Below, one piece after another: positions 1 through 51,778 of a stretch of DNA of 51,778 bases. The DNA comes from an uncultured bacterium. GTDB taxonomy: Bacteria; Joyebacterota; Joyebacteria; Joyebacterales; Joyebacteraceae. Location: contig CAZRAD010000002.1 of assembly GCA_964597945.1 (NCBI GenBank), positions 1 through 51,778 of the forward strand, in the 5' to 3' direction. Position numbers and translations under genes: made by a program. The notes under the pieces were generated by a model. The model was not told the DNA's origin, searched no databases, and was given only the letters and a program-made list of their open reading frames with translations. Position 1 is the stretch's first letter, and every line of letters starts with the position of its first letter.

Positions 1-7900: not shown

Positions 7901-8161
7901 GGCCAAGAAGCGGGGTTGCATCGCGCCGTGAGGTGCGAGCGTGCCCGCTCTTGTGCTTCGGGAATATACGCGCCGGTCTCGCTGTCGTCAAGAGCCGTGT
8001 GCGACCCGCCGGAGCGGCGGGGGGAGGAGCGATGTAGAGCTGAGCACTGCGGGAGGTGTGAGGCGGGCGGAGCCGCGCGGGAGTGGCCCTGGCCGCATCG
8101 ATTTCGAATCGGCGGATGCCGTACGACTCCGCTGAGACATCATGAATCGGAGGAGAGAGCA

Positions 8162-11100
8162 ATGAGATCACGGACACTGTGTCTTCTGGTAGTCGCTGTC
8201 GCTTGTGTTGTGATTCCGAGCGTGGCGTCCGCCTATCTTCACACGCTGCCTGACATGGGCGGCGAAGGTGCCGCCGTGAAGGCGCCGGCACGTGGTTGGC
8301 CCGGGGGCGACTTCTTTCCGAATCACGACCCCGACTACATCATCGTCAATCTGTCCAACAACGCCTACACGGACTACACCGCGGGAGACACCCCTGTCTT
8401 CCCCGATGGATACTACCTGATGTATCCGTGCTTCAACGCGGACGGGACACGCCTTGCAGTGGTGGCGCGGACGAAGATCGACGGTGTGGGCGACCCATAC
8501 GAGATTTGGGTTTGCGACTACGACGCGAGCACGCACACGATCTCGAATCCGGTGCAGCTTACATCGACTGGAGGGACAGGAGACGTCGACTCGAACATCA
8601 TGTGCAGCTGGTCGCGTACCGACTCCGATCTCCTCCTGTTCCTTGAAGCACACGTAACGCAGGCGAATCTTCTGAAGACGTACGATTTCTCAACATCGAC
8701 ATTCGCAACGCTCTATGATCCTGCGCTCGACACCAACGGATACGATGCTACGAACCCGGGATTCTATGCGCAGGACGATACCAAGATTATCGTAGGAACG
8801 GGCTACGGTACAGGGAACGACAGAATCATCCTGTTTGATGGGACCTATCCTTCCACGACGATCAGCTCCGCCGACCAGAACCTCGATCCTTCGTCGAGCT
8901 ACGACGGTACAAGAGTGAGCTACTACTCCACGAACTCGGCGTATCCGTACCCGGCCGGCAGCATCTACTCGGCGTACTCAGGCGGCGTGTGGACAGAGAA
9001 TGTCAACGGCTGGGGGGATCCGTCGACGGGCAATGTTCCTGGACTTTGGGCTTACTACTCCGGCGAGTCAGACGATCAGATCCTGTCGCTCAGGTCAGAT
9101 CTCGGCTGGACGGCGGGGTCGCTCTCCCTGTACGCGTCTGACGGCACGCTGCTGTCCGATCTCACGGGTGACGCGGGTACCGACTTCCAGTGGATCTACG
9201 CGAACCACGGATGGAAGGGACCGGGAGGCGAGATTGTCTTCCGTGCCGAGGAATACACGCACACCGGTTACGGGAACAACCTGTTCCTCGCTCTCCCGCA
9301 TCCGAGTACGGTCTGGGTCGATGATGATTGGACAGGACCCGACAACTGCGGCGGGCACTCTTGGGGCTACGATGCGTATGCGACCATCCAGGACGGCATC
9401 GATGCCGTCAGTGGCAGCACGGTGAATGTGGCCGCAGGGACGTACCCGGAGCAGCTTGTCATCAACAAGTCTCTCAGCTTGATCGGCGCCGGCGCGACGG
9501 CGACGCTCATTGAGCCCGGAGCTTACCCTGTCATCAATGTGACTGCCAACGATGTGACGATTTCGGACCTGGCCATTGCCGATCCGTCCGAGGTGGCAGA
9601 GGGTATCCAGGTCAATTCGACTGCCAATCTGACCCTGACCCGCGTGGACTTCCCGAATATCGGCGCCGGTGCTGGTCCCAACAGCTACGGTGTGCATCTG
9701 CTCGCGGATTTCACCGGTCTGACGGTCACGGACTGTGAGTTCGCAGGCTCGGCCGCGTCCTCTGGCGTGTCCACGCGCAATATCGGCATCTTCACGCCAA
9801 ACAGTCTTGCGCTGGGCGATTTCTCGATCTCCGGGTGCACGTTCGACGAAATGTGGACGAGCATCTACCTCCGCTCGGGCATTGACGGCCTCGAGGTGAC
9901 AGGATGCACGTTCCTGCCTATCGACCCGGAAGATTGCACTGCGTGTGTCGCCGGCATCTACATCGGCGACGGCGACGATGACGATTTCGACCTGCGCAAC
10001 ATCTCCGTGACCGGCAACACGTTCACGGAATATGGGCGCGGTGTGTACGTCTGGAACTACGGTGCCAACTCGACCGTGGAGGACTTCGTCATCAGTGGCA
10101 ACACGTTCGCGAACACCGGTTGGAGCTCCGCGATCCGGTTCATCTTCGGGTTGAACGGCATGGAGGACTACTCCATAGATGGCCTCGACATCAACAACAA
10201 CACCTTCACGCAGGACTCCGATTGCGGAGGCAATGTTGCGCTGATCGACCTGCGCACGTACGACGCCACGCTGTTGACGTGCGACGTCTCCGTGACCGAC
10301 AACGTGATGACGTTCACCGGCGCCCCCTATGCCGACGCGATGTACGGCGTCCAGTTCTTCCTCGGCGGTGACGGCTTCTACAACACCACCGTGGCCCGCA
10401 ACGGCATCGATGGCGGGAGCACGGGCGGCGCGGGTACGGTGCCGGCGTCCGGCATCAGGGTCTATCACTATGCCGACGCTGGCACGTGGCCCCATACCCT
10501 GGATCTCGACATTGTCAACAACGTGATCACGGGCTTCGACCACGGCTTGAGTGTGTACGACGCGGTCGATGGGGCGTACGGCGGTCTTCCGGCCGGTACC
10601 GACGTGGCTATCAGCGGCAGCAGCATTGTCGGTGACGTCTATGCCATCAGGAACGACGACGGAGTCGGTATCGACGCCGAAGGCAACTGGTGGGGCGATG
10701 CGACGGGTCCGTACCACTCGACGAACTCGGGTGGCCTCGGCAGCGAGGTCTCGGACTACGTCGACTTCGACCCCTGGATCGGCAAGGCCGGCAGCGAGAA
10801 CATCGTCTGCGATCCCGACCCGCTGACTCTCAATATCGCCAGCGGCCCCGGGACGATCGACGTCGACTACCTGGGCGGCGGTGGCGGCATGGTCTACGGG
10901 TACTCCGTGACTGTCACCTATAACCCGGCGATCGCGACCCTGACCGGGGTCACTCAGGGAAACCTTCTCTCTGATGCCGGCGCGACCACCTTCTTCGTCT
11001 ACGGTCCTGCCGGCAGCAAGACAATCGACTGCGCGCTTCGGGGCACCGAACCCGGCGTGACCGGACCGGGCGAGCTGTTCGAGCTCGCGTTCACTGCAGC

Positions 11101-12838
11101 TGGGTCCGGTGTGAGCACGGTGAATCTCGGTCTGGTCGCGTTCCGCGACAATGCCAACAACACGCTGTACGGATTCTACGAGGACGACGGGCTCATCAAC
11201 GTCGACGTGACGGCTCCGGTCTTCACGAGCGTTGAGATCGAGAATCTCACGCTTGGTCACACCGATGAGTACGTGAAGAACGGTGACAATCTCAAGCTGT
11301 CGGCCGTAGTCGGTGATGACTACTCCTTGGTCATCGGCGATATCAAGGCCGACCTCTCGTCGCTGCTGTCGGGCGGCGGATCCGCGGTTGTGGCGGAGGA
11401 CTACACCGCGGGGGTGGCGACCTGGACCACGGCTCTCGCAGGCGTGACACTGACTGGAGACGGCCTGAAGACTGTGACGGTCACTGCGACGGACTGGCTG
11501 GGGAACGATGAGACCGGGGACGACACCATCACGGTCGACAACACGCGGCCGACGGCCATCACGGGATTCAACATGGAGCCTCGTCACGAGGGAATCGTGA
11601 TGACCTGGGACGACCCATCGGACACCGATGACAACTTCTATGGCGTGGTGGTCAGGTACAATGATTGGGACGACTATCCTGAGTACGCAACCCCCCCCCC
11701 GATTTACCCACTAGATCCGGAAACCGGGGGCGAGGGCGACCTCTACAACGACGCCGGTCTTGTGATGACCTGGGATGCCTCGAAGACGGACCGCGACATC
11801 TCGTACGCGAGCGCCTTCGTGTACGACTACGCCCTGAACTACGGTCCGGATGATCCTGGCGCTCAGGATCGCTCGACCAACTACTGGCTCGGCGATGTCG
11901 CAGCCGGTCGTGGAGTCTGGGGTTACAACGGCGAGGTCACTGCCGCCGACATCGGTAAGCTCGGCGGCAACTACGGCTCGGCGCCGCCTGTCGGCGTGCC
12001 TGGGTATTCGGAGTGCGACGTCGGTCCGACTGATGACAACACGCGCCTCGGCATTCCCGGGCCTGACAACTCCGTCGACTTCGATGATCTGATGATCTTC
12101 GCGATGAACTACGGCGTTGTCGCGCCGCGGATCGTGCCGTTCCTGGCCGAGCCGAGTGTCGGCGAGCTGGCACTGGCTCTGAACGAGGCCGGCCGCTCGA
12201 GTGATGCTGTGCTGAGGCTGGCGCTCCGTCTCGAGGGCAATGTCGGTGAGGTCAAGGGTCTCTCGACCGAACTCGAGTACGACGGTCTTGAGTTCCTCTC
12301 GGCGGGCCTGAGCGATGAAATGAACGCTCCGGTGGCCGATGTGTTCTTCTGGAGTGACGCGGCTTCCCGCAGCGCGCAGATCGATCTGGCCGTGCTTGGC
12401 ACGGACGTGACGATCGGCGGCTCGGGTGACGTTGCGGTGCTCACCTTCCAGATTACGGACGAGGCTTACACGGTCGACTTCGCGTCGGCGGTGCTCCGCG
12501 GCGCGGCCAACGACGAGCTGACGGCAGATCTCGAAGGCCTCAGCTACGATGGCGTCCCCGCGAGCTTCAAGCTTGTCCGCAATACCCCGAACCCGTTCAA
12601 CCCGGTGACAACGGTCGGTTACCACCTGCCGAGCGAGTCGCGCGTGACGATCCGCGTCTTTGACGTGACGGGTCGCGTTGTGACGACGCTGGTCGATGGC
12701 GTGGTCGAGCCCGGCCGCCACACCGTGGTGTGGAACGGAACGAACGAGTACGGCGAGTCCGTGGGCAGCGGCGTCTACTTCTGCACGATGGAGACGCCCG
12801 AGTACCGCGGTTCGCACAAGATGACACTGCTGAAGTAG
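8162..12838 (+). CDS. SP1: giant surface protein (TolB-like propeller, parallel beta-helix, cohesin-like, Ig-like, FN3-like, dockerin-like, cohesin-like, FlgD-like/T9SS-type CTD)
   Basis: Track ORF 7916-12838. ATG 8162 is preferred: GGAGGAG at 8149-8155 and signal peptide MRSRTLCLLVVAVACVVIPSVASA. PD40-like strings (FNADGTRLAVVA, SSYDGTRVSYYS). Beta-helix capped by NWWGDATGPYH. CDPDPLTL then a cohesin-like module. Dockerin-like segment at 11879-12125. CTD FKLVRNTPNPFNPVTT…SGVYFCTMET…KMTLLK. Confidence 0.85.
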   Translation: MRSRTLCLLVVAVACVVIPSVASAYLHTLPDMGGEGAAVKAPARGWPGGDFFPNHDPDYIIVNLSNNAYTDYTAGDTPVFPDGYYLMYPCFNADGTRLAVVARTKIDGVGDPYEIWVCDYDASTHTISNPVQLTSTGGTGDVDSNIMCSWSRTDSDLLLFLEAHVTQANLLKTYDFSTSTFATLYDPALDTNGYDATNPGFYAQDDTKIIVGTGYGTGNDRIILFDGTYPSTTISSADQNLDPSSSYDGTRVSYYSTNSAYPYPAGSIYSAYSGGVWTENVNGWGDPSTGNVPGLWAYYSGESDDQILSLRSDLGWTAGSLSLYASDGTLLSDLTGDAGTDFQWIYANHGWKGPGGEIVFRAEEYTHTGYGNNLFLALPHPSTVWVDDDWTGPDNCGGHSWGYDAYATIQDGIDAVSGSTVNVAAGTYPEQLVINKSLSLIGAGATATLIEPGAYPVINVTANDVTISDLAIADPSEVAEGIQVNSTANLTLTRVDFPNIGAGAGPNSYGVHLLADFTGLTVTDCEFAGSAASSGVSTRNIGIFTPNSLALGDFSISGCTFDEMWTSIYLRSGIDGLEVTGCTFLPIDPEDCTACVAGIYIGDGDDDDFDLRNISVTGNTFTEYGRGVYVWNYGANSTVEDFVISGNTFANTGWSSAIRFIFGLNGMEDYSIDGLDINNNTFTQDSDCGGNVALIDLRTYDATLLTCDVSVTDNVMTFTGAPYADAMYGVQFFLGGDGFYNTTVARNGIDGGSTGGAGTVPASGIRVYHYADAGTWPHTLDLDIVNNVITGFDHGLSVYDAVDGAYGGLPAGTDVAISGSSIVGDVYAIRNDDGVGIDAEGNWWGDATGPYHSTNSGGLGSEVSDYVDFDPWIGKAGSENIVCDPDPLTLNIASGPGTIDVDYLGGGGGMVYGYSVTVTYNPAIATLTGVTQGNLLSDAGATTFFVYGPAGSKTIDCALRGTEPGVTGPGELFELAFTAAGSGVSTVNLGLVAFRDNANNTLYGFYEDDGLINVDVTAPVFTSVEIENLTLGHTDEYVKNGDNLKLSAVVGDDYSLVIGDIKADLSSLLSGGGSAVVAEDYTAGVATWTTALAGVTLTGDGLKTVTVTATDWLGNDETGDDTITVDNTRPTAITGFNMEPRHEGIVMTWDDPSDTDDNFYGVVVRYNDWDDYPEYATPPPIYPLDPETGGEGDLYNDAGLVMTWDASKTDRDISYASAFVYDYALNYGPDDPGAQDRSTNYWLGDVAAGRGVWGYNGEVTAADIGKLGGNYGSAPPVGVPGYSECDVGPTDDNTRLGIPGPDNSVDFDDLMIFAMNYGVVAPRIVPFLAEPSVGELALALNEAGRSSDAVLRLALRLEGNVGEVKGLSTELEYDGLEFLSAGLSDEMNAPVADVFFWSDAASRSAQIDLAVLGTDVTIGGSGDVAVLTFQITDEAYTVDFASAVLRGAANDELTADLEGLSYDGVPASFKLVRNTPNPFNPVTTVGYHLPSESRVTIRVFDVTGRVVTTLVDGVVEPGRHTVVWNGTNEYGESVGSGVYFCTMETPEYRGSHKMTLLK
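11691..11700 (+). repeat. C10 homopolymer inside the SP1 coding sequence
   Basis: Ten consecutive C residues encode T-P-P-P (acc ccc ccc ccg). This is the longest homopolymer I saw in the window. Confidence 0.95.
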
Positions 12839-12851
12839 GTGGATTGAGAGG

Positions 12852-12890
12852 GGCGAGCGACCGGAGGGGTGCGGCCCTCCGGAGCTCGCC
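12852..12890 (+). terminator. GC-rich hairpin after SP1 (terminator-like)
   Basis: GGCGAGC..CCGGAGGG-GTGCGG-CCCTCCGG.GCTCGCC gives 7+8 bp. It lies 14 nt after the TAG and is followed by the T-rich stretch TGTCTGTGCTGTTGG. Confidence 0.5.
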
Positions 12891-12977
12891 TGTCTGTGCT
12901 GTTGGTGCGCTTGAGAGCGGAGGGATTCCTTTCAGCGCATGGCCCAGTAACGGCAGGCAGACGAAAGGAGTGTTGGA

Positions 12978-15900
12978 ATGAAGCACGCATTGCTTCTGTC
13001 TCTGGCACTGGCCGTCGTGCTCATAGCGACGCCGGTCATGGCCACCACGCACAGTGTGGACGCCGGCGGTGGCGGCGACTATCTGACGATTCAGACGGCG
13101 ATTAATGCGGCCTCGAGCGGTGATACGCTTGTCGTGGCAGCAGGCACGTATCGAGAGCAGCTCAAGATCGACAGCAAGGATCTCGACATCGTCGGCGCCG
13201 GGAGTGGCACGACGATCATCGAGGCTGTCGATCTTGTGGATAGAACCACATACACAGTCACCAAGTGGACGGCATCGACGGAGGACATCGATCCGTGTAT
13301 CGGAATCGTCGGTCCTGCGACTGTCAACATCTCCGACCTGACTGTCGACGGTCGTGATCTCGGCCCAAACCACTACTACGGCATCTACTTCTTCGATGCC
13401 GACGGCACGGTGGTCGACTGCGTGATCGAGGGCATCCTCTACGCGGCGAGTCCGAGTGCCTCCAGTGTGGTGTCGCTCGTTGCGACGCATAGCGAGACCG
13501 GTTCGACATCGGTCACGTTCGATGGCAACACGATCCCGGACTTTCAGAAGGGTGGCATCCTCGTCATGGGGACCAGCGCCCACTGCCAACTCCTGGGCAA
13601 CACCGTCATCGATATGCCCACAGTGGATCTCGCCGGCAACGGCATCCAGATCTCCTACGGCGCGACAGGCAGCACGTACCAGAACGTCGTCCAGGGCTCC
13701 GCTTACACTGGCGACGACTGGGCGGCGACCGGCATCCTTCTGTTCGAGAGCGGCAACATCACGATGGACGGGGACGAGGTCTTCAACTGCCAGAGTGGTG
13801 TGAACTACTCGGACTGGGGCTGGGTCTACCTTGCGCCAACCCAGGTCGTGTTCGATTTCAGCAATCTCAATCTCCACGACAACGAGTGGACGCTGGGCAC
13901 CCAGCTCAGTCGCGACGGCAGCGATATCGACATCGATATCATTGACTGCATCGTGACCGACAGCGCCGGCGACGGCATCGATCTCTTCGGCACAGGGATC
14001 GATCCGTGGGGCGGCTCGTACTACACCGGTTGGGACAACGGCAACCTGACTGCGAGAATCACGGGTTGCACGATCACCAACACGACCGGCATGGACGGCA
14101 TCTGGACCGGCGACAGCTCAGGCAATCTGACGAACACGTCGGACATCATCGTCGAGGACTGCCACTTCGAGAACAACGCATCGTCGGCTGTGAACCACGG
14201 TCTTCCCGAGACCATGGACGCGGACCTCAACTACTGGGGCGACCCCGCCGGTCCGACGACCGCCAAGGGCGGGACAATTGAGTCCACGATGCCGTCACCG
14301 TCGCCGTTCGGCGTCGAGGTTCCTCGTGGCAGCAACGTCGTTGAGAAGTATGCGACGTCTCGCGCCGGAGGAGGGGTCTACGGTGCCGTGAGCTACAGCC
14401 CGTGGTACGCGGCGCCTCCGGGAGTATCGCCGATGCCGATCGGTACCAACAGCTCGATACAGGCCGCGATCGACGTGGCGAGTCCCGGAGCCACGATCAG
14501 CGTGAGCGCCGGGAACTACACCGAACAGCTGCACATCACGAAGGACGATCTGGATATCGTCGGTGCGGGTGATGATGTTGTGACGATCACATCACCGGCG
14601 ACCCTTCCGCTGTTCTTCGGTACCAACTACCCGATCGTGTTCATTGACGGTGCCACGGGTGTCGACATCTCCGGCGTGACCGTCGATGGTGACGGTCAAG
14701 GCAATGCGAACTACAAGTTCGTCGGCGTCGCTTTCTGGAACGCCGGCGGTAGCCTCACTGACTCCCGCGTCACCGGGATCATGGACACGCCGTTCAGCGG
14801 CAGCCAGCACGGCGTCGCCGTCTACGCCAACAGCAACACAGGCGGGCCGCACACAGTCGCGCTCGACGGCGTCGAGATCGACGACTACCAGAAGAACGGC
14901 ACGGTCTTCTCGGGTGACGGTCTCACCATCGATCTCGATGGTGTCACGTGTACTGGTCAGGGTCCCACGGACGTGACCTGCCAGAATGGCATTCAGATCA
15001 GTGACGGTACCGGCGGAACACTCGACTCGTGCCTCGTGCAGGACATCACGTACACGGGGGAGTACTGGGGTGCCCGCGGTATCCTCCTTTATGACGCCTC
15101 TGTGGTGGACATGACTGACGTCACGGTCGAGCGCTGTCAGACGGGCGTCGACTTCTATTACACGGACGGTTCGTTCGTGAGTGGTGAGATCGTCCAGCCT
15201 TACGGCGACGCCATGTACATGGATGCTTACCCGCCGACGCTTCGCTCCGATGGCCGTGTACCCGCTTCTCCCGTCGATGGCGTCGAGGTCCTGGGAGGTC
15301 GCGAGACACAGACGATCACTGTGTCAGATAGCCGCTTCATCGGCGGGGGCGCCCTTGACAGCTGGGGTGTGAGCAGCTGGGTCGAGGGCGGAGACGTCGC
15401 GTCCTGCACGATGACCGGGTGCGAGGTCACCAACTGGGATCTTGGCGTGGTCGCCTACGAGGACGGCGGCACGTCGACGCTCACGGCCAACGAGTGCGTC
15501 ATCTTCGACAATCTGTCCTACGGCTACTACACGAACGCCGTGGGGGATCGCGCCGTCCAGAACGCCGAGTACAACTGGTGGGGCGATGCGACCGGCCCGT
15601 ACCACCCGACTCTCAACTCGGGCGGTCTTGGGAACGAGGTCTCCGACAACGTCGACTTCGATCCATGGCTGTTGGGTAACATCTACTGCGATCCGGACCC
15701 CGAGTACCTGACGGTAGCCGGCCCGACCAAGACCGTGGCCGTGAAGTACCTCGGCGGCGGTGGCGGCGCGGTGTTCGGTTACAACATCAGCATCAAGTGG
15801 GATAGCTCGGTCGTGAGCACGACCATTGGTGACGTTGTCGAGGGGAATCTCCTGTCCGACCTTGGCGGGACGTTCTTCTTCCCGGCGAACGGAACCGGCG

Positions 15901-17732
15901 ACGAGATCATCGTCGACTGCGCGCTGCTCGGCAGCATCACGGGCGCAACCGAACCGGGGACCCTCTTCACGATCGACTTCACTGGTCAGGCGGTGGGTAC
16001 GAGCCCGGTCGACATCACGATCCTCAACGTGCGTGACCAGTACAACAACCCGCTCTCAGGGTTCTCGCCGATCGACGGCACGCTGATCATTGATGTGGTT
16101 GCTCCGGTCATCACGGATGTGGAGATCTTCAACACGACGCTCACGCACACCAACGACTACATCAAGGACACTGATGTGGCGACGGTGACGGCGACGGTCA
16201 TGGACGACGATCCCGCGTTCGGGATTCCGAACATCGTGGCCGACCTCACCGACCTCGGTGGGGGAGCCGCTGTGAACCCCGTGAGCTACCTGGGGAACGT
16301 GGCGACGTGGAACATCGCGTCCGTGACGTGCACGCCTCAGGACGGCATCGCGTGGGTGTACGTTGACGCGACCGATGGCATCGGCAACCCGGCAGGGCAG
16401 GGTTCCGATGACATCATCGCGGACAACACCGCTCCGACGGCGGTCACGGGCTTCGATGCGGCGCCCGGTCACCAGAAGTGCGACCTGTCGTGGACGATGG
16501 GTACCGACACGTATCTGGATGGTGTCGTGGTCCAGCGGACGGACAACGCGGGTGACTACCCGCTCTACGCAGCGTTCAAGGGTGCGTGGCCGACAGTGAC
16601 CCCGTTCTACGCGGCCGATCACACGCTCGGCACCAACGTCTACAACGGTGCCGCAGCGGTTGCCGTGGATCCTGTTGTCGACCGCAACATCTACTACTAC
16701 CAGGCGTTCTGCTACGACATCGCGCGCAACTACGGCGCGGCGGATGTCAGTGGATTGTCGGCGGACCTCGCCACGAACTACTGGCTTGGTGACGTCGCAA
16801 GCACGCTCGGTTCCGGGATCGGGTTCTACAACGGTCTCGTGAACGACGCAGACATCAACGAGCTCGGTGGTTGGTATCACCAGGCTCCTGGTGGTGCGCC
16901 CTACACCGAGATGGACGTCGGTCCGACGGTCCATCCGAACTACGGCCGTCTCGGTCTGCCGTTCCCGGACAACTTCGTCGGGTTCGAGGACCTGATGATG
17001 TTCGCCATGAACTACGGCGTGGTTGCGCCGAGGATCGTGCCGCTTCTGAGTGAGCCGGTTGAGGGTCAGCTGGCGCTCTCGCTCGATGAGGTCGGTTCCG
17101 ACGCCACCGGTCTGGTGGAGCTCGCGCTCCGCCTCGATGGCAACGTTGGAGACGTCAAGGGCATCAGTGCCGTGTTCGAGCTTGATGGCATGGAGTTCGT
17201 CTCGGCAAGGCTGTCCGATGAGATGAGTTCGCCGGCCGCGAAGACGTTCCTGTGGGCCGGTGATGACCAGATCGATCTTGCGATCCTCGGTACCGGCGTT
17301 TCGATCGGCGGTTCCGGTGAGGTTGCCAGACTCACGTTCCAGACGACGTCCGATGAGTGCAACGTCGACTTCGCGTCGGCCGCGCTCCGTGGCGTCGAGA
17401 ACGAGCTGCTGGATGCCGACCTCGAGGGTTACGACTCGACGGGCGACATCCCGGCTGTCTTCAGGCTCGCCCAGAACGCTCCGAACCCCTTCAACCCGAT
17501 GACCACCATCGCCTTCAACGTCCCGCACGAGTCGCGAGTTGCGATCCGTGTCTACGACGTGACGGGTCGTGTGGTGCGTACGCTGGTTGACGGTGTGACA
17601 GAGCCTGGTCGTCACGCGGCTGTCTGGGATGGCCGCAACGATCAGCGTGAGAGTTGCGGCAGCGGCGTGTACTTCTGCGTGATGGAGACGCCCGAGTACC
17701 GCGGCAGCAGCAAGATGATGCTTCTGAAGTAG
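12978..17732 (+). CDS. SP2: giant surface protein (two parallel beta-helix modules, then the same cohesin/Ig/FN3/dockerin-like/cohesin/CTD cassette)
   Basis: AAAGGAG at 12964-12970. Signal peptide MKHALLLSLALAVVLIATPVMA. Two beta-helix starts: TIQTAINAASSGDTLVVAAGTY and SIQAAIDVASPGATISVSAGNY. Caps are NYWGDPAGP and NWWGDATGPYH. CDPDPEYLTV then a cohesin-like module. Dockerin-like segment at 16776-17028. CTD FRLAQNAPNPFNPMTT…KMMLLK. Confidence 0.9.
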   Translation: MKHALLLSLALAVVLIATPVMATTHSVDAGGGGDYLTIQTAINAASSGDTLVVAAGTYREQLKIDSKDLDIVGAGSGTTIIEAVDLVDRTTYTVTKWTASTEDIDPCIGIVGPATVNISDLTVDGRDLGPNHYYGIYFFDADGTVVDCVIEGILYAASPSASSVVSLVATHSETGSTSVTFDGNTIPDFQKGGILVMGTSAHCQLLGNTVIDMPTVDLAGNGIQISYGATGSTYQNVVQGSAYTGDDWAATGILLFESGNITMDGDEVFNCQSGVNYSDWGWVYLAPTQVVFDFSNLNLHDNEWTLGTQLSRDGSDIDIDIIDCIVTDSAGDGIDLFGTGIDPWGGSYYTGWDNGNLTARITGCTITNTTGMDGIWTGDSSGNLTNTSDIIVEDCHFENNASSAVNHGLPETMDADLNYWGDPAGPTTAKGGTIESTMPSPSPFGVEVPRGSNVVEKYATSRAGGGVYGAVSYSPWYAAPPGVSPMPIGTNSSIQAAIDVASPGATISVSAGNYTEQLHITKDDLDIVGAGDDVVTITSPATLPLFFGTNYPIVFIDGATGVDISGVTVDGDGQGNANYKFVGVAFWNAGGSLTDSRVTGIMDTPFSGSQHGVAVYANSNTGGPHTVALDGVEIDDYQKNGTVFSGDGLTIDLDGVTCTGQGPTDVTCQNGIQISDGTGGTLDSCLVQDITYTGEYWGARGILLYDASVVDMTDVTVERCQTGVDFYYTDGSFVSGEIVQPYGDAMYMDAYPPTLRSDGRVPASPVDGVEVLGGRETQTITVSDSRFIGGGALDSWGVSSWVEGGDVASCTMTGCEVTNWDLGVVAYEDGGTSTLTANECVIFDNLSYGYYTNAVGDRAVQNAEYNWWGDATGPYHPTLNSGGLGNEVSDNVDFDPWLLGNIYCDPDPEYLTVAGPTKTVAVKYLGGGGGAVFGYNISIKWDSSVVSTTIGDVVEGNLLSDLGGTFFFPANGTGDEIIVDCALLGSITGATEPGTLFTIDFTGQAVGTSPVDITILNVRDQYNNPLSGFSPIDGTLIIDVVAPVITDVEIFNTTLTHTNDYIKDTDVATVTATVMDDDPAFGIPNIVADLTDLGGGAAVNPVSYLGNVATWNIASVTCTPQDGIAWVYVDATDGIGNPAGQGSDDIIADNTAPTAVTGFDAAPGHQKCDLSWTMGTDTYLDGVVVQRTDNAGDYPLYAAFKGAWPTVTPFYAADHTLGTNVYNGAAAVAVDPVVDRNIYYYQAFCYDIARNYGAADVSGLSADLATNYWLGDVASTLGSGIGFYNGLVNDADINELGGWYHQAPGGAPYTEMDVGPTVHPNYGRLGLPFPDNFVGFEDLMMFAMNYGVVAPRIVPLLSEPVEGQLALSLDEVGSDATGLVELALRLDGNVGDVKGISAVFELDGMEFVSARLSDEMSSPAAKTFLWAGDDQIDLAILGTGVSIGGSGEVARLTFQTTSDECNVDFASAALRGVENELLDADLEGYDSTGDIPAVFRLAQNAPNPFNPMTTIAFNVPHESRVAIRVYDVTGRVVRTLVDGVTEPGRHAAVWDGRNDQRESCGSGVYFCVMETPEYRGSSKMMLLK

Positions 17733-17741
17733 TTCATTCAA

Positions 17742-17774
17742 TCCCGGGTCCGGGCCTCGTGCCCGGGCCCGGGA
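17742..17774 (+). terminator. GC-rich hairpin after SP2 (14-bp stem, 5-nt loop)
   Basis: TCCCGGGTCCGGGC-CTCGT-GCCCGGGCCCGGGA, 10 nt after the TAG at 17730-17732. No U-tract. Confidence 0.5.
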
Positions 17775-17860
17775 CCCGGACGGTGTCGGGTGGGGACGCG
17801 GGGAAGAGCGGCTGGCCGGTTGCGCCAGGGGATGCGCTGGGTCGGGAGAGGAGGATGACA

Positions 17861-20569
17861 ATGTACGCATCAAGAGCCCAGGTGAGAACAGCCGTTGCTG
17901 CACTCGCATGCCTGGCCGCCTGCTGCCTCGCAGGTCCGGCCGTGGCCGGGCCGGAGTCGGCCCCTCCTCGGCTGAGCCCGGGCGACCTCGTCATTACGGA
18001 GATCATGCAGAACCCTTCAGCGGTGCTCGATTCAGAAGGCGAGTGGTTCGAGGTCTACAACGCGAGCGGTTCGAGCATCAACATGAACGGTCTGATCATC
18101 AAGGACGATGGCACGAACACCTTCACGGTCGGGAGCGACGTCATCATCGCCGCAGGCGCGTACGCGCTGTTCGCGGAGAACGCCGACCATCTGACAAACG
18201 GCGGGCTCCCAACCGTCGACTACGACTACCCGTCGACCTTCGTGCTGGCGAATGGCGACGACGAGATCGTCATCATGGATGGGACCACGGAGATCGACCG
18301 CGTCAACTACGATGGCGGCCCGAGCTTCCCGGATCCGAACGGCGCGAGCATGATGCTGGTCGACGTTTCCTACGACAACAACGTCGGTGCGAACTGGGCG
18401 GAAGAGAGCAACGAGACCTACGGTGACGGTGACTACGGCACGCCGGGAGCGGCACCGGAGCCTCCCCTCAGCCCCGGAGACCTCGTCATCACAGAGATCA
18501 TGCAGAACCCGTCGGCGGTGCTCGATGATCACGGCGAGTGGTTTGAGATCTACAACGCCAGCGGCGCGAGCATCGACCTGGACGGGCTCATCATCAAGGA
18601 CGACGGATCGGACAGTCACACCATCAGCGGCACTGTCGTCGTGCCATCCGGCGGCTACGCACTGCTGGTCAGGAACGGCGACGGCGGCACGAACGGCGGG
18701 CTTCCGACCGTCGACTACGTGTACTCGGGATTCGATCTCGCCAACGGTGACGACGAGGTCGTCATCATGGACGGGTCGACCGAGATCGACCGGGTCGCTT
18801 ATGACGGCGGTTCGAACTTCCCCGATCCAACCGGCGCTAGCATGTACCTCACGAGCGTCGCGCTCGACAACAACGTGGGTTCGAACTGGGCCGAGGAAGC
18901 GCTCTACACCTACGGCGACGGCGACTACGGGACGCCGGGAGCCGCACGCGTGACCGACACGACCGACCCAATCGTGACGAACGTGACGCTGACCAACTCC
19001 ACGCTCACTCATACAAACGACTTCGTGAAGGACGGTGACAGCCTCACGCTGAGCGCCGACGCCAGCGACGACGTCACGACGCTCCAGGCCTCGGACATCA
19101 CGGCGGACCTCTCGACGCTGCTTGCCGGCGGGAGTTCCAGCGTAGTGGCCGAGAGCTACGATGGAACCACCGCGACGTGGACGACCGCACTCGCCGGCGT
19201 GACACTGGCAGCCGATGGAGCCGCGACGGTCACCGTGACAGCGACCGATGGTGCCGCGAACACCGGTTCCGGCAGTGATGGGATCACGATCGACAACACG
19301 GCGCCCGGAAACGCGACCGACTTCGCCGCCGAGCCCGCTCACGAGAAGGTCGAGCTCTCATGGTCCGATGCGTCGGGGCAGGACGCGCACTACCGTGGCG
19401 TGATGGTCAGGTACAACGCCTGGGGTGACTATCCGGCGTACGACACGGCAGCTCCCGCTTACCCGTCGAGTTCCACTGACGGAACCGAGCTCTTCTCGGG
19501 CGATGCGACCGGCACGACCCACGCAATCGTTGCCCGCGACATCTACTACTACCGCGCGTTCGTCTACGATGAGGCTCTCAACTACAGCGCGCCCGATGCG
19601 AGCACAGCTCGCCGCGCCACGAACTACTGGCTCGGTGACATCGCGGAGCCCGAGAACTCCTGGGTGCCCGACGGTCTTGTGACCGTTGCCGACATCACGA
19701 AGCTCAGCGGCATGTATGGCGATGCCCCGACCGGCGACTACCTCGCGTGTGATGTCGGCCCATCGGAATCCGGCAGCACCATCGGTGTTCCGCTTCCCGA
19801 CGACTTCCTCGGGTTCGAAGACCTGATGCTGTTTTCCCTCAACTACGGTGTCGTCGGCCCCGCTCGCGCCATCCCGCTTCTTGGCGGGACGACCGGGGGC
19901 GTGCTGGCACTGTCGCTCGAAGAGGTAGGCAGGTCCGGGAGCTTTATCGAGTACTCGCTCGTGCTCTCCGGAAACGTGGGGGAGGTGAAGGGTGTGAGTG
20001 TGACGCTCGCGCTCGACGGCCTCGAGTTCGTGTCCGCGCGTCTCTCTGACGCCATGTCAACGCCTTCAGCAGAGACCTTCTTCTGGAGCAGAGGGACACC
20101 GAGCACCGCGACGCTCGACCTCGCCATTCTTGGCGGGGGAGTGACGATCGGTGGCTCAGGTGAGCTGGCGCGATTCAAGCTCAACGAGACAGGGGCTGAA
20201 CACTCTGTTGCATTCGACAACGTGCTGCTCCGGGGTGTGGAGAACCAGGACCTCCCCGCGGAGCTTGAGTCCATAGAGGGCGGTGCGCCGCCCGCATTCA
20301 AACTCGTTCAGAACGTCCCGAACCCCTTCAATCCCACGACCACCATCAGCTACCACATACCGCTCGAGTCGAACGTGCGGATTCGCATCATCGATGTCGC
20401 AGGCCGCGCGGTGCGTACGCTGATGGATGGAACCTCGCCCCCCGGCCGCCATTCGGCAGTCTGGGACGGACGGAACGAGCAGGGAGAGGCGTGCGGCAGC
20501 GGCGTGTACTTCTGCGTGATGGAGACGCCGAAGTACCGCGCAAGCCGGAAGATGGTGCTCATGAAGTAG
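17861..20569 (+). CDS. SP3: surface protein with two lamin-tail-domain (LTD) repeats plus the Ig/FN3/dockerin-like/cohesin/CTD cassette
   Basis: Track ORF 17654-20569. The start is ATG 17861 (or 17855), after GGGAGAGGAGG. Signal peptide MYASRAQVRTAVAALACLAACCLAGPAVAG. LTD pattern LSPGDLVITEIMQNPSAVLD..GEWFE.YNASG….GLIIKDDG occurs twice. Dockerin-like segment at 19622-19849. CTD FKLVQNVPNPFNPTTT…KMVLMK. Confidence 0.85.
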   Translation: MYASRAQVRTAVAALACLAACCLAGPAVAGPESAPPRLSPGDLVITEIMQNPSAVLDSEGEWFEVYNASGSSINMNGLIIKDDGTNTFTVGSDVIIAAGAYALFAENADHLTNGGLPTVDYDYPSTFVLANGDDEIVIMDGTTEIDRVNYDGGPSFPDPNGASMMLVDVSYDNNVGANWAEESNETYGDGDYGTPGAAPEPPLSPGDLVITEIMQNPSAVLDDHGEWFEIYNASGASIDLDGLIIKDDGSDSHTISGTVVVPSGGYALLVRNGDGGTNGGLPTVDYVYSGFDLANGDDEVVIMDGSTEIDRVAYDGGSNFPDPTGASMYLTSVALDNNVGSNWAEEALYTYGDGDYGTPGAARVTDTTDPIVTNVTLTNSTLTHTNDFVKDGDSLTLSADASDDVTTLQASDITADLSTLLAGGSSSVVAESYDGTTATWTTALAGVTLAADGAATVTVTATDGAANTGSGSDGITIDNTAPGNATDFAAEPAHEKVELSWSDASGQDAHYRGVMVRYNAWGDYPAYDTAAPAYPSSSTDGTELFSGDATGTTHAIVARDIYYYRAFVYDEALNYSAPDASTARRATNYWLGDIAEPENSWVPDGLVTVADITKLSGMYGDAPTGDYLACDVGPSESGSTIGVPLPDDFLGFEDLMLFSLNYGVVGPARAIPLLGGTTGGVLALSLEEVGRSGSFIEYSLVLSGNVGEVKGVSVTLALDGLEFVSARLSDAMSTPSAETFFWSRGTPSTATLDLAILGGGVTIGGSGELARFKLNETGAEHSVAFDNVLLRGVENQDLPAELESIEGGAPPAFKLVQNVPNPFNPTTTISYHIPLESNVRIRIIDVAGRAVRTLMDGTSPPGRHSAVWDGRNEQGEACGSGVYFCVMETPKYRASRKMVLMK
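17972..18946 (+). repeat. tandem 495-nt (165-aa) duplication encoding the two LTD modules of SP3
   Basis: The LSPGDLVITEIMQNPSAVLD codons start at 17972 and again at 18467. Both units end …NWAEE…YGDGDYGTPGAA. The DNA copies have diverged (many synonymous and some replacement differences). Confidence 0.8.
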
Positions 20570-20627
20570 CGGGGGACCGACGCGGACATGCGTGAACGCT
20601 CCGCGCCGGCCGGAAAGGAGCACGGAA

Positions 20628-23600
20628 ATGACACGCGCACTTCTTGTCTTCGCAGCGCTTGTGTTGCTGGTGGTGCCATCGAGCGGATCGCATGACCACC
20701 GCGAGATGGTCCCCTCCTGGGAGACCGAGTTGGCATCACGGGACTGGGAGGTTGTCTATCTCGACGACATGGAGGATGGGGAGGGAGGTTGGACGCACGC
20801 CGACCTGTCCAGTCCTCCCCCCAAGTTCCATGTCGATACGTACATGGCCTACGGTGGTGGATCTTCCTGGTGGTGTGGGAACTTCGACTACGACGCGAAC
20901 GGTGGCTACGGAAACTCCTGGGACCAGAGACTTGATCTTCCAACGCTGGATCTCACAGGCATGACGACGCCGGTTCTCACCTTCGTGTACCGCTATGACT
21001 CGGAGCCAGGCTACGACTACACCTACGTTCAGGCTAACCAGGGCGGCACGTGGGTCACACTGAATGGTCCGCTTGGCTGGTGTGGCAAGAGTGGCGGTGA
21101 CGGATCCTGGCAGGACATAGGGGCCTACGGTTTCCCGATAGCGTCCTACGGGCCGAGCTGTGATCTTCGGTTTCGATTCATCTCGGATGGTGGCTGGTCG
21201 GATGAAGACGGTATCTATGTGACTGATGGCGGCGCGTTCATGGTCGACAACATCAGGGTTTACGACTACCCCAGCGGAGCCACGATCTTCTTCGACGACG
21301 TTGAGAGTGGTGGTGCATGCACGCCGAGTGGACCACCTCCCTCAGGTGACTACTGGCACATCATTGACAGAGCCTGCCCCGCGAGCAGCGGTACGCACAG
21401 CTGGTGGTGCGGAGACGATGCGGACACGAACCTTGTCCCCGCCAATCTCTATAACTCGCTGACGTCGCCGCCTGTCGACATCTCCGGTCTTGAGAGTCTC
21501 TATCTCTCCTTCCAAGTGCATTTCGCCATACCAACGGTCGACAATGATTCCGTCACATTCGAGATCACCACGGATGGTGGAGTGAGCTGGCATTCGCTTG
21601 GCACATGGTGGGGCGACTCCAGTAGCTGCGATGGGTGGTCTCGCAGGTGGCGCAATGGCATGAACCTGGATCCCTACCTTCCTGGGAGTGAGTTTCAGCT
21701 TCGTGTAATCATGTACACAACGGACAACGGATGCGGACCTGCCGCATACGGTGGTGCCGGAATCATGGTTGATGACTTGAAGCTGATCAGGACCTTCGGG
21801 ACGCCGACCACCTGGTACGTCGAACCCGGGGGTACCTACGAGACGATCCAGGAGGCCATTGATGTGGCTGTGCCGGGGGATATCATCGACGTGGGCGATG
21901 GTGTGTACACGGACCGCGTGATCATCGACAAGCCGGATCTCACCCTGGTCGCAGGGAGTGAACCTGTCATCGATCTTGGCAAAGCAGCTCCGGGAGATCC
22001 GTATGTCGGCAGCTGCATTTGGGTGTCTTCTGCGGGCACTGGGACAGTGATCGACGGTTTCATCATCCGACATGGTGACAATGGAGTCTATCTCGGTGCT
22101 TCTGACTGCGTGATCCGAAGCTGCGAGATCTACGAGAACTACGGCGACGGCACGAGTTACTGGGGGCGCGGAACCGGCATCCACTGCGAGGACAACGCAA
22201 TTGACCCCCTCAGAGTCAACATCATCGACAACGATATTCACGACAACAGCGAGGTCGGACTGAACTTCGTGCGCGGTCGGGGGCACGTCGTCTCGGGCAA
22301 CTCGATCCGTGACAACGGAAGGACCCCGCTTTCGTACCGATCGATCGGAGTGGCCATCGGGTACGCGGATTCCGTGACCATAGTGGGGAACGAAGTCTGT
22401 GGTCATCGGGACAACCCGTTCTATGGGCGCGGCTTCAGTGTGCTGGAACAGGCAGGTGGAGACGGCCATACCTATGTTGGCAACATCGTTCATGACAACG
22501 AGTACAGCATCATCTTCCATGCATCTGGTGAGGAACCGAGCACACTCCATGGGAACGCGTTCTACGGCAACTCGGTCGGAATGAACAACATCACGTCCGT
22601 GACCATGGACGCCCGCCACAACTGGTGGGGCGATGCCAGCGGTCCGAATGCGTCCAAGCGGGGGAGTGGCGATCCGATCATCAGCGGCGACATCGACTAC
22701 ACGCCGTGGATCGGCATGGCAGGCGGTGAGAACGTCACGTGCGATCCGAATCCGCTCACGCTCACAGGCGGCACGCCGACCGGCACCATCTCGGTCGACT
22801 ACGCCGGCGGCGCGAGCGCTCCGATCAAGGGATACTCGATCAAGTTCTCGTGGGATGGCGCGGTCGCGACGACGTCACCTGCGAGCGTAACCGAAGGCGA
22901 CTTCTCTACCGGGGTATCGAGCTTCTTCTATCCGTGGTTGAGCGGAACGAACGAGATCACGGTCGACTGCTCCATCCTGGATGGGGCAGGGAGCAGCATC
23001 CCGGGCACGCTCTTCGAGATCGAGTTCGCTGGCCAGACGGTCGACTACGACACGTGCACACTGACGCTCTTCGACCTGGACTTCCGTGATGTCAGCAATG
23101 ACCCCGTAGCTGGCATCTACGACGCGGACGGCGAGATCATCGTCGATCTGGTCGGGCCGAGCATCTCGGGTGTGGCGATCACGAACCCGACGCTTCCGCA
23201 TACCGATGACTTCATCAAGAACACCGACACAGCGGTCGTGACGGCGATCGTCACCGACACCCATCCGCTGTTCAGCAGCCTCGACATCGAAGCCGATCTG
23301 TCTGGCTTCGGCGCCGGAACGATCAACCCCACGACATACGACGGCACGACAGCGAGCTGGACGGTCGCTGGAGTGACGTGCAGTCCGACGGACGCTGCCA
23401 TCACGGTGACGGTGTCAAGCACCGACCCGTACGGCAACACCGGGACGCCGGACTCCGACGACATCATGGCCGACAACACGCCCCCTGGCGCGATTACCGG
23501 TCTGGACGCGTCCCCGGCGCATGAGGAGGTCGTGCTCGTCTGGGGTGACCCGACGGGTCTCGACACGAACCTCCGCGGCGTGATGGTTCGCTACGACGCG

Positions 23601-24776
23601 TGGGGCGACTACCCGTTCTACGCAACCGCGGATCCGGGCTACCCGGCGACAGAGACGGGCGGAGACGGAACCGCGTATGACGCGCTCGGCGTGTCGTCAG
23701 GTGCGACACACGCCATCGTCCCGCGTGACATCCACAACTACACGGCGTTCGTCTACGACCAGGTACTGCTCTACGGCCCGGCCGATGCGTCGGCTCAGGA
23801 CCGGGCCACCAACTACTGGCTCGGCGATGTGGCAGATGATTTTGGCAGCTGGGGCTACGACGGTCTCGTGACAGTAGACGACATCGACAAGCTCGGCGGT
23901 ACGTACGCGGTGTCCGGTCCCGGCTTGCCGGACGCAGAGTGCAACGTCGGTCCGACCGACGATTTCAGTCGCGTCGGCATCCCGCTTCCGAACGCGGGCA
24001 CCGGCCCGGTCGTGAACTTCGAAGACCTCATGATCTTCTCGATGAACTACGGGGTCGTCGCGCCGCGGATCGTACCGCTTCTGAGCGGCATGTCGGTGGG
24101 CGAACTCGCGCTGTCGATCGAGGAGATCGGTCGCACCGAGAACGGCGTGGAGCTCGCGCTGAGGCTCTCCGGCAACAGCGGTGAGGTCAAGGGCACGAGC
24201 GCCGTGCTCGAGTTCGATGGTGCGGAGTTCGTCTCGGCCCGGCTCTCGGACGAGATGTCGTCTCCGGCGGCGGACGTGTTCTTCTGGAGCGGTGAGGTCG
24301 AGGGCAGGACGCTTGTTGACCTGGCCATCCTTGGCACCGACGTGACCATCGGTGGTTCCGGCGAGCTGGCGCGAATCACGCTGACTCCTACCGCCGGCGA
24401 GTACTCGGTGTCGTTTGCCGAAGCAACGCTCCGAAACGCCACAAACGAGGACCTGACGGCGGAGCTCGAGGGTATCGAGATCATCGATGAGATCCCGACG
24501 GTCTTCCGCCTCGTGCAGAACGTGCCGAACCCGTTCAATCCCATCACGACGATTGCGTACCACGTTCCGTACGAGTCGGACGTCTCGATTCGCGTGTACG
24601 ACGTGACGGGTCGTGTTGTGCGGACGCTTGTTGACGGTGCGATTGAGCCCGGCCGTCACGCAGCTGTCTGGGATGGACGGAGCGAGCAGGGAGAGAACTG
24701 CGGCAGCGGCGTGTACTTCTGCGTGATGGAGAGCGCAGAGTATCGCGGCAGCCGAAAGATGATGCTTCTGAAGTAG
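20628..24776 (+). CDS. SP4: giant surface protein (two SWWCG jelly-roll-like modules, beta-helix, then the cohesin/Ig/FN3/dockerin-like/cohesin/CTD cassette)
   Basis: Track ORF 20592-24776. ATG 20628 with AAAGGAG at 20614-20620. Signal peptide MTRALLVFAALVLLVVPSSGS. GGSSWWCGNFDYD and GTHSWWCGDDADT start two similar modules. Beta-helix TIQEAIDVAVPGDIIDVGDGVY is capped by NWWGDASGP. CDPNPLTL then a cohesin-like module. Dockerin-like segment at 23811-24053. CTD FRLVQNVPNPFNPITT…KMMLLK. Confidence 0.9.
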   Translation: MTRALLVFAALVLLVVPSSGSHDHREMVPSWETELASRDWEVVYLDDMEDGEGGWTHADLSSPPPKFHVDTYMAYGGGSSWWCGNFDYDANGGYGNSWDQRLDLPTLDLTGMTTPVLTFVYRYDSEPGYDYTYVQANQGGTWVTLNGPLGWCGKSGGDGSWQDIGAYGFPIASYGPSCDLRFRFISDGGWSDEDGIYVTDGGAFMVDNIRVYDYPSGATIFFDDVESGGACTPSGPPPSGDYWHIIDRACPASSGTHSWWCGDDADTNLVPANLYNSLTSPPVDISGLESLYLSFQVHFAIPTVDNDSVTFEITTDGGVSWHSLGTWWGDSSSCDGWSRRWRNGMNLDPYLPGSEFQLRVIMYTTDNGCGPAAYGGAGIMVDDLKLIRTFGTPTTWYVEPGGTYETIQEAIDVAVPGDIIDVGDGVYTDRVIIDKPDLTLVAGSEPVIDLGKAAPGDPYVGSCIWVSSAGTGTVIDGFIIRHGDNGVYLGASDCVIRSCEIYENYGDGTSYWGRGTGIHCEDNAIDPLRVNIIDNDIHDNSEVGLNFVRGRGHVVSGNSIRDNGRTPLSYRSIGVAIGYADSVTIVGNEVCGHRDNPFYGRGFSVLEQAGGDGHTYVGNIVHDNEYSIIFHASGEEPSTLHGNAFYGNSVGMNNITSVTMDARHNWWGDASGPNASKRGSGDPIISGDIDYTPWIGMAGGENVTCDPNPLTLTGGTPTGTISVDYAGGASAPIKGYSIKFSWDGAVATTSPASVTEGDFSTGVSSFFYPWLSGTNEITVDCSILDGAGSSIPGTLFEIEFAGQTVDYDTCTLTLFDLDFRDVSNDPVAGIYDADGEIIVDLVGPSISGVAITNPTLPHTDDFIKNTDTAVVTAIVTDTHPLFSSLDIEADLSGFGAGTINPTTYDGTTASWTVAGVTCSPTDAAITVTVSSTDPYGNTGTPDSDDIMADNTPPGAITGLDASPAHEEVVLVWGDPTGLDTNLRGVMVRYDAWGDYPFYATADPGYPATETGGDGTAYDALGVSSGATHAIVPRDIHNYTAFVYDQVLLYGPADASAQDRATNYWLGDVADDFGSWGYDGLVTVDDIDKLGGTYAVSGPGLPDAECNVGPTDDFSRVGIPLPNAGTGPVVNFEDLMIFSMNYGVVAPRIVPLLSGMSVGELALSIEEIGRTENGVELALRLSGNSGEVKGTSAVLEFDGAEFVSARLSDEMSSPAADVFFWSGEVEGRTLVDLAILGTDVTIGGSGELARITLTPTAGEYSVSFAEATLRNATNEDLTAELEGIEIIDEIPTVFRLVQNVPNPFNPITTIAYHVPYESDVSIRVYDVTGRVVRTLVDGAIEPGRHAAVWDGRSEQGENCGSGVYFCVMESAEYRGSRKMMLLK

Positions 24777-24786
24777 GGCAGTCATC

Positions 24787-24822
24787 CCTCCGGAGTCCGG
24801 GCATGAGTCCGGGCTCCGGAGG
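24787..24822 (+). terminator. GC-rich hairpin after SP4 (16-bp stem including 2 G-U pairs, 4-nt loop)
   Basis: CCTCCGGAGTCCGGGC-ATGA-GTCCGGGCTCCGGAGG, 11 nt after the TAG at 24774-24776. It shares CCCTCCGGAG with the SP1 hairpin. Confidence 0.5.
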
Positions 24823-24840
24823 AAGAGCGGGGAGGACGAT

Positions 24841-25674
24841 GTGAAGCGAGCCCAGAAGCGGACACCGTGGCCACGCGCGAGAGGAGCGCTGCTTGTTGTT
24901 GCGCTCGCCCTGCTGGTCACACCCCTCGGGACGGCCGTCGCCGAGACCGCCGTCCACTTCGAGCCCTGCGGTGTGATGGTGGAGACCGGGGATACGTTCG
25001 ACATGGAGTTCCGGGTCGCTGCGAGCCCGGATTCGATCGCAAGCTTCCAGCTCTACCTCTGGTTCGATCCGGCGATCGTAGAGCTCACTGACGCGGTCGA
25101 GGGAACGCTGTACGTCGAGAGCGGCACGATGACGTGGTTCATCGCCGAGGAGGAGTATCCCGGCTTCTGGCACTTCTTCGACACAGTGTTCGGTGCCGGG
25201 ACGCATGTCCTTCCGCCGGGAGAGCTTCTCAAGCTGAGCTTCCGTGCGCTCGCACCGGGGCAGACCCCGGCGCGCATCGATACCGTCCGCATGACCGACA
25301 TCCGTCGGGACGCGCTCCCGGTCACCGGCGCGCAGGACGGGTGGATATTCGTCGACGCGGTCGGCGTGCAGGAGGCAGCGATCGTCGCTCCCTCCGTCGA
25401 CGCGATCGCGCCGAATCCATTCGTATCGGGAACGAGCATCCACTACAGCGTTCCGGCGGGGTCAGACGGCTGGCGTCTTGAGATCTACGACGTCGCGGGC
25501 AGGAAGGTGCGGGTGCTCGACGCGCCGCCAGACGCCGGCACAGCGGGAGGCACGGGGACACTGCAGTGGAACGGCAAGGCAGATTGCGGGTACGAACTCC
25601 CGTCCTCCGTCTACTTCGTCAGACTGACCGATGGACGACAGGAGACGCGCTCGCGCGTTCTGAAGATCAAGTGA
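24841..25674 (+). CDS. SP5: small surface protein, one cohesin-like module plus CTD
   Basis: GTG start after GGGGAGGA (24829-24836). Signal peptide ALLVVALALLVTPLGTAVA. Cohesin-like VHFEPCGVMVETGDTFDMEFRVAA…FQLYLWFDPAIVELTDAVEG. CTD IAPNPFVSGTSIHYSV…IYDVAGRKV…SSVYFVRL…RVLKIK. Confidence 0.8.
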   Translation: MKRAQKRTPWPRARGALLVVALALLVTPLGTAVAETAVHFEPCGVMVETGDTFDMEFRVAASPDSIASFQLYLWFDPAIVELTDAVEGTLYVESGTMTWFIAEEEYPGFWHFFDTVFGAGTHVLPPGELLKLSFRALAPGQTPARIDTVRMTDIRRDALPVTGAQDGWIFVDAVGVQEAAIVAPSVDAIAPNPFVSGTSIHYSVPAGSDGWRLEIYDVAGRKVRVLDAPPDAGTAGGTGTLQWNGKADCGYELPSSVYFVRLTDGRQETRSRVLKIK

Positions 25675-25727
25675 GGAAGCACGGGAACCCGGACACGCCG
25701 GGTGGACTCAGGGTTGGAGCAGGCATC

Positions 25728-28190
25728 ATGAGAACTGTAATCAGGGTAGTTACCATCCTGGCGCTCCTGCTGGTCGTCGTGCCGCAGGCCTCGGCGGAGC
25801 GGGGATACGCGCAGATCAAGACCGTTCCCACGGCGAGGAGGGTTGCCGCTGGACAGGCGGCGGCCTTCGTCGTGCAGTACGACGGGTCGGACGTCACGGA
25901 GGGCCTGCGCGGGTACCACATTGAGCTCTCCTGGGATGACGCGATCGCGTTCGTCGGGGATGTCGAGGTGGATGTGGTGGAAGGGGATTTCCTCTCGAAC
26001 GTTGGTTCCACCGCGTTCTTCGCGGTCGACACGCAGCCCGGAAGCATCGTTATCGACGGCGCGATCCTGGGTGCGACCGTCGGCGCGTTCGGCATCGGCG
26101 AGCTGTTCACCATCACGTTCACCGGTCAGGACGTCGGCGACGGTGTCACGCTCGTCGAGTTTACCGATATGGTGCTGCGTGACCAGGACAACATGCCGAT
26201 CCTCTCGAGCGGGATTCCCGGCATCATCGAACTCGACAACACGCCGCCGAACGTCCCGGTCATCGACCCGGAGCCTGAGTTCACGCAGGGGACCACGAAC
26301 TACATCACGTGGTCGAACGAGAGCGCCTCGGGCGCGGCCGGCTACTGTGTCGAGGCATCCGAGACGCCGGACTTCGCGGTCATCGTGAGCACGAGCGGCT
26401 GCACGCCCTTCACGTGGCACACCTTCACGACGCTCACCGACGGACAGATCTACTACTACCGCGTGAAGTGCCGCGATGATCTGTGGAACGAGTCGGATTG
26501 GTCCGCGACGGAGTCGTCGACGCAGGACGACTCGCCGCCGGTGACGGCGGCCGGCCCGCTTCCCGCGTACGTCAACTCGGTGACGTTCAATGTTCCGTTC
26601 ACGGAGTACGACGCGACCAGCGGGACCGACTTCGTGTGGCTCTACTACCGTTTCAACGGCGGCGCATACGTGCAGTACGGCGGTGTCCATCAGACCAGTC
26701 CCATCAGCTTTACCGGCTCCGGTGAGGGTGTGTACGACTTCTACACCGTCGGGGTCGACAACGTCACCAACATCGAGGCCACGCCGCCCGTTCCGGATGC
26801 GACGGTCGAGGTCGACCTGCAGCCGCCGGACGCGGTGACGGATCTCGAGGCGCTTCCCGGTCACAACCGGATCCACCTCTCGTGGAACGCGCCCATGTTC
26901 CGCTCGGCGCCGGTTGAGGGAACGCTCATCGTTCGGAAGCGTTGGGCGATAGGGGCGTACCCTGAGTACGACGATGTCGTTCCGCAGAACGCCTACCCCG
27001 CACATCCGGCGGACGGTGTCGTCGTCGCGTTCGTCCCGGGGACAGGATTCCAGACCTACGACGATGAGTCGTTCTCGGATGCCGTCAGGAACATCTATCT
27101 GTACACGGCGTTCGCGCGCGATGAGGCCGGCAACTACTCGGCGGCCGTCGCGAGCGCTCAGGACCGCTCGACATCGTACTGGCTTGGTGATGTGGATGAG
27201 GTGACCAGTGCGTCCGGCGTCTACGACGGCTATGTGGACTACTGGGACAAGATCATTCTGTCCGACTCATACAACACCACTGACGGTGACGCGTACTACG
27301 AACCGGAGATGGACATCGGTCCCACTGATGACTGGTCTCGGTTCGGCATTCCTCTCACGGACAGTGCCATCGACTTCGAGGACCTGATGGTCGTGGCGAT
27401 GAACTACGGCCGCGTGGACCCCGCCGGCAAGGCCGTTGCCCACGTGCCTGCGGGCATGGGTTCGCGCGGCTCGTTGGAGCTCAGGCTGGATGTTGCCGGC
27501 ATCGGGGAGGAGACCGCCGTCGACGGAGATTGCGGGACGGTGTCCGGACCTTTCGAGGTGGCACTCTCGCTCTGCGGCGGCTTCGATGCCCGCGGGTTCT
27601 CGTCGATCGCGACCTTTGACGCGGATGTCCTGACAGTGCGCTCGGTCGAACCTTCAGGTGATGCAGCGTCCGGTGACGGCTTCTTCTACTGGACCGAGCG
27701 CGAACCCGGCGTCGTCCAGATCGACATCGCGGTGCTCGGAGAGGCCGCGGCGCTGACGCCGGACGAGTTTCTGGCGACGCTCACGTTCGAGATCATCGGC
27801 GCCGGCAGCACGACGGTTGAGATCGAGGCGGAGAGACTCCGGGGCGTGGCCAACGAACGGCTCGTGTGCGGCGGAGATGCTGTCGATCTCGTCGCGCCGT
27901 ATGCACCGGACAGCCGGACGGTTCTTCACCAGAACATACCGAACCCGTTCAATCCGCGGACGACGATCGCGTTCGAACTCGCAGTCCGCGGGTCGGCGAA
28001 GCTCACCGTGTTCGATGCCACCGGGCGCCGGATCACCGAGCTCATCAACGGAGAGTTCGACGCCGGACGGCGCGCCGTTGTCTGGGACGGCAGCGACGCT
28101 CGTGGTCGAGCAGTGGGCAGCGGCGTCTACTTCTACGTGCTCGAGACCGAGGGGAAACGTCACGAGCGCAAGATGGTCTTGATGCGCTAG
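25728..28190 (+). CDS. SP6: surface protein (N-terminal cohesin-like, FN3-like modules, dockerin-like, cohesin-like, CTD)
   Basis: Track ORF 25566-28190. ATG 25728 starts signal peptide MRTVIRVVTILALLLVVVPQASA. Cohesin-like GYHIELSWDDAIAFVGDVEVDVVEGDFLS. FN3-like DNTPPNVP…ITWSNE…YYYRVKCRD and PPDAVTDLEALPGHNRIHLSW. Dockerin-like segment at 27174-27410. CTD HQNIPNPFNPRTTIAFEL…KMVLMR. Confidence 0.85.
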   Translation: MRTVIRVVTILALLLVVVPQASAERGYAQIKTVPTARRVAAGQAAAFVVQYDGSDVTEGLRGYHIELSWDDAIAFVGDVEVDVVEGDFLSNVGSTAFFAVDTQPGSIVIDGAILGATVGAFGIGELFTITFTGQDVGDGVTLVEFTDMVLRDQDNMPILSSGIPGIIELDNTPPNVPVIDPEPEFTQGTTNYITWSNESASGAAGYCVEASETPDFAVIVSTSGCTPFTWHTFTTLTDGQIYYYRVKCRDDLWNESDWSATESSTQDDSPPVTAAGPLPAYVNSVTFNVPFTEYDATSGTDFVWLYYRFNGGAYVQYGGVHQTSPISFTGSGEGVYDFYTVGVDNVTNIEATPPVPDATVEVDLQPPDAVTDLEALPGHNRIHLSWNAPMFRSAPVEGTLIVRKRWAIGAYPEYDDVVPQNAYPAHPADGVVVAFVPGTGFQTYDDESFSDAVRNIYLYTAFARDEAGNYSAAVASAQDRSTSYWLGDVDEVTSASGVYDGYVDYWDKIILSDSYNTTDGDAYYEPEMDIGPTDDWSRFGIPLTDSAIDFEDLMVVAMNYGRVDPAGKAVAHVPAGMGSRGSLELRLDVAGIGEETAVDGDCGTVSGPFEVALSLCGGFDARGFSSIATFDADVLTVRSVEPSGDAASGDGFFYWTEREPGVVQIDIAVLGEAAALTPDEFLATLTFEIIGAGSTTVEIEAERLRGVANERLVCGGDAVDLVAPYAPDSRTVLHQNIPNPFNPRTTIAFELAVRGSAKLTVFDATGRRITELINGEFDAGRRAVVWDGSDARGRAVGSGVYFYVLETEGKRHERKMVLMR

Positions 28191-28418
28191 TCGCGCCGCG
28201 TGCCGAGATGGCACGTGGTCAGTGTGCACAGTCGGAATACTCGCGTCCTCAGTGACGCATGAAAGGATGTGAGCAGGGGCGAAGCGCATGCTTCGGGAAG
28301 AGTTCCCGACCGCTCTCGGGGACGGCTTCAGGGGAGGCTCGGGCGGCAACCTCCGTTCTGGGCTCGCGGTTCCGCTCGGGCCGAACCTCCCTGCTCGCTT
28401 GACTCAGGAGGAACTGTC

Positions 28419-29252
28419 ATGAGGGAGATGCGCAGAGTAACGGTCTGCACGGCGCTGCGACCTCCTCTCCTCGTGGCGGTGAGCGTGCTGCTTGCCGCGG
28501 TCGCCGTCACGGCACTGTGCAGTACGGCGTACGCCACGCCGACGGTCTTCGTCCATCCGGCTGAGATGACGGTGGAGCCGGGTGAGACGTTCTCGATGAG
28601 CATACGAGTCGATGCAGGGACCGACACGGTCACCTGTTTCCTGACCGAGTTCACGTTTGACGCGGACGTCATCGAACTCACGGAAGCGTCCGAGGGGAGC
28701 CTGTTCAGCATGTGCGGATATGGGACGATGTATCACTGGGACGTGATCGAATCGGGGCAGCACTCATGTAACGATGTGACCCTCGGACATGAGTCGCACG
28801 TGCTGCCGCCGGGCGAACTCGTGAATCTCGAGTTCACCGCCGGTGAGTGTGGTGCGACATGGGTCGCGATCACGATGGTCGATCTGAGAGACATGAAGCG
28901 TGACCCGATCCTGCCCGTCAACACGGAGCGTGCGCTGGTGATGATCGAAGGGACCGGCGTGGAGGATCCGCAGCAGGAGGAGAGGGCGGCGCACGTGAGC
29001 GTCCACCCGAACCCGTGCCGCACGACCGCCACGCTGAGCTGGTCCGCACCCGCCGGCGGGAGGCGCGGGACGCTTCTTATCTACGACGTTCGCGGACGCC
29101 TTGTCTGGTACGACATGGTCGATGGCGAGTCGGGCACGACAAACTGGGACGGGCGCGGCAGGGAAGGGGAGCGTGTTCGCGCCGGAGCGTACTTCGTTGA
29201 GCTGCGATTCGGAAGCGAGAGGGTTCGGGAGAAACTGATTCTGCTGAGATAG
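28419..29252 (+). CDS. SP7: small surface protein, one cohesin-like module plus CTD
   Basis: Track ORF 28269-29252. ATG 28419 follows CAGGAGGA (28405-28412). Signal peptide LLVAVSVLLAAVAVTALCSTAYA. Cohesin-like VFVHPAEMTVEPGETFSMSIRVDAG…FTFDADVIELTEASEG. CTD VSVHPNPCRTTATLSW…IYDVRGRLV…AGAYFVEL…KLILLR. Confidence 0.8.
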   Translation: MREMRRVTVCTALRPPLLVAVSVLLAAVAVTALCSTAYATPTVFVHPAEMTVEPGETFSMSIRVDAGTDTVTCFLTEFTFDADVIELTEASEGSLFSMCGYGTMYHWDVIESGQHSCNDVTLGHESHVLPPGELVNLEFTAGECGATWVAITMVDLRDMKRDPILPVNTERALVMIEGTGVEDPQQEERAAHVSVHPNPCRTTATLSWSAPAGGRRGTLLIYDVRGRLVWYDMVDGESGTTNWDGRGREGERVRAGAYFVELRFGSERVREKLILLR

Positions 29253-29305
29253 CGATTCGGGCGGTGGTGGCCGATCCGAACGGGAAGGTCTGAAGGGAGA
29301 GGACC

Positions 29306-30226
29306 ATGAACAAGACTGCGTACATCCTGCTGACAATGGGACTCGTGATGGTGGCCGGCATAGCCGCCGCAGCGCCTCTCGTCTACCTGGATCCGGTAGC
29401 GATCGACGCCTGTGGCGAGTTCTCGGTCGATGTCGTTATCAACGATGAGGTTCTCGACCTCACCGGGTTCGATCTGCTCATCGATTTCGACGAGACCATT
29501 CTGGGCGTTGCTGATGTGACGATGGGACAGCTCCTCGATGACTATCCCGGGTCACCGTTCTTCTACTGGACCGACGTCGGGACGGTGTCGGACGCGCTGC
29601 TCATCAACGGAGCGGCTCTCGGCGGATCCATCGAGGGTCCTGGTGTTCTCGCGACCATCACCTTCGAGTGTCTCACGAATGGACTGACGGATCTCGAGTT
29701 CGAGATGGTCGAGTTCCGCGACATCGACAACCTCCCTCTTCCTGCGACGAGTCAGGACGGTGAGGTCAACGCGGATGATGGTGCTGTCGTCTACATCAGC
29801 CCTGCGTCGATGAGCGAGGCGGTCGACACCCCGTTCACGGTCGAGGTGATGATCGGCGACGGCATCGCCTCCATGGATGAACTCACACTGATCATCACGT
29901 ACGATTCGGCGATTCTGGAGTACATGACGGCGTGGGTCGGGGGTGACGTCCCCGCGGGCTCCACCTTCACGGAGAGCGGCGGAGCGGGCACGATCAACAT
30001 CGACCTCGACGTCAACGTCAGCATGTCCGGAGCCGGATCCGTGGCGGTTCTGCAGTTCAAGGGGATCTTCGAGGGGGATTCGCCGATCACGCTCGATGGC
30101 GTTGAGCTGAGCACAGATACCGGCGCGCTGATTCAGCCGTGCATCGAACATGGCACCGTTACCATCTATGGAGGCTCTCCCGTTGAGGAACTCCGATGGG
30201 GCATGATCAAGAGCCTCTATCGGTAG
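29306..30226 (+). CDS. SP8: two cohesin-like modules, no CTD, ends in a W-x-x-I-K-x-x-Y-R tail (scaffoldin/adaptor-like)
   Basis: RBS GAAGGGAGAGGA. Signal peptide MNKTAYILLTMGLVMVAGIAAA. Module 1: VYLDPVAIDACGEFSVDVVINDEVLDLTGFDLLIDFDETILGV. Module 2: VYISPASMSEAVDTPFTVEVMIGDG…LTLIITYDSAILEY. C-terminus …SPVEELRWGMIKSLYR*. Confidence 0.8.
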   Translation: MNKTAYILLTMGLVMVAGIAAAAPLVYLDPVAIDACGEFSVDVVINDEVLDLTGFDLLIDFDETILGVADVTMGQLLDDYPGSPFFYWTDVGTVSDALLINGAALGGSIEGPGVLATITFECLTNGLTDLEFEMVEFRDIDNLPLPATSQDGEVNADDGAVVYISPASMSEAVDTPFTVEVMIGDGIASMDELTLIITYDSAILEYMTAWVGGDVPAGSTFTESGGAGTINIDLDVNVSMSGAGSVAVLQFKGIFEGDSPITLDGVELSTDTGALIQPCIEHGTVTIYGGSPVEELRWGMIKSLYR

Positions 30227-30448
30227 TCCGTTCAGAGCGATGTCAGGTTCGTTTGGATGATCGTTTGAATCGATCTCCCGCCAGGTCGATTCCGACGGTA
30301 GTGGGGGTGCCCTGGAAGTGCGCACCAGGGCGGTCCAGCTCACGGGCGCGGCACTGCGTCCGGGCGAAGCAGGCAGGGTGCCGGGTCTTTTCTCCCTGCG
30401 GGTGGCTCGCGAGCGGCTCGCCCCCGGCATCCTGTCAGCTCCTTCCGC

Positions 30449-30477
30449 TTGTACCCTTCTGTGGCATCCTCTAGAAT
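30449..30477 (+). promoter_or_regulatory. candidate promoter placing the transcription start at or next to ATG 30484 (leaderless mRNA)
   Basis: TTGTAC (30449-30454), 17-nt spacer, TAGAAT (30472-30477). Only 6 nt separate the -10 box from the ATG, and no Shine-Dalgarno sequence is present. Confidence 0.3.
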
Positions 30478-30483
30478 GACACC

Positions 30484-31365
30484 ATGAACTCACGCGGAGA
30501 AATCGTACGCGTACGGGCCGAGGACGGGCTTGAACTCGCCGGCTTCTACGCCGCACCTCCGGGCGGCGCACGGCGAGCCGTGCTGCACACCCACGGCTTC
30601 GCGGGCAACTTCTACGAGAACCGGTTCGTCGACGCGGTCTGCGATGCGGTCGTTGCGAAGGGGCTGGGGTTCCTCACGTACAACAACCGCGGGCACGACT
30701 ACGTGTCCGACAATCTGCGCGGCAGCGGGCTCGATACGACATACGAGGCCGGCGGCATCCCCTGGGACATGTTCGAGGCCAGCGTCCACGACATCGGCGG
30801 GGCCGCCGAGTTCCTCGCGTCGCGCGGCCACCGTGAGATCTACTTCGAGGGGCATAGCCTCGGGACCTGCAAGACCGTCTACTATCTCAATGAACGGCGC
30901 GACCCGCGCGCGGCCGGAGCCATCCTCATTTCGCCGCCGGATATGTTCGGACTGAGCAGCGAACGCGCGGGACGTCCGCTCGATGAGATGCTCGCCGAGG
31001 CGAACGCTGCGATCGCCGAGGGTGATCCCGACCGGCGGATCGAGGCCGGGCGCACCGTCCCGGTCTCGGCCCGTTCGATCCTCAGCAGCTACGCGGATCC
31101 CGCGACGACCGACATCTTTCCGTTCCGTCTCGGGAGCGAGGGCGACTACACCCGGTACTCATCACTCGCGATGCCCATCCTCGCGATCTTCGGTACGGTC
31201 GATGAGGCGGTGACGGTCCCGGTCGAGGACGCGGCAGGGCTGTTGCGGACGATGGCGGCCGGTTCCCCGCGCGTGGATGTTGCGACCATTGAGGGTGCGA
31301 ACCACGTCTACTGGGGCAAGGAAGACACGCTCGCCGGTCTCATCGGCGGGTTCATCGAGCCGTAG
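30484..31365 (+). CDS. alpha/beta-fold hydrolase
   Basis: 293-aa ORF. Nucleophile elbow GHSLG (YFEGHSLGTCK). HTHGFAGNFYENRF oxyanion-region pattern. No signal peptide. Confidence 0.8.
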   Translation: MNSRGEIVRVRAEDGLELAGFYAAPPGGARRAVLHTHGFAGNFYENRFVDAVCDAVVAKGLGFLTYNNRGHDYVSDNLRGSGLDTTYEAGGIPWDMFEASVHDIGGAAEFLASRGHREIYFEGHSLGTCKTVYYLNERRDPRAAGAILISPPDMFGLSSERAGRPLDEMLAEANAAIAEGDPDRRIEAGRTVPVSARSILSSYADPATTDIFPFRLGSEGDYTRYSSLAMPILAIFGTVDEAVTVPVEDAAGLLRTMAAGSPRVDVATIEGANHVYWGKEDTLAGLIGGFIEP

Positions 31366-31436
31366 CGCGGAGGGCACGACGCCGCGCAGGCGGCATCATT
31401 CCGTAGCGCGATACACCGAGTCAGATCGAGGGGACC

Positions 31437-32837
31437 ATGGCGGTACTCATCAAGGGCGGCAGGCTCGTTACCGGCGTCGATTCGTACAACGCCGACATCC
31501 TTGTCGAAGATGAGAGCATCAGCGCGGTCGGCCGCGGCCTCGATGCGCCCGACGGCGCGGAGATCGTCGATGCTACCGGTCTGCTCGTGCTCCCCGGCGT
31601 GATCGACCCGCACGTCCACGTCGACCTCGAACTCAAGGGGCACCGCTCATCGGACTTCACCTCGACCTCACGTTCCGCCGCGCTCGGCGGTGTGACGACG
31701 TTCATCACATACATCACACCGGCCGTCGGGCAGACACTCATGGAAGCTGCGGAACAGCGGAAGCTCCAGGGACGAGGCCGGAGTCACGTGGACTTCGGTC
31801 TGCATGCATCGCTCGTTCGTTGGAACGACCGCGAGGATGATGAGATCCCGCAGATGATCGAGGCCGGCATCCCGTCGTTCAAGATGTACACGACGTATGC
31901 CGATGCCGGACTCATGAGCACCGACGAACAGATCTACCACGCGCTCCTGCTCACATCACAGCACGGCGGTCTCATCGAGGTGCACTGCGAGAACGACTGG
32001 ATCATCGAGAGCAAGATCCGCAAGCTCACCGAGCAGGGCCATCTCCGACCGGTCGACCACGGTGCGAGCCGCCCTGGCTACGCGGAGGGCGAGGCGGTCG
32101 CTGCCGTCGTCCGTGCCGCATACGAGGCGGGGGCACCCGTCTACATCGTCCACACGTCATCGGGTGAGGCGGTCCAGGCGCTTGCGGAGGCTGACGATGT
32201 CGGGCTCGAGATCTACGCTGAGGTCTGCCCGCATCATCTTCTGCTCGATGAGGAGCTGCTCGCCGGTCCGGAAGGCCAGCGGTTCGCGACCTGCCCGCCG
32301 GTTCGCGGCGAGGCGCACCGCGAGGAACTCTGGGAGGCGCTCGAGGATGGCCTCATCCATGCCGTCGCTACAGACCATGCCGAGTTCACGACCGAGGCAA
32401 AGGATGAAGGGGCGAACGACTTCCGCCAGCTCCCGATGGGTGTTCCGGGAGTCGGGACGCTGCTTCCTCTGATGTGGGAGTTCGGCGTGAAGGCGGGGAG
32501 ACTCACGGAGAATCAGTTGGTCGACCGGCTCTGTACGCAGCCCGCCGAGATCTTCGGTCTCTCTCCCCGGAAGGGAACGCTGTCACAGGGTACCGACGCC
32601 GACATCGTGCTCTTCGATTCCGGTTGCGCCGAGACCATCAAGCCTGCCCTAACTCAAGGACTTGCCGACTACTCGCCATACGATGGGTGGGAGGTCTCAG
32701 GCTGGCCGGTCTCGACGATGCTCCGCGGCCACTGGATCGTCAGAGACCGCGAGCTCGTGGGTTCCCACGAGCTCGGGTCGTTCGTTCATCGTCGTGATGT
32801 ATGCCAGCGGCCGGGCCATCGGTCGGTGGAGGAGTAG
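31437..32837 (+). CDS. hyuA: cyclic amidohydrolase of the D-hydantoinase/dihydropyrimidinase family (HyuA/YgeZ-like)
   Basis: RBS GAGGGGA. GVIDPHVHVDL metal-binding HxH motif. Carbamylated-Lys context IPSFKMYTTY. VATDHAEF. ADYSPYDGWEV. Overall it resembles E. coli HyuA as I recall it. Confidence 0.8.
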   Translation: MAVLIKGGRLVTGVDSYNADILVEDESISAVGRGLDAPDGAEIVDATGLLVLPGVIDPHVHVDLELKGHRSSDFTSTSRSAALGGVTTFITYITPAVGQTLMEAAEQRKLQGRGRSHVDFGLHASLVRWNDREDDEIPQMIEAGIPSFKMYTTYADAGLMSTDEQIYHALLLTSQHGGLIEVHCENDWIIESKIRKLTEQGHLRPVDHGASRPGYAEGEAVAAVVRAAYEAGAPVYIVHTSSGEAVQALAEADDVGLEIYAEVCPHHLLLDEELLAGPEGQRFATCPPVRGEAHREELWEALEDGLIHAVATDHAEFTTEAKDEGANDFRQLPMGVPGVGTLLPLMWEFGVKAGRLTENQLVDRLCTQPAEIFGLSPRKGTLSQGTDADIVLFDSGCAETIKPALTQGLADYSPYDGWEVSGWPVSTMLRGHWIVRDRELVGSHELGSFVHRRDVCQRPGHRSVEE

Positions 32838-32867
32838 GCGCCGGCCGCTCATGCGTCCCGCGCTCCG

Positions 32868-33878
32868 CTACGGAACGATCCTCGCTATGTGGTAGCCCAC
32901 ACCTGTTCTGTGCACCCAGAGCATCCCCTCGTCGTCGACCGTGACTCCCCACATCAGATACTCGGCGTGCACCGCCCAGCGGACGCTGCCGTCCGTGGGG
33001 TCCAGCGCATACAGCGTGTCGACATTGGCATCGGCGAACCAGAGGTTCTCACCGTCGAACGCCAGACCGAACGGTGTGCGTGTCCCGCGGGGAGGAGGAA
33101 GCGTCTCGACAAGTGTTCCATCAGGCATGTACTTGTTGATGCTCCCGGGATACCCCGCCCCTGGACGTCTGCCCTGGTAGAGGTACGTGCCGTCCCACGC
33201 GATTCCTCCGGCGAAGTTGCTGCTGCCGGCCGGGAACGAGAAGAGCGTGTCTCCGGTCGTCGGATCGATCTCGAACATCCGCATGCCTCCCAGGCTGTCG
33301 GTGACCCAGAGGCTTGTGCCGTCCCACTCGATGCCGTTCGGCCACTGATTCACGGCGGCGAGGGTCTCCACGACCGCTCCGGTGAAGGGATCGGTTCGAT
33401 AGAACTCATCGGCCGACCAGTCGCTCCTCCAGATGTGGCTGCCGTCCCAGGCGAGGCACTGCGGCCCGTTTCCGCCGACAAGCGTTGCACTCACCTCATG
33501 CCCGTGGCGGTTGTCGACGACGAACTGCGCCTCGGCCTCGTCGGTCGCCTCACCGTCGCGGACTTTCACGACGACCGTGATCGTGTCCGCGCCGGAGAAA
33601 CGACGCTCCGCTGTCGGTGTGCTGCTCCACGCCGTGTCCCATGTCCCATCACCGTCGAAGTCCCAGCGGTATTCGAGCGCTCTCGAACGAGACGCACTTC
33701 CGCTCGCGTCGCAAACGACGTCGCGAAGAACGGTTCCCGTTGCGGGCGTCAGGACGAGATCGGCATCGACCGACACATCGGGTCCGGATGATGATGACGA
33801 GCTGCAGCCGCCGAGCAGGCAAGCCGCTCCGATCGCGGTCACTAGAAGTATGAGGGCGGCCAGCACCGTGCGTTTCAT
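32868..33878 (-). CDS. lipoprotein with PKD domain and beta-propeller repeats
   Basis: Track ORF 32868-33914. ATG 33878 follows GGGGGA. Lipobox LLGG|CSSS. PKD signature YRWDFDGDGTWD. Repeated W-D-G-x-x-L-W blades (AWDGSHIW, EWDGTSLWVTD, AWDGTYLY, FDGENLWFAD). Confidence 0.8.
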   Translation of the reverse strand: MKRTVLAALILLVTAIGAACLLGGCSSSSSSGPDVSVDADLVLTPATGTVLRDVVCDASGSASRSRALEYRWDFDGDGTWDTAWSSTPTAERRFSGADTITVVVKVRDGEATDEAEAQFVVDNRHGHEVSATLVGGNGPQCLAWDGSHIWRSDWSADEFYRTDPFTGAVVETLAAVNQWPNGIEWDGTSLWVTDSLGGMRMFEIDPTTGDTLFSFPAGSSNFAGGIAWDGTYLYQGRRPGAGYPGSINKYMPDGTLVETLPPPRGTRTPFGLAFDGENLWFADANVDTLYALDPTDGSVRWAVHAEYLMWGVTVDDEGMLWVHRTGVGYHIARIVP

Positions 33879-33944
33879 GGTTCCCCCTGTCCTGAGGCTC
33901 CTGTGGAGAGTCATGTGGCTCTTCTGTCGATTCGCGCTCGACGG

Positions 33945-34961
33945 CTAGGGTACGATCTGCTTGAGTCGGTAGCCCGTGCCGTAGGTGTGGACCCGGAGCA
34001 TCCCCTCGTCGTCCACGGCGACGCCCCACTTGAGGTCGGGTACATGGAGCGCGATGACGACGGTTCCGTTCGCCGGGTTGATCGCGAAGAGGCTGTCCAC
34101 ATCGGCGACCGACACCCAGAGGAAGATCCCGTCGTGGTCGATGCCCTGAACACGGTAGGTGCCGCGCGGCGGGTCGATCGTGTCGATGAGCACACCGTCG
34201 GTCGTGTACTTGCTGATGCTCCCCGGTGTGCCCTGGTTGCTGGGGCAGATACCTTCATAGATGTACTCGCCGTCCCACGCGACGCCACCCTGCGAGTAGC
34301 TGTACTGGATCGGGAATGACGACAGCGTGTCCCCCGTGGTCGGGTTGACCTCAAACATCTTCGCGCCGCCCAGGTAGTCGCTGACCCAGAGGCTCGCGCC
34401 GTCCCAGGCAACGCCGCTTGGCCACTGGCTCGGCGAGGGAAGCGTGTCGACCGTCGCTCCCGTTGTCGGATCGGTCTTGTACAGCGTCGCCGGCGGTCCC
34501 CACTGGGGGCGCCAGAGCCAGCCGTCGACCCAGCCCATGGTCATCGATGATGTCCCCTCGACCATCACGTCCGACACGACGTGACCGTGTCTCTTGTCGA
34601 GTATGAACTGCGCTTCGGCCTCGTCCGTGACATCGCCGTCGCGGACCTCCACAACGACCGTGATCGTGTCGCCGTCCGTGAAACGGGCCACGAACGACAT
34701 CTCCGGGCTCCAGGATGTATCCCACGTTCCATCACCATCGTAGTCCCAACGGCACTCGAGGGCCCGCGAACGGCTCGTGCTCCCGCTCGCGTCGAACAGG
34801 ACGTCGGTGAGAATCGTCCCGTGTGTCGGCGTGAGTGCGAGGTCAGCCTCGAGTGCTTCGTCCGCGCCGGATGGGGAGGAGGAACTGCAGCCGATGAGGA
34901 TGCAGACTCCCGCAGCAGCGATCACGCAGAGCGCGAGCGCGACATGGATCGAACGCTTCAT
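33945..34961 (-). CDS. lipoprotein with PKD domain and beta-propeller repeats (tandem paralog of 32868-33878)
   Basis: Track ORF 33945-35099. ATG 34961 follows GGGGGA. Lipobox ILIG|CSSS. CRWDYDGDGTWD. The same blade pattern and the same C-terminal ending as its neighbour (GTGYRLKQIVP vs GVGYHIARIVP). Confidence 0.8.
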   Translation of the reverse strand: MKRSIHVALALCVIAAAGVCILIGCSSSSPSGADEALEADLALTPTHGTILTDVLFDASGSTSRSRALECRWDYDGDGTWDTSWSPEMSFVARFTDGDTITVVVEVRDGDVTDEAEAQFILDKRHGHVVSDVMVEGTSSMTMGWVDGWLWRPQWGPPATLYKTDPTTGATVDTLPSPSQWPSGVAWDGASLWVSDYLGGAKMFEVNPTTGDTLSSFPIQYSYSQGGVAWDGEYIYEGICPSNQGTPGSISKYTTDGVLIDTIDPPRGTYRVQGIDHDGIFLWVSVADVDSLFAINPANGTVVIALHVPDLKWGVAVDDEGMLRVHTYGTGYRLKQIVP

Positions 34962-35064
34962 GATTCCCCCTTTGCAGTCCTGGTAGCGGCGGGTCATCCT
35001 GTTCGTGGAAACGGCGCGGGTGTCGCGTGGACATCCGCGCCGCGCACAGTGTTCCAGAGTTCGT

Positions 35065-36378
35065 CTACTTGAGCAACACCGCTTTCGCGCTCTCTTCACC
35101 CATCTCCGTTGTGAGTCTGATGAAGTACACGCCGGTTGCGACCTCGCGTCCGGTGCCGTCCCGACCGAGCCAGACGACCTCGTGGTCTCCCGGGTCGCGG
35201 GTTCCGTCTTCGAGCACGGCGACGCGCCGGCCGCTCACGTCGTAGACCGCAAGCTCAACATCGGATGCGGTCGGGAGGTGATACGACAGGACCGTCTTTG
35301 GATTGAACGGGTTGGGGAAGCATGAGAGTCCGAGTCCGTTCACTCCGGCATCGACCACGCCGGTTCCGTCCGACGTCATCTGTGGCTGGACCGCGATGGC
35401 GTTGGCATTCGTCCCGCCGACGAGCGTGAACGAGTCCTTCAGCGTGTTGTCCGAGAGCTGGATAACGTAGACCTTCGTGACGGAGGAGAGGAGGACGCCG
35501 CCGGTGACGAATGCGTATCCGTCGGAGTCGAGGATGTCGACGTCTCTCGGGTCGGCGTACTGCTCGAGCGCGATGGTCGTCGTGGACCAGTCGCTTGTGT
35601 CAATCACGTAGACGTTCGAGTCATCCTCGCACGCGACGACGAGCTTCGAACCGTCATCGGTCACATCGATCCCCCAGGGATCGTCACCAACGGGGACCGT
35701 CGTGAATTCGGTCAACGTCGCTTGCTCAACGACGCGCACGACATCGCTGCCACGGTCGGTCACGTAGATGTACTCGCCGTCCGGGTCGACCACCAGCTGC
35801 CAGAGACTGGAGCCGATATCAACCATATCCTTGACGGAGAGGCCGTCGGAGGCGAGTTCGTAGAGCGTGTCACCATACCAGTCGGCCGCGTAGATCTTCT
35901 GGCTGACCGGGTCGAGCGCGAGCTGGCCGGGGCTGTCGTATGTGCTGCTCGAGCCCGAGCTGACCAGGAGGCTATCGACGACGTCGTACGTGCCTGTGTC
36001 GATGATGGCTACGAGGTCCTCATCGCGGCTGCTGACCATGGCGTGCAGTCCGTCGTCGGTGAACACCACGGAGTTCGGGTACTCCCAGACGTCGATTCGA
36101 TGTGTGATCAGCTGTGTATCCACCTCGATCACGACGACCCCGTCGCCGCTGGCTCCGCAGATCCAGACCTCTGAGCCGTCGGGACGCATGGTGCAGTCGT
36201 AGGGGTAGTTGCCTTCCGGGAGAAGATCCAGTGCGGATCCCACCGGCGCATACGTGGCGAGGTCGAACGGGACGGCACTGTCCGATGTGCTGCACGCGAC
36301 GAAGCCGGTGTCGGCGACCGCGGCGGCAGCGAGTGCCAGGGTGAGAAGGGCGGCGAAAGCGATGGTCGGTGCTCTCAT
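35065..36378 (-). CDS. YVTN-type beta-propeller repeat protein with FlgD-like/T9SS-type CTD
   Basis: RBS GGAGGAG. Signal peptide MRAPTIAFAALLTLALAAAAVA. Repeats such as RPDGSEVWICGASGDGVVVIEV, TDDGLHAMVSSRDEDLVAIIDT, DPDGEYIYVTDRGSDVVRVVE and TDDGSKLVVACEDDSNVYVIDT. CTD CFPNPFNPKTVLSYHL…VYDVSGRRV…TGVYFIRL…AVLLK. Confidence 0.85.
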   Translation of the reverse strand: MRAPTIAFAALLTLALAAAAVADTGFVACSTSDSAVPFDLATYAPVGSALDLLPEGNYPYDCTMRPDGSEVWICGASGDGVVVIEVDTQLITHRIDVWEYPNSVVFTDDGLHAMVSSRDEDLVAIIDTGTYDVVDSLLVSSGSSSTYDSPGQLALDPVSQKIYAADWYGDTLYELASDGLSVKDMVDIGSSLWQLVVDPDGEYIYVTDRGSDVVRVVEQATLTEFTTVPVGDDPWGIDVTDDGSKLVVACEDDSNVYVIDTSDWSTTTIALEQYADPRDVDILDSDGYAFVTGGVLLSSVTKVYVIQLSDNTLKDSFTLVGGTNANAIAVQPQMTSDGTGVVDAGVNGLGLSCFPNPFNPKTVLSYHLPTASDVELAVYDVSGRRVAVLEDGTRDPGDHEVVWLGRDGTGREVATGVYFIRLTTEMGEESAKAVLLK

Positions 36379-36477
36379 GGCTGCTCCTCCATCTGTGGTG
36401 TGAAGGGCGCGCCGGCGAACCCGGGGTGGGGCGGCGGTGGAGCCACCGGCAGCAGAGTGTCAAACTACAGCGTGTTC

Positions 36478-36486
36478 AGTATATCA
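36478..36486 (-). promoter_or_regulatory. possible extended -10 element (TGATATACT on the minus strand) for the YVTN gene
   Basis: The reverse complement of 36478-36486 reads TGATATACT (TGn + 5/6 of TATAAT), about 100 nt upstream of ATG 36378. There is no good -35 box. Confidence 0.25.
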
Positions 36487-36552
36487 GGGGCATCAGGCGG
36501 ATGCCAGACTCCAGCCGGCCTTCTGGTCCCGGGTGTCCTCACCCGAATCCCG

Positions 36553-36581
36553 TTGACACACACAGGGGCACGGCGTAGCAT
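36553..36581 (+). promoter_or_regulatory. candidate promoter of the catabolic operon (TTGACA, 17-nt spacer, TAGCAT)
   Basis: TTGACA at 36553-36558 and TAGCAT at 36576-36581 with a 17-nt spacer, about 110 nt upstream of ssnA ATG 36693. Confidence 0.4.
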
Positions 36582-36587
36582 TAAAAG

Positions 36588-36623
36588 CTCCGGAAGTTCC
36601 CAGTACACGGGCGTTTTCCGGAG
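36588..36623 (+). promoter_or_regulatory. perfect 8-bp inverted repeat CTCCGGAA-N20-TTCCGGAG at the predicted +1 (operator or 5' hairpin)
   Basis: The arms are at 36588-36595 and 36616-36623, immediately downstream of the candidate -10 box. Confidence 0.4.
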
Positions 36624-36692
36624 TTCTAGACAATATGCGAGGTTGCGGTGCTGAGCGTGCCGCGCGAACGGTTCGGTATATCCGGAGGCTGC

Positions 36693-38060
36693 ATGTCGGC
36701 GATTTCGAGGCTCCTCATCAGTGGCGGGACGATGTTCACCGGAGGTGAGGGCGGGCGAGTCGTCTCGGATGGGGCGGTCCTCGTTGAGGACAACCGGATA
36801 ACTGCCGTCGGGTCGTCTCGGGAGGTCGAGGCACTCGTCGTGGACGACGCGACCGTCGAGCGACTCGATGCCGCCGGCGGTCTCATCATGCCCGGCCTCG
36901 TGAACGCGCACACGCACCTCTACAGCGCGCTCGCCCGCGGACTCACCGCCGACCTGAAACCCTCCGGCAACTTCGTCGAGATCCTCGAGAACCTCTGGTG
37001 GCGGCTCGACCGCGCGCTCACCAACGAACACAACTGGTACTCGGCCGCGGCCGGCGCGCTCGATCTCATCGCCAGCGGCACCACCACTATCATCGATCAC
37101 CACGCAAGCCAGGTTCACGTTGAGGGCAGTCTCGACAACGTCGCCGAGGCGCTCATCGATATCGGCATCCGCGCGAATCTGTGTTTTGAGGTCACGGACC
37201 GCGATGGTCCTGTGAAGCGTGACGAGGGACTCGCCGAGAACGAGACCTTCGGCCGGCGCGTTGCCGCCGAGCACGCCTCCGCCGAAGGGGAGAGGCTCCT
37301 CACGTCCAGCGTCGGCCTCCACGCGAGCTTCACGCTCGATGATGAGACGCTCGACCGGGCTTCTGCGCTCGCGCGGGAGCTGGGTGTCGGGTGTCACATC
37401 CACGCCGCAGAGGACCGGGCGGATGTCGACGACAGTCTGGAGCGGTGCGGGAAGCGCGTGATCGAACGTCTCCACGACCACGGTATTCTCGGGGACCGCA
37501 GCATCGCCGTCCACGGGATCCACCTCAGCGATGCGGAGTTCGGTCTCCTCAAGGAGACGGACACGATCGTCGTGCACAACCCGCAGTCGAACATGAACAA
37601 CGCGGTCGGACGCTCGAACGTCGTTCGCATGCTCGACGAGGGATTGCTTGTCGGGCTTGGAACCGACGGCTTCACCGGAAGCATGTTCGATGAGATGAAG
37701 GTTGCGAACCTCATCCATCGCCACGACGCGGGAGACCCCCGGGTCGGCCACGATGTGGCGATGCGGCTCTGCATACAGAACAACCCGAGCATCGCCTCCC
37801 GCCTGGTCGGCGACCGGGTCGGCGTGCTGGAGCGGGGCGCCCTGGCCGACGTCATCGTGCTGGACTACGATCCGCCGACACCGCTTGTCGACGGCAACTT
37901 CGGCGGTCATCTCATCTTCGGTCTGACCGGCGGCATGGTGAACACGGTTGTCATCAATGGTTCGGTCGTCTACCGGGACCGCGAGTTCCTGACGGTCGAT
38001 GCCGTGGCGACACGGGCTCGCGCTCGTGAACTCGCCGCGGATCTGTGGGAGAGGATGTAG
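36693..38060 (+). CDS. ssnA: SsnA-family aminohydrolase (chlorohydrolase/guanine-deaminase-like amidohydrolase)
   Basis: Track ORF 36648-38060. ATG 36693 follows GGAGG (36684-36688). Strings shared with E. coli SsnA as I recall it: PGLVNAHTHLYSALARG, NLWWRLDRAL, IIDHHAS, HIHAAED, NPQSNMNNAVG, LGTDGFTGSMFDEMK. Confidence 0.9.
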   Translation: MSAISRLLISGGTMFTGGEGGRVVSDGAVLVEDNRITAVGSSREVEALVVDDATVERLDAAGGLIMPGLVNAHTHLYSALARGLTADLKPSGNFVEILENLWWRLDRALTNEHNWYSAAAGALDLIASGTTTIIDHHASQVHVEGSLDNVAEALIDIGIRANLCFEVTDRDGPVKRDEGLAENETFGRRVAAEHASAEGERLLTSSVGLHASFTLDDETLDRASALARELGVGCHIHAAEDRADVDDSLERCGKRVIERLHDHGILGDRSIAVHGIHLSDAEFGLLKETDTIVVHNPQSNMNNAVGRSNVVRMLDEGLLVGLGTDGFTGSMFDEMKVANLIHRHDAGDPRVGHDVAMRLCIQNNPSIASRLVGDRVGVLERGALADVIVLDYDPPTPLVDGNFGGHLIFGLTGGMVNTVVINGSVVYRDREFLTVDAVATRARARELAADLWERM

Positions 38061-38062
38061 TG

Positions 38063-39298
38063 ATGCGCGGAGCGACGGTCACGGGTCTGAGGTGCGCGAA
38101 ATGCGACGCGGAGCACGGCGCCATGGAGGCGGGCTTCACCTGCCCCGATTGCGGGCCGGACGGGATCCTGGATGTGCTCTACGACTACGATGAAGTCGCG
38201 AAGCACATCAGCCGCGAGACGCTCGGGGCTTCGCAGGAGCACTCGCACTGGCGCTATCTACCGCTCCTGCCTGTGAAGTCGATGGCGTCGGCGCCCCGAC
38301 CGCGGACCGGTTGGACGCCGCTCTACCATCTGCCCGGCCACCTGGGGCTCTCGGGAGTCCATATCAAAGACGACAGCGGCAACCCGACGGCGTCGCTGAA
38401 GGACCGTGCGACGTCGGTCGCACTCGCGCGCGCCCGTGATGAGGGCGTGACCGCCGTGGCGGCGGCGTCGACCGGCAACGCCGGATGTTCCCTCGCCGGG
38501 TTCTCCGCAGCTGAGGGTCTGCCGTGCTACATCTTCGTGCCGAAGACCGCGCCGCGGCCCAAGGTGGCGCAGCTGCTGGTCTACGGGGCCACCGTCTTCT
38601 CGGTCGATGGCAGCTACGACGACGCCTTCGATCTCGCGATGAAGGCCATCGAGGCGTTCGGATGGTACAACCGCTGCTGCGCCGTCAACCCGTACCTCGT
38701 CGAGGGCAAGAAGACGGTCGCCTTCGAGATCTGTGAACAGCTCGGTTTCCGCGCGCCCGACCGCGTGTTCGTTCCGGTCGGCGACGGGTGCATCATGAGC
38801 GGGACATACAAGGGATTCGCGGAATTCGAGCGGCTCGGTCTCATCGACCGGGTGCCCGAGCTCATCGGCGTCCAGGCCGAGGGCGCGAGCCCGGTCAAGG
38901 CCGCGTTCGAGTGCGGGGGTGATGTCGTCCCGTGTGAGGCGTGCACGTGCGCGGACAGCATCGCGGTCGGCCACCCGAGGAACTGGCGGAAGGCCGTCAA
39001 GGGTGTCCGGGCAAGCGGTGGCCGGATGATGACGGTCACCGATGATGAGATCCTCAGCGCGATCGCGTCGCTCGCAGGCTCGACCGGCATCTTCGGTGAG
39101 CCGGCCGGCGTGACCGCCTACGCGGGACTCGTGAAGGCCGTCGCAGAGGGTGCGGTCGGAGCCGACGAGACGATCGCCGTGCTGATGACAGGCAGCGGTC
39201 TCAAGGACACCGAGAGCGCGATGCGCTCGGTTGGTGAGCCGGTGTCGATCGGCTGTTCGCTCGCGGACGTGGAGCGGGAGCTGGCCACCCGACGGTAG
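38063..39298 (+). CDS. PLP-dependent fold-type-II enzyme, threonine-synthase-like, with N-terminal 4-Cys zinc ribbon
   Basis: Track ORF 38045-39298. ATG 38063 follows GGGAGAGGA. CAKCDAEHG…CPDCG ribbon. PLP-Lys motif NPTASLKDRAT. AASTGNAG. GSGLKD near the C-terminus. Confidence 0.8.
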   Translation: MRGATVTGLRCAKCDAEHGAMEAGFTCPDCGPDGILDVLYDYDEVAKHISRETLGASQEHSHWRYLPLLPVKSMASAPRPRTGWTPLYHLPGHLGLSGVHIKDDSGNPTASLKDRATSVALARARDEGVTAVAAASTGNAGCSLAGFSAAEGLPCYIFVPKTAPRPKVAQLLVYGATVFSVDGSYDDAFDLAMKAIEAFGWYNRCCAVNPYLVEGKKTVAFEICEQLGFRAPDRVFVPVGDGCIMSGTYKGFAEFERLGLIDRVPELIGVQAEGASPVKAAFECGGDVVPCEACTCADSIAVGHPRNWRKAVKGVRASGGRMMTVTDDEILSAIASLAGSTGIFGEPAGVTAYAGLVKAVAEGAVGADETIAVLMTGSGLKDTESAMRSVGEPVSIGCSLADVERELATRR

Positions 39299-39366
39299 GG
39301 TCTCCGCGACCGTGGCGGCGTCCACGGGGTCGCGCGAGTCGGAATCATGGCAAGAGGAGGTCGGGC

Positions 39367-39840
39367 GTGCTCGTGACACTGACCGTCAACGGAAGTCCCA
39401 GGAGCGCCGAGGTCGACTCGGCCGCGTCGCTCCTCACACTTCTCCGCACGGGCCTCGGCCTGACCGGGACGAAGCAGGGGTGCGGCAACGGTGAGTGTGG
39501 CGCGTGTACGGTGTTGCTCGATGGCGAGCCGGTGAACTCGTGTCTGGTCTTCGCCGCACAGTGTGAGGGCCGCAGCGTGCTCACGATCGAGGGGCTCTCG
39601 GAGTCCGGGGAGCTTGACGGCATCCAGCGCGCGTTCGCCGACGCAGGTGCTGTCCAGTGCGGGTTCTGCACGCCGGGTATGATCATGTCCGGGAAGGCGC
39701 TTCTCATGAGGAACCCGCGACCGACGCGCGAGGAGATCGCCGTGGCGATCTCCGGGAATCTCTGTCGCTGTACCGGGTACGTCAAGATCGTCGACGCGCT
39801 CGAGCAGGCGGCCGAGCAGGGAACGACCGAGGAGAACTGA
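39367..39840 (+). CDS. [2Fe-2S]-binding small subunit of a xanthine-dehydrogenase-family molybdenum hydroxylase (CoxS/XdhC-small type)
   Basis: GTG start after AAGAGGAGG. GCGNGECGACTVLLDGEPVNSCL (plant-type cluster). CGFCTPGMIMS…ISGNLCRCTGY (second cluster). Confidence 0.9.
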   Translation: MLVTLTVNGSPRSAEVDSAASLLTLLRTGLGLTGTKQGCGNGECGACTVLLDGEPVNSCLVFAAQCEGRSVLTIEGLSESGELDGIQRAFADAGAVQCGFCTPGMIMSGKALLMRNPRPTREEIAVAISGNLCRCTGYVKIVDALEQAAEQGTTEEN

Positions 39841-39928
39841 TTCGCACATCGTCGCCGAGTCGCGCGATATGCAACTCCGGAACGCCGGGGTATCGAAGCA
39901 GCGGAATGTGACTGGAGGATGATACGCG

Positions 39929-40351
39929 ATGGAGTACGCGCAGAAGGACAATCTGATCTTCATCCGTCTGCACCAGGGCGAGGATCTGTTCGAGAAGCTG
40001 ACGGATATCTGCACGGCATGCAACGTGAAGACGGGTGTGGTCATCTCGGGGATCGGCATGCTCAAGCAGTCCGAGCTCAAGTTCTACAAGAAGTACGGCG
40101 AGTACTCCGAGGTGCTCTTCCCGGAGCCGCTCGAGCTCGTGTCGCTCACGGGCAACATCATCTTCCAGGAGGGCGAGCACCAGTTCCATTTGCACGCCGT
40201 GCTTGCGAAGCCGGACAAGTCGTCGGTCGCCGGCCACCTCGGCAAGGGCAAGGTCAACGTCACCAACGAGATCGTTATCATGACGACCGACCTGGCGGCC
40301 CGCCGCGAACTCGATCCTGACACGGGCCTCATGGCTCTGACGTTCAAGTAG
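39929..40351 (+). CDS. PPC (DUF296) domain protein
   Basis: 140-aa ORF with RBS TGGAGGA. Pattern IFIRLHQGEDLFEKLTDICTACNVKTGVVISGIGML…ELVSLTGNI…HLHAVLA…AGHL is typical of the PPC/DUF296 fold as I recall it. Confidence 0.7.
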   Translation: MEYAQKDNLIFIRLHQGEDLFEKLTDICTACNVKTGVVISGIGMLKQSELKFYKKYGEYSEVLFPEPLELVSLTGNIIFQEGEHQFHLHAVLAKPDKSSVAGHLGKGKVNVTNEIVIMTTDLAARRELDPDTGLMALTFK

Positions 40352-40360
40352 GGAGGCGCC

Positions 40361-41176
40361 ATGAGTCCTACGCCGGTTGAGCTCAAAGAGGTCGCAACGA
40401 TTCTCAGGCGGGACGTCCTGACGATGCTGCTCGAGGCCGGTTCCGGTCATCCCGGCGGATCGCTCTCGTGTGTCGACATCCTCGCCGTGCTGTACTGGCA
40501 GGCGATGAGGGTCAACCCAGAGCGTCCGACGTGGGAGGACAGAGACCGACTCATCCTCTCGAAGGCACACGCGGCGCCCGCGCTCTACGCCGCGCTCGCG
40601 CGACGCGGGTACTTCGACGTCCGCGAGCTTCTCACGTTCCGCAAGCTCAAGTCGAAGCTCCAGGGATTTCCGGACATGCAGAAGACTCCCGGGATCGATG
40701 CGTCGGTGGGTTCGCCGGGGCAGGGGCTCTCCATTTCCAACGGGCTCGCGATCGCAGCCCGCCGCGACCGCAGGAACTTCCGCATCTACTGCCTGATGGG
40801 TGACGGTGAGGCGCAGGAGGGGCAGACGTGGGAGGCGGCCATGACGGCCGCGCACCACGGGATCGACAACGTCTGTGCGGTTATCGACCGCAATCACATG
40901 ATGGGCGACGGCAACACCGAGGAGATCGCGTCGCTCGCACCGCTCGGCGACAAATGGAAGACCTTCAACTGGCACGTTATCTCGGTGGACGGACATGACG
41001 TCGAGGCTCTCTCGGCCGCGTTCAACGAGGCTTCGTCCATGAAGGGGAAGCCGACCGTCGTCATCGCGAAGACCGTCAAGGGCAAGGGCGTTCCATTCAT
41101 GGAGAACCGCCCCGAGTGGCACGATCGGAAGCTCACGGAGGACCTCTACGAAGAGGCGATGCGGGCGCTCGCGTAA
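40361..41176 (+). CDS. transketolase, N-terminal (TPP-binding) subunit of a split enzyme
   Basis: RBS GGGAGG. GSGHPGGSLSCVDILAVLY. ILSKAHAAPALYA. TPP motif LMGDGEAQEGQTWEA. Confidence 0.9.
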   Translation: MSPTPVELKEVATILRRDVLTMLLEAGSGHPGGSLSCVDILAVLYWQAMRVNPERPTWEDRDRLILSKAHAAPALYAALARRGYFDVRELLTFRKLKSKLQGFPDMQKTPGIDASVGSPGQGLSISNGLAIAARRDRRNFRIYCLMGDGEAQEGQTWEAAMTAAHHGIDNVCAVIDRNHMMGDGNTEEIASLAPLGDKWKTFNWHVISVDGHDVEALSAAFNEASSMKGKPTVVIAKTVKGKGVPFMENRPEWHDRKLTEDLYEEAMRALA

Positions 41177-41193
41177 CCGCCGGGGGATATCAC

Positions 41194-42192
41194 ATGGCAG
41201 AGATGGGATTGGTGGATGTACATCACAGCGCCGTGAAGCTCGAGGCGACCAACCGCGGCTACGAGCGGGGTCTTATCGAGCTGGCCGAGCGGGGGGCGGA
41301 CATCATCGTGATGGACGCGGACCTCGCCGGGTCGAGCGGCACGGGCGAGTTCCGGAAGCGATTTCCGGATCGCTTCATGGACATCGGGTTGTGCGAGCAG
41401 GACATGCTCGGAACGGCGGCGGGACTCGCGCTCGCCGGAAAGTGCGTCTATGTTACGACGCACGGGATGCTGGCGGCGGGGAAGGCGTGGGACATTATCC
41501 GGTCGACCATCTGCTACGGCGCGCTCAACGTGAACATCTGCGGCGCCGATGCGGGGCTCTCCGCCGGTGGTGCCGGCGGGTCACGACAGTCGCTCGAGGA
41601 CGTGGCGGTGATGCGGACCCTGCCGGGGATGACGGTCGTCGTCCCGGCCGATTCACTCGAGGCGAAGAAGGCGACGATCGCCGCCTCGCGGATCCCCGGA
41701 CCGGTCTATCTTCGGTTCGCGGCGGCGCGGGTGCCCATTATCACGACCGACATCACGCCGTTCACCGTCGGCAAGGCGGAGGTCTACCGCCGTGGTGACG
41801 ACGTATCGATCCTCGCGTGCGGAGTCGTCGTCTACGAGGCGATGAAGGCCTCCAGGATGCTCGAGGACAATGGCATCGGTGCACGCGTGATCAACTGTCA
41901 CACGATCAAGCCGCTCGACCGCTCCATCATCAGCAGGGCGTCGGTGGAGACGGGCGCGCTCGTGACGGTGGAGGAGGGCGCGTCGATCGGCGGGCTCGGC
42001 GGCGCGTGCGCGGAGGCGCTGGCGCAGACGGGCCGCGCGACGCCGCTGAAGATCGTCGCCATCGACGACCGCTTCGGCGAATCGGGCGAGCACGAGGAAC
42101 TGCTGAACACGTTTGGTCTCACGGCGCGTGGCATCTCGGCCGCGGTGAGGGAAGTGATATCTCGGAAGAAGGGCGAACAGCCACAGTCATAG
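41194..42192 (+). CDS. transketolase, C-terminal (pyrimidine-binding) subunit of a split enzyme
   Basis: Track ORF 41116-42192. ATG 41194 follows GGGGGA. FPDRFMDIGLCEQDMLGTAAGLALAGK. SLEDVAVMRTLPGMTVVVPAD. INCHTIKPLD. Confidence 0.9.
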   Translation: MAEMGLVDVHHSAVKLEATNRGYERGLIELAERGADIIVMDADLAGSSGTGEFRKRFPDRFMDIGLCEQDMLGTAAGLALAGKCVYVTTHGMLAAGKAWDIIRSTICYGALNVNICGADAGLSAGGAGGSRQSLEDVAVMRTLPGMTVVVPADSLEAKKATIAASRIPGPVYLRFAAARVPIITTDITPFTVGKAEVYRRGDDVSILACGVVVYEAMKASRMLEDNGIGARVINCHTIKPLDRSIISRASVETGALVTVEEGASIGGLGGACAEALAQTGRATPLKIVAIDDRFGESGEHEELLNTFGLTARGISAAVREVISRKKGEQPQS

Positions 42193-42229
42193 CCGCGGGT
42201 ACCCCCCGGGCAGCGGAAGGAGACAGCAG

Positions 42230-43390
42230 ATGTTCAAGTTCGCAGAGCGTATGAACCGGCTCGGCACGGAGACGGCGTTCGAGGTTCTCGCGAAGGCGCG
42301 GGCCCTCGAGGCGCAGGGGAAGACGATCGTCCATCTCGAGATCGGCCAGCCGGACTTCGACACACCGGACAACATCCGCAAGGCCGCGGTCGATTCGATC
42401 TGGGCGGGAGAGACCGGCTACGGTCCCTCGGCCGGCATGATGAAGACGCGCGAGGCCGTCTGCCGCTACCTTGAGAAGGACCGCGGACTGTCGTACTCAC
42501 CGGACCAGATCGTCATTGCGCCGGGCGGCAAGCCCATCATCTTCTACCCGATCCTCGCGCTCGTCGACCACGGTGACGAGGTCATCTACCCGAACCCGGG
42601 TTACCCCATCTACGAGTCGGCCATCAACTTCGCCGGCGGCAAGGCCGTCCCGCTCAAGTACTCCGAGGAGCGCGACTTCCGGTTCGACATCGCCGAGCTC
42701 GAGGCGAAGATCAACAAGAACACGAAGATGCTCATCGTCAACTCGCCGCAGAACCCGACCGGCGGCGTACTCGAGGACAGCGATCTCAAGCGGATCGCCG
42801 AACTCGCCGTTGAGAACGACGTCGTCGTGCTCTCCGACGAGGTCTACAGCAAGATCGTCTATGAGGGCGAGCATCGTACCATCGCCAGCTATCCGGGCAT
42901 GCAGGAGCGCACGATCCTGATGGACGCGCACTCCAAGACCTACGCCATGACCGGCTGGCGTCTGGGCTACTCAGCGATGCCTGCGCCGATCGCTGAGAAG
43001 TTCACGAAGCTCAACACGAACACGTACTCGCACGCGACGACGTTCGTTCAGACCGCCGGCATCGAGGCGCTCGAGGGCCCGCAGGACGAGGTCGAGAAGA
43101 TGGTCGGCATCTTCAAGGAGCGCCGTGACGCCATCGTCGACGGGATGAACTCGATCAAGGGGTTCAGCTGTCTCAAGCCGAAGGGCGCGTTCTACGTGTT
43201 CCCGAACATCACGGCGACGGGCATCGACTCGCAGACGCTTGCCGACAGGGTTCTCAACGAGGCCGGCGTGGCCTGTCTCTCGGGCACCTGCTTCGGCGCG
43301 ATGGGCGAGGGTTACCTCCGGTTCAGCTACGCCAACTCGCTCGAGAACATCGAGAAGGGCGTCGAACGCATCCGGAAGATGATGGGATAG
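42230..43390 (+). CDS. class I/II PLP-dependent aminotransferase (aspartate-aminotransferase-like)
   Basis: RBS GAAGGAGA. LEIGQPDFDTP. NSPQNPTGGV. PLP-Lys context DAHSKTYAMTGWRLGY. GYLRFSYA. Confidence 0.9.
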   Translation: MFKFAERMNRLGTETAFEVLAKARALEAQGKTIVHLEIGQPDFDTPDNIRKAAVDSIWAGETGYGPSAGMMKTREAVCRYLEKDRGLSYSPDQIVIAPGGKPIIFYPILALVDHGDEVIYPNPGYPIYESAINFAGGKAVPLKYSEERDFRFDIAELEAKINKNTKMLIVNSPQNPTGGVLEDSDLKRIAELAVENDVVVLSDEVYSKIVYEGEHRTIASYPGMQERTILMDAHSKTYAMTGWRLGYSAMPAPIAEKFTKLNTNTYSHATTFVQTAGIEALEGPQDEVEKMVGIFKERRDAIVDGMNSIKGFSCLKPKGAFYVFPNITATGIDSQTLADRVLNEAGVACLSGTCFGAMGEGYLRFSYANSLENIEKGVERIRKMMG

Positions 43391-43468
43391 AGGCAACATC
43401 GCCGACGCACCCGTTTGCGGCGACGCGGCAAGCGGGTGCGTGACGGCAGGCGGCATGGAAGGGGAACT

Positions 43469-44071
43469 ATGGTTTCCGCAGTGGTACTGGCGGCAGGACA
43501 GTCGCGACGGATGGGCCGGAAGAAGGAACTGCTGCCGATCGAGGGCACGCCGATGATCCGAGTGGTCATCGAGAAGCTCCTCGGCTCGAGCAGGGTCGAT
43601 GAGGTCATCGTGGTCCTCGGCGATGAGGCCGACAGCGTCGGCGCCGCGCTCGCGGGTATCATCGATGAGCGCATCGAACTCGTCGGGAACAGACGGTTCG
43701 CGGAGGGGATGGGGACGTCGCTCGCACAGGGCGCGAGCGCGTGCTCGTGGGGAACCGATGCGATACTCGTCGCACACGGCGACACGCCGTTCTTCCGCAC
43801 CGAGGATGTCGATCTCGTCATCGACGCGCACGTGCGTGGCGGAGCGATCGCCGTCCCGGTCAGCGGCGGCAGACGCGGGCATCCGGTGCTTCTCGACGGC
43901 TCGTTCCGTGACGAACTCGAGGAACTCGACGGAGACGCCGGCGCCCGGGACATCCTCGAGCGCGAGGCGGCCCGTATCGTCGAGGTCGAACTCGATGATG
44001 ACGGCTTCCTCGTTGATATCGACACGCCTGAGGACTACGAGGCGGTGAAGGGCGGCATAGCCGGCGCGTAG
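43469..44071 (+). CDS. mocA: MobA-like nucleotidyltransferase, probably molybdenum cofactor cytidylyltransferase (MocA)
   Basis: Track ORF 43415-44071. ATG 43469 follows GGAAGGGGA. VVLAAGQSRRMG..K.LLP signature. GDTPF. GRRGHPVLL. Confidence 0.75.
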   Translation: MVSAVVLAAGQSRRMGRKKELLPIEGTPMIRVVIEKLLGSSRVDEVIVVLGDEADSVGAALAGIIDERIELVGNRRFAEGMGTSLAQGASACSWGTDAILVAHGDTPFFRTEDVDLVIDAHVRGGAIAVPVSGGRRGHPVLLDGSFRDELEELDGDAGARDILEREAARIVEVELDDDGFLVDIDTPEDYEAVKGGIAGA

Positions 44072-44176
44072 GCGCAGGCATCCGGCTGAGGCATCACCCC
44101 GTGCGGGCCGCGACCGGTGGTCAGGCGCGCGCGGGGGTTTGTCGCTTGGACCGGCTACGGCCAGGGAGCACGAAAC

Positions 44177-45022
44177 GTGGCGCTCAAGCTCGCCGACATC
44201 TATCAGGAGATCGCGCGGATGCACCGGGACGGTGTCCCGGGCGTCGTGGCGACCGTCGTCCGCGCCGAGGGATCGACCCCGCGAAGCGCCGGCGCGCGGA
44301 TGATCGTCTACGCCGACGGGAGGATCACAGGATCCGTCGGTGGGGGCGCGATCGAGGGAACCGTCATCGACGAATCGAAGGCCCTGATCGCATCGGCTGA
44401 TGCTGCCGACTGCAAGCTCGTGAGGTACGACCTCAACGACGATGTGGGGATGACGTGCGGCGGGAGCATCGAGGTCTTTCTCGAGCCGATCGCCGGTGCG
44501 CCGACGGTGACCGTTATCGGCGGCGGCCACGTCGGTCTGGCGGTCGCGAAGATCGCGCGGCAGTCGGGGTTCCGGGTCACCGTTGTTGACGATCGCGCAG
44601 ACATGGTCACCGCCGAGCGCTTCCCGTTCGCCGACGACCGTTTCGTCGGTGGTGTGGAGCTTCTCGACGGCGATCTGCGCGTGGACACCGACTCGATGGT
44701 CGTCATCGTGACGCGCGGTCACAGGTACGACAAGGACTGGGTCAAGGCGCTGCTCCCGCTCGGTCCTCGCTACATGGGGATGATCGGGAGCGAGCAGAAG
44801 GTCGATGCGGCCTTCGCCGACCTCGAGGCCGACGGCGTGTCGCGCGACGAACTCGCGCCGATCCATGCGCCGATCGGACTCGATATCGGCGCCGAGACCC
44901 CGGATGAGATAGCCGTGAGCGTTGTTGCGGAGATCATCGCGGTCCGACACGGCATACGCGACACGGCGAAGTTGAGAGACAAGATCGGGTTCAAGAACAG
45001 GAACAGGCCGGAGCGATCGTGA
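44177..45022 (+). CDS. xdhC: XdhC/CoxI-family molybdenum-hydroxylase maturation protein
   Basis: Track ORF 44117-45022. GTG 44177 is preferred (GGGAG 8 nt upstream). VATVVRAEGSTPRSAGARM…GSVGGGAIEG. Rossmann VIGGGHVGLAVAKIA. TRGHRYD. PIGLDIGAETPDEIAVSV. Confidence 0.85.
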   Translation: MALKLADIYQEIARMHRDGVPGVVATVVRAEGSTPRSAGARMIVYADGRITGSVGGGAIEGTVIDESKALIASADAADCKLVRYDLNDDVGMTCGGSIEVFLEPIAGAPTVTVIGGGHVGLAVAKIARQSGFRVTVVDDRADMVTAERFPFADDRFVGGVELLDGDLRVDTDSMVVIVTRGHRYDKDWVKALLPLGPRYMGMIGSEQKVDAAFADLEADGVSRDELAPIHAPIGLDIGAETPDEIAVSVVAEIIAVRHGIRDTAKLRDKIGFKNRNRPERS

Positions 45023-45843
45023 ACGAGCGGCGAACACTCGTGATCGTCCGCGGTGGTGGTGACCTCGGAAGCGGCGTCGCCGTTCGGTTGGCTCGGTCGG
45101 GGTATCGCGTCGTGATACTCGAGACTCGCGCTCCCGCCGTTGTTCGCAGACGGGTCGCGTTCGCCGAGGCCGTCTTCACTGGCCGCACCGAGGTCGAGGA
45201 CCTGGTGGGCGAACTCGTGGATGTCGAGGAGATCGTCGCCTGGCTCGAGGCACACGGCCGCGAGCGGGCGCTTCCCGTCGTGGTCGACCCGGACGGCGAG
45301 CTTCTGACTCGACTCGGGCCGGACGCGGTCGTCGATGCGCGGATGGCGAAGCGCAACCTCGGAACCACGCGCGAGGACGCGTCCGTGACGATCGGACTCG
45401 GTCCGGGATTCGAAGCGGGTGTCGATTGCGACGCCGTCGTCGAGACGAACCGCGGACACTCGCTCGGACGCGCGCTCAGCGGCGGTATGGCGGAGGCCGA
45501 CACCGGGACTCCTGCTCCGGTCATGGGTGTTGCGGAGAAGCGACTGGTCCGTGCTCCCGGGTCCGGCGTCTTTGAGAGCTGCGCCTCGATCGGGGATGTC
45601 GTCGCCGCGGGGGATGTTGTGGGCGCCGTGGGCGGCGCAGAGGTTACGGTCTCCACGCCGGGTCTCCTGCGGGGTCTCATAGCGGACGGCGTCGAGGTTC
45701 ATGAGGGTCAGAAGATAGGTGATGTCGATCCACGCGGGGCGTCCGTGGATCCGGCAACCGTCTCCGACAAGGCGCTGGCCATCGGGGGTGGTGTGCTGGA
45801 GGCGCTCCTCTCGCGGGGCGTCACACCGGGACGGGTGGCATAG
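45019..45843 (+). CDS. yqeB: YqeB-family protein (accessory protein associated with selenium-dependent molybdenum hydroxylases)
   Basis: The GTG start overlaps the xdhC stop (GTGA at 45019-45022). VIVRGGGDLGSGVAVRLARSGYRVVILE…VVRRRVAFAEAVF N-terminal pattern. C-terminal barrel-like GDVVAAGDVVGAV…GLLRGLIADGVEVHEGQKIGDVDPR. The family is assigned from memory of YqeB/EF2563-type sequences. Confidence 0.6.
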   Translation: MNERRTLVIVRGGGDLGSGVAVRLARSGYRVVILETRAPAVVRRRVAFAEAVFTGRTEVEDLVGELVDVEEIVAWLEAHGRERALPVVVDPDGELLTRLGPDAVVDARMAKRNLGTTREDASVTIGLGPGFEAGVDCDAVVETNRGHSLGRALSGGMAEADTGTPAPVMGVAEKRLVRAPGSGVFESCASIGDVVAAGDVVGAVGGAEVTVSTPGLLRGLIADGVEVHEGQKIGDVDPRGASVDPATVSDKALAIGGGVLEALLSRGVTPGRVA

Positions 45844-45895
45844 CGAGGAGTTCGGTCCTCAGTATGCGTCGCGCGCTTGAAGCAGTGGAGGAACG

Positions 45896-46819
45896 GTGTA
45901 CGAGCCGAAGTGGGTGCTGCCGAAGACGATCGACGAGGCGGTTGAGGCGCTGGCGGATGAATCGTCGCGCCCGATCGCGGGCGCTACGGATCTCGCTGTG
46001 AGGATCCGCGCCGACCACGCTGGTCCGGCCACCCTGGTCGACCTGACCGGCGTTCCGGAGCTCGCGATGATCGGCGTTGACGGTGACACGCTGACCATTG
46101 GTGCGGCTGCTTCGCACGCGGCCGTCTCGAGGCACGACATCGTGGCACATCGCGCGGCCGTCCTCGCGGAGGCGTGCGGTACGGTCGGGGCTCCCCAGAT
46201 TCGCGCGAGGGGCACCATCGGCGGCAACCTGGCGAACGCATCACCCGCCGCGGACGCGAGCGTGGCGCTCGCAGCGCTCGATGCCGTCGCACACGCGCGC
46301 TCCACACGCGGCGAGCGGGAGGTGCCGGTGACGGGACTCTTCGCCGGCCCGGGACAGCTTCGGCTCGAGCCGGACGAGCTTCTGACGCACGTCACGCTTG
46401 CGCTTCCGCGGGCAGGTGCATCGAGCGTCTACAGGAAGCTCGGCCAGCGGAAGGCGCTCGCCATCGCTATCGCATCGGTCGCGGTCACATTCGATCCGAC
46501 GGCGAGCGCGGTCCGCATCGCGCTCGGCTCGGTCGCGCCGACGGTCGTGCGTGCGGACGCGGCAGAGATGGTGTTCGCCGAGGGGTGGGGATCGCTGGAG
46601 CGTGAGGCGCCGACTGGAGACTCGGGCGGTGCGGATGCCCGGGGCTCCGCGCGAAGCAGAACGGAGTTGATCGAGGAAGTCGCGGCGAAGGCCGCGCGGG
46701 CCTCGAGTCCGATAGATGATGTGAGGGCGTCCGCCGAGTACCGGACGATCCTCGTCAGGGAGCTGACACGCACGGCGCTCGAGGGGTTGTGTCTCGCCGA
46801 ACCCCGCGTGTCAGGATAG
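45896..46819 (+). CDS. FAD-binding medium subunit of a xanthine-dehydrogenase-family molybdenum hydroxylase (CoxM/XdhB/YgfM type)
   Basis: GTG start after TGGAGGA. PIAGATDLAVRIR. IRARGTIGGNLANASPAADA. C-terminal PIDDVRASAEYR. Confidence 0.85.
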   Translation: MYEPKWVLPKTIDEAVEALADESSRPIAGATDLAVRIRADHAGPATLVDLTGVPELAMIGVDGDTLTIGAAASHAAVSRHDIVAHRAAVLAEACGTVGAPQIRARGTIGGNLANASPAADASVALAALDAVAHARSTRGEREVPVTGLFAGPGQLRLEPDELLTHVTLALPRAGASSVYRKLGQRKALAIAIASVAVTFDPTASAVRIALGSVAPTVVRADAAEMVFAEGWGSLEREAPTGDSGGADARGSARSRTELIEEVAAKAARASSPIDDVRASAEYRTILVRELTRTALEGLCLAEPRVSG

Positions 46820-46886
46820 ACAGACCGGCCCGAGGCCGGGGCCTCCCACGCGCAACGCGCGGGAGAGCTGACGACAGGAGGAACAC

Positions 46887-47939
46887 GTGTTCAGCAACAA
46901 GGACTTCAGAGGCAGGGATTTCATCACCATCCTCGACTACACGCGCGAAGAGGTCGAGTTCATCCTCGACTTCGCCGACGAGCTCAAGGCGAAGTTCAAG
47001 TCGGGTCGTCCTCACAAGTACCTCGAGGACAAGACCCTCTTCATGATCTTCTACAACCAGTCGCTGAGGACGAGGAACAGCTTCGAGGCGGGGATGACCC
47101 AGATGGGTGGCCACGCGCACTTCCTCGATCCCGACAAGATCTACACGCCGGCCCTCGAGGGTGAAGAGGTCGCGTACTCGACCGAGCGCATCTCGGACGT
47201 CGCGCGCGTTCTCGACCGGATGGGTCACGGTATCTCGATCCGCATGTACGGCGACCCGGTCGGCTGGATCAACGGCAAGGCCAACCGCATTGTGCGCGAG
47301 TTCGCCAGGCACGCCGAGCGCGTCCCGGTCATCAACATGGAGTGCGACATCTACCATCCGTGCCAGGGCATGGCCGACATCATGACCGTCCGCGAGCAGT
47401 GCGGCGGGTTCAAGAACAAGAAGTTCGTGATGAGCTGGGCCTACAGCCCGTCCGTCCACAAGCCGCTCTCGGTGCCGCACAGCGCCGTCGTTGCAGCCGC
47501 GACGGTCGGCTGTGACGTCGTGCTGGCACATCCCGAGGGGCTCGAACTCGACGACGACATCGTCGCCGCCGCACGGAAGCGCGCCGGTGAATCGGGTGGA
47601 TCCTTCGAGATCACCAACAGCATGGAGGACGCGTTCAAGGACGCCGACGTCGTCTACCCGAAGGCGTGGACCTCGAAGCACTTCATTCCGCCCATCGCGG
47701 ATAAGCCGATGCTCGAGAAGAGCCAGGAAGTCTTCGATGCGAACAAGCACTGGATCTGCGACGAGGCGAAGATGAAGCTCGCGAAGCCCGACGTGAAGTA
47801 CATGCACTGCCTCCCGTGTGACCGGGGATACGAGGTCACCAACGAGGTCATCGACGGTCCGAACTCGGTCGTCTTCGACGAGGCGGAGAACAGACTCCAC
47901 GTGCAGAAGGCCATCATGGCCCTGACGATGGACGTGTAG
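46887..47939 (+). CDS. ygeW: carbamoyltransferase, YgeW-like
   Basis: GTG start after CAGGAGGA. SLRTRNSFE, HPCQGMAD, HCLP motifs. The stretch SWAYSPSVHKPLSVP…VVLAHPEG…GGSFEITNSMEDAFKDADVVYPKAW closely matches E. coli YgeW as I recall it. Confidence 0.75.
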   Translation: MFSNKDFRGRDFITILDYTREEVEFILDFADELKAKFKSGRPHKYLEDKTLFMIFYNQSLRTRNSFEAGMTQMGGHAHFLDPDKIYTPALEGEEVAYSTERISDVARVLDRMGHGISIRMYGDPVGWINGKANRIVREFARHAERVPVINMECDIYHPCQGMADIMTVREQCGGFKNKKFVMSWAYSPSVHKPLSVPHSAVVAAATVGCDVVLAHPEGLELDDDIVAAARKRAGESGGSFEITNSMEDAFKDADVVYPKAWTSKHFIPPIADKPMLEKSQEVFDANKHWICDEAKMKLAKPDVKYMHCLPCDRGYEVTNEVIDGPNSVVFDEAENRLHVQKAIMALTMDV

Positions 47940-47947
47940 GGGAGGAC

Positions 47948-48952
47948 ATGATGGCAGTGAATCTCAAGGGACGTGATCTGATCTGTACGCAGGACTGGAG
48001 CATCGAGGAACTCGAGGCGACGCTCGACCTCGCGGTCAAGCTGAAGGCCGACCGCTACAGCAACGAGCACGCGCAGATCATCAAACACCAGACGTTCATG
48101 ATGATGTTCTACAACTCGTCGCTCCGCACCCGGCAGTCGTTCGAGGCCGCAGCTACGGAGCTCGGCGGACACGCGCAGTTCCTCGAGACCAAGACGCTTC
48201 GTCTGAAGTCGAAGACGCAGCGTGGTGAGATCCTCAAGGACACCGCGAACGTCATGAGCCGCTACGCCGAGGGTATCGGCATCCGCATTCTTGAGGATTC
48301 GGTCGAGGACTACGGTGACGGCGACAAGTTTCTGCGGGACTTCGCCGACTTCGCCGACGTGCCCATCATCAGCATGGCGCACGACAAGTTCCATCCGTGT
48401 CAGGGGCTTGCGGACGTGATGGGCATGCGCGAGAGCATCGGGGACACGCGCGGCAAGACGCTGCTTCAGGTCTGGGGATACTCACCGATGGTTCGCTCGT
48501 GGAGCTCGGTGCAGGAGAGCATCATTATCAACTCCAGGCTCGGGATGAACGTCCGGATGGCGTATCCGGAAGGCTTCGAGTTGGACCCCGAGGTCATCGA
48601 GACCACGAAGGCCAACTGCGCCGCGGCCGGGACGAGTTTCGAGATCACGCACGACCAGGAGGCCGCGTACGACGGCGCCGACGTCGTCTACTCACGGCAC
48701 TGGATGCACCCGAAGCGCTACGAACTCGGACGCGAAGAGGACCAGAGACTCTCGGCCGAGCATCAGGACTGGCGGGCGACGATGGAGCGGATGTCGCGCA
48801 CCAACGATGCCGTCTACATCCATCCGATGCCGATCGATCGCGAGAACGAGGCGGACGACGCCGTCTGCGACATGGAGCGTTCGATCATCTACGACGTCGC
48901 CGAGAACAGACTCCACGCTCAGAAGGCCATCATGGCCCTGACGATGGGGTAG
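47948..48952 (+). CDS. second carbamoyltransferase, divergent tandem paralog
   Basis: ATG 47948 (or 47951) after GGGGAGGA. SLRTRQSFE and HPCQGLAD motifs, but HPMP replaces HCLP. Its C-terminus AENRLHAQKAIMALTMG matches the upstream gene's AENRLHVQKAIMALTMDV. Confidence 0.8.
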   Translation: MMAVNLKGRDLICTQDWSIEELEATLDLAVKLKADRYSNEHAQIIKHQTFMMMFYNSSLRTRQSFEAAATELGGHAQFLETKTLRLKSKTQRGEILKDTANVMSRYAEGIGIRILEDSVEDYGDGDKFLRDFADFADVPIISMAHDKFHPCQGLADVMGMRESIGDTRGKTLLQVWGYSPMVRSWSSVQESIIINSRLGMNVRMAYPEGFELDPEVIETTKANCAAAGTSFEITHDQEAAYDGADVVYSRHWMHPKRYELGREEDQRLSAEHQDWRATMERMSRTNDAVYIHPMPIDRENEADDAVCDMERSIIYDVAENRLHAQKAIMALTMG

Positions 48953-48962
48953 GAGGCGTATC

Positions 48963-49901
48963 ATGGGCAAGCTTGCGGTTGTCGCCATAGGCGGCAACTC
49001 CATCACGAAGGCGGGGCAGCGGGGAACGATCCCGGAGCAGTACGCGAACGCCCGCGAGACCGCGAGCCACATCGCGGTCATGATCGAGAAGGGATGGGAC
49101 GTCGTCATCACGCACGGCAACGGGCCGCAGGTCGGCAACATCCTGCTCCGCGCCGAGCTGGCCTCGACCGTTCTCCCGAATCTCCCTCTGGATACATGCG
49201 GGGCGGACTCACAGGGCGGGATGGGGTACATGATCCAGCAGATGCTCGGGAGCGAGCTTCAGAAGAAGGGAATCAAGCGCGACGTCGTCACCGTTGTCAC
49301 ACAGGTCGTTGTCGATGCGGACGACCCGGCCTTCTCTCACCCGGCGAAACCGATCGGGCCGTTCTACACGCGTGAGCAGGCGGAGAAGCGGCAGAAGGAC
49401 GATGGTTGGGACGTCGTTGAGGACGCCAACCGCGGTTGGCGTCGCGTCGTTGCCTCCCCGATACCGGTGCGCGTCGTCGAGGCGGCATCCATCCAGGCGC
49501 TTCTGAGCGCGGGCAGTCTTGTCATCGCGGTCGGCGGGGGAGGCATCCCCGTCATCGAGGTGACGGACGGCCTCAAGGGCGTCGAAGCGGTCATCGACAA
49601 GGACCACGCATCGAGGCTTCTCGGCAACGACATCGGCGCGGACATGCTCCTGATCTCGACCGACATTGAGCAGGTCGCGCTGAACTTCGGGAAGGACGAC
49701 GAGGTCCGCCTCGACCGGATGACGGTCGATGAGGCGAAGCGCTACCACGCCGAGGGTCACTTCGCTCCGGGAAGCATGGGACCGAAGGTCATCGCCGGCA
49801 TCGATTTCATCGAAGGCGGCGGCAGAGAAGTGCTCATCACGAATCCGGAGTCGATCGGGCGGGCGCTCGACGGCGAGACGGGGACACGGATCGTGAAGTA
49901 G
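48963..49901 (+). CDS. arcC: carbamate kinase
   Basis: RBS AGGAGG. VVAIGGNSI. VITHGNGPQVGN. GGGGIPV. AVIDKDHAS. Confidence 0.9.
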   Translation: MGKLAVVAIGGNSITKAGQRGTIPEQYANARETASHIAVMIEKGWDVVITHGNGPQVGNILLRAELASTVLPNLPLDTCGADSQGGMGYMIQQMLGSELQKKGIKRDVVTVVTQVVVDADDPAFSHPAKPIGPFYTREQAEKRQKDDGWDVVEDANRGWRRVVASPIPVRVVEAASIQALLSAGSLVIAVGGGGIPVIEVTDGLKGVEAVIDKDHASRLLGNDIGADMLLISTDIEQVALNFGKDDEVRLDRMTVDEAKRYHAEGHFAPGSMGPKVIAGIDFIEGGGREVLITNPESIGRALDGETGTRIVK

Positions 49902-49934
49902 CGGTACGGGCTCAGAACGAATGACGGAGGACAC

Positions 49935-51647
49935 ATGAAGGACCTTGCCAGGATGATCAGGGTCGCGCGCGGTGCCATGCCGGCGGATCTCGTGCTCAGG
50001 AACGCCAGGATCGTCAACGTGTTCTCGGCCGAGATCTACAAGGGCAACATCGCGATCTGGAACGGTCGGATCGTCGGTATCGGCGACTACGAAGGCAAGG
50101 CCGAGATCGATCTCAAGAACGCCTTCGTTCTCCCCGGACTCATCGACGGCCACATGCACATCGAGAGCACGATGGTCACCGTCCAGGAGTTCGCCCGGTC
50201 GGTCGTGCCGCGGGGGACGACGTCCGTCGTCGCCGATCCGCACGAGATTGCGAACGTGCACGGCCTGGAGGGCATCCACTACATGCTCAACTCGAGCAAG
50301 TACAGCCCCGTCAATATCTACATGATGCTCCCGTCGTGTGTTCCCGCGACGGAGTTCGAGACGAGCGGTGCCGTACTCCGCGGGTTCGATCTCTACCCGC
50401 TTCTCCGCGAGAAGTGGGTGCTTGGTCTCGGAGAGGTTATGAACTTCCCCGGCGTCCTGATGGGAGACGAGGGGCTCCTCGACAAGATCACGATGACGCA
50501 GGACCGCAAGCGAATCGACGGACACGCGCCCGAACTCACGGGAAAGGACCTCAACGCGTACGCGGCGACCGGCGTGAACTCCGACCACGAGAGCACGACA
50601 CCGAAGGAGCTCATCGAGAAGCTCCGCCTCGGGATGTACGCGATGATCCGCGAGGGCTCGGTCACGAAGAACCTGAAGGACCTGCTACCCGCCGTGACCT
50701 GCGAGAACAGCTACCGCTGCATGTTCGTCACGGACGACCGTCATCCGAAGGACCTGATGGATCACGGGCACATCGACCACATGGTCAAAACCGCCATCAA
50801 AGAGGGGATCGCGCCCGTCACCGCTATCCGGATGGCCACGATCAACACCGCGCAGTACTTCGGCATCCGGGACCTCGGCGCCATCGCGCCGGGCTACCGG
50901 GCCGACCTGGTGGTGGTCGACAGTCTCAAGCGCTTCAACATCCGGAAGGTCTTCAAGAACGGGAAGCTCGTCGCCGAGGACGGGGAGATGGTCGTTCCGA
51001 AGCCGAGGATCAGCGAGCCGCAGCTACGAAGCTCGATCAACATCAAGTGGCTCGCGCCCGAGGACTTCGACATCGCGGCCAACGGCAGGAAGATCCGCGT
51101 CATCAACCTGGTCCCTGACCAGATCGTGACGAAGGCGACGGTCGAGAAGGCGAAGATCGAGGACGGCAAGCTCGTCGCCGATGTCGAGCATGACCTTCTC
51201 AAGATCGCCGTGGTCGAGCGTCATCACGCCAGTGACAATATCGGGCTCGGGATCGTCAAGGGATTCGGTCTTCGCAAGGGCGCTATCGCCAGCTCCGTCG
51301 CGCACGACTCGCACAACATCGTCGTGGTCGGAACGAGCAATGAGGACATGAAGGCGGCCGTGGTCGAGATCTCCAAGATGCGCGGCGGCCTGGCCGTCGT
51401 CGCGGACGGAGAGCTCAAGGCCGGGCTGCCGCTCCCGGTCGCGGGACTGATGTCCGAGGGGCCGCTCGAGGAGGTCGTGACCGGCCTTCGCCGTGTCATT
51501 CGCGCCGCACGCAGGCTCGGCTCGCCGCTCGAGGACCCGTTCATGGCGATGTCGTTCCTTGCGCTCCCGGTCATCCCGGAGCTCAAACTGACCGATCTCG
51601 GGCTGTTCGATGTGAACACGTTCCAGTTCACCGATCTCTTCGTCTAG
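49935..51647 (+). CDS. ade: adenine deaminase
   Basis: RBS ACGGAGGA. ADLVLRNARIVNVFSAEIYKGNIAIWNGRIVGIG. PGLIDGHMHIESTM. TSVVADPHEIANV. HESTT. SVAHDSHNIVVVG. Confidence 0.9.
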   Translation: MKDLARMIRVARGAMPADLVLRNARIVNVFSAEIYKGNIAIWNGRIVGIGDYEGKAEIDLKNAFVLPGLIDGHMHIESTMVTVQEFARSVVPRGTTSVVADPHEIANVHGLEGIHYMLNSSKYSPVNIYMMLPSCVPATEFETSGAVLRGFDLYPLLREKWVLGLGEVMNFPGVLMGDEGLLDKITMTQDRKRIDGHAPELTGKDLNAYAATGVNSDHESTTPKELIEKLRLGMYAMIREGSVTKNLKDLLPAVTCENSYRCMFVTDDRHPKDLMDHGHIDHMVKTAIKEGIAPVTAIRMATINTAQYFGIRDLGAIAPGYRADLVVVDSLKRFNIRKVFKNGKLVAEDGEMVVPKPRISEPQLRSSINIKWLAPEDFDIAANGRKIRVINLVPDQIVTKATVEKAKIEDGKLVADVEHDLLKIAVVERHHASDNIGLGIVKGFGLRKGAIASSVAHDSHNIVVVGTSNEDMKAAVVEISKMRGGLAVVADGELKAGLPLPVAGLMSEGPLEEVVTGLRRVIRAARRLGSPLEDPFMAMSFLALPVIPELKLTDLGLFDVNTFQFTDLFV

Positions 51648-51685
51648 TTCGTCGGCCCTCATCCGGTTCCTCCTGAAGGAGGGGC

Positions 51686-51778
51686 ATGCACCGACGCGTC
51701 TACATAGCGCTCTTCACCGCTGTCTTCGCGGCAACGATGGGAGTCGGGTTCATCGGCCCGCTGCTTCCGCTCTATGCG
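51686..51778 (+). CDS. 5' end of a membrane transporter (MFS-like), truncated by the window edge
   Basis: ATG 51686 follows GAAGGAGGGG. The N-terminus MHRRVYIALFTAVFAATMGVGFIGPLLPLYA is hydrophobic and resembles MFS TM1. Only 31 codons are visible. Confidence 0.4.
   Translation, partial: MHRRVYIALFTAVFAATMGVGFIGPLLPLYA

What the first reader, a model, noticed from the sequence alone, without database searches (positions are those of the whole stretch)
8162..30226. 22-kb array of eight paralogous surface proteins that combine cohesin-like and dockerin-like modules with a T9SS-type CTD: a cellulosome-style assembly outside the Firmicutes
Seen: eight consecutive same-strand genes. SP1, SP2, SP3, SP4 and SP6 end with the same module order. 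First comes an Ig-like module (…TLTHTNDY/FVK…). Then an FN3-like module (DNT.P.A.TGF…). Then a segment with two dockerin-like Ca-loop/helix repeats (NYWLGDV…G.V…DI.KLGG.YG … DVGPT…V.FEDLM.F.MNYG), at 11879-12125, 16776-17028, 19622-19849, 23811-24053 and 27174-27410. Then a cohesin-like sandwich (…LAL.L.E.G…L.L.GNVGEVKG.S..LE.DG.EFVSARLSDEM…). Last is the NPFNP…SGVYF…K.LLK CTD. SP1, SP2 and SP4 have a further cohesin-like module after CDP[DN]P, and SP6 has one at its N-terminus. Established: cohesin-dockerin pairs are the assembly modules of clostridial cellulosomes, and isolated non-cellulosomal homologues occur widely. Inference: proteins carrying both partner types could polymerise into a surface lattice or multi-protein adhesive complex anchored through the CTD.
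Basis: partly seen in the sequence, partly recalled or inferred. Interest (0 to 1): 0.8.

Follow-up and report, generated by a model that had tools for sequence, protein, structure and literature searches.

The report
Dockerin–cohesin surface protein gene array
Eight neighbouring genes of an uncultured (Eisenbacteria-like) bacterium encode secreted surface proteins built from 13 cohesin modules and 5 very divergent dockerin modules. These are the plug-and-socket parts of clostridial cellulosomes, but here they are fused into a fixed tail next to a type-IX-secretion anchor and carry no recognisable plant-degrading enzymes.

Summary
Window 8162-30226 has eight co-directional genes with N-terminal hydrophobic leaders. 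It holds 13 cohesin modules, 5 dockerin-like modules and 7 T9SS-type CTDs; SP8 has none.

Cohesin identity is supported three ways. Pfam Cohesin passes its cut-off in SP1-mid, SP5 and SP8a. Of 19 members of the C-terminal module family, 11 hit Cohesin. The AF2 model of the SP1 C-terminal module matches solved cohesins.

Pfam Dockerin_1 misses the dockerin-like segment entirely. A family profile, however, hits only dockerins in the PDB (E=1.3e-5, type II X-dockerins). An AF2 model (pLDDT 80.6) returns 11 Foldseek hits, all dockerin chains, though their E-values are weak.

The FN3-like–dockerin–cohesin–CTD tail is a widespread, unannotated cassette. It has 1235 representative clusters and 314 hits in GTDB genomes (Eisenbacteria, Krumholzibacteriota, Gemmatimonadota). 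The dockerin is essentially always fused directly to a cohesin. The gene order big-SP/SP5/SP6/SP7/SP8 recurs in six related loci.

Heads are β-helix, LTD or MAM domains, not CAZymes, so "cellulosome" is not supported. A cohesin-dockerin surface assembly is plausible but untested. Cis (intramolecular) versus trans binding is unresolved. This is a new variant of a known kind.

The parts
8162..12838 (+). SP1 (1558 aa): leader, unassigned N-terminal region, NosD-like β-helix, cohesin, Ig-like?, FN3-like, dockerin-like, cohesin, CTD
12978..17732 (+). SP2 (1584 aa): leader, two Beta_helix regions, cohesin, Ig-like?, FN3-like, dockerin-like, cohesin, CTD
17855..20569 (+). SP3 (~902-905 aa): leader, two lamin-tail domains (LTD), Ig-like?, FN3-like, dockerin-like, cohesin, CTD
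20628..24776 (+). SP4 (1382 aa): leader, InhA-like MAM, Beta_helix/NosD, cohesin, Ig-like?, FN3-like, dockerin-like, cohesin, CTD
24841..25674 (+). SP5 (277 aa): leader, single cohesin (24940-25419), CTD (about 25405-25671)
   Evidence: Pfam Cohesin 24.7 bits vs cut-off 24.1; TIGR04183 26.8 vs 23
25728..28190 (+). SP6 (820 aa): leader, N-terminal cohesin, FN3-like region, dockerin-like, cohesin, CTD
28419..29252 (+). SP7 (277 aa): leader, single cohesin (28533-29015), CTD (about 29001-29249); paralogue of SP5
   Evidence: Pfam Cohesin 23.0 bits, just under the 24.1 cut-off; A3 profile i-E 1.1e-7; 31% identical to SP5
29306..30226 (+). SP8 (306 aa): leader, two cohesins (29372-29779, 29783-30202), no CTD; ends in a conserved tail ...RWGMIKSLYR
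   Evidence: Pfam Cohesin 27.9 bits for the first module; A3 profile finds both; tail conserved in orthologues
11873..12127 (+). Dockerin-like module of SP1 (two F-hand-like repeats, both with loop insertions)
16770..17030 (+). Dockerin-like module of SP2
19616..19861 (+). Dockerin-like module of SP3
23805..24065 (+). Dockerin-like module of SP4
27168..27422 (+). Dockerin-like module of SP6
12128..12595 (+). C-terminal cohesin of SP1, directly after the dockerin-like module
   Evidence: AF2 pLDDT about 80-90 over this module; Foldseek hits to solved cohesins, TM 0.65-0.76 normalised to target
17031..17489 (+). C-terminal cohesin of SP2
19892..20326 (+). C-terminal cohesin of SP3
24066..24533 (+). 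C-terminal cohesin of SP4
27414..27947 (+). C-terminal cohesin of SP6
   Evidence: Pfam Cohesin E=0.0093
10799..11248 (+). Internal cohesin of SP1 (after CDPDP)
   Evidence: Pfam Cohesin 26.7-29.6 bits, above the 24.1 cut-off
15678..16139 (+). Internal cohesin of SP2
   Evidence: A3 profile i-E 8e-6; paralogous to the SP1 module
22731..23189 (+). Internal cohesin of SP4
   Evidence: A3 profile i-E 2.9e-4; paralogous to the SP1 module
25809..26276 (+). N-terminal cohesin of SP6
   Evidence: A3 profile i-E 5.6e-10; BLASTP to the SP2 module E=1e-11
11537..11872 (+). FN3-like module abutting the SP1 dockerin-like module; equivalents at 16422-16769, 19292-19615, 23472-23804 and 26772-27167
   Evidence: Family profile: best hits are FN3-bearing receptors (DCC, neogenin, gp130), best E=0.0069; no Pfam hit for the window copies
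12596..12835 (+). T9SS type-A-like CTD of SP1; equivalents at 17490-17729, 20327-20566, 24534-24773 and 27948-28187
   Evidence: FlgD_ig above the Pfam cut-off; TIGR04183 and matches to the CTDs of PorU and PorZ

Best explanation
What it is: a conserved gene array of an Eisenbacteria-like (Candidatus Eiseniibacteriota or related) bacterium. It encodes Sec-exported proteins that most likely reach the cell surface through type IX secretion.

Architecture:
- Five proteins (SP1-4, SP6) carry variable N-terminal 'heads': β-helix/NosD-like, lamin-tail or MAM-like domains.
- All five share one constant C-terminal cassette: [cohesin]–Ig-like?–FN3-like–dockerin-like–cohesin–CTD.
- The dockerin-like module is a divergent relative of type II dockerins. 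Like them, it sits directly behind a β-sandwich module (FN3-like here, the X-module there).
- Its first Ca-type loop holds a variable insertion. Its second holds a fixed 16-residue conserved insertion, DVGPTDDxSRxGIPxPD.
- SP5 and SP7 are minimal cohesin–CTD proteins. SP8 is a double cohesin without a CTD.

Proposed mechanism (inferred, not shown):
1. After export, the CTD directs passage across, and attachment to, the outer membrane.
2. The FN3–dockerin dyad of one molecule then binds a cohesin. That cohesin may be the membrane-proximal one of a neighbour, an 'orphan' cohesin of SP5 or SP7 (analogous to anchoring scaffoldins, with the CTD replacing SLH), or one of the two in SP8 (analogous to an adaptor).
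3. The result is a non-enzymatic, multi-protein adhesive or coat-like layer that displays the variable heads.
For: Shown here:
- Cohesin identity. Pfam passes its cut-off in SP1-mid, SP5 and SP8a. Of 19 C-terminal-module homologues, 11 hit Pfam Cohesin, best 9.2e-7. Foldseek of the SP1 model returns mostly cohesins, including the non-cellulosomal A. fulgidus and C. perfringens ones.
- Dockerin relationship. In profile-versus-PDB searches the top five hits are all dockerins, and the only other hit is a chance-level ribosomal protein at E=2.2. The best is the A. cellulolyticus ScaA X-Doc, aligned across both repeats, E=9.5e-5 rising to 1.3e-5 with the deeper profile. An AF2 model (pLDDT 80.6, three helices) gives 11 of 11 Foldseek hits on dockerin-containing chains, best TM 0.69 and rmsd 2.2 Å.
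- Canonical loops in relatives. Some family members keep a canonical first loop such as GDINGDGSVGTID or GDVNGDGEVFTAD.
- Conserved acidic positions. Loop positions 1, 5 and 12 are 95-100% conserved in both repeats.
- Cohesin excess. The window has 13 cohesins and 5 dockerins. Across 73 related loci the count is 251 to 106, so orphan cohesins exist that could accept a dockerin.
- Conserved synteny. The order big-SP, SP5, SP6, SP7, SP8 recurs in six other loci at about 45-86% identity.
- CTD. It resembles the T9SS type A sorting domain and the CTDs of PorU and PorZ.
- All eight proteins have hydrophobic N-terminal leaders (read directly; no predictor was run).
Against: - No binding was tested, and no multimer or contact prediction was possible.
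- Among the 175 best family members the dockerin-like module is essentially never found without a cohesin directly after it. All apparent exceptions are truncated or frameshifted. One protein repeats FN3–dockerin–cohesin four times as a unit. This fits a cis-locked pair at least as well as trans assembly.
- Each dockerin-bearing protein already has its own CTD, so it does not need a cohesin to stay on the cell.
- Pfam Dockerin_1 does not recognise the module. Both Ca loops are interrupted, so Ca binding and cohesin binding may both be lost.
- T9SS machinery genes were not seen in the window. The only secretion gene nearby is a type II/III-family secretin.
- SP8 has no CTD, so it is unclear whether it reaches the surface.
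Confidence: 0.5

Rival explanations
1. Cis-locked stalk. The FN3-like, dockerin-like and adjacent cohesin modules form one obligate intramolecular unit, with the dockerin docked on its own cohesin. The unit serves as a rigid, perhaps Ca-stabilised, spacer or 'pre-CTD' element needed for T9SS export and for holding the head away from the membrane. No intermolecular cohesin-dockerin assembly occurs. The orphan cohesins bind something else or act as plain Ig-like spacers.
For: - 157 of 175 top family members have the cohesin directly after the dockerin, with a median of 237 residues to the C-terminus.
- Every shorter tail is a truncation or frameshift that still begins with cohesin sequence.
- P0032 repeats the whole FN3–dockerin–cohesin unit four times.
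- Only about 15-20 residues separate the last dockerin helix from the first cohesin strand.
- 40 of 41 family members have the same CTD right behind the unit.
Against: - The stretch after NYGVV.P is variable and rich in Pro, Ala and Gly across the wider family, like a flexible linker.
- In the AF2 model of the whole cassette the dockerin region stayed at low confidence (pLDDT 43-59) beside a confident cohesin. That alignment was shallow (28 sequences), so this is weak evidence.
- This model does not explain the conserved extra cohesin genes SP5, SP7 and SP8 kept in synteny.
Confidence: 0.3
2. True cellulosome-like enzyme complex. The β-helix heads are polysaccharide lyases or hydrolases, and the cohesin-dockerin pairs gather them, with nearby glycosidases, on the surface to degrade polymers. 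This is as proposed for Cloacimonadota.
For: - Beta_helix/NosD (pectin-lyase fold) heads in SP1, SP2 and SP4, and a weak Pectinesterase hit in SP2.
- One of 41 family members hits Pect-lyase_RHGA_epim and one hits CBM_6.
- A GH5-like ORF lies upstream at 5800-7497.
- There is a precedent in PMC8542988.
Against: - No GH, PL, CE or peptidase catalytic family passes in SP1-8 or in 41 relatives.
- The SP1 and SP2 heads have no PDB sequence relative at E<=0.01.
- The GH5-like ORF carries no dockerin or cohesin, and no such module lies outside 8162-30226.
- There is no scaffoldin with tandem cohesins plus a CBM.
- Cohesins outnumber dockerins, the reverse of cellulosomes.
Confidence: 0.08
3. The resemblance is superficial. 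The segments are generic Ig-like sandwiches and an unrelated helical linker, not cohesin and dockerin homologues.
For: - Pfam Dockerin_1 gives no hit at E<=10 for the five window segments, and only 3 of 81 relatives hit it at E about 0.02.
- The window's own SP1-4 C-terminal sandwiches fail Pfam Cohesin.
- Foldseek E-values for the dockerin model are weak, 0.086 or worse.
Against: - Three independent lines point to dockerins: the profile searches (top five hits all dockerins, best E=1.3e-5) and the fold search (11 of 11 hits), plus canonical first loops in relatives.
- Cohesin is supported by above-cut-off Pfam hits, by transitive homology and by confident fold matches.
Confidence: 0.05

Closest known systems
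Type II X-dockerin / type II cohesin anchoring system of clostridial cellulosomes (A. cellulolyticus ScaA XDoc–ScaB Coh, PDB 4U3S/4WI0; C. thermocellum CipA XDoc with SdbA/OlpB/Orf2p)
   Same: - The best sequence and fold matches of the dockerin-like module are these type II dockerins, including the W-x-G-D start and an extended first loop.
- A β-sandwich module sits immediately upstream of the dockerin (FN3-like here, the X-module there).
- Small cohesin-plus-cell-anchor proteins exist (SP5 and SP7 here; SdbA-type anchoring scaffoldins there, from established knowledge).
   Different: - The anchor is a T9SS-type CTD on a presumably diderm cell, not SLH repeats on a Gram-positive wall.
- The dockerin is always fused to a cohesin in the same chain.
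- The second loop has a conserved 16-residue insertion.
- No CAZyme subunits and no CBM are present.
- Pfam Dockerin_1 does not match.
Non-cellulosomal cohesin/dockerin proteins: Archaeoglobus fulgidus cohesin (PDB 2XDH); C. perfringens GH84C cohesin-FN3 (2W1N) and the toxin-complex cohesin-dockerin pairs; survey by Peer et al. 2009 (cited in PMC8542988)
   Same: - Cohesin and dockerin modules occur outside cellulosomes and outside cellulolysis.
- These structures are among the best fold matches of the SP1 C-terminal cohesin (2w1n at rank 1; 2xdh TM 0.70).
- A. fulgidus proteins carry both module types in one chain (own knowledge).
   Different: - Different phyla and a different anchoring mode.
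- Those proteins do not share the invariant FN3–dockerin–cohesin–CTD cassette or the loop insertions.
Cellulosome-like system inferred for Cloacimonadota 'Ca. Stygibacter' (Williams et al. 2021, PMC8542988)
   Same: An uncultured lineage in which cohesin and dockerin domains are combined with a T9SS-type conserved C-terminal domain for surface attachment.
   Different: - There, canonical dockerins sit at the C-termini of recognisable enzymes (GH18, GH57, S8, C25), and a 3755-aa scaffoldin has tandem cohesins and CBMs.
- Here there are no recognisable enzymes, the dockerins are divergent, dockerin and cohesin are fused, and there is no large scaffoldin.
T9SS cargo proteins with type A CTD (TIGR04183; e.g. 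gingipains, PorU, PorZ)
   Same: - A C-terminal roughly 80-residue β-sandwich matches TIGR04183/FlgD_ig and the CTDs of PorU and PorZ.
- An N-terminal Sec leader is present.
- An Ig-like module sits directly before the CTD.
   Different: - The host is not Bacteroidota.
- T9SS machinery was not observed in the window.
- The pre-CTD module is a cohesin.

Membership tests
Cohesin (Pfam PF00963) | Sequence match to the family HMM at or above the curated cut-off (24.1 bits) | tested here: met
   SP1 internal 26.7-29.6 bits, SP5 24.7, SP8a 27.9-35.5. SP7 reaches 23.0 and SP6 C-terminal 16.6, both below cut-off. SP1-4 C-terminal copies give no direct hit, but 11 of 19 of their homologues hit Cohesin, best 9.2e-7.
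Cohesin (Pfam PF00963) | Nine-stranded jelly-roll β-sandwich fold | tested here: met
   In the AF2 model of the SP1 C-terminus this module has pLDDT about 80-90. Foldseek hits: 5nrk_A, 1g1k_A, 2xdh and 2jh2 at target-normalised TM 0.66-0.76, rmsd about 3 Å.
Cohesin (Pfam PF00963) | Binds a dockerin | not testable with these tools
   No multimer prediction, model coordinates or experiment were available.
Dockerin (Pfam PF00404 Dockerin_1) | Sequence match to the family HMM | tested here: not met
   No hit at E<=10 for the five window segments. Only 3 of 81 family members hit, at E about 0.02.
Dockerin (fold/superfamily level) | Duplicated F-hand: two loop-helix repeats forming a small three-helix domain, detectable by remote homology to solved dockerins | tested here: met
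   In the profile-versus-PDB search the top five hits are all dockerins (E=1.3e-5, 3.1e-5, 1.5e-4, 0.014, 0.95); the only other hit is a chance-level ribosomal protein at E=2.2. The AF2 model has pLDDT 80.6 and helices at 28-37, 49-52 and 74-82. All 11 Foldseek hits are dockerin chains, although E>=0.086.
Dockerin (fold/superfamily level) | Ca-coordinating residues at loop positions 1, 3, 5, 9 and 12 of both repeats | tested here: inconclusive
   Positions 1, 5 and 12 are D or N in 95-100% of 81 sequences in both repeats. Position 3 is lost and both loops are interrupted: loop 1 by a variable insertion of 3-21 residues, loop 2 by a fixed 16-residue one. A minority of relatives keep a canonical loop 1.
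Cellulosome | Dockerin-bearing catalytic subunits (CAZymes) | tested here: not met
   No GH, PL or CE catalytic family in SP1-8 or in 41 family members. Heads are Beta_helix/NosD, LTD and MAM-like.
Cellulosome | Non-catalytic scaffoldin with tandem cohesins and a CBM | tested here: not met
   The nearest candidate is SP8, with two cohesins and no CBM.
T9SS cargo (type A CTD, TIGR04183) | C-terminal sorting domain matching the model at its cut-off (23 bits) | tested here: met
   SP3 32.4, SP6 27.2, SP5 26.8. SP1, SP2, SP4 and SP7 reach 20-21.8, below cut-off, but FlgD_ig passes the Pfam cut-off in SP1-4 and SP6. SP8 has none.
T9SS cargo (type A CTD, TIGR04183) | T9SS machinery (SprA, PorV, PorU and others) encoded in the genome | not testable with these tools
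   Only a 52-kb window is available. None was seen among the flanking genes scanned.

The most novel reading that the evidence does not exclude
The invariant FN3–dockerin–cohesin–CTD cassette is a self-polymerising unit. Each outer-membrane-anchored molecule would plug its dockerin into the membrane-proximal cohesin of a neighbour, with SP5 and SP7 as extra anchors and SP8 as a cross-linker. That would build a cohesin-dockerin-based surface lattice, an S-layer analogue, that displays variable β-helix heads. It would be a previously unrecognised cell-envelope architecture shared by Eisenbacteria, Krumholzibacteriota and Gemmatimonadota, unrelated to polysaccharide degradation.
Probability: 0.25. 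Interest if true: 0.8.

Novelty: new variant of a known kind. Interest (0 to 1): 0.6.

Why it matters
- Cohesin-dockerin pairing is one of the strongest known protein-protein interactions and is a workhorse of synthetic biology. It is studied almost entirely in Firmicutes cellulosomes.
- This locus exposes a large dockerin subfamily: at least 1235 clusters at 50% identity and hundreds of MAG species. Pfam does not recognise it.
- The subfamily is always fused to a cohesin and a T9SS anchor, and it is attached to non-enzymatic heads.
- If the modules bind in trans, uncultured lineages of the Eisenbacteria/Krumholzibacteriota/Gemmatimonadota group build their surface coats or adhesive layers with cellulosome parts. 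That would also supply new orthogonal cohesin-dockerin pairs.
- If they bind in cis, it is a natural example of a self-docked cohesin-dockerin used as a structural stalk.
- Either way, the genes annotated 'hypothetical protein / FlgD Ig-like domain' in these MAGs gain an interpretable architecture.

Tried and rejected
- **Pfam Dockerin_1 on the five segments (E<=10) and on 81 relatives.** Essentially negative. The relationship only appears with family profiles and fold search.
- **Pfam on the window's SP1-4 C-terminal sandwiches.** Negative; resolved through homologues and the model.
- **A3 profile (C-terminal cohesins) against PDB sequences.** Nothing significant; a cohesin appears only at E=0.92.
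- **First AF2 model of the FN3-to-CTD region with 28 sequences.** FN3 and dockerin came out at low confidence. Coordinates and PAE are not returned, so cis packing could not be read.
- **Pfam on the Ig-like and FN3-like stretches and on the SP1 N-terminus.** No hits.
- **phmmer of the SP1 and SP2 heads against the PDB.** No hits.
- **Regex scan for canonical dockerin repeats in the window and 73 related loci.** None found.
- **Apparent 'dockerin without cohesin' family members.** All proved to be truncated or frameshifted.
- **Literature searches** for Eisenbacteria with dockerin, Krumholzibacteri* with cohesin, and Eisenbacteria with type IX secretion. No papers. Peer et al. 2009 is not held.
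- **Jackhmmer on the 13 modules** links them all, but the database is tiny, so I rely instead on the non-circular A3-profile scan.
- **Covariation/DCA between dockerin and cohesin.** Considered but not run: about 175 sequences are too few, and it cannot separate cis contacts from homotypic trans contacts.

Full report
**1. The observation**

The window (52 kb, 60-67% G+C) has eight co-directional + strand ORFs between 8162 and 30226, separated by 53-228 nt. The same genes are called on 22 public metagenome contigs of up to 122 kb, with matching lengths, so the locus is real and recurs.

All eight products start with a basic-then-hydrophobic leader. I read this directly; no signal-peptide predictor was run.

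BLASTP confirms paralogy:
- SP1, SP2 and SP4 are 50-53% identical over about 750 C-terminal residues.
- SP3 joins them over about 550 residues, and SP6 at 34-36% over about 467.
- SP5 and SP7 are 31% identical over their full length.
- SP8 is linked to the others only through its cohesin modules.

The five quoted 'dockerin-like' coordinates are in frame and read as described.

**2. The β-sandwiches are cohesins**

- Pfam Cohesin passes its gathering cut-off in the SP1 internal module, SP5 and the first SP8 module. It is just below cut-off in SP7.
- The C-terminal modules of SP1-4 do not hit Pfam themselves. But 11 of 19 members of that module family do, best E=9.2e-7.
- A profile built only from C-terminal modules (A3) finds every other module in the window (i-E 2.8e-11 to 1.2e-3) and nothing outside 8162-30226. 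That makes 13 modules in all.
- In an AF2 model of the SP1 C-terminus this module has pLDDT about 80-90. Foldseek returns mostly solved cohesins of types I and II and the non-cellulosomal ones of A. fulgidus and C. perfringens. Target-normalised TM is 0.6-0.76 and rmsd about 3 Å.

**3. The Ca-loop/helix segment is a divergent dockerin**

Dockerin_1 gives nothing at E<=10 for the window segments, and it hits only 3 of 81 relatives at E about 0.02.

Three independent lines nevertheless converge on dockerin:
- **Profile search.** A 17-sequence profile and then an 81-sequence profile were searched against all PDB sequences. In each search the top five hits were all dockerins. The best is the type II X-dockerin of A. 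cellulolyticus ScaA (4WI0/4U3S), aligned across both repeats, with E=9.5e-5 and then 1.3e-5.
- **Fold search.** An AF2 model of the 93-residue segment (81-sequence alignment; pLDDT 80.6, pTM 0.72) has the three helices expected of a dockerin. All 11 Foldseek matches are dockerin-containing chains. The best is 2y3n_B, TM 0.69, rmsd 2.2 Å, probability 0.96. E-values are weak (>=0.086), as expected for such a small domain.
- **Canonical relatives.** Some relatives keep a textbook first loop, GDINGDGSVGTID or GDVNGDGEVFTAD.

In the family, the acidic positions 1, 5 and 12 of both loops are 95-100% conserved. Loop 1 carries an insertion of variable length (3, the canonical spacing, up to 21 residues). 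Loop 2 carries a fixed, conserved 16-residue insertion, DVGPTDDxSRxGIPxPD. Whether Ca binding survives is therefore open.

The module directly upstream gives weak profile hits to FN3-bearing receptors (DCC, neogenin, gp130; best E=0.0069). It abuts the dockerin much as an X-module does in type II X-Doc dyads. The 'Ig-like' module remains unconfirmed.

**4. The tails**

FlgD_ig passes the Pfam cut-off in SP1-4 and SP6. TIGR04183 (T9SS type A sorting domain) passes its cut-off in SP3, SP5 and SP6. The tails also align to the CTDs of PorU and PorZ.

SP8 has no CTD. It ends in ...PVEELRWGMIKSLYR, a tail conserved in its orthologues.

**5. The cassette is widespread and the dockerin is always fused to a cohesin**

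- The word-indexed search found only 31 relatives, named Candidatus Eisenbacteria, TA06 or 'bacterium'.
- An exhaustive HMM search of 1.84 billion cluster representatives with the dockerin profile found 1235 clusters at E<=1e-3, of which 749 are at <=1e-10.
- In the 175 best sequences, 157 have an A3-type cohesin immediately after the dockerin. The median distance to the C-terminus is 237 residues, which is a cohesin plus a CTD.
- Every shorter tail is a truncated or frameshifted sequence that still begins with cohesin sequence.
- One protein (P0032) repeats FN3–dockerin–cohesin four times in tandem.
- In GTDB species genomes there are 314 hits. They lie in MAGs labelled Candidatus Eisenbacteria, Krumholzibacteriota/-ia, Gemmatimonadota, 'Fibrobacteraceae' and unclassified, often several per genome.
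- Forty of 41 full-length members have the FlgD_ig CTD. Their heads are mainly Beta_helix (13) and NosD (5), plus assorted adhesin-like or binding domains. There are no glycoside hydrolases, lyase catalytic families or peptidases.

**6. Locus conservation**

The module order [big protein ...dockerin-cohesin] – [cohesin] – [cohesin...dockerin-cohesin] – [cohesin] – [cohesin-cohesin] corresponds to SPx–SP5–SP6–SP7–SP8. It recurs in L035, L043, L008, L027, L023 (Candidatus Effluviviaceae) and L029, at about 45-86% identity. Across the 73 related loci there are 251 cohesins to 106 dockerins.

**7. Interpretation**

What is solid:
- This is a family of secreted, CTD-bearing surface proteins from an uncultured, non-Firmicutes lineage (Eisenbacteria and relatives).
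- Their constant C-terminal cassette is made of genuine cohesins and a divergent dockerin of the type II kind.

What is inferred: the dockerin binds cohesins and so assembles a multi-protein surface layer. SP5 and SP7 (cohesin-CTD) would play the part of anchoring scaffoldins, and SP8 (double cohesin) that of an adaptor. The orphan cohesins and the conserved synteny favour this reading.

The invariant dockerin-cohesin fusion, the tandemly repeated unit in P0032 and the fact that each protein has its own anchor favour the rival. In that rival the pair is docked in cis and acts as a structural stalk or pre-CTD element. I could not discriminate between them. I put trans assembly at about 0.5 and cis at about 0.3.

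A true enzyme-organising cellulosome is unlikely (about 0.08):
- There are no catalytic families in SP1-8 or in relatives.
- The heads have no PDB sequence relatives.
- The upstream GH5-like ORF carries no assembly module.

**8. Comparison and novelty**

Cohesin and dockerin modules outside cellulosomes and outside Firmicutes are known (Peer et al. 2009, cited in PMC8542988; the A. fulgidus and C. perfringens structures appear among my fold hits). A cohesin/dockerin system with a T9SS-type CTD has been inferred for Cloacimonadota (PMC8542988). So 'a cellulosome-style assembly outside the Firmicutes' is not new in itself.

What appears undescribed is this specific cassette:
- a Pfam-invisible dockerin subfamily with a conserved loop-2 insertion;
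- obligate fusion FN3–dockerin–cohesin–CTD;
- non-enzymatic heads;
- a conserved multi-gene array.

No paper in the searchable library pairs Eisenbacteria with dockerin, or Krumholzibacteriota with cohesin.

Verdict: a new variant of a known kind, of moderate-to-high interest (0.6).

Noticed in passing
window 30185-30226 (end of SP8) and 5755-5796 (end of ORF 5185-5796); also L012, L023, L027, L029, L032, L035, L036, L043, L069: A conserved extreme C-terminal tail, [ST]-W-[GST]-x-[IM]-K-x-x-[YF]-R followed by the stop codon and often preceded by PVE. It ends SP8 and its orthologues. It also ends unrelated ORFs of these MAGs, including the 203-aa ORF just upstream of the GH5-like gene in the window. 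It has no transmembrane segment and matches no NCBIfam sorting-signal model. It may be an undescribed sorting or anchoring signal of this lineage.
   Followed up: partly
P0032 (2234 aa): A family member with four tandem FN3–dockerin–cohesin units spaced about 420 residues apart, each dockerin followed by its own cohesin. Its first loops are closer to the canonical form (GDFAGFGDGVVDSTD).
   Followed up: partly
window 2796-4427 (+), with unassigned ORFs at 1171-2799, 4469-5098 and 5185-5796: A TPR-containing type II/III-family secretin (PF00263, E=4e-40) lies just upstream of the array, among ORFs with no family hits. It is not a T9SS component, and any relation to the array is unknown.
   Followed up: no
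window 5800-7497 (+): An ORF with a marginal GH5 'Cellulase' match (25.7 bits against a 23.5 cut-off, covering only half the model) sits immediately upstream of SP1. It has no cohesin, dockerin or CTD.
   Followed up: partly
window 35065-36378 (-) and 32868-33914 (-): Further probable surface proteins lie downstream on the other strand. One is a β-propeller (Lactonase-like) protein with a FlgD_ig/Por_Secre_tail CTD; the other has a weak PKD hit. The same CTD therefore serves other cargo in this genome.
   Followed up: no
window 8162-9400 (SP1 N-terminal ~410 aa): A large N-terminal region of SP1 has no Pfam, NCBIfam or PDB sequence match. It is rich in repeated Y/D/G/T motifs that suggest a β-propeller.
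   Followed up: partly
window 44117-51647 (+): An XdhC / FAD_binding_5 / CO-dehydrogenase-flavoprotein cluster (molybdenum hydroxylase family) sits at the right end of the window. It is ordinary metabolism, unrelated to the finding.
   Followed up: no
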